This document shows, in pieces, positions 1 to 64,000 of a stretch of DNA of 64,000 bases. The first letter of the stretch is position 1. Each line of letters starts with the position of its first letter. This DNA comes from a virus (lineage: Duplodnaviria; Caudoviricetes). Below the pieces are notes generated by a model. It was not told where the DNA came from. It did not search any database and was given only the letters and a program-made list of their open reading frames with translations. Location of the stretch: the IMG/VR virus record IMGVR_UViG_3300020576_005251, positions 64,001 through 128,000 of that record; one strand, written 5' to 3'. Both the position numbers and the translations under genes were made by a program.

Positions 1-1689
1 CGAAACGACCCGACCGCCTACGTCCGTACGGCCCTCGCGATCAAGCAGCGCGGCGATGAGCTCGCCACGCTCGAAGGCATCTCGGTGGGGCTCAAGGACA
101 TCCGCCCCAACTACGTGGAGCGCGACGCGATCCTCAAGCCCGCGAAGGCGGCGTTCGAGAAGGCGAAGACTCCGGCTGAGCGCGAGAAGATCATCCTGGA
201 GACGCAGGCAAAGATCATCGAGCACACCAAGCAACATCCTGGCTCGATGACACACATGGCGCTCTCCGGCGCGCGTGGCAACCCGGCGCAGCTGATGAAG
301 ATCGTCTCGACCCCGCTCGCGTCCGTGCATCCTCGCGAGGGTCTGGTCAACCACTTCTTCGACAGGTCGTACGCCGAGGGGTTGACTCCCGCTCAGTACT
401 GGCTCCACGGCCCTGAGGTGCGTGCGAACGAGGTGGCCGCGCGCATCTCGGTGTCAGAGCCGGGGGAGGTTGCGAAGGTCCTCGTCAACAACATGATCGC
501 CAAGGTGATCACGCGGGCCGATTGCGGGACGCTCAACGGCATTCGCATGCGCACCGACGATCCGCACGTCATCGATCGCCACACCCAGGCGGACGCTGGC
601 CTCGCTCGCAACACGCTCCTGACGCCGAGGGTCGTGCAGGATCTCCAGCGTCGCAAGGTCGACCACATCCTCGTGCGCTCGCCCATGACGTGTGGGGAGC
701 CGCATGGGGTCTGCCAGATGTGTCAGGGCCTCAGCGAGAAGGGGCAGATCCACACCATCGGAACCCCGGTGGGGGTGCGCGCCGCACAAGCGATGGCGGA
801 GCCGCTGACCCAGATGGCGCTCTCCTCGCGCCACGGCACCCTGACGGTCAAGGCGTCCACCCCAGACCTCGTCGGGCTGAAGGGCGTTCGGCAGCTCCTC
901 GACATCCCGGAGGCATTCCTACACGAAGCCGTGCTCGCTCCCGTAGCAGGTGTCGTCACCAAGATCGAGCCTGCCCCTCAGGGCGGTCACTACGTGTGGG
1001 TCGGCCCCGAGAAGACCTACGTCAACCCGAAGCTCGCGATCCTGCACAAGGTAGGGGATGGTGTCGAGGCTGGCGACGCGCTCACCACGGGCGTCCCCCA
1101 CCCGGAGAAGGTGGTTCGGCACAAGGGCCTGGGCGCGGGGCGTGCGTACTTCGTGAACACGCTCCACCGCGTGTACAAGAAGGAGGGCGTCGACATCGAC
1201 AAGCGCCACCTGGAAGTGCTGGCGAAGTCGGACATCAACCACGTCAAGCTGCTCGACGTTGACCCCGAACACCCGCACCTGCTCAAGGGCGACGTGATCA
1301 ACTACAACGCGTTCCGCGACGCGTACGCAGACCACGTCGTCGACCTCGCACCCGAGAAGGCGGTGGGCCGACGCCTGGGGCGCGAAGTGCTCCATCACAC
1401 GGTCGGGACGTTGGTGACTCCATCTCTGGCGCGGGAGCTCAAGGCCGGAGGCGTTCACACCGTGCATGTGGCCGCGAACATGCCGAACGTCGAGTTCGTG
1501 ATGCGCCCGTTCACAATGAACCCGCTGCTCGACAGCGACTGGATGGCCCGCCTGTCGCACCGCTACCTGAAGGCGAGCATCGCCGACGCCGCCCACACAG
1601 GTGATGTCGCGGACATCCACACCACGCACCCCATCCCCGCCTATGCTTTCGGTGCCGAGTTCGGGCACGGGCCGGATGGGCGCTTCTGA
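1..1689 (+). CDS. rpoC: Phage-encoded multisubunit RNA polymerase beta' subunit, C-terminal part (5'-truncated by window)
   Basis: Frame open from base 1 (…ATLEGISVGLKDI). RpoC motifs: SGARGN, SYAEGLTP (bridge-helix region), DCGT, RSPMTC…GVCQMCQG (Zn site), GxxAAQAMAEPLTQM (trigger loop), GVDIDKRHLEV. Confidence 0.92.
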   Translation, partial: RNDPTAYVRTALAIKQRGDELATLEGISVGLKDIRPNYVERDAILKPAKAAFEKAKTPAEREKIILETQAKIIEHTKQHPGSMTHMALSGARGNPAQLMKIVSTPLASVHPREGLVNHFFDRSYAEGLTPAQYWLHGPEVRANEVAARISVSEPGEVAKVLVNNMIAKVITRADCGTLNGIRMRTDDPHVIDRHTQADAGLARNTLLTPRVVQDLQRRKVDHILVRSPMTCGEPHGVCQMCQGLSEKGQIHTIGTPVGVRAAQAMAEPLTQMALSSRHGTLTVKASTPDLVGLKGVRQLLDIPEAFLHEAVLAPVAGVVTKIEPAPQGGHYVWVGPEKTYVNPKLAILHKVGDGVEAGDALTTGVPHPEKVVRHKGLGAGRAYFVNTLHRVYKKEGVDIDKRHLEVLAKSDINHVKLLDVDPEHPHLLKGDVINYNAFRDAYADHVVDLAPEKAVGRRLGREVLHHTVGTLVTPSLARELKAGGVHTVHVAANMPNVEFVMRPFTMNPLLDSDWMARLSHRYLKASIADAAHTGDVADIHTTHPIPAYAFGAEFGHGPDGRF

Positions 1690-2381
1690 TGAACGACCAA
1701 TACGCCGTATCGCGCAGCTACGAGATGGGCGTTGACGCCACCTGGACGCGTCTCGGGTTCACCAAGACAGCGGGGACTCTCGACACCGTGAAGCGGATCG
1801 CGTCGTGGCCCTTCCGCTTTCACCAGTTGAGCGGCACTCCGACAACCTTTGGTCAAAAGGTGTGGCACGGGGCGGCGCCCATTCTCGACATGACCCGCCA
1901 CATGGCCATCGGCTCCCCGGTCGACGAGTGGAACCGCTTCCAGCACTTGCGTCAGCAGAGTGGGTCGGGGCTAAAGGCATACGGCCAGATGGCGAAGGAC
2001 TATCTCTGGAGTCCGGGATACACAGGTGAAGGCGGCGCAGGGAAGTGGATCCGTCGCAGCATGAACGCCCTGGGTGTGGCAGGCACTGGCGCCGAAGCCT
2101 ACCGAGCTCTAACGGGCGATCCTTCGCAGCGCGCAGGGGATATCGCGGCGCTCGGCACCAGCCTCGTGGCGGGGCCTGTGACCGGGTCCCTGGGCATGTT
2201 CGCAGGGCCCATGGTGCACAGCGCCCTCACCTCTACTGCGCGTAGTGCTGGACACCTCCTCGATTCTCCCACACAACAGCCTCTCGAACTCCCGCCTTCG
2301 CGCGACGTTCCGGAGCACGTCAGCCGCGCCTTGCGCAGCTACAACACGATCAAGGACCAAACTGGCGCGGAACCGCGCTAG
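1689..2381 (+). CDS. Putative virion/internal head protein with Gly-rich hydrophobic segments
   Basis: TGATG-coupled to the RNAP gene; N-terminal SYEMGVDATWTRLGFTKTAG leader ending in K-x-A. Confidence 0.6.
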   Translation: MNDQYAVSRSYEMGVDATWTRLGFTKTAGTLDTVKRIASWPFRFHQLSGTPTTFGQKVWHGAAPILDMTRHMAIGSPVDEWNRFQHLRQQSGSGLKAYGQMAKDYLWSPGYTGEGGAGKWIRRSMNALGVAGTGAEAYRALTGDPSQRAGDIAALGTSLVAGPVTGSLGMFAGPMVHSALTSTARSAGHLLDSPTQQPLELPPSRDVPEHVSRALRSYNTIKDQTGAEPR

Positions 2382-2406
2382 ACTACCCATCACAGGAGAT
2401 CTCTCG

Positions 2407-4347
2407 ATGCACCTCTTCCAACGCACACTGCTCCAGGGCGCACACGACCGTCTCGTGGACGCAGGGCGCATGCTCCCCTTCGCCAACGACGAGCTCGCGA
2501 CGGAGGTGTTCGACAAGATCGCCTCCGACATGGGCCTGCCCGCGATCCTCACCGAGCGTCCCAACTCCAAGCAGGCGGCGGCGCTCGGGAACGCGCTGAT
2601 CGACTACAGCCAGAAGCTCGCCGCGAGCGGCTACGGTCCCGACCAGGAGCTCATGGGCCTCGCCAAGCAGGCGAGCGTCAAGGACCCGAGCGACCGCGCG
2701 CTGATCGTCGCCGAGTACTACATCCAGAAGGCGGCGGAGGAGGGCTCGATCCACGAGAGCGGCGGCATCGGCCTGCGCGCGGCGGGCGAGCACGACCCGA
2801 TGGCGCGGCTCGACCTGATGAACCGGGCGACCGGCGCGTACGCCGTATCGCAGGGCCAGTCGAACTTCGCCATGCCCGGGGTGCTCGGCCGCGAGCTGGC
2901 GGCGCCGGGGGCGCCGAGCACGGGGGCGAACGTGAGCTCGAAGATCGCCGAGAGCGACCTGACCATCGAGCAGATGCGTGCTCGTACGGAGCAGATGGCG
3001 AACGCGGCGCGTCAGCAGTCGAGCATGGCGCAGCCTGCGGCCGTCCGAGGGTCTGCGGTGGTCCCGTCGTCGATCCAAGGGTTCAAGACTGAGGCGCCCT
3101 CGGGCTCTGGCGGGCGTCTCCCCTCCGCGCAGTCGTGGACGAACGCGCTCGACGCCGCTCCGGTCCCCCAGCGTCTGAACGCGCTGGATGTGGCCGCGCA
3201 CGGTCTGCCCGTGGATCCGCACAATCCCACCGGGTGGCAGCAGCTGAAGCAGGAGTTCGGCTCCTCCAACCGTCAGCACCTGGAGCACTGGGGCGACCGC
3301 ACGGGCTGGGGCAAGGCGCGCAGCGCGGGGGTCCTCGGCGCGCGCGCCGCAGGGGTCGGCGGCGCCGTCGTGGCGGCTGGTCTCGGTGCCCGCGCCCTCT
3401 ACCGCCACTTCAACCCGGAAGAGAAGCAGGTCCAGGCGTCGGAGAAGGTCGCGCTCGACATGCCCGACTTCGGGAAGACCTGGGACTCCATCAAGGGCAT
3501 GACGCGCTACTACCGCGATCGTGCGGGTGAGGGCATGGGCGCCCGCGCCCAGCAGGTGGGCAACTTCTTCTCCGAGAATGCCCAGGGGCTGGGCGAGCGC
3601 CTGACGGACGCGCGGAACGCTCAGCAGTGGGTCGGGTCTTCGGCCGAAGCCCTCCAGGGGCTCGGTCACAGCGACGCGAGCATGCGCGCGCTCCGCAACC
3701 AGAACCTCATGGAAGCCCTCGGGCACGGCGCGCGTCTCGCGGCCCCCGCTGCGGGCCTCGCTGCCGCTGGCGGTCTCGCCTACGGCGGCAAGAAGCTCTA
3801 CGACCACCTCCAGGGCTCGCCCGAGGACATGGAGGTCAACGCGAGCGACGACAGCCTCGGCGCCCTCGCGCAGGCCCTCCAGGAGCACGGGATCGATCCG
3901 ACCCCCGAGCTCCTCGCGGAGCTGCACGAGGCGATGGAGGCGGAAGAGGGTGGCGGCGGCGAGATGCCGCCCGGCGCCCCGAGCGGCCAGGAGCCCCCGA
4001 AGCAGGCCGCTGAGGGCTCGCTCCACCCGACGCCCCCGGGCAACAAGCTCACGGGCGCCGCCGCGCACGACCCGATCGCGGCCCTCGACGTGAAGAACCG
4101 CGCCCCCGGGTCCTACAAGGTCCCCCAGGGAAAGACCGAGCTCTCGACCGCGAGCGGCACGATCGGCGACGAGAAGAAGGCGTCCGAGAACGCGTGGCGC
4201 GAGAACATCGTGAAGACCGCCCAGGAGTGGGGACCCTACCTCCCGGCCGCGTGGCCGGAGAACGTCAAGCACGCCGCGATCCAGAACATCGCCGCGCAGG
4301 CCCCCTCGGATCGCCAGCGCTTCGTGCAGTCCCTCCTCCGCCGCTGA
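2407..4347 (+). CDS. Putative internal head protein with an internally duplicated module
   Basis: AGGAG RBS before ATG 2407 (ORF-track start 2245 is probably too early); many K-x-A motifs; two copies of an EGSxH…HDPxAxLDxxNRAxGxYxVxQG module. Confidence 0.65.
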   Translation: MHLFQRTLLQGAHDRLVDAGRMLPFANDELATEVFDKIASDMGLPAILTERPNSKQAAALGNALIDYSQKLAASGYGPDQELMGLAKQASVKDPSDRALIVAEYYIQKAAEEGSIHESGGIGLRAAGEHDPMARLDLMNRATGAYAVSQGQSNFAMPGVLGRELAAPGAPSTGANVSSKIAESDLTIEQMRARTEQMANAARQQSSMAQPAAVRGSAVVPSSIQGFKTEAPSGSGGRLPSAQSWTNALDAAPVPQRLNALDVAAHGLPVDPHNPTGWQQLKQEFGSSNRQHLEHWGDRTGWGKARSAGVLGARAAGVGGAVVAAGLGARALYRHFNPEEKQVQASEKVALDMPDFGKTWDSIKGMTRYYRDRAGEGMGARAQQVGNFFSENAQGLGERLTDARNAQQWVGSSAEALQGLGHSDASMRALRNQNLMEALGHGARLAAPAAGLAAAGGLAYGGKKLYDHLQGSPEDMEVNASDDSLGALAQALQEHGIDPTPELLAELHEAMEAEEGGGGEMPPGAPSGQEPPKQAAEGSLHPTPPGNKLTGAAAHDPIAALDVKNRAPGSYKVPQGKTELSTASGTIGDEKKASENAWRENIVKTAQEWGPYLPAAWPENVKHAAIQNIAAQAPSDRQRFVQSLLRR

Positions 4348-4374
4348 CGAAAGGCATCGTACACTAGCGGTACG

Positions 4375-6915
4375 ATGCCGTTCGCCGACCTGCAATCCCC
4401 CCGATCACAAGAGTTCGCCAACGCGCCGTCGCCCGACGACGAGGAGGCCCTGTTCACACAGGGCTTCACCGATCTGGCGTACAAGGCCCTCGCCAAGGGA
4501 GCGCCGACGCTGCGCTCCTCGGTGATCACCTTCCGCGACCTGGAGAAGGATGTCGCGAAGGGCGAAGCCGTGGGCGCGTTCATCGTGCGGCACGGCACCG
4601 AGATCGTGTACGTGCCGGTGGTGCTGGTCGACAACGCGGTGAAGCCGCTCGATGTCTTCTACGCGCGCACGGTCGACCGCTTCTACCCCCTCACCCCGCA
4701 GTGGCTCGATCGCGTGGACCGAGAGACGGTCAACCCGATGGGCCGTGCGATGGACGCGCCGAAGAACGTTCCCACCGATGTCGACCTCCGGTCGATCGTG
4801 ATCCCGCCGACCCTCGGCCGCTTCTCGTACGCAGAGGTCGAGAACACGAAGCTCGCGTTCACGCGCGTGATGCGAGAACTCCGGGAGCCCACCGGATCCT
4901 TCCTCGCCTGCGTGAAGCAGGCCCCCAACCACCTCAAGGTGGCCATGGCCGAGGGGCTCCGTCGCCAGCCCCGGGCCCTCAGCCTGATGGTGGAGCAATA
5001 CGGCGTATCGGCCCTCACCGACGCCCTGAGCCCCTCGCAGGAAAAGCGCGCATCTTCGCAGGAGACGCCCGTTCGGCACGACGTGCGGATGTATTCCGCC
5101 TCGATGCCTGTGCAGGAGATGCAGCGCCAGCTGGGCGCGGGGGAAGCCGCCCACGCGTACAGCCACATCCGCAAGCACGGGTTCTACATCCAGGACACGC
5201 GCAAGAGCCACAACGCCCTCGCGGCGTCAGGGGCGGAGCGGCTCGCGCTGACGACGCCCACTGCGACGGGGCTCTACCGCGTCTACCTGCACGACGGGTC
5301 GTGCAAGGTGGCGGCGGTGATCGTGAACCCGCGTCAGAACTACAAACTCATGCCACGCCTCTACGGCGATACGCGCCGCGAACCCACCGACATCCTGGTG
5401 CTCTTTCAGGACGGTTCGTACGCCCAGCCCAGCGGCATCCTCGCCGAGGCGCTCACGGTCTCCCAAGGAGAGTTCGAGAGCTTCTTCCTCTCACGCGCCC
5501 AGGCGCTGCCGAGCAAGGTCGACGAGTGCGGCGTGCTCGGCCACTTCTTCGCGATGAGCGCCGACTTCACGGAGCCGCAGTACGCGCGAGAGATCCAGCG
5601 CGGAGAGAACACGTCTACGTTCCGTTCGGGGTTCGGCGTGATCTGCCGCGTGACCGGCAAGATCGGCGGCATCAAGGCTCTGCCCCACGGGCTGCTCTAC
5701 GGAGAGGATTCGTTCTGGTGGCCCGTGGGAGAGCAGATCTCTTCCAGCATGTTCCCCACCGATCCGCGCATGATCTCGACCCTGATCGACGCCCAGCTCA
5801 CCAAGGAGGGTGCGGTGCCGATCCGCGTGAAGGTGTCCTCGGATCAGGGGTTCATCGTCGGCCGCGAGGTGCTCTACGGACCCGAAGCCATCGTGAAGGT
5901 GGCATCGGTGTACGGCCTGAACATCGACGACGCCACAGCGGTGCTGGAGACCGTGAAGACCCGCGCCCCGGTCCGCCTGTGGGCCAAGACGGCGGAGCCT
6001 GCGCCCGCCCCTGCGCCGCCTCCCCAGGACCCCAACGCCATGCCGATGGACCCGGCGATGATGGGTCCGCCCATGCCCCCGCCGCCCAGCGGGATGGACC
6101 TCGCCATCACCGAGAAGACTCAGCTGATCCAGCAGCAGATCCTCGCCCTTCAGCAGCAGGCGATGATGCTTCAGGAGGTCCAGATGCGCGCCCAGGGCAT
6201 CGATGGCAGCGGCGGGATGATCGCAGCGCCGCAGGCCGCTCTCGGTGTGATGGGCGCTCCGCCCGCGACGGTGGGTGGGGCTCCGGCGATCGCGCCGATG
6301 GGCAGCATGCCGGGGATGTTGCCGCAGATGGGCCAGCCGCAGATGGGGATGCAGCCGCAGATGGGGATGCAGCCTCAGATGGGCATGGGAATGCAGCCTC
6401 CGATGGGCATGAACCAGCCGCAGCCGGGGATGCCCGGGACGACGCCGGGAATCCCCCAGATGGGTGGCATGGTGGACCCCAACCAGATGGGTGGGGTGAT
6501 GGATCCCAACCAGATGGGCATGCAGGCGCCCCCTCCGCAGCCGGTGATGAGCGAGACGCCCACGGCGGACACGATCGCGAACATGATCGATCCGAAGTTC
6601 CTACAGGACGCGTCACTCCTGGGGGATCCGCGTGTGTTCGACGCCGCCGCCGTGGCCTCGCTGGCGAAGCCGCGTGCGCTCCGGGAGATCTTCCGGAACT
6701 ACGCGCCCACGCTCGATGCCGCCCTCGACAAGCTGGGCCGAACCCTCATCCTCCTCTACACGCAGGCGACGGAACTGCGCGACACGATGGGCGACGAGGC
6801 GTACCAGCGAATCGAGCAGCAGGCGCGTGACACCTTCCGTGTTCTGGGTGATACACTGATCACCTTGGAAGAGCACGGGGCTCACATCCCCGACGGAAAC
6901 AGTCCGACGAGGTAA
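4375..6915 (+). CDS. Large head-morphogenesis-region protein with M/Q/P/G low-complexity tract
   Basis: 846-aa ORF in the virion block; K-x-A motifs; low-complexity QPQMGM tract at about 6000-6550. Confidence 0.6.
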   Translation: MPFADLQSPRSQEFANAPSPDDEEALFTQGFTDLAYKALAKGAPTLRSSVITFRDLEKDVAKGEAVGAFIVRHGTEIVYVPVVLVDNAVKPLDVFYARTVDRFYPLTPQWLDRVDRETVNPMGRAMDAPKNVPTDVDLRSIVIPPTLGRFSYAEVENTKLAFTRVMRELREPTGSFLACVKQAPNHLKVAMAEGLRRQPRALSLMVEQYGVSALTDALSPSQEKRASSQETPVRHDVRMYSASMPVQEMQRQLGAGEAAHAYSHIRKHGFYIQDTRKSHNALAASGAERLALTTPTATGLYRVYLHDGSCKVAAVIVNPRQNYKLMPRLYGDTRREPTDILVLFQDGSYAQPSGILAEALTVSQGEFESFFLSRAQALPSKVDECGVLGHFFAMSADFTEPQYAREIQRGENTSTFRSGFGVICRVTGKIGGIKALPHGLLYGEDSFWWPVGEQISSSMFPTDPRMISTLIDAQLTKEGAVPIRVKVSSDQGFIVGREVLYGPEAIVKVASVYGLNIDDATAVLETVKTRAPVRLWAKTAEPAPAPAPPPQDPNAMPMDPAMMGPPMPPPPSGMDLAITEKTQLIQQQILALQQQAMMLQEVQMRAQGIDGSGGMIAAPQAALGVMGAPPATVGGAPAIAPMGSMPGMLPQMGQPQMGMQPQMGMQPQMGMGMQPPMGMNQPQPGMPGTTPGIPQMGGMVDPNQMGGVMDPNQMGMQAPPPQPVMSETPTADTIANMIDPKFLQDASLLGDPRVFDAAAVASLAKPRALREIFRNYAPTLDAALDKLGRTLILLYTQATELRDTMGDEAYQRIEQQARDTFRVLGDTLITLEEHGAHIPDGNSPTR

Positions 6916-6916
6916 C

Positions 6917-7645
6917 ATGTCCACCCTCCAGCCAGACCGATCAGCCCGACGCGCGCGCGCTGCGTCGGTTGGTGGGTCGCCCGACGGGCTCAATGAGCTC
7001 GAAGGTAAGCTCTACGATTGCCTGCGGGGTCTGGAGGGCCTCCCGGTAGACGAAGACGTGTCCGAGGCGTACGCCTTGTCACGCTCCGTCTACCGGCATG
7101 TCTTGAACGCCCTGCTCCTGGTCAAAGCCGACATCCCCACCATCGCCAGTGGGCTCGACATGACCGAGGCGTGCATTACGGCGTATCGGGACCTGTTCTT
7201 CGATGTCCGTGTGTTCCGCAACGCGTTTCAGGTGCGCACGTTCATCTCGAACCTCGTGGACGACGACACCGAGGAGTTCAAGTCCTACAACCTCGCGCTC
7301 GTCGAGGGGGCGGACTCCCTGATCGATCGGTACCGCGTGGGCGAAGCGCCGCCCCCCGACCCGAAGGTCGTGGTGTCGCGAGCGGTGCGTGAGTTCATGT
7401 CGCGGTCACGAGAGCACCGAGGGCAGCGGCTCACAAGCAAGGCCGCTCAAGAGTCCTTGCGGTGCGCGCGAGATGCCGTCAGCGCGAGCAGCCACCTGCA
7501 CAGCATCTCGCCGAGCACCACCCCCGGCCAGCAGGCTGAGCTCCAGTGGCGTCTGGCCCTGGTCCCCAACGACACGACCATCCCTGCCGCCAGCGCTCCG
7601 GTTCTCGTGACAGAGTTGGTGCGCTCCGGCCCCGCCCCGCAGTAG
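6917..7645 (+). CDS. Hypothetical protein (head module)
   Basis: GAGG RBS; tiles between neighbouring genes. Confidence 0.65.
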   Translation: MSTLQPDRSARRARAASVGGSPDGLNELEGKLYDCLRGLEGLPVDEDVSEAYALSRSVYRHVLNALLLVKADIPTIASGLDMTEACITAYRDLFFDVRVFRNAFQVRTFISNLVDDDTEEFKSYNLALVEGADSLIDRYRVGEAPPPDPKVVVSRAVREFMSRSREHRGQRLTSKAAQESLRCARDAVSASSHLHSISPSTTPGQQAELQWRLALVPNDTTIPAASAPVLVTELVRSGPAPQ

Positions 7646-7654
7646 ACTTACCTC

Positions 7655-8446
7655 GTGAGAACACAGGAAGAGTTTCTGGCTGAGGGGCGCCGCCTCGCGC
7701 AAGCCTACGCGGAAGCCCAAGACATCGGCGGGAACACCCCCGACGCCTTGGTGGAGAAGTGCGCGCGCGAGAAGGGGCTGAACGCCGAGCAGATCCGGCG
7801 TCTGGGCCGCGCGACGAACGTCTCGCTCTTCGCGGTGAAGTACGCCGCCGCTGCGGGGCAGACCGACCGTCGCGTGGAGTTCCCCACGGTCGACCCGGAG
7901 GCGATCATCACCAGCCTCCGTGCGCCCGAGCCCGAAGGCCCTGTGAAGCTCGCGGCGGAAGCGTACCCGAGCTTCGTGAACCCGAACACGCCCGCGATCG
8001 AGAAGGTCGCGGAGGCCGAGGCGCCTCCCCCGCTCTCCGCACGCGAGGTCTGGCGCGAGCGGGACAACCTCTGGCGTCTCCAGCGTGAACTCCCGGCAGA
8101 GGTCGGTGCGATCCAGGAGAAGTGGGCCTCCTGCATCAGCAGCCTCCTCCCCACGTGTCGCCGTGTCGATCACGACCACCTGGAGTTCGAGAAGAACGCC
8201 GTGGCGGTGCTCGGTGAGAACGTGGTGCCGGAGCTCAACGCGGTCCGCGCGCGACTGAAGATGCCGCCGCTGCCTGCGAGCCTGGACAAGTACGCCGCCG
8301 CGCGCGAGTTCCTGGTGGGGGAGGACAACGCCCTCACGGAGCGCCTGAAGACGGCGATGGATCTGAGGCAGCAATACGGCGTACAGTCGGAGCTGCTGAG
8401 CAAGGTTGAGGCCGCGTACGCGGCGTCGAGGGCGGTGGGGCGATGA
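7655..8446 (+). CDS. Hypothetical head-module protein
   Basis: TAGACT box 6 nt before GTG; VKLAAE and EKVAE motifs; ATGA overlap with next gene. Confidence 0.65.
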   Translation: MRTQEEFLAEGRRLAQAYAEAQDIGGNTPDALVEKCAREKGLNAEQIRRLGRATNVSLFAVKYAAAAGQTDRRVEFPTVDPEAIITSLRAPEPEGPVKLAAEAYPSFVNPNTPAIEKVAEAEAPPPLSAREVWRERDNLWRLQRELPAEVGAIQEKWASCISSLLPTCRRVDHDHLEFEKNAVAVLGENVVPELNAVRARLKMPPLPASLDKYAAAREFLVGEDNALTERLKTAMDLRQQYGVQSELLSKVEAAYAASRAVGR

Positions 8447-9771
8447 ACGCGCTGTACCAGATGATGCTGAAGGAAGCCCAGGGCACGCTGCACGTGAACG
8501 TGGCTCCGCGGATGCCCCCGCGAGTTCAGCGCAATCCTGCGTCGCCTCCGGCTGCACAACCCACCCAACGTGCGGCAACACCCCAGGCGGCGCAGGTCGC
8601 TCAGGCCCCGCAGCGGGCCGCGACGCCTCCGGCTGCACAGGCGTCGCGGCCTCCAGCTGCTCCGCCCGTGATCCCCAAGGGCACACACCAGAAGAACCCG
8701 CAGGCGCCGCAGCCGCCGCCCGCCCCCGCGAAGGCGCGGGCCGATCGCTACACGATGGGTCCTGCCAAGTCGGATGCGTACACGCTCGGCCCTGCTCCTG
8801 CTCAGGCTGCTCCTGCTCAGGCTCAGGCTACTCCTGCTCAGGCTGCTCCTGCTCAGGCTGCTCCTGCTCAGGCTGCTCCTGCTCAGGCTGCTCCTGCTCA
8901 GGCTACTCCTGCTCAGGCTGCTCCTGCTCAGGCTGCTCCTGCTCAGGCTGCTCCTGCTCAGGCTGCTCCTGCTCAGGCTGCTCCTGCTCAGGCTGCTCCT
9001 GCCGCTGAGGCCCCCGCACGTCACCCCCTTTCGTTCGTCGATGGGGCCATGACGCAGGTTAGACAAGTACGCGCGAACGCACACACGCACTTCACGCCGG
9101 AGAACCTCCAGACGCTCCGGGACACCCGCGCCACCGTGGGGAAGTGGGGGCGACGGGCTGGGACCGTTGGTGCAATCGGAGCCGGGCTCGCCGTGGGCAA
9201 GCGCGTTCTCGACGATGGCACTGGAGCCGAACAAGATGCGCGCATGCGTGACTACCTCGCTTCGACGCAGCACCAGATGACCGGCGCGCTACCGGGCATG
9301 CAGGTCTACGGCAGCTACGAGGCGTTCGGGGCGGCGAAGCTGGCGGAGATCGATGCGATGGAGAAGCGGGCGGAGCCCTCGTACCCCTACCCGTACGCAC
9401 AGTCCGCGCACGCTGCGATGTCTGCGGAGTTCGGCAAGGCCCTGGCCCAGAAGCTCGTGTCGGAACCGATCGACATCGCGCACCGCTTCCTCAAGAAGAG
9501 GCTCGTCGACGACCCGAAGGCGGACGCCGTCTTCCAGACGGTGATCAACGAAGATCCGATGCTCCGCGAGGCGTACGCGCAGAACCCTGTGACGTTGCAG
9601 CGCAGCTTCGCGACCATTCGCAAGATGAGCCCCTCAATCGCCACGCTCCACGGGCCTGTGCAGAGCTTTCTGCGCCACGCAACCATCACGGGGGGTCCGC
9701 TGGACCTCGCGGCTGTGCGCCAACTGGCTGAGACGCAGCGCTTCCACCAGAGCGCAAAGAACGGAGTCTGA
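8443..9771 (+). CDS. Putative internal head protein with AQAAP repeat
   Basis: N-terminal MNALYQMMLKEAQ; Pro/Ala/Gln linker; Gly-rich hydrophobic segment; MEKRAE motif. Confidence 0.6.
   Translation: MNALYQMMLKEAQGTLHVNVAPRMPPRVQRNPASPPAAQPTQRAATPQAAQVAQAPQRAATPPAAQASRPPAAPPVIPKGTHQKNPQAPQPPPAPAKARADRYTMGPAKSDAYTLGPAPAQAAPAQAQATPAQAAPAQAAPAQAAPAQAAPAQATPAQAAPAQAAPAQAAPAQAAPAQAAPAQAAPAAEAPARHPLSFVDGAMTQVRQVRANAHTHFTPENLQTLRDTRATVGKWGRRAGTVGAIGAGLAVGKRVLDDGTGAEQDARMRDYLASTQHQMTGALPGMQVYGSYEAFGAAKLAEIDAMEKRAEPSYPYPYAQSAHAAMSAEFGKALAQKLVSEPIDIAHRFLKKRLVDDPKADAVFQTVINEDPMLREAYAQNPVTLQRSFATIRKMSPSIATLHGPVQSFLRHATITGGPLDLAAVRQLAETQRFHQSAKNGV
8791..9003 (+). repeat. 15-bp tandem repeat (cctgctcaggctgct) x about 13, encoding (AQAAP)n
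   Basis: Directly visible; near-perfect units with occasional act variants. Confidence 0.95.
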
Positions 9772-9773
9772 AG

Positions 9774-10013
9774 ATGCTGAGTGATCGTCTGCGTCGGGCC
9801 CTTCAGGAGCATGGGTCTGAACGAATCATCTACGCGGCGGACAAGCTGGCAGGCATCGAGGGCGTGAACCCCGACGACTACCAGGGTCCGCTGAACACGA
9901 TGCTCGCGAAGGCCGCTTCGGACATGAGCCGTCGTCTGGTCGCGAACCAGATCAACAACGAGAACCGCATGGGGGGCCTCGTGTCCCTCTGCTACTACAA
10001 GACGCTGCGATGA
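9774..10013 (+). CDS. Small hypothetical protein
   Basis: Tiles between genes; DKLAG and AKAAS motifs. Confidence 0.6.
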   Translation: MLSDRLRRALQEHGSERIIYAADKLAGIEGVNPDDYQGPLNTMLAKAASDMSRRLVANQINNENRMGGLVSLCYYKTLR

Positions 10014-10981
10014 ACCTCGAACCCATCCTCGACTGCGTGCTCACGAAGTGGGCTTCGGATCCGAGCGGCATCAACTCAGACGTGCGTGAGGGGCTCTGCG
10101 CGTCGCTCGTCGGCGCCACCCTGGTGGACGGAGCCATCTCGAAGATGGCCTCTCTCGGCCAGATTACGGCGGACGAAGCCAACTACCTCGTGCAGCTTCA
10201 CACCGAATCGGTGCGTGGTGAGATCGGCGCGCTGACCAAGAGTGCGGGAGTCCCCGAGTGGCTGGGCAACGCGTTGACCGCGCCGCTCCGCCACCCCACG
10301 GCAACGGGTGCCGTGGCTGGCGCCATCGGTGGCGGCGCGCTTGGTGCGTGGAAGGACGATGAGAACCCGCTGCGTGGCGCGGCGCTCTACGCCCTGCCTG
10401 GAGCGGCCCTGGGCGCGGTGAGCGGCAACGTGGCGGGTGATCTCGCCAAGGAGTGGCTCCACCACCGCGCCATGAAGGACATGTCCGGTGTCGAAGAGGC
10501 GAGGAAGCTCGTGCCGGATGCGATCGAGCTGGCGCGGGCCCGTCTGCGTGCGAACAAGGCGCGGCGGGAGCTCGGCGCTTTCCACGAACAGCACACCGCA
10601 CAGCGTGCGGGAATGCGGCAGTTTGCGGAGAGTGTCGAGGGGCGCGAGGCCGCGAGAGCGGCTGCGGCGGCGAACGAGTTCAAACGAGACAGCGGCATCG
10701 CAGAGGCGATGAACGCGCGTTTGCAGGATGCCAAGCGGTGGCACTCCTCTCTCGCGGACACCGCACAGATGGCGATGACACATCACAGCGATCCGAAGAT
10801 GCGCGACTTCGCTCAGCGGTACTACGACACACTCGTGGCTCGTAAGGATCAGGTCATTCAGCAAGCGTTCGATCGTCCTGGGCTTCACCTTCAAGACATC
10901 CTGAACGATCACTTCAACGAGCTCCCGCTCTTGAACGACTTCCACCGCATGGCCACCACCTACCACCGTAGCGGGGGCTGA
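10010..10981 (+). CDS. Putative internal head protein with glycine-zipper hairpin
   Basis: TKWAS, SKMAS and TKSAG motifs; GAVAGAIGGGALG-DDENP-ALPGAALG hydrophobic hairpin. Confidence 0.6.
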   Translation: MNLEPILDCVLTKWASDPSGINSDVREGLCASLVGATLVDGAISKMASLGQITADEANYLVQLHTESVRGEIGALTKSAGVPEWLGNALTAPLRHPTATGAVAGAIGGGALGAWKDDENPLRGAALYALPGAALGAVSGNVAGDLAKEWLHHRAMKDMSGVEEARKLVPDAIELARARLRANKARRELGAFHEQHTAQRAGMRQFAESVEGREAARAAAAANEFKRDSGIAEAMNARLQDAKRWHSSLADTAQMAMTHHSDPKMRDFAQRYYDTLVARKDQVIQQAFDRPGLHLQDILNDHFNELPLLNDFHRMATTYHRSGG

Positions 10982-10983
10982 CC

Positions 10984-12693
10984 GTGTACAAGCGCATCGA
11001 GTTCGACCCGTACTTCCCGAAGACCGGCGAGGCGACCATTCAGCTCGCTGCGTTCCCCAACCGGCGTGGCGGGATGTCGATCGAGAAGCGGGCGTTCGCT
11101 CAGAGCGAGAGCCCCCTGTACGGCGTATTGGACACGATTCGCCCTGAAGTCGGTGTGACCTACCTGCTGGTGAACGCTCTCAGCGCGTGGGAGTACTACG
11201 ACGACAACAAGAACGGGGACGGCTTCAACGAGCGTCCGTACCGCGTCGGGGTGCGCGCATCGTGCGGGCACCCGGACTGCACGAAGACACTCGATGGGTG
11301 GATCGCGGAGCACGAGCTCGTCACGAAGCACTACCACACCTTCGAGGAGCACGGCGGGATCTACGTCCACCACAAGAACCAGGACAAGTCCAAGTCGCGG
11401 GGCAAGGTCGTCAAGTCGATCTGGAACCCGAAGATGCACCGTAACGAGCTGCTGCTCCGGTACGTCAATGACCGGGGTGTAGAGATCGTCGATCGCGTGG
11501 CGTCGGGCGACTTCCCGGCTGTGTCAATGGGCACGCATGTGAAGTGGGATGTCTGCACGATCTGCGGACACCGAGCAGCCACGCGCGCGCAGTACTGCGA
11601 TCACGCGCGCAACCACCTGCGCAAGATCCTGGGGGACGGGAGGAAGGTTTCAGTCCTGAACCCATCCCCTCGGTTCTTCGACATCTCCATGGTCATCAAG
11701 CCCGCCGACCCCACCGGCTGGACCTTGATGAAGGTAGCAGAGGACCTCGCGTACGCCGTATCGAGCGCCGAGCTCGGCGAGCAGTGGCAGCAGGCCCAGC
11801 GTGTCTCGGAGACCTTCCACAAGGTCGCTGAGGAGATCGGGTCTGCCTGGGCAAACCCCACGAGCTTCATCGGCCACTTCGCGCGGCAGGCCCATTCAGC
11901 AGGGGTTGAGCCCTTCCCCGCCCAGGGCACGATCTACCGCTTCGCGGCAGAGAAGCTCGGGCTGGACCTCAGCGAGCAGCACATCGATCGGCTGGTGTTG
12001 GCGACGCCTGCGCTGACTGCGATCCTCGGCACCTACCCCGAGGAGATCCAGAAGGTGGCGAGCGAGATCCATCACGTCATGCGCCAGCAGGCGTACGAGC
12101 CGAGCGCCGACTTCCCCGACTTCGGCATCGGACCGGGCGCGGCCTACAGGGCGGCGGAGCCCCCGCGCACGGACATGCTGACTGTGACCGACCCGTACAC
12201 GGGTCACGTCTACCAGACCACGCGCGGCACCGCGATGGACGCGTCGCGGGCGGACGTGAAGGACCGGCTCCTTCGTACAGGACTCTTTGGAGGCTTGTAC
12301 GCGGCGGGCCTGCACTTGGGTCTGAAGGGTGGTCTCGGTCTCTGGAGTGTGCCTGCGGGGCTCGCGCTCGGCGCCAGCACCGACCGCTTCCTGCGTCGGT
12401 CTTCTCCGCCCTACCGGAACCCGCTCTACCAGACCGACCAGGGCATCCCCGTCTCGGGCGGCACCGAGTTCAAGCAGGCGTCGGCCTGGGCCGCGAAGCT
12501 CGCGGAAGACCTCCACGAGCGCTCGGGCGACGGGCGGATCGAGTCGATCCTGCGTCGCACATCCTTCACGTTTCAGAAGTGGGCTTCGCTCCCCGTGTCC
12601 GAGCAGGTAGACTACCTGCTGTCCAATGAGGGCAGCGCCCCTCTGAACGCCTCCACGCTCGCAGACAACCTGTACCGGCTCCTCACGAGCTGA
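10984..12693 (+). CDS. Prohead (head maturation) serine protease with Zn-finger insertion and C-terminal extension
   Basis: NxNGDGF, IYVHH, AVSMGTHVKWDVCTICGH…YCDH and FFDISMVIKPAD motifs resemble HK97/assemblin-type phage prohead proteases; lies upstream of scaffold-like and capsid genes. Confidence 0.75.
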   Translation: MYKRIEFDPYFPKTGEATIQLAAFPNRRGGMSIEKRAFAQSESPLYGVLDTIRPEVGVTYLLVNALSAWEYYDDNKNGDGFNERPYRVGVRASCGHPDCTKTLDGWIAEHELVTKHYHTFEEHGGIYVHHKNQDKSKSRGKVVKSIWNPKMHRNELLLRYVNDRGVEIVDRVASGDFPAVSMGTHVKWDVCTICGHRAATRAQYCDHARNHLRKILGDGRKVSVLNPSPRFFDISMVIKPADPTGWTLMKVAEDLAYAVSSAELGEQWQQAQRVSETFHKVAEEIGSAWANPTSFIGHFARQAHSAGVEPFPAQGTIYRFAAEKLGLDLSEQHIDRLVLATPALTAILGTYPEEIQKVASEIHHVMRQQAYEPSADFPDFGIGPGAAYRAAEPPRTDMLTVTDPYTGHVYQTTRGTAMDASRADVKDRLLRTGLFGGLYAAGLHLGLKGGLGLWSVPAGLALGASTDRFLRRSSPPYRNPLYQTDQGIPVSGGTEFKQASAWAAKLAEDLHERSGDGRIESILRRTSFTFQKWASLPVSEQVDYLLSNEGSAPLNASTLADNLYRLLTS

Positions 12694-12711
12694 CTACCCT
12701 TCGGAGAGACC

Positions 12712-13155
12712 ATGCGAATCAACGAACTGTTCGGCCAGACCGCCCCCGCGACCCCCAGCGCCGCGCCCGCGACGACGAAGGTGGCCTCGGACAACACCAA
12801 CGCCGCGATCAAGGCCGCTGTCGCGGAGGCCCTCGCGTCAAACGAGAAGACGGCCTCCGAGGGCTCCGCGCCTGAGGTCACGCTGCTCAAGCTCGCCCAG
12901 GACCTCGCCGCCCGCGAGAAGCTGGCGGACGTGAACCACGGCTACCGCGTGGGTGAGGCGATGTCGCGCGGCTTCCTCGACGGGATCGCCCGCGCCGAGA
13001 AGATCGCGGCGGCGCAGGAGGAGGGCGCCGCCAAGCTCGCCGCCGAGCAGGACGCCGCGTACCAGCGTGGCAGCGCCGAGGTGCTCAACGCCGCCCGCGA
13101 GCGTGGGGCGGAGCACTACCTCGTGGGCTACTCGATGTTCGAGGGCATGGTCTGA
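12712..13155 (+). CDS. Scaffold-like helical protein
   Basis: Ala/Glu-rich; at least six K-x-A motifs (KVAS, KTAS, KLAQ, KLAD, KIAA, KLAA); between protease and capsid genes. Confidence 0.55.
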   Translation: MRINELFGQTAPATPSAAPATTKVASDNTNAAIKAAVAEALASNEKTASEGSAPEVTLLKLAQDLAAREKLADVNHGYRVGEAMSRGFLDGIARAEKIAAAQEEGAAKLAAEQDAAYQRGSAEVLNAARERGAEHYLVGYSMFEGMV

Positions 13156-13340
13156 TGCTCCTGCCCCAGCAAGCGCGCGGCCTGATCAACCTCTACGTCG
13201 CGCTGCGAAAAGAGGCGTACGAGCAGGTGGCCCCGCAGGTAGGCGACTACTTCGCGCGCTGCCGGGCCAAGGTCGCGTCCGCCTCGGACGCTACAACGGA
13301 CCTCCCCTACTCGATCGCCGCGCACCTGAGGACGCCATGA
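13155..13340 (+). CDS. Small hypothetical head protein
   Basis: TGATG coupling; RKEAY and AKVAS motifs. Confidence 0.55.
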   Translation: MLLPQQARGLINLYVALRKEAYEQVAPQVGDYFARCRAKVASASDATTDLPYSIAAHLRTP

Positions 13341-13717
13341 GCTCACTCCTCCGAACCCTCGCCCGAATCAACGGCGCCCCGCAGGCGAAGGTCGCGCACG
13401 CCGCACCTGCGCCCGCTGCGGCTCCATCCGACGGCCTCCCCCAGCTGATCAAGCAGGCGTCAGAGCTTCTCCGCAACGCGCCCCCTGTGGACGTTCGCAA
13501 CGAGGACCTGTACGCCGTATTGAAGGTCGCGGAGGCGCCTGTCGAGCTTCCGGCGCCTCCGTCCGGCGACACTGGACCGGACCAGCTCCGCAAGCTGGCG
13601 CACGCGCTCCGCGTCGTGGAACTCCAGCGCCAGGAGCTGCGCATGGAGAAGGCCGCGCACATGCTGCTGGCTACGCGCAGCCTTACCCTACTGGACGAGC
13701 AGACGAGGAGCCGATGA
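13337..13717 (+). CDS. Small head/scaffold-region protein
   Basis: ATGA overlap and GAGG RBS place the start at 13337, not 12953; KVAH, KQAS, KVAE, KLAH, KAAH motifs. Confidence 0.6.
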   Translation: MSSLLRTLARINGAPQAKVAHAAPAPAAAPSDGLPQLIKQASELLRNAPPVDVRNEDLYAVLKVAEAPVELPAPPSGDTGPDQLRKLAHALRVVELQRQELRMEKAAHMLLATRSLTLLDEQTRSR

Positions 13718-14064
13718 ACCTCACGAAGATCGCCGCAGCCCTGGACCTGATCGCAGACCATTGGCCCCCTTCCACCCCGAGCGTCGAGGCACCTGCCGAC
13801 GACGTACAGCTCGCGCTCCAGAGCAGCCTGGGCGAGCGCTACACCCCGGACCTCGGGGAGAAGATCGCGGCCGACCCGGACCTGAAGGACCTCATCCTCA
13901 GCAAGGTCGCCGCTGCGGAGCCCCAGACTCCGCGCCCCTTCGGCGTGCCCGTCGAGCGCCCCGACGTGCGATCCGTGCCGCAGGGGAAGGCCGCTTCCGT
14001 GGCCGATGCGCTCTCGCAGTGGGGTGATGATCTCTTCGAGCTCTCGGCAACAACCCGTCGCTGA
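13714..14064 (+). CDS. Small head-region protein
   Basis: GAGGAG RBS; ATGA overlap; MNLTKIAA start. Confidence 0.6.
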   Translation: MNLTKIAAALDLIADHWPPSTPSVEAPADDVQLALQSSLGERYTPDLGEKIAADPDLKDLILSKVAAAEPQTPRPFGVPVERPDVRSVPQGKAASVADALSQWGDDLFELSATTRR

Positions 14065-14091
14065 CTACTGTTTTCTCAAGGAGCCCTGACC

Positions 14092-14616
14092 ATGCAGTTT
14101 CGCGCCCGCTACAAGACCCGCACCGAGACCCCGAAGGACGCGCTGTACGCGTGTCTGGGTCTCTCCGCCCAGCTGACCCAGGAAGCCGCCAACGGGATGG
14201 AAGCGGGCACCGGCCCCGGCACCCCCGACGCCTACGGTTTTCCGACGCTGGGCACCATCGAGCCCGGCCATCTCGTCGAGATGGACACCTCCGGCAACTG
14301 GATCCTCGCGACCTCGCCGAAGGTCACGGGCTCCAGCAACGCCCTGCCGAAGGCGATCTTCTTCGTGCACCAGGGCACCAGCGAGGACCAGGGCGCGATC
14401 GTCGGCAAGCCCGTGGCCCTTCGCGGCGCGGCCCGCTTCGTCACGCCCAAGGTGAACGGCAGCTCCTTCACGATCGGAGCGCCCCTCATCGCGGTGAACG
14501 GGAACTACCAGATCAAGGTCCTCGACGACGGCCTCCAGGTCGTCGGCTTCGTGGGCCCGACCGGCTTCAACGACGGCCTCCTCGACGTGCTCAGCGAGGC
14601 GGCGACCTGGGGCTGA
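14092..14616 (+). CDS. Putative capsid decoration/cement protein
   Basis: 174 aa, beta-rich and Gly-rich, immediately upstream of the capsid gene; AAGGAG RBS. Confidence 0.55.
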   Translation: MQFRARYKTRTETPKDALYACLGLSAQLTQEAANGMEAGTGPGTPDAYGFPTLGTIEPGHLVEMDTSGNWILATSPKVTGSSNALPKAIFFVHQGTSEDQGAIVGKPVALRGAARFVTPKVNGSSFTIGAPLIAVNGNYQIKVLDDGLQVVGFVGPTGFNDGLLDVLSEAATWG

Positions 14617-14672
14617 GACCCCGCAACCCCAAGAGCTGACCCAGAGCAAGAACAAGGAACAGGAGACCCAAG

Positions 14673-15605
14673 ATGTCCTTCTCGATCGAAACCCCCACGA
14701 CCGACGTTCAGGCGGTGAACCAAGTGTTCTTCGACCTGCTGGAACGCGGCATGGACAAGCAGGCGGCGGAGTCGGGCAACCGACTGATCCGCACCGTCGT
14801 TCGCCAGGAGGCGAACGTGCGCTCCCTCTACAACGTCACGCCCGTCGGCCCGGGGGATCTCGATCAGCATCCCACCTCCGACCAGCCGATGAAGTACCTC
14901 GACGTGGAGCCCAACAGCGAGGCGTCGGCGGTGCAGTTCTACGCCACGCCCGAGGCGGAGTCCTACACGCTGTCACGCGTGCCGGGCTTCTTCCAGATGC
15001 TCCAGTCGAAGGAGTTCTACAAGAACAAGTTCGAGCTGATGACGAACCGCAACGACGTGCGGCAGATCCTCGCCGAGAACTCGACGAAGGACGTGGGCGA
15101 TCAGGAGGACGTGGCGTGGCGTCGTGGTGCGCTGATCCACATCAAGCGCAACCCCACGGTGCAGCGTTCGACCTTCGCGTCGCTGACGCCCACCGCGTGG
15201 AAGAGCGCGATGCAAGCCGTCGTCGATCGGCGTCAGCCGGTGGGCAAGGGCCTCCTCGCGGAGTCCCGGTACATGGACATGATGGACCAGCCCGCCACCG
15301 TCGTGGGCGAGTCGATCGCGCGGCGCCACTACGAGGAGGGGATCAAGAACGAGAAGGGCCTGCTCGGGCTCCCGGTCGTCACCTCGGTGAAGACCGACAT
15401 CTACCTCAAGGACGAGGCGTGGATCGTTCCCCCCGAGGAGTTCATGGGCGCCTTCTGGACGCTCCAGGACGCGACGCTCTTCGTGGAGCAGCGCGGCCCC
15501 ATGATCCGCTTCTACGTCTACGAGTCGATCTGCATCGTGTTCGCGCGCGGCAACGCCCTCCAGCAGATCCACTTCAACGGCCAGCCCAACGGCGGTCTCG
15601 TCTGA
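14673..15605 (+). CDS. Major capsid protein (putative, HK97-fold)
   Basis: 310 aa; strong GC3 codon bias; AGGAG RBS; position after protease/scaffold/decoration genes and before neck and sheath genes. Confidence 0.72.
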   Translation: MSFSIETPTTDVQAVNQVFFDLLERGMDKQAAESGNRLIRTVVRQEANVRSLYNVTPVGPGDLDQHPTSDQPMKYLDVEPNSEASAVQFYATPEAESYTLSRVPGFFQMLQSKEFYKNKFELMTNRNDVRQILAENSTKDVGDQEDVAWRRGALIHIKRNPTVQRSTFASLTPTAWKSAMQAVVDRRQPVGKGLLAESRYMDMMDQPATVVGESIARRHYEEGIKNEKGLLGLPVVTSVKTDIYLKDEAWIVPPEEFMGAFWTLQDATLFVEQRGPMIRFYVYESICIVFARGNALQQIHFNGQPNGGLV

Positions 15606-15624
15606 TAGAGCCTACCCTTCCTGG

Positions 15625-15921
15625 GTGAGGCTCCTCCTCCACAAGCTCGCCGCTCACGCGCACGACCGCATGGTCGAACGCACTCCATTCCCCAGGTCCC
15701 ACGTTGACGAGCTCCAGCGCTCGGTCGACGCCTTGGGGTTGGACCCTGGCACCTACCACCTCCCCCTGCGGCATCGCGACGGCACCGTCCTGGGCTACGC
15801 CCAGTTCAAGGCTGTGCCAGAGCGGAGGGCGCCGGTCCTGGCGACCGTCCTAGGGCCTACGATGAAGCCTGGGGGATTCGACATCGAAGATCTCCTGCGA
15901 GGAGGGGTCCATGCGCGTTGA
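15625..15921 (+). CDS. Small hypothetical protein
   Basis: TACCCT-N6-GTG start; N-terminal MRLLLHKLAA. Confidence 0.55.
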   Translation: MRLLLHKLAAHAHDRMVERTPFPRSHVDELQRSVDALGLDPGTYHLPLRHRDGTVLGYAQFKAVPERRAPVLATVLGPTMKPGGFDIEDLLRGGVHAR

Positions 15922-16747
15922 GGTCACTCAAGTCATCTCCGTGTTTCCCCGGGGCGTGTTCCTCCAGTGGACGCTTCGTGACGCAACCGAGTCGGGCGCT
16001 TATCTGGCGACCGTCGAGCGTTCTGGGAGCGCAGAAGGGCCGTGGGAGGTCATCCTCCCGCCCACGGCAGATCAATACGCCGTACGGGACGCGCTCGACC
16101 AAGCCCCGACCACCCCCTCCTACTTGTCTCCGAACCAGCTGACGCTGATGGATCGCCTCCACTACCGGATCCGCGTGAAGACGCCGAGCGGTCGTGAGCT
16201 CTCCTGCGTCACCGACACCAACGCAGCGACACCCAACCCAACGCCTGCGGCCTCCAAGATGCTCCAGCACAAGCGGCACATCCAGCTGGAGTTCACCAAG
16301 AGCCTGCGATACCTCGGGACCCCGGTGCTCCTGTACAAGCGGAGGCGATGGGGCGTCCGGTGTTCCCGCTGCGTAGACCCGCGCACCAACAAGGTCGTGC
16401 GCGCGGACTGTCGCGCTTGCTGGGGCACAGGGTTCGAAGGCGGCTACTGGACGCCGTACCCCACGGAGGCGGTGCGCAGCTCGCTGGAAAGCAGCGTCAC
16501 CCCGACGAGCGACAAGAAGGCGGAGGGGGCCTCGACGAACGTGATCCTCCCGGTCTACCCCGCAGCGGAGCCAGACGATGTCCTGGTCTGTCTCGAAGAT
16601 CAGAAGCGCTTCGTGATCCAGTCCCAGGTGCAGTCCGAGATCCGGTTGCGCGGTGTCGTGCAGACACTCGGGGCCTTGGAACTCAGCCGAGATCACGTAC
16701 TCTTCTCCTTGAACGCACAGCCCCTCACCGTTCCGCCGCTGTACTGA
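15911..16747 (+). CDS. Putative neck/head-completion protein with Zn-binding CxxC…CxxCWGTGF
   Basis: GGAGG RBS; CSRC…CRACWGTGFEGGY; lies between capsid and sheath genes. Confidence 0.55.
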   Translation: MRVEVTQVISVFPRGVFLQWTLRDATESGAYLATVERSGSAEGPWEVILPPTADQYAVRDALDQAPTTPSYLSPNQLTLMDRLHYRIRVKTPSGRELSCVTDTNAATPNPTPAASKMLQHKRHIQLEFTKSLRYLGTPVLLYKRRRWGVRCSRCVDPRTNKVVRADCRACWGTGFEGGYWTPYPTEAVRSSLESSVTPTSDKKAEGASTNVILPVYPAAEPDDVLVCLEDQKRFVIQSQVQSEIRLRGVVQTLGALELSRDHVLFSLNAQPLTVPPLY

Positions 16748-16748
16748 G

Positions 16749-17486
16749 ATGACCCCTGGCGAGAGCTTCCACGGACTCCCACGACTCGCAGATCAGCACC
16801 CGGACGTGTTCCCGGGTTCGCCCACGGCGCTGATCGCGGTCTTCTGTGCGATCGTCCAGGCGCGCTTCTACCGCCAAGGTGGAGCGCCTCCACTCCCGTG
16901 GTTCTGGTCCATGGACGGCACTCCGCGTGAGGACGACAGCGGGGGCCTGCCCGGAGACACGCCCGAGGACGCGCGCGAGGGCCGACGGATCGAGATCGCA
17001 CCTGCGACGCAAGAGCACCCCGACCAGCGAAACAACTACCCTGCGTTGCTAGTCAGTCGCAGCCCCCTCGTCTACCGGAGTCTCGGGACTCGGCGCACCG
17101 TGCATGAGGAGCACCCCTTCCGCGCGCAGATGTTGATGTGTCACGCGACTACGAACATCACCATCCAGTGCCTCTCGCGCAACGATGGCGAGAGCGCCAA
17201 CCTCGCGGACCTCGTGGCCAGCTACCTGTACGGCAGCACCCAGGAGCTGACGGAAGAGTTCAACATCTACAACATCGGCGACCCGATCATCGGAGTCACC
17301 GACATCTACAAACGCCTCGGCAACGAGGTGCACGCGTGGCGCACCGACGTTCAAGTCGAAGTGACCATCACGTACAAGTGGTACAAGTACCCACTCGCAC
17401 CGATCCTGCGCGAGTTCCGCGCACGTCTGAGCGCTCGCGACGAGACTCGGGACCTCCGAGCCGTCCTCCTCACCAATCCCCCCTGA
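16749..17486 (+). CDS. Putative tail completion/terminator protein
   Basis: Position before sheath; YPALLVSR…ITIQCLSR…ESANLADLV pattern. Confidence 0.5.
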   Translation: MTPGESFHGLPRLADQHPDVFPGSPTALIAVFCAIVQARFYRQGGAPPLPWFWSMDGTPREDDSGGLPGDTPEDAREGRRIEIAPATQEHPDQRNNYPALLVSRSPLVYRSLGTRRTVHEEHPFRAQMLMCHATTNITIQCLSRNDGESANLADLVASYLYGSTQELTEEFNIYNIGDPIIGVTDIYKRLGNEVHAWRTDVQVEVTITYKWYKYPLAPILREFRARLSARDETRDLRAVLLTNPP

Positions 17487-17502
17487 CTACCCTTGAGGTG
17501 CC

Positions 17503-20457
17503 ATGTCGCTCAAGCCGCTGATTCTGATCTTCCAGGACCTCGTCCAGCCCACCTCGACCCCGGTCATCCCCGACCTGAACGCGGTGATCATCGGCCCTGC
17601 CTACGACATCTGGGATTACCTGGATGACGGAGCGGCGCTCCTGCTCAGTACGGCGTACGGGACCGAAGACGGGAGCGCCGCGAGCTACGTCCCCCCCACC
17701 AGCTCGGCCGAAGTGATCACGGTGAACGAGGGTGGGTATCCGCAGCAGTCGGCGGGCGCCCGCGTCGACACCGCGTCAGTGCGCGTCGCACTGCGCAACC
17801 CGCGAGTGGTTCTCGGGTCGACGCTCTCGACGCTGACCGACGCCCCCGTCCTGGGTGCAGGCGCCACCACCAGCAGCAGCGACCGGACGCTCGTCACGAT
17901 CACGACCCCTGCGATCGACTTCCTGGTCGCAGGAGTCCAGCCGGGGGATCGCATCCTCCTGACATCCTCAGCCGGGCAGGTGTGCGTGCGTACGGTCGCG
18001 AGCGTGGGGGAGCCCAACGGCGACGGACTGGTCGCGAGCGGCAACGAATCCAAGCTGCGCGTCAGCCAGGAACTCCCCGCCTCGGGGTCTGGAACGAGCG
18101 AGTGGACCTACAACTCGACCGGGGAGTTCCGCATCGAGCGAATCCTGACCACGCGCGGTCTGGAGTCGTCGCTCCCCATCACGTTCCCCGAGCCTGGGTC
18201 GACCAAGATGGTCATCAAGGGCGGAGTGACGCTCTCTCTCAACATCGCGCCGCGCCCTTCGGTGGCCACTCCGTCGCCGACGACGAGCGCTGTGACGCGC
18301 CCTGTGTCCTACGCCCAGGTCTACCTCAGCTACCGGGCCCTCCGGCAGGATCTCCAGCGGGTCAACTCGGCGGTGCCGAGCGACGAGGTGTCGGTCAACG
18401 GCATCCCCACGATCACGGGCCTGGGCAAGATCGACGCGCGCAACCCGCTCGCGGTGGGCGTGAAGCTCGCGCTGAACAACGGTGGGAACGTCCGGATCTA
18501 CTACTGGGGGGTGTCCTCGGATGACAGCACGGGCTACGCCAACGCGCGGGCGCGCATGGCCAGCCGTGGCGACCTCTATGTCTTCACGCTCCTGACCCAG
18601 GACATCAACATCATCGGCGCCTACAAGGCGGCGTTCGTGCAGCAAGCCGACCCCACCTACGCGCGTGACAAGGGGGTCCTCCAGCGCTTCCGCATGGTGC
18701 TCGGAAGCCTCGCACTTCCGACGGCCCTGACGCTCGTCCAGGACACCATCGTCGGCGTCGCGACCGCCGTGTCGGGCACCGCCACCGGGAAGTACCGCAC
18801 CTTCTCGATCGACGACGCATCGACGGGTGCCGGGCTGGGTGTGACCACGGTTCTCCCGGGTGACTTCATCACCTTCGGCCTCGCCGCTGCGGCTGGAAGC
18901 GACTGGGAGAACCGGCGCGGGACGCATCGCATCAGCCACGTGAACTCCTCGTTCGTGAGCTCGACCACGGCCACCAACCTGGAGCTCGTGCCGGGTTCCA
19001 CGCGCTGGGATGACACCGCTGCGGCGGCGGCGGACGATGTCGAGTTCGTTATCAAGGACGCGCTCGGCAACGTCAAGGCATCGAACTACAGCTCGGTGAC
19101 CATCGCCACGGGCACTGGGGGCACGCTCGGTTCCATCACGTACACCCGCAAGTCCGTCACGCCCGTGGGTGGACCCTACACCATCCGATACACCGCGAGT
19201 GGCGTCGCCAATGCGAACGCGTCGTTCAGCCTGAGTGGCTTCACGATCGTGATGACCCTGGGGTCTACGATCACGCACACGCAGCTCGCTGCCGCCGTGA
19301 CGGCAGACACAACGCTCTCCGCGCTCTTCACCGCAGTGGTGGCCAGTGGCGGATCTCAGGCGGTGATTCCGGCGTCGCAGGACCCTGCGGCTCCGGCCAG
19401 CGTCCTGCCTGAGTCGGGCACCTGCACGGCGGAGATCGTCGCCAACGACACGCTCTTCAACGACCTCGTGGACGCGTCGGCGACCTTCCTGTCGGACGGT
19501 GTCATCCCGGGTGACACGATCGAGATCCCGGTCGATCCGAACAACTACGCGCCCGACGCCTTCACGGGGCGTCTGCTCACCTACCGGGTGGCCTCGGTGC
19601 TCAGCGAGACTCGCTTGCGCATCGCGAACGGTGTCGATGATGACGTGACGGCGGCGCGCGAACTCCCGCACTACTACCTGCGGGACTTCTCGAACCGCCT
19701 GCTCGACAACGCGGCCCCGAACGCGATCAACTACCGCGTACGCCGTATGCTGACGGACGACGAGACCATCACCGCCGCGATCGCGCTGGCTCAGAGCCTC
19801 CGGTCGGCGCGCGCCACCATCGTGATGCCCGATCGCTGCCGTGTGAGCGACCTGCGCGACGGGTCTCTCACGCGTACCACCCCCTCGGTGCGCACCGCCG
19901 CTGGCATGCTCCCCGCCTACTACCTCGCCTGCTGCGTGGCAGGTGTGATCGCGGGCACGCCCAGCCAGATGGGCCTCACGAACGGCACCTTCCTGGGGAT
20001 CGACCGGCTGGAGAACGCGACGGACCGCTTCGACGAGGAGCAGCTCTCGCTGCTCAGCGACGGCGGGTTCTTCGTCTGCACCGTGGCCACTGAGGGCGCC
20101 CTGCCCGAGTGCCTCCACCAGCTGACGACCGACCCGACGACGCTGGAGACGGGTGAGGTCTCGGTGGTGAAGAACCTCGACTTCATCTCGACGGGTTACC
20201 AGACCCTGCTGAAGAGCTTCCTCGGGAAGTACAACGCCATCCCCGAGGCCCTCTCCGACATCCAGGAGGCGGTGGACAACTACGCGGCCCAGCTCAAGGG
20301 GCGCTACGTGGCGAACATCGGAGCGCCGCTCCTCTCCGGGCGGATGACTTCGCTCACCTACAGCCCGACCTCCCCGGACACGGCCGAGGCGTTCTTCGAG
20401 GTCGGCATCCCACGCCCTCTGAACAACATCGGCTTCCACCTCGTGGTCAAGCGCTGA
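17503..20457 (+). CDS. Contractile tail sheath protein with large insertions
   Basis: 984 aa, Thr/Ser/Ala/Gly-rich; C-terminal CLHQLTTD…EVSVVKNLDFI…FLGKYN…PLNNI sheath-like pattern; followed by a tube-like gene. Confidence 0.78.
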   Translation: MSLKPLILIFQDLVQPTSTPVIPDLNAVIIGPAYDIWDYLDDGAALLLSTAYGTEDGSAASYVPPTSSAEVITVNEGGYPQQSAGARVDTASVRVALRNPRVVLGSTLSTLTDAPVLGAGATTSSSDRTLVTITTPAIDFLVAGVQPGDRILLTSSAGQVCVRTVASVGEPNGDGLVASGNESKLRVSQELPASGSGTSEWTYNSTGEFRIERILTTRGLESSLPITFPEPGSTKMVIKGGVTLSLNIAPRPSVATPSPTTSAVTRPVSYAQVYLSYRALRQDLQRVNSAVPSDEVSVNGIPTITGLGKIDARNPLAVGVKLALNNGGNVRIYYWGVSSDDSTGYANARARMASRGDLYVFTLLTQDINIIGAYKAAFVQQADPTYARDKGVLQRFRMVLGSLALPTALTLVQDTIVGVATAVSGTATGKYRTFSIDDASTGAGLGVTTVLPGDFITFGLAAAAGSDWENRRGTHRISHVNSSFVSSTTATNLELVPGSTRWDDTAAAAADDVEFVIKDALGNVKASNYSSVTIATGTGGTLGSITYTRKSVTPVGGPYTIRYTASGVANANASFSLSGFTIVMTLGSTITHTQLAAAVTADTTLSALFTAVVASGGSQAVIPASQDPAAPASVLPESGTCTAEIVANDTLFNDLVDASATFLSDGVIPGDTIEIPVDPNNYAPDAFTGRLLTYRVASVLSETRLRIANGVDDDVTAARELPHYYLRDFSNRLLDNAAPNAINYRVRRMLTDDETITAAIALAQSLRSARATIVMPDRCRVSDLRDGSLTRTTPSVRTAAGMLPAYYLACCVAGVIAGTPSQMGLTNGTFLGIDRLENATDRFDEEQLSLLSDGGFFVCTVATEGALPECLHQLTTDPTTLETGEVSVVKNLDFISTGYQTLLKSFLGKYNAIPEALSDIQEAVDNYAAQLKGRYVANIGAPLLSGRMTSLTYSPTSPDTAEAFFEVGIPRPLNNIGFHLVVKR

Positions 20458-21308
20458 TGAAGGGCCTGTACGAGAAAGTGGCCTTCGGGCCCCTCGCGCC
20501 GCTCGCCGCGATGGGCGCGCGGGCTGCGATCGGCGCAGGGGCGCGCGCTGTCGGCAGCGCAGCACTTCATGCGGGCCGCGCCTTCATCGGCCAGGGCGCC
20601 CCGGGCGCGCTGACCGGAGCGGCGCGCGTCGGGCGAGGTGTCGGCAACACCCTGAACGGCGCCAATCAGGCGGCAGGGCTCTACCAGACGGTTCAGTCAC
20701 TCGCCCCGGCGCCTGCTGCGCCCAGCGCCAACTCCGCGAGCGTGCAGGCTTCATCACTGAGCCCGTCGATGAAGGCCGGATCGCTGGAGACCCGTCTGGC
20801 GAAGCTCGCCTTCGGCGTCTCCAACGCCGCGAACATCGGCGGGTACCTCTCGCTGATCGGGGCCGAGGCTGTGCCGCATGACAACCCGTGGCACATGCGC
20901 CTCGAAGCGCTGGGCCTCGGGACTCTCGCGGCGTCCACCGCAGGGACCATGATCGCAGACCCCGAGGAGCGCGGCCCTGGCCAGAAGGACCTCGCGGGCT
21001 TGGCGCTGTTCGGGAGCGCGCTGAGGGATCGGATGGGGCGAAAGCACGCGGAGGAGAAGCGGGGCGCATTCGGCCCCGTCCTGGATGTCACCCTCGCGGG
21101 TATCCCCTCCGCCATCGGCTACGCCGAAGGCGTTCGAACGCCCGTCAACGAGCGTGAGGCGCGCGAATACACCCAGGGCGGATTCAGTGTCCCTGGCTTC
21201 ATGCTCATGCCGGGGTACACGGGCTACCACCTGGGTCGTCGAGCGGCGGCACAGCGCGTCCTCGACCGGATCGCGCACGGGGAAGCCCCGGGCCCTGGCT
21301 CCCCCTGA
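20457..21308 (+). CDS. Putative internal virion protein, apparently three K-x-A-delimited segments
   Basis: MKGLYEKVAF, LAKLAF and EEKRGAF motifs each precede a Gly-rich hydrophobic segment. Confidence 0.55.
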   Translation: MKGLYEKVAFGPLAPLAAMGARAAIGAGARAVGSAALHAGRAFIGQGAPGALTGAARVGRGVGNTLNGANQAAGLYQTVQSLAPAPAAPSANSASVQASSLSPSMKAGSLETRLAKLAFGVSNAANIGGYLSLIGAEAVPHDNPWHMRLEALGLGTLAASTAGTMIADPEERGPGQKDLAGLALFGSALRDRMGRKHAEEKRGAFGPVLDVTLAGIPSAIGYAEGVRTPVNEREAREYTQGGFSVPGFMLMPGYTGYHLGRRAAAQRVLDRIAHGEAPGPGSP

Positions 21309-21353
21309 ACCACCACGGTCCAATACGCCGTACTCTTCACCTGAGGACCCCAG

Positions 21354-22133
21354 ATGCCCACCTACCCCATCGGTATCACACGCAGCTTCGGCACGTGGCA
21401 CTCGAACGACCACTCCGTCGAGCGTTCAACGGACAACGTGGCCTACGACGCCGCGCACGGTGACAACTGTCTGATCCTCGCAGGTCCCGCGCGCAAGGGC
21501 GTGGCCAGCACGGTGGGCAGTGGCCGAACCATGCGCGCGCTGGGGCACTCCCAGCAGTTCCAGTTCTCGTCCTCGGCGCCCGTCCAGGCAGCGCAGGGGA
21601 TCGGCTCCGCACGCAGCTTCTTCCTGCGCGGCAAGAGCCAGTCGCAGTGGTCGTGTACGCGACTCCTGCTGAACGGACTGAACCTCCTCGCCGCGATGTA
21701 CCACAGCGCGCGCGAGGCGGGGATTCCCCTGGATCAGTTCGACGATCCGGCCGCGCCCGCCAACAGCCCGCAGTCGCAGTTCGTCATCAACCTGGACAGC
21801 GAGCTCTTCTACATCCCCACCGGGTGGGGCATCACGATGCGAAGCAAGAGCCGCACGTTGATCGGGGGCTGCTACCTGGAGCTCTCGATGGTCTCGAACT
21901 GGGGCACCCAGATCACGGCGGGGAGTCCAATGCTCGCCGAGAGCGTCAGCGGACTCTGCGACCGCATCCTGCCCTATCAGGTGTCGGACGCCATGAACGC
22001 CCCGCGCGTGGGCCGCGCCCTCATGGATGCGGTCCTCGGGATGGGGCAGACGCCGCTGTCGCCTGCGGGCTACACGACGTTCTCCTCGATCCCGGCGACG
22101 GGCCTCGGCGACGCGACCGTCCCGGGTCTGTGA
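21354..22133 (+). CDS. Tail tube protein (putative)
   Basis: 259 aa downstream of sheath; QGIGSARSFF…GGCYLE…LAESVS pattern. Confidence 0.65.
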   Translation: MPTYPIGITRSFGTWHSNDHSVERSTDNVAYDAAHGDNCLILAGPARKGVASTVGSGRTMRALGHSQQFQFSSSAPVQAAQGIGSARSFFLRGKSQSQWSCTRLLLNGLNLLAAMYHSAREAGIPLDQFDDPAAPANSPQSQFVINLDSELFYIPTGWGITMRSKSRTLIGGCYLELSMVSNWGTQITAGSPMLAESVSGLCDRILPYQVSDAMNAPRVGRALMDAVLGMGQTPLSPAGYTTFSSIPATGLGDATVPGL

Positions 22134-22145
22134 TACCCTCGGGGG

Positions 22146-23495
22146 ATGCGTCCCCCGAACCGTGGCTCCTCCGACCCCCTCTCTCCCGCTCCCGGCTCCC
22201 CCGGAGTCTCCGTCCCCTTCGACCCCGCGCCTCGCGGGCGCCTGGAGCGGGGCGTGGTCCTCAGCGTCGACGCGAGGCGCCACAGCTATCGTGTAGCACT
22301 CAACAGCGGCAGACAGCTGACCGTGTCTCGGATCCTCCCCTCCCCGGGCGACTCGGGCCTGCTCCCGGCCGGGACGGACGTGGCGGTGACCTTCGACCTG
22401 GGCACGCCTTACATCCTCGGGGTGCTCCCACCGGGAGGCGCCCACGCCGATGGCACCGTGTCCCTCACCGACACCGACGGAAACGGGGGTGACGATCCGG
22501 CCTTGGACCAGCACCACTCGACGAACGGAAGAGACGCCACGACGCCCCGGGACTTGCTCCCCGGAGACCGCGCAATCACGTCCTCGGACGGCGCTTCGGT
22601 GGCGGCTCTCGCGGGAAAGGTCGCGATCCTTTCTGGGGGTCCGCTGGCGAAAGTGAGCGCCCACGGCGACACCGATCACGTCCAGGTCCGCGCGGGATCT
22701 CTGCGCACAGAGACGTGGATGGGCTTCTCCGAGACCGTCAACGAAGGCGGGAAGACCTCGTACCGTTTTCGCGGCGGAACCGATCAGCTCACACAGACGG
22801 GGCCCGGGGAGGAACGCTACACGATCCACCTGGATGCCGGTCACACAGGAGACGTTCTACGCCTGGAGCTGACGAACCGAGAGGGGCAGGCCCTGTTTCG
22901 ATTCCACGTGGATCCCACGGGGCATGTCGAGCTTTTCGCAGCCGGTGGCTTCGCACAAACACACGGGGATCGGAGCGATGCACCGCACGAGAGGGCTCAC
23001 CACGGCAACAGCTCCGAGCGGGTCACGGGGGACGTGGAAAACGTCGCGAATGGCTCTCGAACGGACCGCGTCGGTGAGTTTTATCGGGCAGAGGTGGGAG
23101 ATAATGTCGAGCTGATCGCAGGGGGCGGCATCAACCTCGTGGGCGCGAACAACGCCGCACTCCAGAGCGCGGGCCCCGTCGGGGTTGTGTCGGCGCAACG
23201 CGTCACAGTCTCCGGTCAAGGTGTAACGATCAAGCCCGGACTAGAGACGTTTCTGGTCGACACCTCGATCCCCGATCGAATCAAGTTCGGGGCCAGCGCG
23301 AGTTCGCACGGAGTGAAGTACGAGGAGCTCGCCCAGGTGCTGACGAGCATCCTTCGGGCCCTGAATGAGCTGAGATCCGCCTTCGCGACACACGCACACC
23401 CGGGGGCCCCTCAGAACCCCGCCTACCTCCAATACGCCGTACCGCTCACGGTGGATCTGGCAGGGTGTCGCTCCCTGGTCTTCCAGCTCGCGTGA
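22146..23495 (+). CDS. Baseplate central spike (GpV/gp5-like)
   Basis: N-terminal OB-fold-like segment (LPAGTDVAV…PYILG), beta-helix-like repeats, C-terminal H-x-H (THAHP). Confidence 0.65.
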   Translation: MRPPNRGSSDPLSPAPGSPGVSVPFDPAPRGRLERGVVLSVDARRHSYRVALNSGRQLTVSRILPSPGDSGLLPAGTDVAVTFDLGTPYILGVLPPGGAHADGTVSLTDTDGNGGDDPALDQHHSTNGRDATTPRDLLPGDRAITSSDGASVAALAGKVAILSGGPLAKVSAHGDTDHVQVRAGSLRTETWMGFSETVNEGGKTSYRFRGGTDQLTQTGPGEERYTIHLDAGHTGDVLRLELTNREGQALFRFHVDPTGHVELFAAGGFAQTHGDRSDAPHERAHHGNSSERVTGDVENVANGSRTDRVGEFYRAEVGDNVELIAGGGINLVGANNAALQSAGPVGVVSAQRVTVSGQGVTIKPGLETFLVDTSIPDRIKFGASASSHGVKYEELAQVLTSILRALNELRSAFATHAHPGAPQNPAYLQYAVPLTVDLAGCRSLVFQLA

Positions 23496-23543
23496 CACAC
23501 TAGACTACCGACGGGCCTGAGCGACAGGACCCAAGGAGTCATC

Positions 23544-25157
23544 ATGCTCGATCTCACCGTCACCTCATACGGTCCCAACGCGCTGTCCGACCTCAGCGGT
23601 CTCGGCGCGCTCAACGCCGAGGCCGAGTTCCTCGGCGCCAACAACGGCAGCGCCAGCGCGGGCGGCACCACGACCGTGTTCCGCATCTCCAACGCCGACT
23701 GGGATCGGATCCGGCCGCAGCTGCGCAAGCTCGCCGAGATGCGCATCCCCCTCGTCGAGAACGGCGCCACCGTGGCGGGCGTGCAGCGCCCGCTGCTCAC
23801 CTACACGCTCACGCAGTCGATCGGCAACCATCCCCGCATCACGCGCGTGGAAGAGACCGCGCCCGTGAGCCCCTACACCGACGGCGCCCTCGTGGTGCGC
23901 GGCATGAACCTCCTGGGCGGGATCCAGGCCAAGCTCGACCTGTTCACGCAGAGCGTGGCTGTGGCCTCGGGGCCCACCGGCACGCAGCGCTTCCAGAGCG
24001 CCGTGCGCGCGCTGCGATTCACCGCCGTGCCCTTCGGCCCGCGCGGTCGCAAGATCGGGATCCGCATCATGGAGCCCGGGGTCACCAGCGTCTCCGTGGT
24101 CCTGATCGGCGACGAAGAGGTGCGGATCACCGTGACGCCCGGGACGGCGTCGAACACCGCGACGCTGATCGCCGCCCAGATCCTCGGCAGCACCGTCGCC
24201 AGCTACTACGTCACCGCGACGGCCCTCGTGGGCAGCGCGCTGATCGGTCCCACCGCCAGCGTCGGGTCGCCGTCGCCCACGCCGCCGCAGGTGCGTCTCC
24301 CGGAGTTCCTCTACCTCCGTGGCGGTGACGGCGGTGGTGTGGCCGAGCTGCTCGTGCCCGTGGTCGCGGGCGTCGCGACCAACGGCCTCAAGCTCGTCGC
24401 GCAGAAGGCGGGCAACCCGGGGAACAACGTCTCCCTGGTGCTGCGCATGGAGCAGGGCGCCGACGCGGTCACGGTCTCGAACGGGCGCATCACGGTGGAC
24501 CGCACGGGCGCCACCGAGACCCTCGCGAACCTCGTGACCGCGATCAACGGCAACGCGACCGCAGCGGCCCTCGTCCTCGCGAGCGCGCGCGGCACGGGTT
24601 CGCTCGGCGCGAAGGGCCCGCTGTACCTCTATGGTGGTGGCGGCGAAGAGCCGGTGGCGACCGTCGGTGGCGCTGCCGCCACGGTGACGGAGCACACCAA
24701 CACCTCGCTCAAGCTGGCCGTCCCCGCCGCTGCGTACCTCGCGGCCGGTGGGGCCGATCAGATGTCGGCGGTGATCCAGATCCTGCTGGGAGACCGCAAG
24801 ATGAGCGCGCAGGTGATGGTCGGTGCCGCGCGCACCGCGTCGTTCCGCGCCACTGTGCGCGCGCAGTTGGCCGTGATGATCGCCACGCCGGGTGCGGCCA
24901 TCGACGGCGTCATGATGGACGCGGGCGAACGCTTCTGGACCACCTCGCAGGGCGAGGCCACGCAGGACGGCCTCTACGTCTGGAACGGTGCTTCGGTGCC
25001 CGCGACGCGGGCGCCGGAGATGCCGGTGGGGATGGACGTGGCGGGGATGCTGGTCTCGATCAGCGAAGGCACCGAGGCGGGCAAGGTGGCCCAGGTGACC
25101 AACGTGACGGGCGGGGGCATCATCGGAACGCACGGCCTGACCGACGCGTTCGTCTGA
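23544..25157 (+). CDS. Virion fibre/decoration-like structural protein
   Basis: AAGGAG RBS; Gly/Ala/Thr/Val-rich; C-terminal IDGV…GERFW…QDGLYVW…ATRA…VSISEGT motif seen in phage fibre proteins. Confidence 0.6.
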   Translation: MLDLTVTSYGPNALSDLSGLGALNAEAEFLGANNGSASAGGTTTVFRISNADWDRIRPQLRKLAEMRIPLVENGATVAGVQRPLLTYTLTQSIGNHPRITRVEETAPVSPYTDGALVVRGMNLLGGIQAKLDLFTQSVAVASGPTGTQRFQSAVRALRFTAVPFGPRGRKIGIRIMEPGVTSVSVVLIGDEEVRITVTPGTASNTATLIAAQILGSTVASYYVTATALVGSALIGPTASVGSPSPTPPQVRLPEFLYLRGGDGGGVAELLVPVVAGVATNGLKLVAQKAGNPGNNVSLVLRMEQGADAVTVSNGRITVDRTGATETLANLVTAINGNATAAALVLASARGTGSLGAKGPLYLYGGGGEEPVATVGGAAATVTEHTNTSLKLAVPAAAYLAAGGADQMSAVIQILLGDRKMSAQVMVGAARTASFRATVRAQLAVMIATPGAAIDGVMMDAGERFWTTSQGEATQDGLYVWNGASVPATRAPEMPVGMDVAGMLVSISEGTEAGKVAQVTNVTGGGIIGTHGLTDAFV

Positions 25158-25637
25158 TCAAGTTCTCGTGCCAGGGCGCCCAGGCTTCGTGCCGGGCGCC
25201 TTGGCCGGGGCCTTCGGCTCGATCTTCGGCTCGATCTTCTCCTCGGGCTTCTCCTCGACCTTCTCCTCGGTCTTCTCCTCGGGCTTCTCCTCGGGCTTCT
25301 CCTCGGGCTTCGACTCGGGCTTCTCCTCGCCCTCGATCTCAGGCAACACCTCCCACCCACTCGCCAGCCGCGTGGACTTGACGGTCGTTCGCGTGGTCAG
25401 AATCTTGACCGCGCGACGAGACGCGTTCGTGAACATCTCCACGGCGAGATCCCGATCTCCCGCCTCGGGATTGTCTTCCAGCGTCACGTGGAACGTCTTC
25501 TCTCCCAGGGGGCCGCGCAGGATGAGCCACGTGCTGCGCTGGCCCGGAGGCAGCTCCAGCACCAGCGTGGTGCCGTTGTGCGGGTTGATGACCGAGAACG
25601 AGATGCCGCTGGTTTCGAGCAGAGTAGATTCTTTCAT
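25158..25637 (-). CDS. Hypothetical protein with C-terminal (EEKP)n tail
   Basis: 159-aa ORF; 12-bp repeat at about 25210-25330. Confidence 0.6.
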   Translation of the reverse strand: MKESTLLETSGISFSVINPHNGTTLVLELPPGQRSTWLILRGPLGEKTFHVTLEDNPEAGDRDLAVEMFTNASRRAVKILTTRTTVKSTRLASGWEVLPEIEGEEKPESKPEEKPEEKPEEKTEEKVEEKPEEKIEPKIEPKAPAKAPGTKPGRPGTRT

Positions 25638-25675
25638 GTCCCGGAGCCTATCAGATGTACTCTTAGAGCACTAGG

Positions 25676-27349
25676 ATGACGTGGTCCACCGTACTGCCCA
25701 GCCTCCCCTCGGAGGTCCTCTCAGCGGCGCAAGCCCTGACGAGCGCCGCATCCGTAGCCCGTGAGGGGTTGCAAGCCGCGCGCGTCGTCATGCAGGCCCA
25801 AACAGCGCTGGTGAACGAGAGCGTCGGCGGCGCCCTCTCCGCCGCACAGTCTCTGCTCGATGGCGCCGTGAGCGCCTTGGAGGATGCGGTTCAGAGCCTG
25901 CTCGGTGACACGGGGCTCTACGTGCTGATGGTCCCACTGCCCAAGAAGGGGTTGGCCTACTACCTGCCGCAGAGCCTCACGCTCCCCTCCGCCGCGCCCA
26001 CGGGAGCCCTGAATGCGCGCGTAGGGAGCGATGTGAGTCAGCTGCCCTCGTGGCGAAGGGCCTTCGACAGCAGCGCACTCTTCACGGGCGGCAACGCGCA
26101 CTTTCTGAAAACGGTCGCGAACTCGATCACAGACCCGGGGGACGGGTGCCGACCCCAGTTCTCCCGTACGTCGTATTGGGGATACGTCGCCCTGGTCGCG
26201 GGAGCCTCGGACATCAGCGCGGCCATGAGCATCGCCGGGTACGTAGACAGCCTCTTTCGTCGCGAGGGGGGCTCCGAACAGCTCGCCGCTGGTAGCTCGG
26301 ACATGAGCCTGATCGCTACGGGACTGCGCGCCCGTGCCTCTACCCAGGGCGAGCTGGTCGTGGTCGAGTGGAGCCCGCTGGTCAGTCGACCCATTGGAGA
26401 CGACTGGATCTGCGCGCCGTGGAAGTACGCCCTCATCCGCTCGGAGTCTCCCGAAGCGATGACCGCGAGACGTGTCCTGGACCTCTTCTCGACGGTCGAT
26501 CTGCGCGAGGGGATGGCGGGGCGGTTCGGGTCCAAGGTGCTGAAGCTCGCCACGTACAACGGGATGGTGAATCGCTACGTAGACGAGAGCGAAGTCATCA
26601 CCAACCAGACCTACTACTACCACCTCGCCGTTCGGACCCGCGCCGAAAGCCCACAGGGCGAACGCAAAGAGTGGCCCTTCGACCTCGTCTCTTCGGCGGT
26701 CCGCTACCGTAGAACCTCCCGCACAGCGCCCCCGGGGCGGCGCGGAACACCCCCGGATTGGTATCGGAGCCCTAGTGTCTTGAGCCTGATCCCTCCTCTC
26801 GGGCGCCTCTCCGATCAGCTCCTTGAGGCCGTGGGGAGCATGCGATCGAGCAGCACCCAAGTGCTGAGCTACGGACGTGCCGCGCTCGACGCATTGGATC
26901 GGACGATCACACGCCTCGGGCGCATCATCTCAGACCTCGAACAAGTCCTTGGTCAGCTGAATGCGGTCTACTCGACACCATCTGCCAATGTCCACGTCCT
27001 GATTCAACAGGGTCAGGGAGACGCGATGTCCGTTGTGAAGGACCTCGCGACCCAGATGGACGCGCTCGACGACCCGAATCGCCCCGCGTTTGACACGGGT
27101 GACGAGTACGTCTGTGGGATGCTCGCCGTCGCAACTGCACCGAGTGAGGCGGCGCTGGTCCCGCTGATGGCCATGCTACAGGGCCTCTTCAACGGCTCGG
27201 CGCTTGACCCCGTTCTGGCTGGAATCGAGTCCGTACAAGGTGCGTTGGGTGTCGTGCGTACGACCTTGACGGAACCAACGCCTTCGCTCACGTTCAACGA
27301 AGACCTCACCGCTCGCCCTGCCGGTCAGGGCGACTCCACCTGCGAGTAG
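25676..27349 (+). CDS. Putative baseplate/tail-associated structural protein
   Basis: 557-aa ORF in the tail module; helical ends and a central FN3-like YVD…TYYY segment. Confidence 0.45.
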   Translation: MTWSTVLPSLPSEVLSAAQALTSAASVAREGLQAARVVMQAQTALVNESVGGALSAAQSLLDGAVSALEDAVQSLLGDTGLYVLMVPLPKKGLAYYLPQSLTLPSAAPTGALNARVGSDVSQLPSWRRAFDSSALFTGGNAHFLKTVANSITDPGDGCRPQFSRTSYWGYVALVAGASDISAAMSIAGYVDSLFRREGGSEQLAAGSSDMSLIATGLRARASTQGELVVVEWSPLVSRPIGDDWICAPWKYALIRSESPEAMTARRVLDLFSTVDLREGMAGRFGSKVLKLATYNGMVNRYVDESEVITNQTYYYHLAVRTRAESPQGERKEWPFDLVSSAVRYRRTSRTAPPGRRGTPPDWYRSPSVLSLIPPLGRLSDQLLEAVGSMRSSSTQVLSYGRAALDALDRTITRLGRIISDLEQVLGQLNAVYSTPSANVHVLIQQGQGDAMSVVKDLATQMDALDDPNRPAFDTGDEYVCGMLAVATAPSEAALVPLMAMLQGLFNGSALDPVLAGIESVQGALGVVRTTLTEPTPSLTFNEDLTARPAGQGDSTCE

Positions 27350-27351
27350 CA

Positions 27352-27729
27352 ATGCCGACCTACGACTACAAGTGCGACCGTGGCCACACCTTCGAGCGCT
27401 TCTGTTCGATCAGCGCGAAGGAGGCCGATCCGACGCCTCCCTGCCCCTGCATCGAAGGCGATGACAAGGCCACCTGCGGTCAGATCAGCCGACAGATCCT
27501 GAGCTCGATGCCAGCGCTCAACAACACCGAGATCTACATCCTGGACTACCCCGGGTCGAAACGACTCAAGGCCGGGTACGTGCACTCACACGTCGATCCC
27601 GGCCCTACGAAGGTGTCGTCAGGCTTCGGTGGTTGCCTCAATCCGTCGACGGCACCTCTTCACCCTCTGGCTGAGAAGGTGTCTCCGGACTGGAAGAATC
27701 GGAAGCGGGCGACAGAGAACCGGCGATAG
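27352..27729 (+). CDS. FmdB-family zinc-ribbon protein
   Basis: MPTYDYKCDRGHTFE…CPC…CG N-terminus. Confidence 0.7.
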   Translation: MPTYDYKCDRGHTFERFCSISAKEADPTPPCPCIEGDDKATCGQISRQILSSMPALNNTEIYILDYPGSKRLKAGYVHSHVDPGPTKVSSGFGGCLNPSTAPLHPLAEKVSPDWKNRKRATENRR

Positions 27730-28096
27730 GCTGAAGCTCAGGCGTGAAGCCGAGCATGCCGAGGAAGCTGCGCAGGCAGTTGATGCGGCTCTGATCTTCG
27801 ATGGGATCCGCCCCCACAGGCGCGCGACGCGCGATGAACCCCGTCAGGCTGATCCACATGTTGAAGAGCTGCTCCGTCGTCATCCGCGACACATCCCCCG
27901 AGGGCTCCAGCATCGCGACCGAGAGCATGACCTGATCCTCATGCCGCATGGCTCGCACGAGGAGACCGAAGTCCGCGCTCAGTCGCCCCCATCTCTGAGC
28001 CTCCTTCTCCGTGGTCCCATCTTCGAAGTCCTTCGATCCAGCCACGCGGACTCGGATCTCCAGCGGCCTCTTGGTCGTCCAGTATTGGTCATCCAT
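27638..28096 (-). CDS. Hypothetical protein
   Basis: 152-aa ORF filling the gap; convergent overlap of about 90 bp with the previous gene. Confidence 0.45.
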   Translation of the reverse strand: MDDQYWTTKRPLEIRVRVAGSKDFEDGTTEKEAQRWGRLSADFGLLVRAMRHEDQVMLSVAMLEPSGDVSRMTTEQLFNMWISLTGFIARRAPVGADPIEDQSRINCLRSFLGMLGFTPELQPIAGSLSPASDSSSPETPSQPEGEEVPSTD

Positions 28097-28122
28097 AGAG
28101 GAAGAGGTTACACTGCTTTGCC

Positions 28123-28968
28123 ATGGACCACTACCTGATTATCAACGGGCGTCGCGTCAACACCCCCTTCGAGTGCCTCAACTGGGAGAACGCCCCCACG
28201 AAGGTCAAGAAGCACACGAAGGTCAATCCACGCACGAGCGCATGCCGCACGATCTGGTGCCACACCGTGCATGGGCGGACGTGTCGCAGGCTGGCGCCCG
28301 GAGGCAAGGCATCCACCCGAGACCTGACCTGGGCGCGCTCCCACTTCAACTCGACCCGTGGTGCTTCCACGGACGGATACATCGACACGGATGGCTCGAT
28401 GGTGTGGTGCAACGACCCGGTCAAGACCTACACCTGGGGCGCGGGGGCGGTGAACCGCTACGGGATGCACATCGAGCTCGTCACGGATGAGAACGGGCAG
28501 ATGTACGAGGACACCCTCAAGACCTGGGGACTCTTCTGCATGATCGCGACGGCCGAGCTCGGGATCCAGCGCCAGACCCCGTGGGATCTCACGCTCAATA
28601 CGCCGTACGCGGGGCGCGTCTTCGACTGCGACCCCGAACGCATGGGCAAGAACACGGTGGGAGTCCTGGGGCACCGGAACGCCTGGACGCACCCCAAGAA
28701 GGCGGACGGCACGAAGGATCTGAGCCGCTACACGCCGCAGCGCGGCTTCGGCGACCCCAACGACTTCCCCTTCACGTGGCTCGTCGAGCACCACGCCTTC
28801 GAGAAGCTGGTCTTCCACGGCGGTGACAGCCAAAGTGAGCCGCCCGTGCGGGCCCTCTGGCGCGCACGCCAGAGGGCCCTCGGGCTGACGGATGACGGGG
28901 TGCCCCTGAAGGACACCGTGGCGGCGCTCAAGCGCGAAGGGAGGGCGAACGGGTTGTGGGTGGAGTGA
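28123..28968 (+). CDS. N-acetylmuramoyl-L-alanine amidase (Amidase_2-type endolysin) with C-terminal PG-binding-like motif
   Basis: IWCHT, ASTDGYIDTDG, TWGAGAVN..MHIEL, VLGHRN, GDPNDFPF; C-terminal QRALGLTDDG…TVAAL. Confidence 0.8.
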   Translation: MDHYLIINGRRVNTPFECLNWENAPTKVKKHTKVNPRTSACRTIWCHTVHGRTCRRLAPGGKASTRDLTWARSHFNSTRGASTDGYIDTDGSMVWCNDPVKTYTWGAGAVNRYGMHIELVTDENGQMYEDTLKTWGLFCMIATAELGIQRQTPWDLTLNTPYAGRVFDCDPERMGKNTVGVLGHRNAWTHPKKADGTKDLSRYTPQRGFGDPNDFPFTWLVEHHAFEKLVFHGGDSQSEPPVRALWRARQRALGLTDDGVPLKDTVAALKREGRANGLWVE

Positions 28969-29325
28969 TCAGCGAATCTGCTTCGCGTTCATGATGACCG
29001 CGTTGCCCACGATCACCGAGTAGCTTGCGCCCTCGCGCATGGCCCAGTTCGTGGCCTTCTCGTTGGGCGGGAGCTTCCTGAGCAGCCCCTCCTCGTTCAC
29101 CACCATGAGCGTCCCACCGTCGGCGGAGCGGAGGAGCTCGATGTCGCCGCCGACGTACTCCCGAAGCGCCTCCAGCGTGAAGTGGTTGCCGTTGGTCGGG
29201 AGAACCTGCTCCGAGGTGCCGTCGGTGCGGTAGAGCGTCGCCGGGGTGATGGTGGGGGCGGGCTTGGCGGCGCGCGGCTTGGTCGTCTTCTTGGTCGTCG
29301 GCTTGGTCGTCTTCTTGGTCGTCAT
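28969..29325 (-). CDS. DUF3846-like protein
   Basis: FTLEALREYVGGDIE…MVVNEEGLLRKLPPNEKAT…IVGNAVI; start MTTKKTT via ATGA overlap. Confidence 0.7.
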   Translation of the reverse strand: MTTKKTTKPTTKKTTKPRAAKPAPTITPATLYRTDGTSEQVLPTNGNHFTLEALREYVGGDIELLRSADGGTLMVVNEEGLLRKLPPNEKATNWAMREGASYSVIVGNAVIMNAKQIR

Positions 29326-29957
29326 GTCTCTGCCTTGGAGTAGTTGGTGAGTCCCTGGATGATCGCAGGGGTGAGGACGTGCTTGATGGTCTGGAGCGCG
29401 GCGACTTCGTCCGCCGCGATCCTCTTGGCGGTCTCGTTCTTCGCCATGAGCGCCGCCGCCCTGGAAGCGACGACGGAGGAGAGCGTGCGTGCCAGTGCGT
29501 CGCCGGAGTTCATGCCACGTGCGACGACGACGGAGGCCGCGTGGCTGCACGCGAGTGCCGCAGCCTGGGCGGCGTGGTTCGTTCGATAGTAGCGCGCGGC
29601 GTCTTGGCAATAACGTTGGGCGTCGGAGATCGCGTTCACTGACGTACCGCCTGCCGTCCAGACGGCAATCGCGTACAACGCGTTTCGAGGGTGATGCTCT
29701 TCAGCCGGGACGTTCTCCAGGGCCGTGTTCGCGCAGGCGATCGCCGCCCGTACGATCACCTCGTGGGAGAGGAGACGATGGCGATACATCTCCCTCACGA
29801 TGTGCATGAACCGCTCCTGGGTATTGCATTCCTCCAGGGCGCGCTCCCAGTCAGTGCCGAAGGGGAGCGCCCACGCCACGAGTTCCGCCAGGACCCTGGG
29901 GCTGAACCCAGGGCGTGGCCCCAGGCGCTTGAGGAGCGTGTGGAGCGGGGGTCTCAC
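29322..29957 (-). CDS. Imm5-like helical protein (tentative)
   Basis: AIACANTAL…HPRNALYAIAVW followed by Ala-rich helices; GTGA overlap start. Confidence 0.4.
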   Translation of the reverse strand: MRPPLHTLLKRLGPRPGFSPRVLAELVAWALPFGTDWERALEECNTQERFMHIVREMYRHRLLSHEVIVRAAIACANTALENVPAEEHHPRNALYAIAVWTAGGTSVNAISDAQRYCQDAARYYRTNHAAQAAALACSHAASVVVARGMNSGDALARTLSSVVASRAAALMAKNETAKRIAADEVAALQTIKHVLTPAIIQGLTNYSKAET

Positions 29958-30307
29958 GGGAGCCTCCGTGTGACGGTGTCGATGACCCACTTGCGGTCGT
30001 GTGCCGCCAGCGAGTCGAGCAGCTTGGTCACGCTCTGGAGAACCTCCTCATGCTGCGGAGTGCGGACCAGACCCTCGGCACGCGCGGCGCCGAAGAGCGC
30101 GTCCCAGGCGGGGTATGCACCACGCGTGTACGACTTTGACCATACGGCGTACGGGAGCGAGAGGTAGTCGTGACTCTTGTCCCCCACGCGCCGAAGCCCA
30201 CTGCCTCCGTCGCTGTTCCGGCAGAAGTACCAGTCTTCGTTGTCATGGACTGCGAGCAGCACGCACTGGTCGCAGTCGTGCTTGAATCGAGGCTTGAGTT
30301 TCGTCAT
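29954..30307 (-). CDS. Hypothetical protein (HDCxxC motif)
   Basis: PRFKHDCDQC; coupled to downstream gene. Confidence 0.6.
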   Translation of the reverse strand: MTKLKPRFKHDCDQCVLLAVHDNEDWYFCRNSDGGSGLRRVGDKSHDYLSLPYAVWSKSYTRGAYPAWDALFGAARAEGLVRTPQHEEVLQSVTKLLDSLAAHDRKWVIDTVTRRLP

Positions 30308-30321
30308 CCTATCTTTCCTCC

Positions 30322-30705
30322 ATGAGTCTCTCGATCAATCTCGAAGGCACCCTGTCGCTCCAGCTGACGGAAGAGTCGCGCCCGTCGCTGGTGCCGGTGC
30401 GCTTCACGCGCAACTACACCAAGAAGGCGATGCACACCTTCGCGCACACCACGCCCCTCACCAACTCGGCGGTGGGTCAGGGGGCCGTGACTGCGCCGAA
30501 GCTCGTGATCATCTGGGTGCGCGCGGGCACCGTGAGCTTCTCCTGGGCGAACGACGGTGCCGCGCCCACGGTGATCAAGGCGAGCGACACGCCGCCCCCC
30601 GGCGACCCGCCTGTGATGATCCTGATGCGGGACGACCCCGGCGCCGGTCAGCTGTACATGACGACGACGGGGCCCGTGGAAGGCGACGTGTGGGTGTTCA
30701 GCTGA
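30322..30705 (+). CDS. Small beta-rich, probably structural protein
   Basis: TATCTT-N6-ATG start; strong GC3; lone + strand gene. Confidence 0.6.
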   Translation: MSLSINLEGTLSLQLTEESRPSLVPVRFTRNYTKKAMHTFAHTTPLTNSAVGQGAVTAPKLVIIWVRAGTVSFSWANDGAAPTVIKASDTPPPGDPPVMILMRDDPGAGQLYMTTTGPVEGDVWVFS

Positions 30706-30979
30706 GAGGTAGCGGCCCGGCGAATACGAGTGCCTGGGTGTCGTACTTGAAGCGCTTCGAGACGCGTTCCAGTAGTGACGGGAGCACGCGCGCAAGGGCG
30801 TCTGACTCCTGGTAACGGGTCTCCATCTCTGAGCACACTTCGCCATGCAGCGATTTGAACGTGACGCGCTTCGGACGAAGAAATAGAACGCCCACCGTGT
30901 GCGCGTTGTAACAGACAACGTACAGATGTGGTGCGTCACTCTTGGGGTGGCTGATGAGTGTCTGGATTGATTGGTACAT
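30698..30979 (-). CDS. Hypothetical protein
   Basis: GGAGG RBS before MYQSIQ. Confidence 0.45.
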   Translation of the reverse strand: MYQSIQTLISHPKSDAPHLYVVCYNAHTVGVLFLRPKRVTFKSLHGEVCSEMETRYQESDALARVLPSLLERVSKRFKYDTQALVFAGPLPLS

Positions 30980-30987
30980 GATCCCTC

Positions 30988-31188
30988 CTAGGCGTAGGCG
31001 CACCAGCAGTCGTAGTGATCGCTGAGGCGGAAGCCCAAGCGGATCAGTTCGACGCGATCATCATCACTCAGCGGGAGTTGGCTCGACGCCAGGAAGATCA
31101 CGTCGTGCTCAGCCCCGGAGAGGGTCTCGTCCTCACCGACGTATCGAGCCACGATCTCGATGCCGCGCTTGAGGTTCGCGAGGGTCAC
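30988..31188 (-). CDS. Small phage protein (AEHD motif)
   Basis: GTGA-coupled start; SGAEHDVIF…DDRVELIRLGF. Confidence 0.6.
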   Translation of the reverse strand: MTLANLKRGIEIVARYVGEDETLSGAEHDVIFLASSQLPLSDDDRVELIRLGFRLSDHYDCWCAYA

Positions 31189-31484
31189 GGGATCCTCACG
31201 GGGCCGTCGAAGACATACCGCGCGGGGTCGGTCGTGTGGTACCGGGCGAACGCGTTGAGCGCCTCCACCAGCAGCTCTGAGGGTCCCTCGTGTAGCACCG
31301 TGTAGAGCGTGGTTTCGGCCCCTCCGTGGATCGGCTTGATCTGCACCGAGGTGCCGTTCGACATGGGTTGGATGAAAAGGATACCAACAACTTCGTCGGT
31401 GTCCTCCAGGAGCCGCTGGACCACGTAGGCGTGAGCCGTGTCCCCACGATCGTACAGCCTCAGGTAGGCGAGTGTGTGTCTCAT
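31185..31484 (-). CDS. Hypothetical protein
   Basis: Start MRHTLAY just downstream of a promoter-like motif. Confidence 0.55.
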   Translation of the reverse strand: MRHTLAYLRLYDRGDTAHAYVVQRLLEDTDEVVGILFIQPMSNGTSVQIKPIHGGAETTLYTVLHEGPSELLVEALNAFARYHTTDPARYVFDGPVRIP

Positions 31485-31515
31485 GTGTTCTTCTACCAGA
31501 ACACACCCCCGCTTT

Positions 31516-32082
31516 TCAGCCCCAGGGCACCCACGGATTCTCCACCACCTGATCCCAGTGCTCCCGGCAGCGCGCCTCGTAACTCTCCGCGCCGCCCACC
31601 AGCACCCGCCCCTTGGTCTGGGTCGTCCGGTGGGTCCAGGCAGCGGGCGCCCCGCAGACGGCACACTTGGCTGTTTTGTGGAGGAGTACCGACGCCAGGG
31701 GGATCAGCTGGGCGACGTTCTCGAAGGGCGCCCCCAGGTAATCGTGTAGCAATCCTGCGGCGTACACCGGGAGGCGCCGCCGTCCCAGGAGGGCCAACTC
31801 CCGGACGACCCAGGCGCCGTACAGCTGCACCTCGTCCACCACGACCGCCTTCAGGTCGGGCCGGGGGTAGACGAGCGCCTGGAGCTGCGCGGCGGAGTCT
31901 ACGGCGTGGGCCGGGCAGCTGAGGCCCGAATGGCTGCGCAGCATGTCGCCTGAGCGATGGTCAGAGGTGGGGACCACGACCACCACCGAGTGGGCGCCGT
32001 GGACCTTTGCCACCTCACGAGCCTGGGTGATGAGCCCGGTGGTCTTGTCCGCGAACATCGGGCCGACGGTGAGGTGCAACAT
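31516..32082 (-). CDS. tdk: Thymidine kinase (type II)
   Basis: GPMFADKTT P-loop, VVVDEVQ Walker B, CAVCG and GGAESYEARCREH Zn/lasso motifs. Confidence 0.93.
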   Translation of the reverse strand: MLHLTVGPMFADKTTGLITQAREVAKVHGAHSVVVVVPTSDHRSGDMLRSHSGLSCPAHAVDSAAQLQALVYPRPDLKAVVVDEVQLYGAWVVRELALLGRRRLPVYAAGLLHDYLGAPFENVAQLIPLASVLLHKTAKCAVCGAPAAWTHRTTQTKGRVLVGGAESYEARCREHWDQVVENPWVPWG

Positions 32083-32453
32083 CAGAAGATCATGTCTTCG
32101 TCGGTCCAGACCGAGTCCGGAACGGTGCAGGGGGTAGCGGAGACGACCGAGAGATTCACCACATCGAGTGGGGGGCCTCCGGGGGCGATGTGCAGGCCGT
32201 CGGTCGACCCCACAGGATCGACGCGGATCCGTACGGCGTATTGCTGCGAGATGCTGCCTCCGCGCATGGCCAGGATGATCTCGGGCTCCATGTCGCGCAG
32301 CATCGTCTGGAGGCGCGGTCTTCCGATGAGGAAGGGGCGCTGCAAGACCAACACCCCCTTGTCCTGAGAGTACGAGGCTGAGGAGATGAGGAGCTGCTTG
32401 TCACCGCTCAGGACACGGCAGTCAGTAGGCAGGTTGAGCTGCGAGATCTTCAT
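32082..32453 (-). CDS. Hypothetical protein
   Basis: Translationally coupled on both sides. Confidence 0.6.
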   Translation of the reverse strand: MKISQLNLPTDCRVLSGDKQLLISSASYSQDKGVLVLQRPFLIGRPRLQTMLRDMEPEIILAMRGGSISQQYAVRIRVDPVGSTDGLHIAPGGPPLDVVNLSVVSATPCTVPDSVWTDEDMIF

Positions 32454-32782
32454 CCCTCATGAGTACCATCGGAGCTGTTCCGTGACAACAGAAGCTCACC
32501 TAGCGCGATGACATTCGCGATGAATGCCCGTGCGGCGGGCGGGTCCTGGTTGAGCAACGCTGTCACGTACTGGCCCGCATGCGCCATCAATGCGAGAGCT
32601 ACTTCATGCGCTGCGACACCCTCGTAGCTCTGCGCCATGACCGCACGAGCCTCTACGAGAATGTCTTGGGGTCTCATCGAACAAACCGGGCAGCACGGGA
32701 CAACCCGTCCGCACTGAAAAGGCGGGACGAAGAGATCCTCATGACACGTTGGGCAGGCTCCGAAGTGAACTTGGGCGAACAC
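32450..32782 (-). CDS. Zn-finger protein (CPTC…CPVC)
   Basis: TACACT-N6-GTG start at 32782; two CxxC pairs. Confidence 0.55.
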   Translation of the reverse strand: MFAQVHFGACPTCHEDLFVPPFQCGRVVPCCPVCSMRPQDILVEARAVMAQSYEGVAAHEVALALMAHAGQYVTALLNQDPPAARAFIANVIALGELLLSRNSSDGTHEG

Positions 32783-32801
32783 AGAGGGAGTGTATCGGAG
32801 C

Positions 32802-33263
32802 CTACCCGTGATGTCGATGGCGGCGATGATGGTGCACTGGCGGAGGTGCCTGCCCACCGCCCATCGCGTACTGCATGGCGGTGGGTTGTGTGTAGGCCAT
32901 CGCGGGGTAGCGTTGCGCGTTGGCCTGCGCTTCGATTGCGTCTTGCCGCGCGCGCTCGGCCTCGAACGCATCGAAGGCCGCAGCGGCGCTCGGCAAGGTG
33001 CGATACAGGAACTCGCTCGCGGCCTCCTTGAGGAGCACCTGCGCCGCCTTCTCGCGCCCCTCGGCCCAGAGCTTCTGGCGAAGCTCCGAGCTCGTCCACG
33101 GGCGCTTCCTCTCGTGAGGCCACGCGTAGCTGATCACTTCGCGTGCGAGGCGGCGGTCCTTCTGGTAGAGGCGGCGCAGCGCAGCAAGACGCCCCTGCAA
33201 GTGCTCAGGGCTTTCGAGCTTATCCTGAAGCGAGAACTCATCAGGCCCCAGGAGCGCGCTCAC
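32802..33263 (-). CDS. Hypothetical protein
   Basis: GTGA overlap; His-rich C-terminus. Confidence 0.55.
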   Translation of the reverse strand: MSALLGPDEFSLQDKLESPEHLQGRLAALRRLYQKDRRLAREVISYAWPHERKRPWTSSELRQKLWAEGREKAAQVLLKEAASEFLYRTLPSAAAAFDAFEAERARQDAIEAQANAQRYPAMAYTQPTAMQYAMGGGQAPPPVHHHRRHRHHG

Positions 33264-34543
33264 AGGTGTCCCTCCGACGGCTGCATCTGGATGCGATCGA
33301 ACGCGCGCTCGGTCCCGTTGTGCCCCGCAACCATCACCTCACCCACGAGGAGCTTGGTAATGTCTGCGAACTTCTCGCTGCTCGACTTGAACCCGAGGGC
33401 CTGGAGCATCGCGAGCTTCCCCAAGGTCCGGTAGGACGCGCCCTTGTACGCCTGTCGCGTGCGTGCGAACTCGGGCGTGCTCATGGTCTGGCGCAGGAAG
33501 TCGGGAGTGATCATGGTGCCGGGTGCCGTCTGGAGCAGGTGCGCTCCGAGAGAGTTCGAGTTCCTTGTGGCGGCGAAACCCCCTCCTGGCTGCACGCGTG
33601 CTCCGAGCGCCGAGCGCGACACGAGATCCTTCTTCAGCGTCTGTTGCATCCCCGGGGCGCCCATGACCATGGCGCCCTGAGAACTACGCTGAACCGGAGT
33701 GATCGGACGGGGCGCAGGCTCATGGCTGACGGCAAGCGCCGGATGGTCGACACGAGGCTGGGCCGGAGGCGTAGAGCCACGTCCCGTAGCACCCGAAAGG
33801 GCTCCGATCGGGGGGTGTGGGCGCTCAGAAACCTGTGTCGTCTTCGCGGCAGGCGCCGGGGGCGGCGCAGCCAGGAAGTCATGGAGGCGCGGCAGTTGGG
33901 CGGGTGTCTGGGGCGCAGATGCCTGCGGCAGCTGCGCCGTCTTCACCTGCGACTGTGGGATCTGCGGCGACTGCGCGGTCGGCGCCCTCGGAGGCTGCGC
34001 CGCGATGAAGTCATGCAGGGGCGGGGGCTTCGGCACGGAGGGTCGCGGAGCAGTTGGCGCGGTAGGCGCCGCAGCGCGCCCCCGACCCAGCAGCCCCTTG
34101 AGCGAGTCCATGAAGCCCGCGTCCTTCTCCATTACGCCGTATTGCCCGAAGTCCAGGGTGTAGCGGGGCTTCTGGGTGGGGCGAAAGCGAAGCAGCTGGG
34201 CGGTGAGCTCGTCCATGTTCCGGTAGACCCTTCGATGCCAGATCTCCTGGCCATAGAGAGCATAGATCGTCTCGCGCTGCGCGTCTGTCACCCCGACGAG
34301 AAACTTGGTCTCGTCGAGGACCCCGTCCTTCAGCTTCTGAAAGCTCTCCAGGTGGCCGTTGGGGTCGTCCCCCACGAAGAAGTCCAAGCCCTCGCCGTCC
34401 TCCGCCTTGTGGCCCGGCAGGTAGCCGTAGTCCACCGGGTAAGTGAAGGTCTTGCTCGACCCATCCGGCCGCTTCCACGTCTTGACGGTGCCCTTGGGGC
34501 GGTCGATGGTGAAGCGGAGGGACTTGAAGGACTTGGTGCGCAC
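33260..34543 (-). CDS. Inorganic-pyrophosphatase-like domain fused via MEKDAG to a Pro-rich region
   Basis: IDRPKG…YPVDYGYLPG…EDGEGLDFFV…DETKFLVG matches the family I PPase pattern (YGxxP…DGDxLD). Confidence 0.7.
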   Translation of the reverse strand: MRTKSFKSLRFTIDRPKGTVKTWKRPDGSSKTFTYPVDYGYLPGHKAEDGEGLDFFVGDDPNGHLESFQKLKDGVLDETKFLVGVTDAQRETIYALYGQEIWHRRVYRNMDELTAQLLRFRPTQKPRYTLDFGQYGVMEKDAGFMDSLKGLLGRGRAAAPTAPTAPRPSVPKPPPLHDFIAAQPPRAPTAQSPQIPQSQVKTAQLPQASAPQTPAQLPRLHDFLAAPPPAPAAKTTQVSERPHPPIGALSGATGRGSTPPAQPRVDHPALAVSHEPAPRPITPVQRSSQGAMVMGAPGMQQTLKKDLVSRSALGARVQPGGGFAATRNSNSLGAHLLQTAPGTMITPDFLRQTMSTPEFARTRQAYKGASYRTLGKLAMLQALGFKSSSEKFADITKLLVGEVMVAGHNGTERAFDRIQMQPSEGHL

Positions 34544-34548
34544 AGAGG

Positions 34549-35334
34549 CTAAAACTCCCAGTGGGTGTTGTGATCCAGCAACGCTTGGTCGAACTCTTCC
34601 GGGGACAGTTCAAGCGGGTTGACACGTCGCACAGGGGCTGCACTGGGTGCGGCAGGGGGCGAAGGGGGCGAAGGGGGCAGAACCACCTCGTGTGGCGCAA
34701 CTTTCAGCGTGCTCGGGACCCCCAAGGTGTCGAGCGCCTTCTGCTGCCCCGCCTGTCGCGCCTCCTGCAACTTATCCGAGCGCCCATCGCGCCACCCAGC
34801 CCCAACTGTGGCGCCGATGGCCCCACCAAGAAGCGCGTGTCCTGCTGCGTAACGCCACGGGTCTTCATCATCCCTGTGGCGATAATAGCCGAGAGCTGCT
34901 CCGCCTAAGGCGCCCACACCACCCCCGATCAGTGGTGCGGAGGCGAGCTTGGTCCATAGGGAGTGCCACGCGTTCTTCTCCATCTTCTTGATCCTCGACT
35001 CCACGAAATTCTCCGGGGGAGGAGGGTCAGTCAGGTGGTGGTAGGCCCCATAAGCTAGCCCCCCGAGACCGGCGATGGATGCGGCGGCACCGAGGCGGGC
35101 GTAGGGGTAGCCGTGGCGTTTGATGATCGAAGTAGGGGTAGCCGCACCCACTAGAAACGAACCGAGGCGTGGATGGAGAGTCGCCAGAGACGCACCCGCC
35201 GACACAACAGGGCCTCGACTCCCACGAAAGTACGGATACACCTCCTGCAAGTGATCCCATCGAGCCCCCCACGAAGGGATACTCTCACGCCGAGCCCGCG
35301 CCTCTCCCAGAAGAACATCCCACTCTGAACTCAT
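34549..35334 (-). CDS. Putative internal virion protein with glycine-zipper segments
   Basis: MEKNAW…TKLAS followed by GGGVGALGGAALG-DDEDP-LLGGAIGATVG. Confidence 0.55.
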   Translation of the reverse strand: MSSEWDVLLGEARARRESIPSWGARWDHLQEVYPYFRGSRGPVVSAGASLATLHPRLGSFLVGAATPTSIIKRHGYPYARLGAAASIAGLGGLAYGAYHHLTDPPPPENFVESRIKKMEKNAWHSLWTKLASAPLIGGGVGALGGAALGYYRHRDDEDPWRYAAGHALLGGAIGATVGAGWRDGRSDKLQEARQAGQQKALDTLGVPSTLKVAPHEVVLPPSPPSPPAAPSAAPVRRVNPLELSPEEFDQALLDHNTHWEF

Positions 35335-35356
35335 CGATCTCTCCTCACGTCCATCC

Positions 35357-35569
35357 TCACGTCTCCAATACGTCGTACGCCTGTCGCCAGAGGAGCTCGT
35401 TGCCCTTCTTCTCCAGCTTCCGAATCTGCCCTTCCACGAAGCTCTTCTCTTTGGCCGTCACTGGGCGCGACTTCCCATCTGGGTCGACAGCTTCTCGCAC
35501 ACCGCAAGCGCAGTAGCGAAAGGTGTCGCCGGGGACGTAGAAGTAGGTCCAGTGGTGAGAGTGGCTCAT
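35357..35569 (-). CDS. Small hypothetical protein
   Basis: ATGA-coupled; HHW…CACG. Confidence 0.55.
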   Translation of the reverse strand: MSHSHHWTYFYVPGDTFRYCACGVREAVDPDGKSRPVTAKEKSFVEGQIRKLEKKGNELLWRQAYDVLET

Positions 35570-36063
35570 CGGCCCACGTAGTAGTTGTTGATCAGCGCAT
35601 ACCCCGACGACAGCCCGCCGTACACCGCTTCCATATTGCGCTGCGTCTTGATCCCGCGCGCGAACTGGTCGAACTGGGCCATCAGAAACTGCGCCGCCGA
35701 GAGATAGGGGTTGTGCTTGTCATCCAGCCCCACCGGCACCACACCCGTCGCCTGACCTGACGCCTGATTGCGCAGCTGACGCATCGACTCGCTGGTGAGA
35801 AGGTGCGCCGCAGTGCCATAGAAGATGATCGCGCGAGGGATCATGTCCTGCGTCAGATTCGTGTACGGAGTCATCGCGTTGTAGCGATCCGTACACATCC
35901 GAATCCCTTGGTCGATGTCGTCGTCCGAGAACTCCACGCCGTCGAGCAGTGAGTTGATCACGCCCGTCTTCGGGACATACCCCGAGGGGTAGTCGCGCAG
36001 CCAGCGACGGATCTCGTCGCGCGTGATCATTCTCACGCGCGTCGGTGTGGCGATGACCGGCAT
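35566..36063 (-). CDS. Putative head-tail adaptor/neck protein
   Basis: IRRWLRD…NSLLDGVEFSDDDI…YNAMTP helical adaptor-like pattern. Confidence 0.5.
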   Translation of the reverse strand: MPVIATPTRVRMITRDEIRRWLRDYPSGYVPKTGVINSLLDGVEFSDDDIDQGIRMCTDRYNAMTPYTNLTQDMIPRAIIFYGTAAHLLTSESMRQLRNQASGQATGVVPVGLDDKHNPYLSAAQFLMAQFDQFARGIKTQRNMEAVYGGLSSGYALINNYYVGR

Positions 36064-36332
36064 CAGAAGCTCGGGATTCCGTAGCGGCGGTAGGCGTCGG
36101 CGCGGCCCTGCTCGTAAGAAGAAACAGGGGGAGGGAGAAGGTCGTCGGGGGTCAGCGCGAGGGACGCCTGCTTGGGCTCTTCCGGGTTGTGGTAGTCGTC
36201 CACCAGCTTGTGTACGCCGTATCCGAGCGCCGCCAGGGCGCTGGTGCCGAGCGTCGCGAGCGCGAGGCGCGCGGGGAGCGACATCTTGGAGGGCGTAGGG
36301 ACCGAGGGGTTGAAGTTCAGTGCGGTGTCCAT
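36063..36332 (-). CDS. Small putative virion protein with one TM-like segment
   Basis: ALAALGYGVHKL, PKQAS, SYEQGRADAYRRYG. Confidence 0.55.
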   Translation of the reverse strand: MDTALNFNPSVPTPSKMSLPARLALATLGTSALAALGYGVHKLVDDYHNPEEPKQASLALTPDDLLPPPVSSYEQGRADAYRRYGIPSF

Positions 36333-36338
36333 GGTTCC

Positions 36339-37109
36339 TCAGCGGTTGTCTCGGCGAACATCCATGCGAACGATACCTGCAAGCGCGACGCTCGTCACGA
36401 CCTGGAGCGCCCAGCCGCGCGGGACCAAGAGCTCGATGTCTGAGATCGAGAAGTCGGGCTTGGCGTTCGAGAGGCCGTCGTAGACGAACAGGGGAATCGC
36501 TTCCGCCGTGATCGGTTCAAACGCCTCGTTGAGCGGGACGCGTGAGATCGTCAGCGTCGGCGTGCCCGAGGCGATGGTGAACTTGGTCTCGATCTGACGG
36601 ACCTGAACCGACGCGTCCTGCTCGAAGTGGAACAGGCCAAAGTTGGTGTTGACGAGCCCCCAGCGGAACACGTCGGGAGAGGTCGTCGGGTTGACCCCGG
36701 ATGCCAGGGCGGTCGCGGTGACCGCAGACACGATCCCGGTGCCGTCGCCGCCTGCCGCCGCACCAATGGGCAACGGGTACTCGGTGAACGCGTTGAGGGC
36801 CGCAGCCACCTCCGCCGCCGTTGCGAGGATGCCGCCGCTGGAGCCGCGCCGAAGCGTCACGCGGATGGCTGAGCCAATCTGCTGGACGGTGGTCGCGGTG
36901 ACGGTGTTACCGAGGCCCCGGTCGATGAGTTCGATGGTCAGCGCGTTCGACGGGGTGCCGTAGAGCTTCGAGGCCACCCGCACCACCGCATTCGGATCCG
37001 CGTTGGTCAGCGTGAGCTTCGCGCGACCGTAGTCCGCGCCCGTGAACCCCCCTGTGCCGCTGGCCTGCTGGGAGACGACGAAGTTGATGCCGAGGGGTAC
37101 GGGGTACAT
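36339..37109 (-). CDS. Virion structural protein (paralogue of 39899-40648)
   Basis: TATCCT-N7-ATG start; shared GLxxF…VxPxGWxLxxV C-terminus. Confidence 0.55.
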   Translation of the reverse strand: MYPVPLGINFVVSQQASGTGGFTGADYGRAKLTLTNADPNAVVRVASKLYGTPSNALTIELIDRGLGNTVTATTVQQIGSAIRVTLRRGSSGGILATAAEVAAALNAFTEYPLPIGAAAGGDGTGIVSAVTATALASGVNPTTSPDVFRWGLVNTNFGLFHFEQDASVQVRQIETKFTIASGTPTLTISRVPLNEAFEPITAEAIPLFVYDGLSNAKPDFSISDIELLVPRGWALQVVTSVALAGIVRMDVRRDNR

Positions 37110-37142
37110 CCCCACAAGGATACGCCGTATTACCCTAACCTC

Positions 37143-37838
37143 GTGCTCACCAGTAGGCCGCTACCTCCCGTCACGGCTGCGCCCATCGGACCCGCCAGCG
37201 GGGACCTGGGCGGCACCTACCCAGGTCCGACCGTCACGAGCGGTGCGAACCACACGCATGCAGCTACGCAGATCGCCAGCGGCACCCTTGCGGTGGAGCG
37301 CGGAGGCACGAGCGGCACCACCGCTGCGGAGGCGCGCACGGCGCTCGGGGCGGCGGCTGCGTCCCACACACACGGCGCCTCCGACATTGCGAGCGGCACA
37401 CTCGCGGTGGCGCGCGGTGGCACAGGCAGCGCGAACGCCGCTGATGCGCGGGCGGCGTTGGGTGTGCAGGATGGGCCACGATTGATCCCGCTTGCGTCCT
37501 ATTCCGATACCGTGTCGACGGTAGACGTTGCCGTCGGGGGCACACGATTCGACCCGGCGGACTACGCGCGGTCGGGCCTCACCACGGTGCTCACCCTCGA
37601 CGCGATCGGACAGGCCGTAAGCGGCGTCACGGGGACGCTCACGCTGCGCAACCTCACCGACTCGATTGATGCTACGACGCCAATCGAATGGACCGAGACC
37701 AGCGCCACACGTAAGACCGCATCAGTGACGCTACCGGACGCCGCGAAGGTCTACGAGCTGAGGTTCAAGAAGAGCGGCGGCAGCGTCTCTGACTATGCAG
37801 TGATCCTCGCCGCCAACCTCCGTATCACCTGGAGCTGA
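37143..37838 (+). CDS. Tail-fibre-like protein
   Basis: Two HTH(A/G)AxxIASGTLAVxRGGT…AxxARxALG repeats typical of fibres; GDLGGTYPGP. Confidence 0.65.
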   Translation: MLTSRPLPPVTAAPIGPASGDLGGTYPGPTVTSGANHTHAATQIASGTLAVERGGTSGTTAAEARTALGAAAASHTHGASDIASGTLAVARGGTGSANAADARAALGVQDGPRLIPLASYSDTVSTVDVAVGGTRFDPADYARSGLTTVLTLDAIGQAVSGVTGTLTLRNLTDSIDATTPIEWTETSATRKTASVTLPDAAKVYELRFKKSGGSVSDYAVILAANLRITWS

Positions 37839-37840
37839 GC

Positions 37841-38794
37841 ATGGCCACGAACACCGATGTTTCGTCCCCCGCGAGCGGCACCGCCGCGATCTTCTCCCTG
37901 CTCACAACGCTCTGCGCCGCGGGCTGGATCGTCAAGCGCTGGAGCGACGCCACCACGCTGAGCAGCGACAACGTCGACCTCACGACCAACCCCTACGGCA
38001 GCGCGTCGAGCGGCGCGGGCAACCTCGGGAACACGTCGGCGTGGTTCCGCGTGGCCGCAGGCGACGCCTCGCGCGAGTGGCTCTTTCAGCGTGGCTCGGG
38101 TGATGCGACGTGGACCATCTCGCGCTCGAAGGCGGGGTTCACCGGGGGCTCCCCGAACGCCACGACCGTGGGCACCGCGACCGATGCGACGGCGCTTTTC
38201 AGCGCGGCGTCGGCGTTCAGCGCCACGCCCGGGCGGTGGTTCATCTCGGTGGACACGGTCACCTATGGGTGGACGGCCTACGCGATCACGCTCGGCGGCG
38301 GCAACGTGCTCACGTTCCTCGCCGATGAGCCCCTCCTCACCGGCAGCAGCGCGGCCGAGGACACCGACCCTTACCTGTGGCTCGGGTACTACAACCCGAC
38401 GGGACTCGCGGCGACGGGCGCGTTCATCGTCAACCTCAGTTCCACGACGCTCGGGTACAAGCGGTGGGTCACCGCGGCGTCGAACCAGCGCATCTGCTAC
38501 GGTATGGTGTTTGATAGCTACGCGGGCGCCCAGGCCGCGCCCGCGATCGGCACCACCGGCGGGCAGATGGGTCAGACCGCCATCGGCGCGAAGGAAGTCC
38601 CCATCCCGATCAACGTGTTCCGCAACGCGGCTGCGGCCACGTCGACGGGGTGGGCGGGCATCACGAGCCGCCACCGCTGGTGCACCGTGGGCGGGCGCGC
38701 GAACGGCGACAAACTCGTGAGCGGCGCCGACAACTGGCTGTACGCCGCGGGTCTGTGGGTCAAGTGGGACTCTTCGACGCCGACGCTGAGCTGA
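37841..38794 (+). CDS. Putative fibre/receptor-binding structural protein
   Basis: Thr/Gly/Ser/Trp-rich; follows the fibre gene. Confidence 0.5.
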   Translation: MATNTDVSSPASGTAAIFSLLTTLCAAGWIVKRWSDATTLSSDNVDLTTNPYGSASSGAGNLGNTSAWFRVAAGDASREWLFQRGSGDATWTISRSKAGFTGGSPNATTVGTATDATALFSAASAFSATPGRWFISVDTVTYGWTAYAITLGGGNVLTFLADEPLLTGSSAAEDTDPYLWLGYYNPTGLAATGAFIVNLSSTTLGYKRWVTAASNQRICYGMVFDSYAGAQAAPAIGTTGGQMGQTAIGAKEVPIPINVFRNAAAATSTGWAGITSRHRWCTVGGRANGDKLVSGADNWLYAAGLWVKWDSSTPTLS

Positions 38795-38801
38795 GGGCGC
38801 C

Positions 38802-39008
38802 ATGGCAGTCCTTGACGCCTTCGTGGTCCCCGACCCGTCGCCTGTGTTCGCCGCAAAGCGCGCCGGGCGGCGTAATGGGTTCGTCGCTGAGCAGAGCAGC
38901 ACCGTGACCTACTACTACTACCGCACCAGCGGCGGCACACGCGGCAGCACCACCGACCTCGGCGCGATCCCCGCGCTCGCGGTCATTGAGCGGACGTCGA
39001 CGACGTAA
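38802..39008 (+). CDS. Small hypothetical protein
   Basis: GAGG RBS; ends the + operon. Confidence 0.5.
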   Translation: MAVLDAFVVPDPSPVFAAKRAGRRNGFVAEQSSTVTYYYYRTSGGTRGSTTDLGAIPALAVIERTSTT

Positions 39009-39064
39009 GTCAGGGCGCAACGCTACTCCTACTGGGGCTGAGCGCGAACGCATCGTCCGGTAGC

Positions 39065-39655
39065 TCAGGGCTTCAATCTCGGCACATTGACACCCAGCGG
39101 ACGGGGCGGCGGAGGGGGTGGTGTGGTGGGCACCGGGTCCGTCGCTGCGCGAGGCGGAGCGCCTTGCCTGCCGTGTAGGTACGACACGCTCGTCTGCAAC
39201 TCGCGCAGGGCGTCCAAGATGGCTTCTTGGAACTTCCGGTTCTCTTTCGCCTGCTCCTCCAACATCCGACGCTGTTCGGCAATCTGTCCATTGAGCGCGT
39301 CGGCGCTCGTCGAGACCCGGTTCTGGATCTCACGGTGAATGAGCCCGTCGTCCCGATGGATGTGGCTGTCCAACACCCCCTCGGTGTAGGTCTTCCGCTC
39401 CTGTTGGATATCCGGAGAGCGATACCAACTTTCGACGGTCTTCTGTGTCTCCACCTGTCGCGAAGACGCCTGATCTTTGTGCGTGTACCACGTGTTGAGG
39501 GTGTTCAAGAACATGGGTTCAACGAACTTTACGTAGAACCCGCGTACGAACAACGACGCCAAGCCAGTCGCCGTTAGCACGACGACGATCCCTTGGGTGA
39601 GCAGCTTGATCGGATCCGTCGGCTGACCGTCGGCCAAGAGGGTGAGGAGGTCCAT
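39065..39655 (-). CDS. Membrane protein with N-terminal TM helix and coiled coil (holin-like, tentative)
   Basis: TACTCT-N6-ATG start (MDLLTLL); GIVVVLTATGLASLFV TM; C-terminal coiled coil. Confidence 0.45.
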   Translation of the reverse strand: MDLLTLLADGQPTDPIKLLTQGIVVVLTATGLASLFVRGFYVKFVEPMFLNTLNTWYTHKDQASSRQVETQKTVESWYRSPDIQQERKTYTEGVLDSHIHRDDGLIHREIQNRVSTSADALNGQIAEQRRMLEEQAKENRKFQEAILDALRELQTSVSYLHGRQGAPPRAATDPVPTTPPPPPPRPLGVNVPRLKP

Positions 39656-39898
39656 CACCCTAGAGTATATGATCAAACGCAGTCGATCACTGCTTCGTAG
39701 CGGCACACCCCGCCACCCCACACTGTGATCCGAACTTCGGACCAACCGCGTGCGCGAACCTTCAGGTCGTCGACGGCCTGTGCCAGCGTGTACCGATCCT
39801 CGTCGTAGTGTGCGACCACACTGCCCTGGCGTGAATGCGCGCTACCTCGGAGTGTTCTCATCCTCGAAGCGTAGATCCGCGTAGCGAGTGTGGGTAGG

Positions 39899-40648
39899 TC
39901 AGGGGGCGAGGCGGCGGACGCTAGCGGTGATCGAGCCGGTGGTGTTCGCCACGAAAGACAGACCCCAGCCGGGCGGGATGACGGCCGAGGCGGCGGTGTG
40001 TCCCCGTTGAGCGGTCCCAGAAGCCAATACGGCGTACTGCTGAACCCTACGGTCGGGCGCGAGTCGCACGAGCCTGAGCTCCCAGGCCACCGATCCCGCC
40101 AGCGAGAAGAAGAACGAGGTCAGTGTGATCGGAAAGGGGGCGTCGAAGCAGATCAGCCCCGCGTCGACATCCTCAGCGTAAAACGAAGGCCCTGACGTGA
40201 GGTAGTCAGGCTCAAGCCCGCCTGAGAAGGTCCCGGATCCCGCGACAGGTGCGTCCGAACCATCACCCAGGTGAGACACGCCGATGTTGAAGTGCGCGAG
40301 GGCCGTCGCCGCCTCACGGCTCTCGTAGGCGCGGCGACACAGAGCAGCGAAAGCCGCTGCGCACTCCTCCGACGTGTCTCCTGCCGTGGGGGTGTAGCGA
40401 ATGGCCTTCGCCGCGTTCGAGACACGTGACGCCTCCAGCTCGACGCGTGCGAGCGCGGCAGGCGCCTTGACTTGCCACGTCATGCCGTTCATGTGCGAGC
40501 CGAGCTGCCACGCCGTCGCGCTCAGTCCCGCATCCCCGGAGCCCACGGAGGCGCTTGCGCGGCCGAGCTCGGCCACCCCAGTGAACGTGCCCGAGCCGTC
40601 GATCTCCTGCGTGAGGGACGCCCCGGCCGTGAAGTCGTGGTTGATCAT
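39899..40648 (-). CDS. Virion structural protein (paralogue of 36339-37109)
   Basis: TACACT-N6-ATG start; GLICFDAPF…VIPPGWGLSFV. Confidence 0.55.
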   Translation of the reverse strand: MINHDFTAGASLTQEIDGSGTFTGVAELGRASASVGSGDAGLSATAWQLGSHMNGMTWQVKAPAALARVELEASRVSNAAKAIRYTPTAGDTSEECAAAFAALCRRAYESREAATALAHFNIGVSHLGDGSDAPVAGSGTFSGGLEPDYLTSGPSFYAEDVDAGLICFDAPFPITLTSFFFSLAGSVAWELRLVRLAPDRRVQQYAVLASGTAQRGHTAASAVIPPGWGLSFVANTTGSITASVRRLAP

Positions 40649-40663
40649 GGAAGAAGTGTAGCG

Positions 40664-41212
40664 TCAGCCGCCGTCAGGCCGCCACACTCTACGGAACTCC
40701 ATCAGGTCGAGCTCGGTGGGGCTGTCTGTGAACCGGACCGGGGCCAGCGGATCGGAGTCCTCTCCCAGGATGGGGTTCATGAGCGCGTCGCCGAAGCCGA
40801 TGGTGGAACAGTCTGAAGCCTCCCCCGCGTACTTGCAGACGTGCGACATCCCCAGCACGTGTCCGATCTCGTGGCCGACGGTGGTTCGAAACGCGGTGTC
40901 TCCTTGGGTACATACGGGATCGATCTCGGCGAGCCGAGTCCCGAGGAAGTGTCGCCCCGCCCCGGTCAGCTCGCAGTTCTGCGAATCGAAGCGCCGCACG
41001 ATGACGCGCGCGGTGGATCCGAAGTTGGTCTCGACGAAGCGCGGGCCCAGGCGGTTCATGGTGAGGATCTGGTCACGGATCCGCCGCTTGTCGAGGTCGA
41101 GCCACTCGGAGCTGATGTACACGGACACCTCTCCGTAGAGGGTGGGGTTGTACTGCGTGGGAGACTCGCAGGAGGCGAGAGCGAGGAGAGCGAGGAGTAG
41201 GAGCGCGCGCAT
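40664..41212 (-). CDS. Lipoprotein metalloprotease (metzincin/matrixin-like)
   Basis: Signal peptide with lipobox LASC; HEIGHVLGMSH zinc motif; Met-turn ALMNP. Confidence 0.8.
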   Translation of the reverse strand: MRALLLLALLALASCESPTQYNPTLYGEVSVYISSEWLDLDKRRIRDQILTMNRLGPRFVETNFGSTARVIVRRFDSQNCELTGAGRHFLGTRLAEIDPVCTQGDTAFRTTVGHEIGHVLGMSHVCKYAGEASDCSTIGFGDALMNPILGEDSDPLAPVRFTDSPTELDLMEFRRVWRPDGG

Positions 41213-41239
41213 CTGGAGGTCCTTCGTTGATGGCCAAAA

Positions 41240-41260
41240 GAAACGCCATGGGGGCGTTTC
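41240..41260 (-). terminator. Probable intrinsic terminator
   Basis: 8-bp stem gaaacgcc/ggcgtttc followed by a T-run on the - strand. Confidence 0.45.
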
Positions 41261-41287
41261 CCGGAGTCTAGCACTCCGTGAGAGGGT

Positions 41288-41788
41288 TCAGGGGTCGGGG
41301 AGTTCGAGGAGCGGCGAGTTGTGCCGGTTGAAGGTGACCGTGAGCACGAGTGGTGCCTTCTCCGCGTCAGCAACCGTCACGACGAGCATCAGGTAGCCCG
41401 TGTCCACCCCTCGACCCGGAGCGCACTTGTACGCCGTCCTCGACAACGGGGCATCGTTGTCTGGACTCACGACACCCGCTTGGTAGTCGTTGTCGACGCT
41501 GTGGGAGTACAGGTGCGCCACGTGAGAGCCCCTGACGGGTGACGACGGGTCATATGGCCACTCAAGGGTCACCCCTCTCAGCGGGTTGTTCGTACCGGGA
41601 GCGATGTACTTGTCCACCACGCCGTAGATGTCCGCGGGGATGCGGAACCGAAACACACCTCCCTCCCCGGCTCGGGTTTGTACGAGCCCGAGCTCGGGGT
41701 CGCGCTTCGCCGCCACCCACGTAGCCAGCGCTGCAAGGTCGTTGGGCCCAAGATCCCGAGTGCGCTTGTGCAGATCCTTCCTTCTCAC
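41288..41788 (-). CDS. Hypothetical protein
   Basis: GTG start overlapping the TGA of the upstream micro-ORF. Confidence 0.55.
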   Translation of the reverse strand: MRRKDLHKRTRDLGPNDLAALATWVAAKRDPELGLVQTRAGEGGVFRFRIPADIYGVVDKYIAPGTNNPLRGVTLEWPYDPSSPVRGSHVAHLYSHSVDNDYQAGVVSPDNDAPLSRTAYKCAPGRGVDTGYLMLVVTVADAEKAPLVLTVTFNRHNSPLLELPDP

Positions 41789-41856
41789 CACACCCTCCAG
41801 ACGTAGACGACGACGAGGACGATCACGATCAGCATGACGATTCCATCGATGGGCAT
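41785..41856 (-). CDS. 23-aa single-TM microprotein (not in ORF track)
   Basis: GGAGG RBS + ATG; MPIDGIVMLIVIVLVVVYVWRVW*; GTGA-coupled to next gene. Confidence 0.55.
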   Translation of the reverse strand: MPIDGIVMLIVIVLVVVYVWRVW

Positions 41857-42012
41857 AGGTAGCCTCCACAGGCTTATACCAGAGAGTTGCGCCAGTTACG
41901 GGCGCCAGCGGGGGCGAGTGCCCCACGCCCAGACGAGATAGCCGCCGACGGTCACGAGACAGATCAGGTCAAAGTAGATCACAGGGCCTCCTTGGGGTTA
42001 CACTTGACTATC

Positions 42013-43119
42013 GTGCACGAGATCTACCGCAGGATCAATACGCCGTACGCCCCGCTCCGCAAGGAGGCGTCGGGCATCCTGGGCGGTCTCGCTCACGGGC
42101 TCGGGATGGGGGTGGCAGGACACGCCGGGACGAACTTCCTCGGGATGAAGGCCCACCACCACTCGAACATCGGGGAGGTGCTCGCCCACCGGGGCTTTCA
42201 GCACGGGTTGCTGGAGCAGCGGATCTCCCCGGTGATGGAGCAGTCGATCAAGTCGGTGTTCGGCCCTGAGTCGCTGATCAACTACCACGCGGCGGTCGAG
42301 GCCGGGAAGCACTTCGTGACGAAGGCCCCGAACCCCGACCAACGTCGCAACGCGCTCCTCCTGGCGACTCAGCACGCGCTGCCTCACGACATGCCCGTGC
42401 TCTCGCAACTCCAGAGCGCGATGAACCACGAGCTGCAAGGGACCGCCCCTACGCTCAACGCGAAGGGGCTGAGCGCGTCGGTCTACGGGAAGATCCTCGA
42501 CAGCCTCACGAACAACCCGGTCACGGGGATGGAGACGAAGGCGCAGGCGGCGTGGAAGCACCTGAAGGGGGCGGGGCCTGCGGCGGCGATGGTCGGGGCC
42601 GACGTGGGGATGAGTGGCGTGCCATTGGGTGCCTTGGCACACTTCGGATGGAATGGGATGCGACAGGGGGCAGCGGCGACGGACATCGGTCAGCGGATCG
42701 CCGCCGACCAGATCGCGAAGGGCCTGAGCGGGGGAGTGCCCAAGTCCACGACGAAGTGGGACATCGGACTGAGCCCCGCCTACCTGGACGGGCAGCGGTT
42801 CGGCGGCGCATTGCGTAGGGCGATCCCTCAAGTGGGGTTGAAGAAGACACCCGAGGCACTCGCGTCGCGCTTGAGTACACCTGTGGGTAGTCGTACCGTT
42901 ACACGGGAGCCGGGCCGGGCCCTGGAGACTGCACACGACGTGCACAAGATCACACACAATCGTGGCGTCTTGGGGCAGTCGGATCCCGGGGCCAATCCAC
43001 GTCTACAAGAGCTGATCGTGAACAAGATGCGTCAGGCGGAGCCCGCGAAGTACAAGCTGGAACCTCTGATGGATCGCATCGTGCCTCGGTGGCGCCCACA
43101 AGTAAGGACGACAACATGA
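42013..43119 (+). CDS. Putative internal virion protein
   Basis: TACACT-N8-GTG start; short leader ending LRKEAS; Gly-rich segments. Confidence 0.55.
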   Translation: MHEIYRRINTPYAPLRKEASGILGGLAHGLGMGVAGHAGTNFLGMKAHHHSNIGEVLAHRGFQHGLLEQRISPVMEQSIKSVFGPESLINYHAAVEAGKHFVTKAPNPDQRRNALLLATQHALPHDMPVLSQLQSAMNHELQGTAPTLNAKGLSASVYGKILDSLTNNPVTGMETKAQAAWKHLKGAGPAAAMVGADVGMSGVPLGALAHFGWNGMRQGAAATDIGQRIAADQIAKGLSGGVPKSTTKWDIGLSPAYLDGQRFGGALRRAIPQVGLKKTPEALASRLSTPVGSRTVTREPGRALETAHDVHKITHNRGVLGQSDPGANPRLQELIVNKMRQAEPAKYKLEPLMDRIVPRWRPQVRTTT

Positions 43120-44123
43120 AGACTCTCTACAACGATATTCTCACGAAAACTGCCGCCGCCGCGTGGCAACGCGCGTTGCGAGCAGGTACGATCGGTGCTG
43201 CGGAGATTCAGCGGTTGGCGCCTCACGCTTCGCCATCGAATCTGGCAGGTGTTCGCAGTCACCTCCAAACTCCGGGCGCGGAGCTGTCAGGCGCGGCGCT
43301 CAATCGGTACCAACACGGCGCCGAAGCGCGTTCGAAGCTAAAGGTGCTCGCGACACCGTCGGGAATGTTGAAGAACCACCCGACGCTTGGGCCGGGAGTC
43401 ATCCCCTCGATGGAGGGGGGTCAGATCGGTGTGAGCACTCAAGTCGGTACGACGCTGCGCCTGATGAGTGGGCGTGGCGCAACGAAGGCGGTGGCCCAAG
43501 GCGCGATGGTGAGCGGTAAAGAGATTCCCCAGAGTCTCTACTCCCGACTTGCCGAGCCGGGCGATCGTAGCCTCTTTTCAAGCACTGCGGCGCACGAACT
43601 GGCGGAGCGTCAAGGTATGAGCGCGATGGGGCACGGCACACTCAATGCGAATCCTGTGGCCAGCCACATCAGCGTAGCTCCGCTACTCGCGGAGAGAATC
43701 GGACAGCGTGACAGTGAGGCACTCCGCGTATTCGATCAGCTCCGCGCCACGACCGGGAAGGACGATCCGCGAGTTCGCAAGAAGCTCCGGGAGATGGGGA
43801 TGGTAGCCAACTACACGCCGCCGCTGGGAGGGCGTACGCATCGAAGTATGGAGGCGTACACCGCCGGTATGCCCATCGAAGACGCCGCGCTGAACAGGTA
43901 CCGGATGGGCGGGCGAATCACGCCGACCCGCGAGGGCGCACAGACCGCTGCCCGCTGGGGTAACCGCTACGACCGAGTCAAGAAGTATCTACCGGAACAA
44001 ACGGTGAAGAACCTCGATGAGCTTCGGAGCGACTACCACGAGGTCTTGAACAGGCCGCTTGCGTTCAATAAGCAGGATCCTACACAGGTGCGCGCCCTGA
44101 CGGCAACCTATACGTCCGTCTGA
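43116..44123 (+). CDS. Putative internal virion protein (possible HExxE metal site)
   Basis: ATGA-coupled start MKTLYNDILTKTAA; AAHELAER. Confidence 0.5.
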   Translation: MKTLYNDILTKTAAAAWQRALRAGTIGAAEIQRLAPHASPSNLAGVRSHLQTPGAELSGAALNRYQHGAEARSKLKVLATPSGMLKNHPTLGPGVIPSMEGGQIGVSTQVGTTLRLMSGRGATKAVAQGAMVSGKEIPQSLYSRLAEPGDRSLFSSTAAHELAERQGMSAMGHGTLNANPVASHISVAPLLAERIGQRDSEALRVFDQLRATTGKDDPRVRKKLREMGMVANYTPPLGGRTHRSMEAYTAGMPIEDAALNRYRMGGRITPTREGAQTAARWGNRYDRVKKYLPEQTVKNLDELRSDYHEVLNRPLAFNKQDPTQVRALTATYTSV

Positions 44124-44639
44124 TCAAACCGGCTCCCTGACATCCCCCCACGACAGCCCCGCGTAGACCAGCTTGAACGCCGTCGTCACTCCGATGGCCT
44201 CTTCGAAGATGGAGATGCGCCGGAGATGGTCCCCGATGCCGTAGGTAAAGAGGCAACGCTCAATGAAGAGGGCTGCACGGCCGAAGTCGTAGCGACGGAC
44301 GGTTGACAGCTTCTCCCACCGGCTTGGGCTCCAGCCCGCGTATACGACGTACGCGTAAGCCACCCGCGCCATCGACTGAAGGATGCGGTTGTGCCGCCTG
44401 TCCGTGTGGAAGCGCGCGACCTGTTCCGGCGAGAGCTTCTTGATGAACTCCTCGTACCTCGCGGGATCCCGGCAGACCCACACAGCCTCAGGGCCGTACA
44501 GCGCCTCCAGCGGAGCTGTTCGAAGTTCACTCCCACTGAACCCGGGCGCGTAGCGGGAGGGCTCTGCGCGGAAGAACTCAGTGGCCTCTACGAGGTACGT
44601 GTCGACATCGTCGACATCATCGTCTATGTTGTCACGCAT
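44124..44639 (-). CDS. Hypothetical protein
   Basis: 171-aa ORF with plausible composition. Confidence 0.55.
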   Translation of the reverse strand: MRDNIDDDVDDVDTYLVEATEFFRAEPSRYAPGFSGSELRTAPLEALYGPEAVWVCRDPARYEEFIKKLSPEQVARFHTDRRHNRILQSMARVAYAYVVYAGWSPSRWEKLSTVRRYDFGRAALFIERCLFTYGIGDHLRRISIFEEAIGVTTAFKLVYAGLSWGDVREPV

Positions 44640-44680
44640 ACGAACAGACTAGCGCCTTTGGGGGCAAAAGAAAAGGCGAC

Positions 44681-44712
44681 GCCCGACTCACCTCTCGCGA
44701 GGTGAGTCGGGC
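44681..44712 (-). terminator. Intrinsic terminator
   Basis: Perfect 14-bp stem gcccgactcacctc/gaggtgagtcgggc, 4-nt loop, T-tract shortly after on the - strand, just past the stop at 44719. Confidence 0.8.
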
Positions 44713-44718
44713 AGGAGA

Positions 44719-45042
44719 TCAGTTCTCGAATACGATGTCGTCTCCGACCACTTCCTGCGCCTGGGCGGCGGCGAGCGCTTCTGCCCGCCACCTCACCCAC
44801 GCCTTGATCTCGGGGATCACGAGGGCCTGAGTCATGCCGCCCCAGCACGTGGCTGCATGGGCGCGGCGGGCGCGCGAGAAGGCCGTCATCGCAGGCGGCA
44901 GGGCCGCGCTGATGATGGTGGGGACGAGCACGAACGCGGACTCCACCACGACTTGCGCGGCAATCTCCGCGTTCTGATCCGAGGCGCCGAGGCGGGTGGC
45001 GAGGCCGTGGACGGTGGACAGTGCAGAGTGGATGATCTTCAT
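44719..45042 (-). CDS. Hypothetical protein (monocistronic, early-type)
   Basis: AGGAG RBS; own promoter-like motif and terminator. Confidence 0.6.
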   Translation of the reverse strand: MKIIHSALSTVHGLATRLGASDQNAEIAAQVVVESAFVLVPTIISAALPPAMTAFSRARRAHAATCWGGMTQALVIPEIKAWVRWRAEALAAAQAQEVVGDDIVFEN

Positions 45043-45086
45043 GGACGTTCTCCTGGTACCTGTAGGGCACACTGCTCCTACACCTC

Positions 45087-45115
45087 CTTATACCAGAAAA
45101 CACCCCCTGTTTCAG
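45087..45115 (-). promoter_or_regulatory. sigma70-like promoter CTGAAA-N17-TATAAG
   Basis: Similar arrangement at 45500-45528, 31490-31519 and 56019-56046. Confidence 0.55.
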
Positions 45116-45483
45116 GGCGCCCGGAAGTGGATCTTGAGGTCCTTGATTCCGAGGGCGCGAAGGGTCCCGTTGAGGTCTCCCATGAGATCGTCGTTGATCT
45201 TCGCCATCACACTGGGCGTGAAGTGGTCTGCGACGTACTCCATCTCCAGGACCCAGCCAGGGAGATCCGGAGCCGCCGCGTTCCGTTTCACGGGCGCGAT
45301 CACGAAGTCGTACTGCGTCAGCGGGTGCTCGCGACAGGTTGCGGGCGCGTGCTTGGCGTAGGTGCCGAGGGCCTTCTCCCAAAGGCCCAGTCGGAAGCGG
45401 CTCAGGAGAAAGTCAGAGTCGCAGAAGACGCGAAACGTGCGGTAGCCCAGCACATAGCGAACGCGGATGTCAGAACGGTCCAT
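45112..45483 (-). CDS. Hypothetical protein
   Basis: GGAGG RBS with promoter-like motif upstream. Confidence 0.6.
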   Translation of the reverse strand: MDRSDIRVRYVLGYRTFRVFCDSDFLLSRFRLGLWEKALGTYAKHAPATCREHPLTQYDFVIAPVKRNAAAPDLPGWVLEMEYVADHFTPSVMAKINDDLMGDLNGTLRALGIKDLKIHFRAP

Positions 45484-45524
45484 AGAACACCTCCACGTAC
45501 TTATACCCGGGGAGGTGCTCCCTT

Positions 45525-46067
45525 TCAGACCGTGATCCGCCTCTCATCCGGCCCGAACTCCCCCGCCTTCTCGAAGATCAGCACCCAGTCCAGGCCCGGT
45601 TCCAGCCACACGGGGGCCTTCCAGCGGCCCGTGGCGTCGGTCAATACGGCGTACTCCGACACGTCCCGACGCCCACGGTCCCACTCCGAGGCCCGAAAGA
45701 GCCGGATGATGGCGTCGGGGATCCCCTGGTTGGAGGGGGTCACGTAGCGCAGGTTGTCAGGGTCTTCGAAGTTGTGGTCCACCCGGGTGCGCGAGGCGAG
45801 CCCTGCGGCGACAGCGGCGGACGGCTGGAAGGGGCCGCTGTCGCCGTAGAGCTCCCCGTTGGGGCCGAGGGCGCGTACGCGGTACACGGTGGTGTCGGTG
45901 CCCTGAGGGTCCTCGATGGAGAAGCGACGGAAGGGCGCCTCCCAGTAGGGCCCGGGGACCTGATGGGCGATGGAGGTCAGGAAGCGCTCGGGGGTCTCGA
46001 CGAGGTGGACCTCGTAGCGCGTGGGGGTGTAGACCTCGGGCGGGGTCCAGTAGATGCGTTGGGCCAT
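45525..46067 (-). CDS. Putative virion structural protein (beta-rich)
   Basis: TACCCT-N6-ATG start; VDHNF…LRYV…TDATGRW. Confidence 0.5.
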   Translation of the reverse strand: MAQRIYWTPPEVYTPTRYEVHLVETPERFLTSIAHQVPGPYWEAPFRRFSIEDPQGTDTTVYRVRALGPNGELYGDSGPFQPSAAVAAGLASRTRVDHNFEDPDNLRYVTPSNQGIPDAIIRLFRASEWDRGRRDVSEYAVLTDATGRWKAPVWLEPGLDWVLIFEKAGEFGPDERRITV

Positions 46068-46138
46068 GAGAGAAGGGTACGCTTGCCAAAGAAAAGGGGA
46101 CAGGGTATATTGCCTGAGACGGCTTGGTCGCGGTCGGG

Positions 46139-46171
46139 CGAAGGGCGTAGGAGTTTCTCCTACGCCCTTCG
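46139..46171. terminator. Perfect 15-bp hairpin, probable terminator
   Basis: cgaagggcgtaggag-ttt-ctcctacgcccttcg just after the stop at 46183. Confidence 0.65.
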
Positions 46172-46182
46172 TCTTTGGTGGG

Positions 46183-46464
46183 TCAGGGCCGCTTCAACTC
46201 CTTGTAGTACTTGGTGCTCAGGTCGACGTATCTCTTCCAGGCGCTGTACATGCGCCTGGGATTGCGGTCCATCTCAGCCAGCTCGTGCGCGACCGGATTG
46301 AATCCGCCGAGAACCAGCGCGTGTTCTCGGATGAGGGACTCCAGGTGATCCGACTTGCTGACCCCCGGCTTTCGTTTCCAGCCCCACCCTCGGCGGAGTT
46401 CCTCAGCCGTGGTACGGGCCCATCCATCGACCTGCTTCCACATGTACTTCCGATAGGGCGTCAT
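46183..46464 (-). CDS. Hypothetical protein
   Basis: ATGA-coupled start MTPYRK. Confidence 0.55.
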   Translation of the reverse strand: MTPYRKYMWKQVDGWARTTAEELRRGWGWKRKPGVSKSDHLESLIREHALVLGGFNPVAHELAEMDRNPRRMYSAWKRYVDLSTKYYKELKRP

Positions 46465-46787
46465 CCGACAGGTTCCTTCGGAATGATCTGGAGGTACGAC
46501 GGCATGGCGTGCAGGGCTCTCCACGCGTCATAACACCTGCGTACGGCTTCCTCCTTGCTCATCCACGTCCGGGTGTCTTCGCCGTGCCAGATGAGAACGT
46601 GGCCGGTCTCCACCTGGAGGATGCGGACGGTGTCCAGCGAGATCTCGTGAGGCACCTCGTTTTCGGGGAAGCGCATCATGTGCACGCCTCCCTTCTCGAA
46701 GCGGATCGTGGGGAGGAGGGCGGTCTGCTCCTTGAGAAAACGCTCCGCTGCGGCGGCTTGGGCCAGATAGGTGTTGCTGATCTTCAC
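46461..46787 (-). CDS. Hypothetical protein
   Basis: GGAGG RBS; GTGA-coupled. Confidence 0.55.
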   Translation of the reverse strand: MKISNTYLAQAAAAERFLKEQTALLPTIRFEKGGVHMMRFPENEVPHEISLDTVRILQVETGHVLIWHGEDTRTWMSKEEAVRRCYDAWRALHAMPSYLQIIPKEPVG

Positions 46788-47125
46788 GTCGTAGCCTCCT
46801 TCTCGAACAGCACCATGTAGAGATAGCCACCCGACGCCCGGGGGTTGTATCGCATCACCCACTTCGAATACGCCGTAAGGCTCACTTCGTACTCGCAGTC
46901 GGCACGCGGGTCCAGATCGCTCCCGGAGTCCCGCAGGTCCTTCTTCACCTCGGAGATGAAGCGCTTGATGACCTTCTTCGGCACGTCAGCGCCGAGGCGG
47001 CTCTGTCGATCCGGCAGGAACTCCAGCGGCAATCGTCGATTGCCGTAGTTGAGGATCGCCCGCGCCGCCCAGGCGCGCTTGGTGCCTTCGGGAGGGCGGA
47101 GGCCGTACCACTCGTCGGTGGTCAT
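46784..47125 (-). CDS. Hypothetical protein
   Basis: ATGA-coupled start MTTDEW. Confidence 0.55.
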   Translation of the reverse strand: MTTDEWYGLRPPEGTKRAWAARAILNYGNRRLPLEFLPDRQSRLGADVPKKVIKRFISEVKKDLRDSGSDLDPRADCEYEVSLTAYSKWVMRYNPRASGGYLYMVLFEKEATT

Positions 47126-47358
47126 GCCTTCACCCGCATCTTCGGCGGCACGAGCTCCGGCAGCGGGTCGAGTCTTCGCAGGGTCGTGGCGAGGTTCTCG
47201 CAGTTGAAGGCGCGACTGTCGTCTTCGAGGCACCAGGGGGTGTCGGGCGAGTTGGTGTTGTCGTTGTCGATGATCTCAGACACGGCGTGCAGGGGCGCGT
47301 GGTCCCGCGTCAGCTCGTAGAGGAACGCGACCAGGGGGTCATTCGTGATGCGACTCAT
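47122..47358 (-). CDS. Small hypothetical protein
   Basis: MSRITNDPLVAFLYELTRDH. Confidence 0.55.
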   Translation of the reverse strand: MSRITNDPLVAFLYELTRDHAPLHAVSEIIDNDNTNSPDTPWCLEDDSRAFNCENLATTLRRLDPLPELVPPKMRVKA

Positions 47359-47716
47359 TCTCTTTCTCCAGTGTCTTGATGGCGTTGTCGAGGAGCGCGA
47401 GCACGTCCTCGATGGTGGATTGGTCGTTGAAGGCCGGGATGTTGTCGTAGCCGCGCGCGGCGTCGGGCTCGGGGATGAACTGCTCCAGTGTAACTTCCGC
47501 ATGCCGACGCCGCCCTGGACGCGCCTGCCCCTGGTCTGCGAGAGCTCTCCACACCGCACCGATCAGGCAGAAACTACACGCTTCCGGGCTCGGGGGCGGG
47601 CAGGGGCGTCGGGAAGCGTCCCTCGCGAACGCGCCCTGACTCCACCCCTGCGTCGTCAGAATCTCTCGGGCTGCGCGGAACGTCTCGATCCACTGGGACT
47701 TGGACAGCTCACTCAC
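47339..47716 (-). CDS. DUF6197-like protein, copy 1
   Basis: AREIL..QGWSQGAFARD…FCLIGA…AFND…VLALLDNAI. Confidence 0.6.
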   Translation of the reverse strand: MSELSKSQWIETFRAAREILTTQGWSQGAFARDASRRPCPPPSPEACSFCLIGAVWRALADQGQARPGRRRHAEVTLEQFIPEPDAARGYDNIPAFNDQSTIEDVLALLDNAIKTLEKENESHHE

Positions 47717-48495
47717 TTCGCCACCGATTCGATGGCCTTGTCGAGGACGGCCAGCACGTCCGACAGCTTCGTGTTGGGGCGGTCGTTGAACGCGGCGGCA
47801 GGGGCGAGGTCGTCGTCCGCGTCCGGACCCTCCCCATCCCCCTCTTCCTCTCCGACCGCAGGGATGTGTGGCGCCAGGATCGGATCCACCAGATCGCGCC
47901 AGCTGTCGGGGCAGCGGGAGCGCTCGTGCATCTCGCGCGCGATCGCGCCCAGCATGCAGAAACAAGCCGCACTAGCATTGTCCGGGCTGACTTTTCGCCC
48001 GCTCGAATCTCGTGCGAGGCTTCCCTTGCACCACCCGTCTTCCAGGCGACTCTTCGCCGCGCCCAGGATGTTGACCCACTCCGTCTCGCTGATGTCAATG
48101 GCCATGCGTGACTCCTTCAGTTTGTCTGTTGCGTGCATGATCGCGTACTTGATCGCCACACGCCCAGCGCGCGCGTCGACGTAGGCGTGTATGAAACGCC
48201 ATAGATCCTCGGGCGTGAGGTTGTCGACTACCCCACGATCATTGACGGACTGTAGTTCGAGGCAGTCCGCTGGAGAGAAGCCCATGGACGCCAACCACTC
48301 GCCCACCAAGGGCTGCGTGTGGTTGCGTCTGGCGTAGTCGTACTGCCAGGACTTCTCGCGGTCGATGGTGGGGTCGAAGGTGCCGAAGACACAGCCACAC
48401 TGCATGTTGTGATTCCAGGCCATGTGTGTGAGGAGGCGACGACGTGGCGCCGGGGTCGCATCCATCAGCTTGAGGAGGTTCTCCCAGGGGTTCAT
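47713..48495 (-). CDS. Fusion of a CGCxFGT domain and DUF6197-like copy 2
   Basis: N-terminus MNPWENLL…CGCVFGT (like 52704-53117); C-terminus GWCKGSLARD…FCMLGA…FNDRP. Confidence 0.6.
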   Translation of the reverse strand: MNPWENLLKLMDATPAPRRRLLTHMAWNHNMQCGCVFGTFDPTIDREKSWQYDYARRNHTQPLVGEWLASMGFSPADCLELQSVNDRGVVDNLTPEDLWRFIHAYVDARAGRVAIKYAIMHATDKLKESRMAIDISETEWVNILGAAKSRLEDGWCKGSLARDSSGRKVSPDNASAACFCMLGAIAREMHERSRCPDSWRDLVDPILAPHIPAVGEEEGDGEGPDADDDLAPAAAFNDRPNTKLSDVLAVLDKAIESVAK

Positions 48496-48914
48496 TCGTA
48501 CACCCATAGAAACTTGGTGTCTGTGTATGGCTCGCCATCTGGTGTGCGGAGCGTCACGCCGGTCAGGTCGTAGCCGAAAGGCGGACCGTCGATGCTTACC
48601 TCACGGCCATCAGAACGTTGGAGCCTGTAGATGGTGCGCAGATCCGCGCAACTAGCGTCATGCTCCAACATCCCGCTGAGGGTGTCTGCGTCCGTGTACA
48701 CCGCGACAACGCGTGGAACATTCAGGTCCTTGTCCCGCCAGATCCTACCTACCGAGTTCTTGATTGCTGCTGCGCCAGTGCCTGCCATCTCGCAGGGATA
48801 GCTCAGCCCACGACTCGTTGTCAGTGTTCTTGAAGGCGGGCTCTTGCGCTCGATCTCGAAGTGCGTCTCGTCGCCGTCGGCGTGGACGAACTTCACTTGG
48901 ATCTTGTCACTCAC
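48492..48914 (-). CDS. Hypothetical protein
   Basis: Coupled ORF. Confidence 0.55.
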   Translation of the reverse strand: MSDKIQVKFVHADGDETHFEIERKSPPSRTLTTSRGLSYPCEMAGTGAAAIKNSVGRIWRDKDLNVPRVVAVYTDADTLSGMLEHDASCADLRTIYRLQRSDGREVSIDGPPFGYDLTGVTLRTPDGEPYTDTKFLWVYE

Positions 48915-49452
48915 TCTTGATCTCCTTCGCAGCTTGGCGAATCACCTGCGGCGCATCGAAGAGCCACTTCGACTCACCTTGCGGGAGGGTGTCCAGTTCA
49001 TCTCGAATCGCATTGAGCTGCTTGGCGTCTTCGGCCGTCAGCTCCTCCCTCGCGAGAAGTTCGTCCCGCTGCTTCTGAAGTTCGAGCACGCGTGGCGATC
49101 GGTAGCCGAGGCGAACGATCGCGGCGAGCTTGGGGTAGCTGAGGTCACCAGCTAACTTGTGGGACATGCCGACAGCGCGGCTGACGGCCAGGACGTTCGG
49201 GTCGTAGCCGAACCGCCAGGGGGTGGTGATGCTCAGGTACACGAGGCCGTACGCCGTACGACGCCCTTCGCAGTAGAGCAGAGAAAGCGCCTGTCGGGCT
49301 TTGGCGTGGAAGCGCGCCCAGAAGACATCGTCGTAGATGCGGGAGTGGGCCACGTGGCCTCGGAGAACCTGGGAAGGCACGTGACTTGAGATCGAGAGGG
49401 CCGACGCGTTGAGATAGCGAAGGCCGAACAGGCGTTGACTCATGAAACTCAT
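48907..49452 (-). CDS. Hypothetical protein
   Basis: Coupled ORF. Confidence 0.55.
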   Translation of the reverse strand: MSFMSQRLFGLRYLNASALSISSHVPSQVLRGHVAHSRIYDDVFWARFHAKARQALSLLYCEGRRTAYGLVYLSITTPWRFGYDPNVLAVSRAVGMSHKLAGDLSYPKLAAIVRLGYRSPRVLELQKQRDELLAREELTAEDAKQLNAIRDELDTLPQGESKWLFDAPQVIRQAAKEIKSE

Positions 49453-49797
49453 CAGATCTCTTCCTTCTCCAGCACCCTCATCGCCTCATCGAAGAGCGCC
49501 AGGACCTCTTCTTTGGTGCGGAAGGGGCCATCGTTGTAGGTCGCGATGGCGGGGACCACGCCGAGCTGCTCTGCGGCCTTCTCAAGGGCCCACCACAAGG
49601 TGGCCTGCATCCAGATAGAGTCATGTGCGTCCAGGCTGACCTTCGTCACGGCCCCGAGCGCACAGAACTTGGTCGCGCTGTCGTCGCTGACGCGGCAGGG
49701 CTCGTTGAAATGATCGCGTGCGTAGGCCCTCTGCGTCCATCCTTTCTCGATGTAGGTGCGGGCGCGAGCGAGGCTTGTTTGTGCGGGGGGTGGTCAC
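49452..49797 (-). pseudogene. DUF6197-like copy 3, apparently frameshifted at a G6 run near its start
   Basis: The frame encoding ARTYIEKGWTQ…FCALGA…YNDGPFRTKEEV has no start before the family motif; the GAGG-preceded GTG at 49797 is one base out of frame. Confidence 0.55.
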
Positions 49798-50141
49798 TTG
49801 GGTTCCTCTTTCTCTGCGATCAGGATCGCCTCATCAAACAGCGACAGGATCTCCTCCTTGGTGCGGTTCCACTTGTCGTTGTATTCGCTCACGCTCGGGT
49901 ACGCCTTGCCTGTCCGGACATCCAGCGCTGAGCGCAGGTGAGTCTGAGCCTCGATCGCACGCTTGGGCGCTGCGCCACTCTCCCACGCTGCGCGATTCAA
50001 CGCACCCACTGCACAGAACTGCGTAGCACCTCCATAGGTGGCGCTGACCGGATACCCCTTGGCCTCGCGTGCGAAACAGCCCTGGGTCCAGCCTTGTTCG
50101 ATGAACGCCTTGGCGGCGCGGAGAACGTCACGAGTTACCAT
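49794..50141 (-). CDS. DUF6197-like copy 4
   Basis: AKAFIEQGWTQGCFAR…FCAVGA…YNDKWNRTKEEILSLFDEAI. Confidence 0.65.
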   Translation of the reverse strand: MVTRDVLRAAKAFIEQGWTQGCFAREAKGYPVSATYGGATQFCAVGALNRAAWESGAAPKRAIEAQTHLRSALDVRTGKAYPSVSEYNDKWNRTKEEILSLFDEAILIAEKEEPK

Positions 50142-50442
50142 TGGTCTTCCTCTTTTCAGTGATGGAGTCGTATTGGTCCTTGGTGAGCATTGCGACCCAC
50201 GTACCGAAGTCTTGCCAGTAGCTGGGTGTGACGCCGTATTCGTTCACGACGCCCCTGTCGCGGGCCAGTCCCATGTGCCGTTGCGCTGCCTTCGAGGCCG
50301 TCGATACCGACTGTGCACGTGTGTGAACCCAGCCGAGGCGCGACTTACCGGGGGCCTTGAAGCACACAGAGTAACCCCACCCTACTGGAGCCGACTGCAT
50401 CAGACAGAAGGAGTCGGTAGCACGGGCCATGCGGATGATCAT
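50128..50442 (-). CDS. Hypothetical protein
   Basis: Likely start MIIRMAR after GAGG. Confidence 0.4.
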   Translation of the reverse strand: MIIRMARATDSFCLMQSAPVGWGYSVCFKAPGKSRLGWVHTRAQSVSTASKAAQRHMGLARDRGVVNEYGVTPSYWQDFGTWVAMLTKDQYDSITEKRKTNGNS

Positions 50443-50473
50443 CGGGTCTGCGCCCTCTTCAACCTCTCGGCCC

Positions 50474-50782
50474 TTACTCCACACGGGCAATGGCCTTGTC
50501 GAAGAGAGCCAGGACCTCCTCCTGGGTGCGGGAAGGGTGGTCGTTGTATGCGCTGACAGTCCATTGATGATCACGACCCTGGAGCACAGAGCAAAGCACC
50601 GAGAGATGTGCCGGAAAGTAGTGACCACACACGGAGACGAGCGCGCCCATAGCACAGAACTTAGTTGCGTCAGGGTATTCGGCTAAGATCGGTTGCCCCT
50701 GGGCATCCCGTGCGTTTGTGCCTTGACACCACCCCGTCTCGACCTTCGCCCTCGCCGTAATGAGATCTTCTTTGACTGTCAT
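50474..50782 (-). CDS. DUF6197-like copy 5
   Basis: ARAKVETGWCQGTNARD…FCAMGA…YNDHPSRTQEEVLALFDKAI; GGAGG RBS. Confidence 0.65.
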   Translation of the reverse strand: MTVKEDLITARAKVETGWCQGTNARDAQGQPILAEYPDATKFCAMGALVSVCGHYFPAHLSVLCSVLQGRDHQWTVSAYNDHPSRTQEEVLALFDKAIARVE

Positions 50783-50814
50783 CTTACCTCCCTACCAAAA
50801 GAGTGTGAACCAAT

Positions 50815-50850
50815 ACGGCGTACGGCGCGCTCGAACGCGCCGTACGCCGT
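50815..50850. other. Perfect 15-bp hairpin built around the TACGGCGTA motif
   Basis: acggcgtacggcgcg-ctcgaa-cgcgccgtacgccgt, intergenic. Confidence 0.8.
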
Positions 50851-50870
50851 CCGTACTTGTACCAGGAAGC

Positions 50871-51668
50871 TCAGTCGATCTTGCGGACCTCGTTGGGATA
50901 GAAGAGCATGAGCTTCGGCCCCGCGAAGACCTGATCCTGGGGGCGTACGACGTACTGGTAGCCACCGAGGTTGTAGGTGATGGGTGCGTCGAGGGGCGTG
51001 CTAATCACGCCCACTGCGTGGGCGAGCGCGCCCTCGAAGAAGTTCCCGCGCTTGAGGTAGACGCGTGCGAACCGCCCACCCTCCGGCGTCAGCGCCCACT
51101 GGGCGGGCGACGTGTCGATGGCGCGCAGTTCATCCCGGAACGTCTCGATGACGTGGAAGGCGTGTACCCCAGATGGCGCCGCGCGTGCGGCGGGGCTCAT
51201 CCGCACTCCCTCGGCCGCGTTCAGCGAGCGGCGGTAGATCTGGTAGGCCGACGCGCCCCGCAGAGAGTCGTAGGGCGCGGCGAGGGTCTCAGCGAGGGAT
51301 TGCCACAGATCCTCCGCCCGATTGCGAATCTTGACCCACTCGGTCTCGGTGTACGAACCACGTCGGTCCGACTGCGCCAGACACCACGTCCAGAGCCCTC
51401 GAATGCGGTAGAACATGCCCTCCGCGTCGATGAGTTCCGCCTCGCCCTTGGGGACGAGCTTGGTGAGATCGACGCCTTTGAGGGTCTCGGCCACACCGAA
51501 GAGCGGGTGGCCGATCTGCTCTTCGAGTTCGAGCTGGACCTGCGCGTGCCCGGCGTATCCGTCGGCGATGAGCGTCTGGAGCCCGTCGAGGTCGGAGGCG
51601 TAGGGCTTGGGGTCGGGGGCGTATCGGGCGACGGTGAGGATGTAGCGGTCGATCCAGATCTTCTTCAT
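50871..51668 (-). CDS. Hypothetical protein (tandem paralogue of 51665-52537)
   Basis: ATGA-coupled start MKKIWIDRY; shared N- and C-terminal patterns. Confidence 0.6.
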   Translation of the reverse strand: MKKIWIDRYILTVARYAPDPKPYASDLDGLQTLIADGYAGHAQVQLELEEQIGHPLFGVAETLKGVDLTKLVPKGEAELIDAEGMFYRIRGLWTWCLAQSDRRGSYTETEWVKIRNRAEDLWQSLAETLAAPYDSLRGASAYQIYRRSLNAAEGVRMSPAARAAPSGVHAFHVIETFRDELRAIDTSPAQWALTPEGGRFARVYLKRGNFFEGALAHAVGVISTPLDAPITYNLGGYQYVVRPQDQVFAGPKLMLFYPNEVRKID

Positions 51669-52537
51669 CGGAGGACTCCCAGTGAAATGTGACGAGAGAG
51701 CGTGTGCGGGAAGAACCACGCACAGCGGTTGCCGGTGTGGCCGGTGGTCACGGGGATCAGCTTGTCGCATGCGGCGCTGTAGTAGATGCCGTCGATCAGG
51801 TAGCTGATCGTTCCCGAACAGCTGGTCGTGTCGTAGTCGCACACGAGCAGGTGCGCGAGCGTGCCGTCCATGTAGTTCCCAGTGGACCAGTGAAGCTGCA
51901 TGTGTTCGGAGGTCTCGATCGGCGCCGCCGTCGGGAACTCCAGCAGATCATTGTAGAAGTCGTGAAGGATTGCGACGGTCGCCCGTTCGATGAGAGATGT
52001 GGGGTGCTCCTTCCAGCGCGCCTGAGCGAACTGGAGCAGATGATGTGTGTAGTCTCGGAGCTTGCGGAAGCCGATATAGCCCACCACGGAAGCGTCCGCG
52101 TGCGCGAAGTCCTCGATCTCGACGGCGAGGGTGCCTACTGCGAGCTTCACGGCACGCCAGACCGCGTCCGCGTCGTTCGGGCGCTGGACGCGTCCCCGCT
52201 CCTTGCTCTCGTTGATGTGAAGGCGCAGCAGCCACAGCGCCTTCATGCGCAGCGGGATGTCGGGCCCTTGGACGAACTTCGCGAAGTCTTCGTCGGGGAT
52301 CAGGGGGCGTGCGTACTCCCGCGCGCGAGGCACCCCGATCTCTTCGATGTTGAAGGGGGTGAGCGACTGCGCGGAGAGAGCGGTGAGCTTAGCGATGGTC
52401 TTGGGTTCGTCATTCTCGGACGACGTGTCGGTGACGAGGTCCTGAAAGGCGTTGTCCGAGTCGTCGTAGCAACGTGGGGCGTCAGCGTAGGTGTAGGTGG
52501 TGAGCTCGTAGTGCTCGACGTAGAGTCGTTTGGTCAT
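51665..52537 (-). CDS. Hypothetical protein (tandem paralogue of 50871-51668)
   Basis: Start MTKRLYVEHY; GNYMDGTLAH vs GNFFEGALAH. Confidence 0.6.
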   Translation of the reverse strand: MTKRLYVEHYELTTYTYADAPRCYDDSDNAFQDLVTDTSSENDEPKTIAKLTALSAQSLTPFNIEEIGVPRAREYARPLIPDEDFAKFVQGPDIPLRMKALWLLRLHINESKERGRVQRPNDADAVWRAVKLAVGTLAVEIEDFAHADASVVGYIGFRKLRDYTHHLLQFAQARWKEHPTSLIERATVAILHDFYNDLLEFPTAAPIETSEHMQLHWSTGNYMDGTLAHLLVCDYDTTSCSGTISYLIDGIYYSAACDKLIPVTTGHTGNRCAWFFPHTLSRHISLGVLR

Positions 52538-52707
52538 TGGTTGCTCCAGTACGTGATGTGGCGGTGAGTAGTGAGAAACCGCCCCGACCCACGCGGCCAA
52601 GGCGGCGCGAAGAAGTCGCCGACGTGATCAGCCCAGGCGTCTCCGTACCCCTGCTCCTCGGCGGGGAGCTCCACCAGGAGGCTCAGGATCTTGGCGTAGG
52701 GGTTCAC
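52534..52707 (-). CDS. 57-aa ORF with N-terminus duplicated from its neighbour (not in ORF track)
   Basis: VNPYAKILSLLVELPAEE…; coupled at both ends. Confidence 0.45.
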   Translation of the reverse strand: MNPYAKILSLLVELPAEEQGYGDAWADHVGDFFAPPWPRGSGRFLTTHRHITYWSNQ

Positions 52708-53117
52708 GTCGAGCTCCTTGTGTTGTCTTCTTCGTAGTCAGCAGAAAGCAGGCGCAAGCGCGCACAGACGCTGCGGTATCGCGCGCGGCAGGTCTCGGGG
52801 TCGTTCTTCACCACTTCGTAGTAGTCGTTGGCGATCTCCAGCTTTCTCACCACGTCGTAGAGGGCGTGGTCGTCCAGACCGAGAACCGCGTGACCCCACT
52901 GTGCGATCGGCGTCTCGGGGATGTCTGTCTCGTGTCGAAACGAAGCGCTCGCCTCCTGCTGCGGGTTCAGCGCGAAGCCGCCCTTCGGCAGCAGCGTCCC
53001 GAAGAGACAGCCGCACTCCCTCTCACCCACCTTCTGACGGCGAGACATCGAGACCAGGAGACGCTCCTCGTCGGGGAGCGCCTCCAAGAGGCTCAGGATC
53101 TTGGCGTAGGGGTTCAT
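52704..53117 (-). CDS. Hypothetical protein, CGCxFGT family
   Basis: MNPYAKILSLLEALP…ECGCLFGT. Confidence 0.6.
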   Translation of the reverse strand: MNPYAKILSLLEALPDEERLLVSMSRRQKVGERECGCLFGTLLPKGGFALNPQQEASASFRHETDIPETPIAQWGHAVLGLDDHALYDVVRKLEIANDYYEVVKNDPETCRARYRSVCARLRLLSADYEEDNTRSST

Positions 53118-53635
53118 GCGCCCTCCGGGAAGAGCTCGGGGAAGTCGCGGCGGATCTTGCAGCGGCCCTTGAGGACGCTGGAGGTCTCCATCAACCGAAC
53201 GAAGTCGGGGGTCAGGATGTAGAAGCTCCAGCTGAAGTCGTGGCGGTAGACGCACAGGTACTGCCCCAGGGCGAGCTGGTCCGGGAACACCGCCTGCTCC
53301 TTGGGGCTGACACGCAGGAGCGTGAAGCACTTGTTGATGTAGCTGCGATCGAACACCTCGCGAGAGGAGTCGAGGCCCACCAGCGCGTGGGCGATGCCGA
53401 GGAGATCAGGCTCGTGCAGCTCATCGCCCACGCACTCGATGCGTACGGCGTATCCCTCGGCCTGAGGGTTCTTCTCCCAGTAGGCCCTGAAGTAGTCGTG
53501 GATGTACTCGCCGTGGTCTTCGGTGAAGGGCGTCGACGCCCTCGACTCTTTCAACGCTCGATCGAGCGCCATCAGGTCGTACTTGTCCAGGTCGACGCTC
53601 ACGGTCGCGAGCGGCTTCTTCTCATCTTCACTCAT
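53114..53635 (-). CDS. Hypothetical protein
   Basis: Coupled ORF. Confidence 0.6.
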   Translation of the reverse strand: MSEDEKKPLATVSVDLDKYDLMALDRALKESRASTPFTEDHGEYIHDYFRAYWEKNPQAEGYAVRIECVGDELHEPDLLGIAHALVGLDSSREVFDRSYINKCFTLLRVSPKEQAVFPDQLALGQYLCVYRHDFSWSFYILTPDFVRLMETSSVLKGRCKIRRDFPELFPEGA

Positions 53636-53859
53636 ACGATCTCCATGTCCGCTGGGATCCCCGCCAGCGGTCGGCTTGCCGTGATGACATCCACGGTCTC
53701 TTGGTTGCCGTGGAGATCGGCCAGGACGATACCATCCAGGTCGATCTCCACGAAGATGCGGTGGTCGTAGTGATTGCCGTCACGGGTGACGGCGACGGTC
53801 TCGCCCTCTTCGAGGGAAGAGGCGATGAGTTCGGTGTCGCAGTGGGGTGGGTTCTTCAT
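53632..53859 (-). CDS. Small hypothetical protein
   Basis: Coupled ORF. Confidence 0.55.
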   Translation of the reverse strand: MKNPPHCDTELIASSLEEGETVAVTRDGNHYDHRIFVEIDLDGIVLADLHGNQETVDVITASRPLAGIPADMEIV

Positions 53860-54404
53860 CGGCCAAGCAACGCGTTCAATGCGAACCTACCAGTGAGGCG
53901 CCGAACTTCATCCACAGTAACGCGAAGAATCGCAGCCTGCCCTGCGTCGCCCTCCATCCAGAAACGACGGTTGGGTCTGAACCCACCCGCGAATCGGCGC
54001 CGCCAGTAGTGATACCTCGGCGAACCCCCTGGAGGCGGCTTGTCATAGGGGTCGGGGGTGGGGCCGCGCGGGACGCGACCACGGATCTTGAAGATGGTGG
54101 GTTCGATCTCCCAGAGGCGTTCGAGAGGAAGGTCGTAGAGCAGAACCGCACCTGCTTGTGTGGTGTCAAGCGCGAGCGGGAGTTTCGGGTCGCTTCCCGT
54201 GAAGAACCCGATCAGGTGGCCGTACGGAAACCACTCGACGGCGGATGGTCCGTACCAGTAGCTCCGCAGCCACACATACGGAGGGGCCCCGTTGAGAAGC
54301 GCGCCCAGGTGCGTCTCCATACGCCGTACGAGCGCCTCGTGGTGCCTCGCCTTCTCGCGATCGACCTTATGCATCAGCCGATGCAGTTCACCGCGTGTCA
54401 TCAC
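53856..54404 (-). CDS. Hypothetical protein
   Basis: Coupled ORF. Confidence 0.55.
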   Translation of the reverse strand: MMTRGELHRLMHKVDREKARHHEALVRRMETHLGALLNGAPPYVWLRSYWYGPSAVEWFPYGHLIGFFTGSDPKLPLALDTTQAGAVLLYDLPLERLWEIEPTIFKIRGRVPRGPTPDPYDKPPPGGSPRYHYWRRRFAGGFRPNRRFWMEGDAGQAAILRVTVDEVRRLTGRFALNALLGR

Positions 54405-54700
54405 GAGTCGTACTCCTCCCAGTTAGTGTTCTTGGGGTCGATCCCCAGCTCTTCGTGGATGAGCGCGCGCTCCGCTTCCATGCCGAGGTTCTTGGGGATC
54501 GCGTGGCCGTTGGCGAGGCGAAGGAGGAGCTCGGCCACGGCCAGCTGCGTACGTGTCTCCGGGAGTCCGTGCATCAGCAGAGACTGGACGGCCTCCACTC
54601 CGTACGCCTTACGCAGCGCGCCCAGGGAGAGCTTGTCGATCCTACTCCAGATGACCAGCTCGGAGAGCTGGCGAAGAATCTTGTCAGTATTCACGGCCAT
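54401..54700 (-). CDS. Hypothetical protein
   Basis: Coupled ORF. Confidence 0.55.
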   Translation of the reverse strand: MAVNTDKILRQLSELVIWSRIDKLSLGALRKAYGVEAVQSLLMHGLPETRTQLAVAELLLRLANGHAIPKNLGMEAERALIHEELGIDPKNTNWEEYDS

Positions 54701-55293
54701 TGACGAAACCTCACCTTCGAAGGGTCCTTGAGCTTGCCTTCATCGTCGAAGTCGGTGTCCATGTCGATGTCCTGCTTCCACTCGGAGTGCGGGCACGTCT
54801 CATCCTCGCAGAGCCCGTTCTTGTCGAGGGGCGTAGCGCATCGCTTGCAGTTGCTCGGGTAGTTCGGCATCGCCAGCAGCGTCTCGGGGTCGCGGGAGAA
54901 GATGTCCGCGAGTCGCTCCTGGAGCGTGGCCTTGGCGGTAGAGACTTCCTGGCGCGCAGTGATCTCACTGAGCAGGACGACGTTGGCGAAGCGCGCGACG
55001 AGGTCGGACAGGCGTGGCAGGTCCTTGTCGTAGACGCTTTCCACATCTCGAAGCGACGCCGAGTTGCGATAGAACGCCTGCATGAGCGTCTCGCCGTTGA
55101 GCGTCGATGTCTGGCCCTTCTCGGGGAATCGGAAGTCGTACACGCCCCCGCTCTCGTCGTTGTCCTGCGTCCACACCAGGAAGTCGTCGCCGTCCTGAAT
55201 GAAGGCATCACGTACACACCCGAGCCTGCGTAGGTGGACCGCCATGGCTCGGATCAGCTCCCGGAGGCTCTCCGCTTCGTTCTCGTTGATCAT
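54691..55293 (-). CDS. Hypothetical protein with C-terminal Zn finger
   Basis: CKRC…GLCEDETCPHS. Confidence 0.6.
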   Translation of the reverse strand: MINENEAESLRELIRAMAVHLRRLGCVRDAFIQDGDDFLVWTQDNDESGGVYDFRFPEKGQTSTLNGETLMQAFYRNSASLRDVESVYDKDLPRLSDLVARFANVVLLSEITARQEVSTAKATLQERLADIFSRDPETLLAMPNYPSNCKRCATPLDKNGLCEDETCPHSEWKQDIDMDTDFDDEGKLKDPSKVRFRQWP

Positions 55294-55294
55294 G

Positions 55295-55486
55295 TCACTT
55301 CCCCTTCGTTGTCACTTCGTAGATCTCGACTTCGCTGTCATCCTCAGCCAGTCCGTTGTAGACCCAGCTCACATTGCCGATGTTCTCTCGCATCTTGGCG
55401 TCAGCCTCCTCGCGCGTTGGTGCTTCGATATCAAGGCGACCCTTCACGTGCGCCGTGGACGACAGTCGATAATGGAACTTCATCAC
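55295..55486 (-). CDS. Small hypothetical protein
   Basis: GGAGG RBS; coupled. Confidence 0.55.
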   Translation of the reverse strand: MMKFHYRLSSTAHVKGRLDIEAPTREEADAKMRENIGNVSWVYNGLAEDDSEVEIYEVTTKGK

Positions 55487-55977
55487 TCCACCTCCTCAGT
55501 CAGCAGCTTCCGGTCGATCGGCCGCGTCGCTTCCGCCATCAGGCGTTGCATCGGCTCAGGCAACGCTTCCTGGCACGCCGCATCGGGGAACTCCGCCGTC
55601 ACCTCACGCACCACCGCCGCGCGCAACTTCATCAGGGCGTTGTGGTTGAGGTTCGAGATCTGCCCCTGTCGCCGGTACTTCTTCTTGCACTCGGCGAGGC
55701 GTTCCTCGATGTCCGCGTCCGCGATCAGCTGCTCCTTGCGAAGGAGGAACTCCGCCGCGCGCGTCTCCCAACGCATCTGGGCGAACTCGCGGCGCGAGAG
55801 CGCATCCTCCGAACGCGTGATGCCCCGCGCCTTGTCGTGCTCGATCTGCTGTTGGATGGAGTTGCTCCGCACCTTGACGAAGGCCAGGGCGGCGTCGCAC
55901 TCGGCGATGGTTCGTGGGATGCGAACGTTCGCTGCGAGGCAGAAGAAGGGGGCAGGGATGGCAGGGTTCTCGCTCAT
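55483..55977 (-). CDS. Hypothetical helical protein (first gene after a promoter-like motif)
   Basis: AGGAG RBS; TGGTATAAG upstream. Confidence 0.6.
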   Translation of the reverse strand: MSENPAIPAPFFCLAANVRIPRTIAECDAALAFVKVRSNSIQQQIEHDKARGITRSEDALSRREFAQMRWETRAAEFLLRKEQLIADADIEERLAECKKKYRRQGQISNLNHNALMKLRAAVVREVTAEFPDAACQEALPEPMQRLMAEATRPIDRKLLTEEVE

Positions 55978-56042
55978 GGTGGTTCTCCTGAGAGCGCCGT
56001 TTCTTTGGCACTCAAAGTCTTATACCAGAGCGTGGGCCGGAT

Positions 56043-56654
56043 TCAGACTACGTAGCGAAGGTAGGCAGGATCGATGGCGCCTTCATCCGAGAGCGCCCAG
56101 GCGGCAGGAGAGCCGTGAAGCCCCGCAATCACCTGTGTGAGTTGCACGGTCACGCCGTTCAAACGCCCCAGCTTCCTCACGAGTCGCGTGCCGTGCGAGT
56201 AGTCGGCGTACTTCTTCGAGTGCACGGTACAGAGCGGCTGGACCGGCTTGACGGCGCCCTTGTACCACGCGCCGTAGATGATCACCTTGTCGCGCTTCTT
56301 TCGAAGTAGGCGCGACACCACGATGTCCTTCTTGTGGTCCACGAAGAGCCCCACACGCCCAGCGCGGTCCGCCTCGATCTTCTCGTTGGAGGTGCGCACG
56401 AGCCGATGGGCGGTGATGCTCTCGCCTGTGACGGGTCGCACGGAGCGGAAGGGGAGGTGGACGGCGTCAGGCGCCTCCCGGATACGCCGTACGATGGCGG
56501 GCGTCGGGAGCATGGCCTCGTACTCGTCGGCGTAGAGCTGCGCGACGGCCGGGGTGAGGGCCATTCGAACACCAGCGTCGTCTTGCAGGTAGTCGGTGGT
56601 AACTTCGATCTCCAAGCCCTCGGGGCAGGAGATCCAGATCCAGTTGGGGGTCAT
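56043..56654 (-). CDS. Hypothetical enzyme-like protein
   Basis: TACTTT-N5-ATG start; HKKDIV…IIYGAW…QPL…HS..YADYSHGTRLV look like conserved motifs; function not recognised. Confidence 0.55.
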   Translation of the reverse strand: MTPNWIWISCPEGLEIEVTTDYLQDDAGVRMALTPAVAQLYADEYEAMLPTPAIVRRIREAPDAVHLPFRSVRPVTGESITAHRLVRTSNEKIEADRAGRVGLFVDHKKDIVVSRLLRKKRDKVIIYGAWYKGAVKPVQPLCTVHSKKYADYSHGTRLVRKLGRLNGVTVQLTQVIAGLHGSPAAWALSDEGAIDPAYLRYVV

Positions 56655-56713
56655 ACCCAAAAGTAATGGGGAGGGTGCCGCCACCCGGGAGGGGGTGGCG
56701 GCGGTGGGGAGGG

Positions 56714-57604
56714 TCAGGGGGTGTGGGTGGGGAGGTCGGCGAGGCGCAGGGCGATGTCGAAGGTGGCGATTCTCAGGCGGTCCACCGCTTCGCGCAGGCC
56801 CGTGTAGTCGACCGACTTGGCGTACTCCTCACCGCTTCGATCCGCCCGCTCACGGCTCTTGGCGAGCAAGGCGTCGCGCTCGGTCTTCAGGTCGTTGCGC
56901 TCGGTCGCCAGCTTCGCGTACTCGGCCTTGAGGTCGTTGAGCGCCGTAACGCTCACTGTGTACGTGGAGGGGTCGGGCGCCTTCTCCTCGACCTCGCGTA
57001 CCGCGTACTGCATGCCGGGGATTCGGGTGATGGGCTTGAGGTTGGCGGGTTCACTCATGGTCTTCTGCTCCTGTAGTTCCCTGATCGCACAACGGAGATC
57101 GGTGTTGGCGTTCTGGAGGGTCTGGGCCATGTCATTCGCGACGTTGCGTTGCGTCTGGAGCTGCGCGTTCTCGCTCGCCTGCTTTCGCACACACGCGCGC
57201 AGTTCCATCCTCTCCCTGTCAGCCGTCGCGAGCTCCCCACGCAGGCGGAGCGTGCAAGCCTCATGAGCGTCGCGGTCCGCTTCGAGGGCGGTGAAGGTGC
57301 CCTGGAGAGTGGCGAGCTTGGCCTGCTCCTTGTTGAGCGCGTCACGAAGCTCTTGGATCGTGTCGTTCTGCTTCTCGAAGGCTTCCATCGTCGGATGGGA
57401 CTGCTCCAAGAGCTGCTTGCGAAGCTCTTGGTTCTCTGCGCGAAGCGTCACGATCGTCCGGTTCTCTTCGCGAAGAGAACCGTCCTTCACTTCAATCACC
57501 GTCGCCACGCGATCGAGGTACTTGTTGATCTCGCGGGCGACACTGTCGGTCACCGGGCCGCGCCCCCGGCGTTCCGCGCAAGAAGGCCACCACATGCGCA
57601 GCAT
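56714..57604 (-). CDS. Long coiled-coil protein (start uncertain, possibly 57553)
   Basis: Heptad E/L/Q/R-rich sequence. Confidence 0.55.
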   Translation of the reverse strand: MLRMWWPSCAERRGRGPVTDSVAREINKYLDRVATVIEVKDGSLREENRTIVTLRAENQELRKQLLEQSHPTMEAFEKQNDTIQELRDALNKEQAKLATLQGTFTALEADRDAHEACTLRLRGELATADRERMELRACVRKQASENAQLQTQRNVANDMAQTLQNANTDLRCAIRELQEQKTMSEPANLKPITRIPGMQYAVREVEEKAPDPSTYTVSVTALNDLKAEYAKLATERNDLKTERDALLAKSRERADRSGEEYAKSVDYTGLREAVDRLRIATFDIALRLADLPTHTP

Positions 57605-57711
57605 CTTCGTGCGAGGTGCCTACTTCACTCGTCGAGCACCACTCCATTGCGCGGTCGAGGCTCGACAGGTGTGGGTCGCGGATGTACCCCAGATTGGCTC
57701 TCGTCAGCATC

Positions 57712-58248
57712 TCATCGCCTCGTCGTCAGCTGCGTGGCCGAGTGGCTCCCGGGCGCGCGGGTCAGCTGCCCATCCACCATCACCATGCGCCGCGTGGTGG
57801 TGATGACCGGGTCCTCGATGTACACGGGTTCGACCGTCCCCGAGCCCTCGCCCAGGCACATCACGAAGGTGCCATCCGTGTCGGGCGGTGCGTAGAGTCC
57901 GTTGGGTTCGGCCTGGGGGATGGCGGTGCCGCCGTTGTTGTAGACCACCGTCTGCGGGTTGGTCAGCTGGGTGGTCGCCGGGATCGGGAAGCCCAGGCTC
58001 TCGCAGCTGAACAGCAGCCCGCCGTTGCGGTTGAACACGTAGGTGTACGTGAGCGTCTGCGAGTTGCGCGCGCGGAAGAGCTGCGTCATCAGGTGCCGTT
58101 CGAGGCTCCAGTCGAACGTGGGAGCGGGCTGGTTGCGCACCAGTCCTTCTTGTGAGCGATTCACCTGCTCGCGCTCCAGGCGGTTGGCAGTGTCCTGCTC
58201 GCAGCTGGCGAGGAGGAGGGGGAAGAGCAGAAGGTACAGATACTTCAT
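57712..58248 (-). CDS. Phage lipoprotein
   Basis: MKYLYLLLFPLLLASC lipobox; TQLTNP…PQAEPNGLY. Confidence 0.7.
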   Translation of the reverse strand: MKYLYLLLFPLLLASCEQDTANRLEREQVNRSQEGLVRNQPAPTFDWSLERHLMTQLFRARNSQTLTYTYVFNRNGGLLFSCESLGFPIPATTQLTNPQTVVYNNGGTAIPQAEPNGLYAPPDTDGTFVMCLGEGSGTVEPVYIEDPVITTTRRMVMVDGQLTRAPGSHSATQLTTRR

Positions 58249-58562
58249 CGAACACCTCGGTTGAGCGCATCCTGGATGTCGGCCGGGACGCTGTTGGGGA
58301 TGAGATCGGCTTCGTGACGGAGCTGGCGGAAAAGCGCGCGGCGCTGAGCCTCGCTCAGCGCCTCATCGCAGTACTGCGTATAGATCTGGCGCATCGCGCC
58401 CTGGTGGCTCTGGATGTACTCCAGGGACTGGCGGTGATCCCGCACTTCCTGGGCGCGGATGTACGGCGCGATCACGCCGAAGGTGATGACGGTGCCGATG
58501 GCCAGCGCCGTGAGAGTGCCCCACCACTTGACGGTGATGGGGAGCAGGTTGTCGTGGATCAT
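58245..58562 (-). CDS. Single-TM membrane protein coupled to the lipoprotein
   Basis: WWGTLTALAIGTVITFGVI TM; ATGA overlaps on both sides. Confidence 0.6.
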   Translation of the reverse strand: MIHDNLLPITVKWWGTLTALAIGTVITFGVIAPYIRAQEVRDHRQSLEYIQSHQGAMRQIYTQYCDEALSEAQRRALFRQLRHEADLIPNSVPADIQDALNRGVR

Positions 58563-59056
58563 GGGAGGTCGTAGAGCTTTCCGTTGAGAGTCATCTTCGC
58601 TTCGCCGCCCATAACCCCCGCCCTCGACAACATGCCGATGGCGATCAGGCGGTAGAGACGCAGGGGGAGGCCGAGCGGGGCGGTCGTCCTGAACCCCATG
58701 CCTGCCTGGGTGTTCGAGGGAAGGCCCTTCACTTCGATCGTGACACACCCCGTGTCGAACACGTTGAGGTGAACCGTCTGTGCGAGGTGCTTGGCGTGCT
58801 CTTCGATCTGACTCTCGTCAGCGTAGTTGAGCATCGGAAGCAGCGTGTCCGCGATACGGCGTACGGCTCGTTCTGCATGGTCGTGGCTCAGATCTGACAC
58901 AAGGTGCGTCACGCCTTCGACAACCGAATCCCAGGCTGCGATGTCCGGCGTCGCCACCTGCGCACGATCCACGTGGAACACCCAGCGGGACCTCCCATCA
59001 AGGTCTTCGTTGCGCAGCGTCACCCGATACACGTCTTCTGTGAATGAAAACTCCAT
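58559..59056 (-). CDS. Hypothetical protein
   Basis: Coupled ORF. Confidence 0.55.
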   Translation of the reverse strand: MEFSFTEDVYRVTLRNEDLDGRSRWVFHVDRAQVATPDIAAWDSVVEGVTHLVSDLSHDHAERAVRRIADTLLPMLNYADESQIEEHAKHLAQTVHLNVFDTGCVTIEVKGLPSNTQAGMGFRTTAPLGLPLRLYRLIAIGMLSRAGVMGGEAKMTLNGKLYDLP

Positions 59057-59646
59057 TAGTTCCTCAATCCTGCCAAGAAGTTCTTGGCGTGCTTCTCGTC
59101 ATCAAACAGCGCCCAGTCGGTGGCGCGCAGCTCACTGCCTCGATCGCTGTTCTCGTCCCGTACCACCCACCAGCCGACCTCGCGGGAAGAGAACTTGTCG
59201 CCCGCCAGCTTGTACTTGGGGCCGGAGGTGTTCTTCGACGTACCCGTCATCTGTGTCTTGACCGTGCGCTTGCTCGGATCGAGACAGTACTCCAGATACG
59301 CCCTGGCGTAGCCCCAGGACTTCTCGACTCCCACGTACCAGAACATGCGCCCATCGGGGAGGGGCATCTGCATGATCTTGATGTCACCGAGCTCGGCGCG
59401 CATCCTTTGCAGGGTCTGGGGGAGCGCGCCGAACTCGTACTCGGCGGCTCCCATGTAGTGCATCGTGAAGTAGTGGTCGATCCCCTTTCTTGGGTTGTCG
59501 GTGTCTGGCCTTTCCTCCAGGATCTGCACCAGACATGGGCAGCGCAGCTCCTTGATCAGCCACGGGGCCAGGAGCTGCGCTTCGCGTTCGGGGGTCATCT
59601 TCGAGTCGTTCTTCGCGGCTTGTCGTGCTTCGTTCTTCTTTCCCAT
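59056..59646 (-). CDS. Hypothetical phage protein (YMGAAEYEFGALP motif)
   Basis: GAGGAG RBS before MGKKNE. Confidence 0.6.
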   Translation of the reverse strand: MGKKNEARQAAKNDSKMTPEREAQLLAPWLIKELRCPCLVQILEERPDTDNPRKGIDHYFTMHYMGAAEYEFGALPQTLQRMRAELGDIKIMQMPLPDGRMFWYVGVEKSWGYARAYLEYCLDPSKRTVKTQMTGTSKNTSGPKYKLAGDKFSSREVGWWVVRDENSDRGSELRATDWALFDDEKHAKNFLAGLRN

Positions 59647-59647
59647 T

Positions 59648-60172
59648 CTACTCCTCAGTCGGTGGCGTTGACTCACAGAACACACAGCGGCGATAGGCCG
59701 CAGGTCCTCCCGGATAGCCGTGGCAGTTCGGATACGGGCAGTCGTCAGACTCACAGAGGACGGCATCGACCGGCGTGAGCTTCTCGAAAGGCAGATCCGA
59801 ATACTGGGGCTTCTTGAGGAGAAACCTGCGGTAGGTCTCGCGTGCGAGTTCGTCGGTGAGGGCGATCAGGGTAGCGAGCTTGAGTTGGTAGACCTCCTCG
59901 GACATGCCCGGCGTCGCTTGCGATGCGTGAGGGTCGAGGTGCCGTCGCCCGAGCTCGGTGATCTCGAAGCGGATCGTCCGAGCGCCCCTCCCTCCGTTGG
60001 GCACACGATCCAGCTCGCGGATATACCCCTGGACGCGGAGGCGTTGCGTGACGCCAGTCACATTGAGGTACTTGCCACCTAGCGCCGCGTTCAGTCTGGC
60101 GTGGGTCAGCGGACCCTTCCGAAAAGCCTTCAGCGCCTTCTCCAACACGTCAGGGTCACGTTCCGCAGTCAC
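59648..60172 (-). CDS. Winged-helix DNA-binding protein with C-terminal Cys cluster
   Basis: GPLTHARLNAALG…QRLRVQGYI…RTIRFEITELGRRHL (PadR/MarR-like wing); CPYPNC…CVFC. Confidence 0.6.
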   Translation of the reverse strand: MTAERDPDVLEKALKAFRKGPLTHARLNAALGGKYLNVTGVTQRLRVQGYIRELDRVPNGGRGARTIRFEITELGRRHLDPHASQATPGMSEEVYQLKLATLIALTDELARETYRRFLLKKPQYSDLPFEKLTPVDAVLCESDDCPYPNCHGYPGGPAAYRRCVFCESTPPTEE

Positions 60173-60372
60173 CTCCGCCCCGCCATCGCCTTGAGCTCCA
60201 CCTCCAGGCTCAGGAGTACGGCGTATCGAGCCACCTCCACCTGCTTCACCCCTTTCAGCCCCCTCCGGGTCTGCTGCACACGCCGTGCCACGTCCTCGGG
60301 AGTGGTGCCGTCGCGGTGCGCCTCGGGTGCCCACCGCCTGATCTTCGCCCAGAGCGCTTGCCTGTTCTCCAT
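60169..60372 (-). CDS. Small hypothetical protein
   Basis: First gene of the - operon downstream of the non-coding locus. Confidence 0.5.
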   Translation of the reverse strand: MENRQALWAKIRRWAPEAHRDGTTPEDVARRVQQTRRGLKGVKQVEVARYAVLLSLEVELKAMAGRR

Positions 60373-60567
60373 ACTTTGCCCTTCCTGACCGAGCGGTCAG
60401 AGTTCCCTACTTTCCCTTCTACCAGCAAAGACGGGAATCTACGCAGGCGGGGAACGAGCCGCAGAGGGGGTCGGCAAAGATAACGTACACGAGGATGATA
60501 CCCGTGTACGTTGTTTACGTTAGGTTTGAACGCCTCGTTTTCTAGGGGTTCAAACGTAACGTAGACA

Positions 60568-61082
60568 GGTTTCCTAGCCAGCTATCAGTGATATGCCACT
60601 AAAGGGGGGTTGAGGCGCATGCCTGGGCGCCCGCCCGCAGGGACATTAGCGCCTGCGAGCGCGCACACGCGTTGCAACCCCCGTGCCGGAGGCACTCCCC
60701 CCAGCTACTTCTGCCTCCCCCGAAGAAACAGAGCAGACACCAAACCCTCTGAAAACAAAGGCAAAAGAAGCTGGCCCAAACCTTGCAGAACCCCAAAGAA
60801 CCAACCAATACATAAAAGCAACTCAATCCTTTGACGCGTTTATTTTTTTGACTTTCCAGACTTTTGGTCTGGTCTGGTGTTTGCTTGGTGTCTCTTGGCA
60901 TGGGGGTTGCTTTTCTTTCCTTGGCTTGGCTCTTGCTAAGGCCGAAGGCGGGTCGGCCTCCGGCCTGCCCCTTGCAACGCGCGCCGCGACCGCGCACGCG
61001 GTGATGTCCCCGCCCCCGCGCGCCCCGGCATGCGCCTCAACCCCCCTTTAGTGGCACATAGCTGATAGCTGGCTAGGAAACC
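60568..61082. repeat. Long inverted repeat (56-bp core arms 60568-60623 / 61027-61082) around an AT-rich spacer; candidate origin or terminus
   Basis: Arms match with 3 mismatches and extend imperfectly to about 110 bp; no credible ORF. Confidence 0.75.
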
Positions 61083-61190
61083 CCACCCCACCCCCTCGAA
61101 GCCCCCAGAAACAAGCCACTCTAACGTAAAGTAAACAACGCCCCTTGCCCTCACTCTCGGTTACGTTATTATTGCCCCTGGAGGTTCCCC

Positions 61191-61670
61191 ATGGCCCGTC
61201 CCCGCACCCAAGACCCCGTCGTCTCCACCACCATCTGTCTCCCCACGAGCGTCCTGCAACGCCTTCAAACCCTCTCCGACAGCCGCGTCGCCCGGGGTTT
61301 CCCTGCCAAGTCCGTGTCCAAGCTCCTCCACGAGATGACCCTCGCCGCCCTCCCCGCCTACGAAGCCTCCGAAGGCTATCTCTGGAATCCTCTAGCAAAC
61401 CGCAGCGCCGTCCCGGCCCCCCTCGGCCGTCCCCTCCCCTCCGAGCACTGTCTCCCCCTCCCTGGCGTCGCCCAGGCGCCCTCCACCTTCCCCCTCCCCC
61501 CTCCCCCTCCCCAGGCCCCGACCTACGCCCCCACCGACGCTCCCCCTCTCCGCGACCTCCTCGCCGCCGCCCAGGAGCAGCGCCTGGGCACGCACCAGGA
61601 CCTCTCCCTGGACACCTTCTTCGCCGAGCTCGGTCCCCAGGACACCCCGCCCCCCGGCCGCGCCCCCTGA
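61191..61670 (+). CDS. Ribbon-helix-helix-like DNA-binding protein with Pro-rich tail
   Basis: GGAGG RBS; MARPR…STTICLPTSVLQRLQTLS…SVSKLLHEM; lone + gene beside the inverted repeat. Confidence 0.55.
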   Translation: MARPRTQDPVVSTTICLPTSVLQRLQTLSDSRVARGFPAKSVSKLLHEMTLAALPAYEASEGYLWNPLANRSAVPAPLGRPLPSEHCLPLPGVAQAPSTFPLPPPPPQAPTYAPTDAPPLRDLLAAAQEQRLGTHQDLSLDTFFAELGPQDTPPPGRAP

Positions 61671-61818
61671 ATCCCCCAGCGATCCCCTCCCGACTCTCCC
61701 GTCTTCCCGCCTCAGCCCTCCCGACTTTCCCGCCTCCAAACTGACTTTCCAGACTTCACGCACCCTGACCACTCGGTCAACTTTCCAGCCACTCCAGACT
61801 TCCGACCCAAAAGAAACC

Positions 61819-61848
61819 GAGCCGCCGCCCCTCGACGGGCGGCGGCTC
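61819..61848 (-). terminator. Intrinsic terminator
   Basis: 12-bp stem gagccgccgccc/gggcggcggctc with T-tract on the - strand, downstream of the stop at 61880. Confidence 0.75.
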
Positions 61849-61879
61849 ATCGAGGGGGCGGCGTTCGTACGGCGTACGG

Positions 61880-62161
61880 TCAGGGTGAGGGCTTGATCCC
61901 TATCTCCTCCAACCTCTCCTCCAGCTTCCACTCCGGCCACGCCCGAAGCCCGCCGCTGTCCGAGTGGTTGACCAGGAAGTACCGCTTGCGAGGGTTGAGT
62001 GTGGGCTTGTGGTCGAGCTCCGTCACCCAGAACCCTCGCGCCTTGTAGTCCGACGCGAGGGCACCCGTCTCCGTGAGGATGAGGACGGTCCGCCCCAGCT
62101 TGACCAGCAGGAAGCGAGGGGCGGAGGGTAGTTCGGAGGCGTCCCGAACGCGGTGTGTCAC
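61880..62161 (-). CDS. Hypothetical protein
   Basis: GTGA-coupled start. Confidence 0.5.
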   Translation of the reverse strand: MTHRVRDASELPSAPRFLLVKLGRTVLILTETGALASDYKARGFWVTELDHKPTLNPRKRYFLVNHSDSGGLRAWPEWKLEERLEEIGIKPSP

Positions 62162-63237
62162 TTCACACTCGCCCAGATCGCCTCGTACTCGGGGTGGTTG
62201 GGTCGAGGCTCGCCAGCGGGGCGGACGTGGGCAGCTCGCGTGACGTACTGTCGGTACTCGAACAGAGCCTTCTTGTGTTCGGCGGCAGAGAAGCCACTCT
62301 GGTACCCCATCCGCACGCGGTCCTGCTCCTGCTTCCGAAGGGAGCACTCCGCGTACTCCACCGCCGCCTTCCGATACTTCTCGAAGTCCACCTCCACCTT
62401 CCCCACCTGACGAATCAGGGCGGGCTTCTTGACGACGCGGCACGCCCAGGGTTCGGCGGTCGTAGGGTCTTGCTGCTCGGCCCACTCTTTGGCCCAGAGC
62501 TCGATCGTCTCTCGATCGGACTCCTTCGCCACGTACATGCTCAGGTCCACCCAGACATTGACCCCCCGTTCGAGCTTTACGGCGTATTCCGCAGGCCGCA
62601 TCGGGTAGCCGTACACCGCCTTCTTCGTCTCGACGATGTCATCCACGTCGCACTTGCCCAGGTAGACCATCGCATCGAGCTTCCGGGTGAGGTACACCCC
62701 ACCCAGCTCGTAGTCCGCCTGCGTCAGGTCCTTGGTCGCCTTGCGCTCAGCGGCCTCCAGCATCGCCTTGTGGAGCGTTGACCCCACCCGCACGAGCCGG
62801 AGCTGTGTCTCGTAGCGCCCCCACACGAACGGCCCCGCGAGGATGCCGCCCTTCTTCGCCCCGCTCGCGAGGAGCGCATCGAGCACCACATCCTCACGCA
62901 TGTCGACGTAGAGCGTCCCATCCAGCACGCCACCCAACCGCACCTTGTAGGCACGCCCTCCTTCCTGCCGCACCTCCAGGCTCAGGATCTCGACGGACTT
63001 GATGGGGTCGTTGTCGAGCGTGGTGGAGGTGCACTTGCCATCCCCACCCCACCCCGCCGCCCATCTCCGCGCCGTCTCCTTCCCGTCCTTGGACTGTTCG
63101 TCCACCGCGAACGCAGGCGTCGCGGTGACAGGCGGGGCGATGTCGAGGTCGCTGAAGCCCGTCCAGCCGCGCCGCACCTCGACCTCCTCGCGCTGGAAGT
63201 ACACGAGGCGCTTGGGAATCTCACCGTAGATGATCAC
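62158..63237 (-). CDS. Hypothetical phage protein
   Basis: GTGA-coupled start VIIYGEIP; EVRQEGGRAYKV…YVDMREDV. Confidence 0.6.
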   Translation of the reverse strand: MIIYGEIPKRLVYFQREEVEVRRGWTGFSDLDIAPPVTATPAFAVDEQSKDGKETARRWAAGWGGDGKCTSTTLDNDPIKSVEILSLEVRQEGGRAYKVRLGGVLDGTLYVDMREDVVLDALLASGAKKGGILAGPFVWGRYETQLRLVRVGSTLHKAMLEAAERKATKDLTQADYELGGVYLTRKLDAMVYLGKCDVDDIVETKKAVYGYPMRPAEYAVKLERGVNVWVDLSMYVAKESDRETIELWAKEWAEQQDPTTAEPWACRVVKKPALIRQVGKVEVDFEKYRKAAVEYAECSLRKQEQDRVRMGYQSGFSAAEHKKALFEYRQYVTRAAHVRPAGEPRPNHPEYEAIWASVK

Positions 63238-63551
63238 GTCTCTCGCTCCATCTGTTCCTTGAACCCCACCCACGATTGGGCGAGGGACTGCTTCAGCGGC
63301 AGCTCCGCCAGCCGCCAGTTCTTGCGGTAGTTGATCGGCAGCGACTGATTCGCCTCCTTCAGCAGGTACTGCGCCATCGTATTCAGCGCCACGCCCTCCG
63401 CCGCCATCCCTTCTAGCGTCTCCGCCACGAACGCCGCGAGGTCGTGATGCGACTTCCGCATCCGCGCATCACGCTTCGCCTTGCAGTAGCTGATCACCTC
63501 GCTCGCCAGATAGACCGCGAGCGGCCTCGGGAAGGCACAGGGCTCACTCAT
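63234..63551 (-). CDS. Hypothetical protein
   Basis: Coupled ORF. Confidence 0.55.
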   Translation of the reverse strand: MSEPCAFPRPLAVYLASEVISYCKAKRDARMRKSHHDLAAFVAETLEGMAAEGVALNTMAQYLLKEANQSLPINYRKNWRLAELPLKQSLAQSWVGFKEQMERET

Positions 63552-63769
63552 TCGTCGTCCCCGCCCCAGTCCACGTCCTCGTGCTCACCCTCATCTTCCT
63601 TCTCCCACCCCGGCTGGTTCTCCTCCATCTCCTCGATCGCCACCGCCTCCAGGTACGCCTCCAGCTCCCCCTCCAGCTCCTTCTCTCGAATGAACCCACG
63701 CAGGTGGATCAGCATGCACTCGCGGTCCCACCTGCACAGGTCCAGCGCCCGTTGCCCTCGTTCACTCAT
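63548..63769 (-). CDS. Small acidic hypothetical protein
   Basis: TGATG-coupled start MSERGQ. Confidence 0.5.
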   Translation of the reverse strand: MSERGQRALDLCRWDRECMLIHLRGFIREKELEGELEAYLEAVAIEEMEENQPGWEKEDEGEHEDVDWGGDDE

Positions 63770-64000
63770 CAGACCCTCTTTCCGATCTTGATCACCCGGC
63801 AATAGAAGCTCACCGGCTCTTCGTCGTAGCTGTCGAACTCCGGGACCTCCACCATGTGGCCGTTCTCAGGCATCATTGCGCCGAACACCCACCCACCGAG
63901 GTAGTTGAGCCAGCGCGCGTCGTATTCCGGCTCATTGAGCGGGTACGCAGCCGTATCGAAGCCGTCCACATCCGCGCGCTGGAGATCGCGGATGTAGTCG
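63769..64000 (-). CDS. Hypothetical protein (5' end probably outside window)
   Basis: Frame appears open to the window edge. Confidence 0.45.
   Translation of the reverse strand, partial: DYIRDLQRADVDGFDTAAYPLNEPEYDARWLNYLGGWVFGAMMPENGHMVEVPEFDSYDEEPVSFYCRVIKIGKRV

Follow-up and report, generated by a model that had tools for sequence, protein, structure and literature searches.

On the 60 kb of the IncP plasmid RK2 about a dozen OB sites, mostly in promoter regions, are bound by KorB, whose partners are IncC (a ParA) and KorA. The sites of Noc, about 70 of them, are scattered over 4.2 Mb at one per 60 kb or so and spare the terminus; Noc tethers DNA to the membrane via an N-terminal amphipathic helix. 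In Cluster A mycobacteriophages (L5, Bxb1), prophage silencing is served by stoperators, asymmetric words that sit in short gaps between genes and point in the direction of transcription. Uptake sequences are spaced more evenly than chance. KorB belongs to the ParB family and combines a nucleotide-binding domain at its N-terminus with an HTH; its operator, TTTAGCGGCTAAA, is a palindrome of odd length centred on S, and from OB sites dispersed over the whole replicon it slides as a CTP clamp and acts at a distance (PMC11790492). Noc of Bacillus subtilis, an orphan paralogue of ParB that has no ParA, spreads in a CTP-dependent manner from many dispersed palindromic NBS (PMC8429893).

Here we describe a lattice of palindromic sites in a complete uncultured phage genome (172,885 bp, about 238 genes) and a candidate reader, P0001, encoded by the same genome. 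As in OB, the phage motif is an odd palindrome with a central S, and the best TM score among the Foldseek matches of the P0001 model is 0.70, to KorB (8qa9). However, the phage has about 100 evenly spaced sites on 173 kb, of which 82% are intragenic, a search of the phage genome for a ParA-like gene found none, and the replicon is not a plasmid but a large phage that has an RNA polymerase of its own. With Noc the phage shares an orphan ParB fold and dispersed palindromes, but its lattice is uniform and some 30-fold denser, and P0001 begins with a disordered tail rich in Lys and Glu. The common fold, the aligned GxxRxxA and ENxxR motifs and the palindromic loading sites are also those of ParB-parS, from which the phage differs in the missing ParA, in sites that are not clustered near an origin, in an Arg that replaces the GERR hydrolysis glutamate and in the failure of a Pfam ParB_N search to detect that domain in P0001. 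Dozens of copies of one exact word and one putative phage reader protein recall the stoperators, although the phage word is palindromic, mostly inside genes and without orientation. Short over-represented words written into genes genome-wide are likewise seen in USS/DUS, HIP1 and Chi. Those are properties of cellular genomes and whole lineages, whereas the phage word is specific to one phage clade, is at background in sampled bacteria and is rewritten in sister phages.

Results

Exact copies of TACGSCGTA number 92 genome-wide, 32 of them in the 64,000-nt stretch analysed here (the window, to which the coordinates in Table 1 refer; coordinates of P0001 are those of the whole genome). Our recount placed these 32 exactly where the initial annotation had them and recovered its four copies with an A/T centre, which number nine genome-wide; the four exact copies it had called intergenic are so in our new gene calls as well. 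The core of the proposed motif TACG[C/G]CGTA was right, but the true motif is wider, an 11-bp palindrome RTACGSCGTAY with weak preferences at -2 and -3. It holds about 19 bits in total; finding the sites takes 10.7 bits in the phage alone and 15.3 bits with a 4-Mb host.

Table 1. Copies of the palindrome in the window, with their gene context
Feature	Position	Strand	Context
Site CAATACGCCGTATCG	1701..1709	.	+ gene, frame 0 (Y-A-V)
Exact site, centre C	2839..2847	.	+ gene, frame 0
Exact site, centre G	4999..5007	.	+ gene, frame 0
Exact site, centre G	7177..7185	.	+ gene, frame 2
Exact site, centre G	8375..8383	.	+ gene, frame 0
Exact site, centre G	11119..11127	.	+ gene, frame 0
Exact site, centre C	11752..11760	.	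+ gene, frame 0
Exact site, centre C	13511..13519	.	+ gene, frame 0
Exact site, centre C	16076..16084	.	+ gene, frame 0
Exact site, centre G	17649..17657	.	tail-sheath gene, frame 2
Exact site, centre C	19739..19747	.	tail-sheath gene, frame 1
Exact site, centre C	21324..21332	.	intergenic
Exact site, centre C	23433..23441	.	+ gene, frame 0
A/T-centre variant TACGTCGTA	26167..26175	.	mid largest exact-site gap (5166 bp)
Exact site, centre C	28599..28607	.	+ gene, frame 2
Exact site, centre G	30143..30151	.	- gene, frame 0
Exact site, centre G	32232..32240	.	- gene, frame 0
Exact site, centre C	34133..34141	.	- gene, frame 0
A/T-centre variant TACGTCGTA	35369..35377	.	
Exact site, centre C	36213..36221	.	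- gene, frame 0
Exact site, centre C	37121..37129	.	intergenic, divergent gene pair
Exact site, centre G	40028..40036	.	- gene, frame 0
Exact site, centre C	42039..42047	.	+ gene, frame 2
A/T-centre variant TACGACGTA	44343..44351	.	within 3606-bp exact-site gap
Exact site, centre G	45645..45653	.	- gene, frame 0
Exact site, centre C	46869..46877	.	- gene, frame 2
Exact site, centre C	49250..49258	.	- gene, frame 2
Exact site, centre G	50814..50822	.	intergenic
A/T-centre variant TACGACGTA	50946..50954	.	132 bp from exact site
Exact site, centre G	53444..53452	.	- gene, frame 0
Exact site, centre C	54320..54328	.	- gene, frame 1
Exact site, centre C	56483..56491	.	- gene, frame 1
Exact site, centre G	58855..58863	.	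- gene, frame 1
Exact site, centre G	60217..60225	.	- gene, frame 0
Exact site, centre G	61868..61876	.	intergenic
Exact site, centre G	62578..62586	.	- gene, frame 0

Dinucleotide shuffles of the window gave 0.14 +/- 0.38 sites against the 32 observed. The enrichment persists under codon-preserving nulls: genome-wide, 75 sites lie in coding sequence, compared to 3.5 +/- 1.9 after synonymous-codon shuffling and 0.8 after shuffling of codon order, and Markov models of order 3-5 predict 0.9-3.6 copies per variant where 44-48 are observed. Intergenic DNA makes up 5.5% of the genome, yet it holds 17 of the 92 sites.

Mean lattice spacing is about 1.9 kb over the entire 173-kb genome. The suspicion that this spacing is too even was borne out when the gaps of the full genome were compared to a Poisson expectation (CV 0.577 vs 0.98 expected), with none of 20,000 simulations as even (P<5e-5). 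After merging tight pairs a single gap is shorter than 500 bp (19.6 expected), and the largest gap between exact sites is 5166 bp (9561 expected). When variants are counted the largest window gap is 2907 bp, in line with the limit of about 2.9 kb noted before, and the two largest exact-site gaps of the window (23433-28599 and 42039-45645) each contain a variant, as had been claimed. A/T-centre variants favour larger gaps (P=0.012) and sit far from exact sites (P=0.001). Under-dispersion was also found in the relatives G001 (CV 0.53, P=0.001) and G387 (90 sites, CV 0.47).

Lattice writing alters codon choice and even protein sequence: the motif spells 36 of 58 Y[A/G]V tripeptides where codon use predicts 1.9%, and there is a 2.4-2.6-fold excess of Y[AG]V and T[AP]Y peptides. 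On the coding strand the centre is G about as often as C (38 G vs 37 C), and one-mismatch variants occur 0-6 times each, at background. With codons and peptides bent to the motif in this way, the proposal that selection acts on DNA rather than on protein is upheld. Symmetry, even spacing and conserved positions speak for sites of a dimeric protein whose action reaches the whole chromosome, and selection on double-stranded DNA for such sites is well supported.

Site positions are conserved in relatives. At 83% nucleotide identity 21 of 23 positions are kept (background 0.27; P=1.5e-10), the centre base switching between C and G, and at 70% identity 10 of 24 (background 0.076). In G394 none of 13 positions is kept, yet this genome has 46 sites of its own; lattice density persists while site positions turn over. 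Sister lineages carry symmetrically rewritten lattice words on the same kind of grid. Thirty-nine copies of TTCAC-N3-GTGAA occur in G390, which has a diverged ParB ortholog, and 38 in the fragment G406 (51% complete), where a ParB match was sought and none was found (CV 0.54 for these lattices), while G405 has 43 copies of TTAC-N3-GTAA (CV 0.50). At position 208, the start of the recognition helix, all eight TACG-type proteins have Ser, G390 has Ala and G405 has Thr. Among ortholog-bearing contigs TACGNCGTA is the commonest odd (4+N+4) palindrome in all except the two shortest (L020, L025), and its predominance extends down to 25% ParB identity. The possibility of a host bias was examined by sampling 382 bacterial genomes, which had 0-15 copies each, the same as a control word, and 861 kb of flanks around chance matches showed no motif enrichment.

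P0001 (394 aa; genome 48324-49508, minus strand) is an orphan ParB/Noc/KorB-family protein, and its gene lies outside the window, on the upstream side, some 14.5 kb before the window begins. A ParB-type nucleotide-binding N-domain is followed by a ParB HTH, which passes the curated cut-off of Pfam HTH_ParB (8.6e-7), and the C-terminal region is helical. The family profile matches structures of Spo0J, ParB and Noc, with GRCRTRA aligned to GERRYRA and ENVAR to ENLQR, and the top Foldseek matches of the AlphaFold model (pLDDT 79) are Noc, CTP-bound ParB and KorB (E=1e-8). The replaced GERR glutamate and the undetected ParB_N make CTP use by P0001 uncertain. About 400 bp upstream of the gene lies a pair of sites 52 bp apart that is conserved in five contigs (G000, G001, L008, L012, L018/L019), at ParB identities down to 42%. 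The analogy to Noc- and matS-type site sets drawn in the initial annotation fits as well, and P0001 is a better candidate than the two readers named there, 59648-60172 (wHTH) and 61191-61670 (RHH), which have no Pfam match and no other support.

Our clade survey covered 24 related records, with close orthologs defined by E<1e-30. All eight records with close ParB orthologs and a TACG-type site set have 12-90 sites each, and four records, G399 (100% complete), G400, G401 and G409, have no ParB-like match and one site each; a lattice of any kind was looked for in G399 and none was found. ParB-like genes and lattices mostly co-occur across the 24 records, with exceptions: G397, G404 and G396 are ParB-positive with 11-12 sites, G402 has four, and G395 and G407 have one. 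Hence a dense lattice does not follow from ParB presence alone. All four records lacking ParB may belong to one subclade, so that the association may go back to only a handful of independent events, and any gene that came or went on the branches where ParB did would correlate equally well with the lattice.

Discussion

The lattice, selection at the DNA level, the spacing constraint, the conservation and turnover of sites, the ParB fold and motifs of P0001 and the clade-wide association are established here; the link of P0001 to the lattice is correlational. The papers searched contained no account of such an arrangement. On balance, a symmetric dimer probably loads onto double-stranded DNA at these sites, with P0001 the most likely protein.

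It is possible, though rather unlikely, that a different symmetric DNA-binding protein of phage or host reads the lattice and that the ParB-like gene has another job, for example local regulation from its upstream site pair. Most of the ~238 genes lack a family match and many encode small unannotated proteins, several ParB-positive relatives have no dense lattice, and the motif stays constant while ParB identity drops to 25-30% and the recognition helix varies. However, no alternative candidate has emerged, the two proteins named earlier having no detectable DNA-binding family, the ParB-like family is the only one detected here whose members are known to use dispersed palindromes, and the four ParB-less records lack lattice sites.

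We consider it improbable that the sites receive a sequence-specific DNA modification or self-mark, be it methylation, hydroxymethylation or another base change, that protects or labels phage DNA, with the ParB-like protein perhaps targeting or activating it as with the ParB-dependent phage T-dioxygenases. ParB-like activators of phage thymine dioxygenases do exist, but these dioxygenase-associated ParBs have no DNA-binding domain (PMC13229309), whereas P0001 has an HTH. T/A at the outer motif positions and a genome encoding a dNMP kinase, a dCMP deaminase and ThyX would suit such a role. Against it, the complete genome was searched for N6/N4 methylases, C5 methylases and TGT/DpdA and none was detected, which leaves the self-mark role suggested earlier without support; a search for Tet/JBP dioxygenases matched nothing in the phage genome nor in any control genome, so that its negative outcome carries no weight. 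Modification targets are also normally tolerated or avoided, not created evenly at the cost of protein sequence.

Slightly more doubtful still is an action on single strands or breaks, as a palindromic Chi-like signal read by a helicase-nuclease, as regular nicks or as priming that sets Okazaki length. The ~1.9-kb spacing does resemble the length of bacterial Okazaki fragments, and the genome encodes a UvrD-like helicase, a PD-(D/E)XK nuclease, an exonuclease and two SNF2 helicases. The known signals of Chi, nick and primase type are asymmetric, strand-oriented and at most 8 nt, whereas the 11-bp word here is strictly palindromic and its centre base favours neither strand. Motif-linked nicks are reported for a Pseudomonas phage cluster (PMC11780129). 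Nicking both strands of a palindrome, however, equals a double-strand break.

A functionless by-product of mutation or repair bias, or a host compositional quirk of the kind of HIP1, an over-abundant palindrome in cells without a known reader, is very unlikely, since bias cannot yield under-dispersed spacing, gap-filling variants or positions conserved far above background, enrichment is absent from the bacterial genomes and flanks, and sister lineages use different words on the same type of grid.

On the favoured reading, selection ensures that no point of the phage chromosome is further than ~1-2.5 kb from a site. If P0001 is the reader and behaves as its counterparts do in ParB-parS, Noc-NBS and KorB-OB, each palindrome would be an entry point where its dimers clamp onto the DNA before sliding over a limited distance. 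In vitro, KorB failed to condense DNA (PMC11790492), and a condensing role can therefore not be assumed from family membership. With one site every ~1.9 kb, P0001 might in this way coat or mark the entire phage genome and nothing else in the cell. Such a coat might mark the genome as self against nucleases of phage or host, condense it into a compartment for replication or packaging, or act on the RNA polymerase and sigma factors of the phage as a mobile activator or silencer.

A palindromic word selected in the DNA

In this phage the palindrome TACGSCGTA is present far more often than base composition can explain. The 32 exact copies and four variants with a central A or T that the initial annotation had listed in the window were recovered at the same positions, where dinucleotide shuffles yield 0.14 and 0.11. 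Over the whole record (172,885 bp, 64.4% GC, completeness rating 100%), of which the window covers bases 64001-128000, we count 92 exact sites and nine A/T-centre variants, a density of one site per 1.9 kb, and Markov models of orders 3-5 predict 0.9-3.6 copies per variant where 44-48 are observed. The two termini of the record are G-rich and nearly repeated (GGGCGGTCAGGAGGGCTGGG...), so its ends overlap; direct terminal repeats are found in a complete relative, G387. The full word is RTACGSCGTAY, with the flanking purine or pyrimidine in ~94% of half-sites and weaker preferences two and three bases further out. The word is sharply specified, since each version with one mismatch is present in the genome only 0-6 times, and control words of matched composition 0-3 times. 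Locating the sites takes 10.7 bits in the phage alone and ~15 bits with a 4-Mb chromosome in the same cell, and the total information of ~19 bits fits a signal that has to be unique to the phage within its host.

Gene calls with a self-trained codon model (238 genes, 94.5% coding) place 75 of the 92 sites inside genes; intergenic DNA makes up 5.5% of the genome yet holds the other 17. The enrichment persists under a codon-preserving null, since a synonymous shuffle within genes leaves 3.5 +/- 1.9 coding sites and a shuffle of codon order 0.8, against 75 real ones. Among the 58 Y-[A/G]-V tripeptides of the proteome 36 are written TAC-GSC-GTA, a spelling for which codon usage predicts as little as 1.9% because GTA is the rarest valine codon, and this bears out the earlier claim that selection targets DNA and not protein. 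Y[AG]V and T[AP]Y tripeptides are also 2.4-2.6 times commoner than amino-acid frequencies predict. Spelling and tripeptide excess together point to selection on DNA that is strong enough to shape protein sequence.

Several known kinds of genomic signal were weighed against these properties. Cluster A stoperators are asymmetric, intergenic and oriented with transcription, whereas the phage word is a palindrome that lies mostly in genes and has a strand-neutral centre, and it therefore does not belong with them. A Chi-like signal fits no better, the word being strictly palindromic with 48 C and 44 G centres and no trend along the genome; the known Chi, nick and primase signals lack symmetry and are shorter than this word. 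An RNA-level signal was dismissed because the centre base has no coding-strand bias (G at 38 sites, C at 37).

An evenly spaced grid with tight pairs

Spacing that had looked too even in the window proved to be even throughout: in a Poisson gap test of the whole genome the CV was 0.577, where random placement gives 0.98, and not one of 20,000 simulations reached this evenness. For site counts in 5-kb bins the Fano factor is 0.28. The longest gap measures 5166 bp where 9561 bp is expected and, once four tight pairs are merged, a single gap falls below 500 bp (19.6 expected). With few short gaps and bounded large ones, spacing in the grid is limited from below as well as from above, the pattern expected if all DNA must be near a site and extra sites add nothing. 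The A/T-centre variants occupy oversized gaps (mean 3398 vs 2516 bp, P=0.012) and their distance to exact sites is double that of random points (P=0.001), which suggests that they act as functional gap fillers. Mutation bias was rejected as an explanation, as it accounts for neither the even spacing nor the gap-filling variants.

The four tight pairs are all intergenic. In each the centre is G in the first copy and C in the second, which makes either copy an exact inverted repeat of the other. A second SNF2 helicase gene has one of the pairs directly upstream, and another pair is flanked by convergent genes. P0001, an orphan ParB-like protein, has a pair ~400 bp upstream of its gene that is kept in five contigs with ParB identity down to 42%. 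A hairpin or terminator reading of the tight pairs is weakened because this upstream pair is C/C in the related fragment G001. An ORF of 33 codons between the pair and the P0001 start has two CxxC pairs (CPQC...CPNC), which give it the look of a mini zinc ribbon. It might encode a small clamp partner, by analogy with KorA for KorB, or be mere spacer DNA.

Positions of tight site pairs, candidate readers and neighbouring features
Feature	Genome position	Window position	Contig position	Strand	Remarks
Record termini	1-60; 172826-172885				nearly repeated
P0001	48324-49508			minus	394 aa, ParB/Noc/KorB fold
33-codon ORF	within 49509-49950 (outside window)		within L003:13509-13950	minus	two CxxC pairs
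Tight pair	49889/49941				outside window, 52 bp apart, upstream of P0001
Tight pair	139590/139614				outside window, within the 21-52 bp range
Tight pair	154418/154439				outside window, within the 21-52 bp range
Tight pair	158670/158698				outside window, within the 21-52 bp range
2428-aa gene	54611-61897		L004:611-7897		directly upstream of window
Beta-like piece		85-1689			further RNA polymerase beta-like piece
DUF6197 protein		47713-48495			Pfam E=6e-16
Earlier candidate reader		59648-60172			proposed wHTH
Earlier candidate reader		61191-61670			proposed RHH

Conservation and turnover in related phages

Close relatives were found neither in the phage collection nor in IMG/VR by DNA or single-protein search, and profiles were required. 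Contigs of related phages were reached through homologues of a neighbouring gene, and a terminase-seeded survey gave 24 clade records, mostly of 100-190 kb. Conservation in relatives, on which the initial annotation had made its reading depend, is seen in G001, an IMG/VR fragment of 34.7 kb that is collinear with genome positions 28469-63927 at 83% nucleotide identity. There 21 of 23 sites are in place (P=1.5e-10) against a background of 0.27, the chance of all eight fixed bases surviving in this alignment, and the centre base flips between C and G from one genome to the other. The complete relative G387, with ~70% identity where alignable, has 90 sites (CV 0.47) and keeps 10 of 24 alignable positions (background 0.076). 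A further record, G394, has 46 sites and shares none of 13 alignable positions. Taken together, site positions are kept at short distance and replaced at long distance while the grid persists. Among cultured phages, Salmonella phage Arash and Vibrio phage D181 are the nearest (~29-30% sheath identity). In them the word does not rise above control (five and four copies against two and three) and a ParB-like match is lacking; both are too distant to inform.

A ParB-like candidate reader

P0001 has a ParB-type HTH (Pfam HTH_ParB, E=8.6e-7, 29.5 bits, cut-off 22.6), and the profile of its family matches Spo0J, ParB and Noc structures. Pfam ParB_N gave no match in P0001. In the profile alignment to Spo0J 1vz0, G135-R-C-R-T-R-A141 falls on GERRYRA and E170-N171..R174 (E-N-V-A-R) on ENLQR, so that an N-terminal ParB nucleotide-binding fold with GxxRxxA and ENxxR is present; G135, R136, R138, E170, N171 and R174 are invariant across 12 family members. 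For an AlphaFold model built from 12 sequences (pLDDT 79), the best matches in Foldseek were Noc, CTP-bound ParB and KorB (E to 1e-8; TM 0.70 to KorB 8qa9). These alignments run over 220-250 columns through the nucleotide-binding N-domain and the HTH, and Noc, ParB and KorB DNA-binding domains are among the matches. Behind a disordered linker the model places a confident C-terminal helical hairpin (residues 311-364). The catalytic glutamate of GERR, which serves CTP hydrolysis, is absent: P0001 has Arg136, most clade members have Arg, His or Tyr, and G403 alone reads GERRWRA. This replacement lowers confidence in canonical CTP hydrolysis, not in membership of the fold. The two window proteins that had been proposed earlier as readers fared less well, as they match no Pfam family.

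The P0001 gene sits in a conserved block of SNF2 helicase, small protein, ParB-like gene and sigma-70-like gene, adjoining DNA polymerase A and a phage RNA polymerase. ParABS partition was rejected because there is no ParA-type partner gene: PF13614 (AAA_31), which was matched in 14 of 14 control genomes, found nothing in this 100%-complete one. The surroundings hold further features of their own. The genome has two sigma-70-like genes, one of them beside the ParB-like gene. A gene for a 2428-aa protein has RNA polymerase beta and beta-prime domains in relatives, with LAGLIDADG and pyrophosphatase-like matches, and the window itself contains a further beta-like piece and a DUF6197 protein.

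Rewritten words in sister lineages

The commonest odd (4+N+4) palindrome in ortholog-bearing contigs, save the two shortest, is TACGNCGTA, with ParB identity down to 25%. Within the 24-record survey, the eight records that combine a close ortholog with TACG-type sites have 12-90 of them (controls 0-2), and four records without a ParB-like match have one site each. G399, one of these four and 100% complete, has no lattice of any kind. Sister lineages carry other words. With a diverged ortholog and only six TACG sites, G390 has an under-dispersed lattice of TTCAC-N3-GTGAA (39 copies in 131 kb, CV 0.54). The same word occurs 38 times in 88 kb of G406, a 51% complete fragment in which a ParB match was not found, and G405 has TTAC-N3-GTAA (43 copies in 179 kb, CV 0.50). 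When the three words are aligned on their centres they have A-C ... G-T at -3/-2 and +2/+3 in common and differ symmetrically further out, as would be expected of a dimeric reader and its half-site changing together. At residue 208, where the recognition helix starts, 8/8 TACG-type proteins carry Ser, the G390 protein Ala and the G405 protein Thr. Another record, G395, may carry a word of its own, TAACC-N-GGTTA (14 copies vs 0.09 expected).

The upstream pair, the co-occurrence in the clade and the rewritten words with their recognition-helix changes thus give correlational support to P0001 as a putative specific binder of the palindrome. All four records lacking ParB may belong to a single subclade, no more than 1-12 sites are present in several ParB-positive genomes, and the lattice word stays constant while ParB diverges strongly; with these caveats the clade evidence for a link between ParB and lattice is suggestive.

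Four IMG/VR contigs of 32% GC (L148-L151, one labelled GVMAG) have a very distant ParB-like homologue and their own palindrome, TTCT-NN-AGAA, often TTTCT-NN-AGAAA. A cluster of 11-13 copies spans ~5.5 kb and includes the ParB-like gene, and the rest of the longer contigs has few. Being mostly clustered, in what looks like a classical centromere-like array of an unrelated virus lineage, the copies were rejected as a lattice.

Base modification and bacterial genomes

The initial annotation had also considered modification sites and a bias of the host. For modification, PF01555, PF00145 and PF01702 (N6/N4 methylase, C5 methylase, TGT/DpdA) have no match in the phage genome; PF12851 (Tet/JBP) has none either, but it also has none in any control genome, so that this blank carries no weight. 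ParB-dependent phage thymine dioxygenases exist, and the ParBs of those systems are without a DNA-binding domain (PMC13229309).

As to host bias, RTACGSCGTAY occurs 0-15 times per genome, no more often than the reversed control word, in 301 genomes of one proteobacterial class (that of G002) and 81 of Alphaproteobacteria, an indirect comparison that uses sampled genomes in place of the host. These samples include the unpublished genomes G045, G147, G302 and G346, and the outcome is independent of these four. Five more genomes from other groups have one core site per 50-870 kb. A 15-mer scan over 185,579 species gave, among the matches listed, only single, scattered ones from unrelated taxa and no bacterial assembly carrying the lattice; 861 kb of flanks around them contain eight additional core sites. 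Two Parabacteroides contigs (L081, L060) have 2-3 core sites in 8 kb, above the other chance hits listed, and these loci may be a repeated element. The window contains no tRNAs, and by run label the habitats are wastewater, freshwater and marine metagenomes.

A proposed function

We propose that ParB-like dimers would load at each palindrome and then spread or slide a kilobase or two, as ParB, Noc and KorB do. With sites at 1.9-kb intervals, such sliding would leave no part of the chromosome uncovered. The coat might serve self-marking, condensation into a compartment or control of the phage's transcription over long distances, for which KorB (PMC11790492) and BisD (PMC12409273) are precedents. 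In its widest form, which we regard as possible and rather unlikely as a whole, the proposal is that a clade of large phages (~170-190 kb) from aquatic and wastewater habitats, which encode an RNA polymerase of their own, coats the entire chromosome by means of a partner-less ParB-type clamp. Its loading lattice would consist of lineage-specific 'xTAC-N3-GTAx' palindromes with a spacing set by the sliding range of the clamp, and the coat would be a sequence-encoded 'self' label. It might then gather phage genomes into a ParB condensate that protects them, as a protein-only counterpart to the phage nucleus; alternatively, it might be a mobile platform confining phage transcription or nuclease protection to phage DNA.

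Literature searches returned KorB, Noc, ParB and phage ParB-like domains without an assigned role, and no genome-wide lattice of ParB sites in a phage; a search for the word itself gave primers and unrelated matches only. Phages commonly carry orphan ParB-like genes, the roles of which are called unknown in surveys (PMC12704722). Our finding suggests a concrete, testable job for one such protein and supplies a natural substrate of ~100 defined sites, together with sister lineages in which the word is symmetrically rewritten. As the word is nearly absent from bacterial genomes, it is usable as a metagenome marker for this phage clade. The selection involved is strong enough to skew both codon choice and tripeptide content. 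If the clamp model is true, this would be a virus with a genome-wide 'self' address written in its DNA sequence and not in base modifications, and the sliding range of a ParB would be tied to a constraint on the spacing of its sites.
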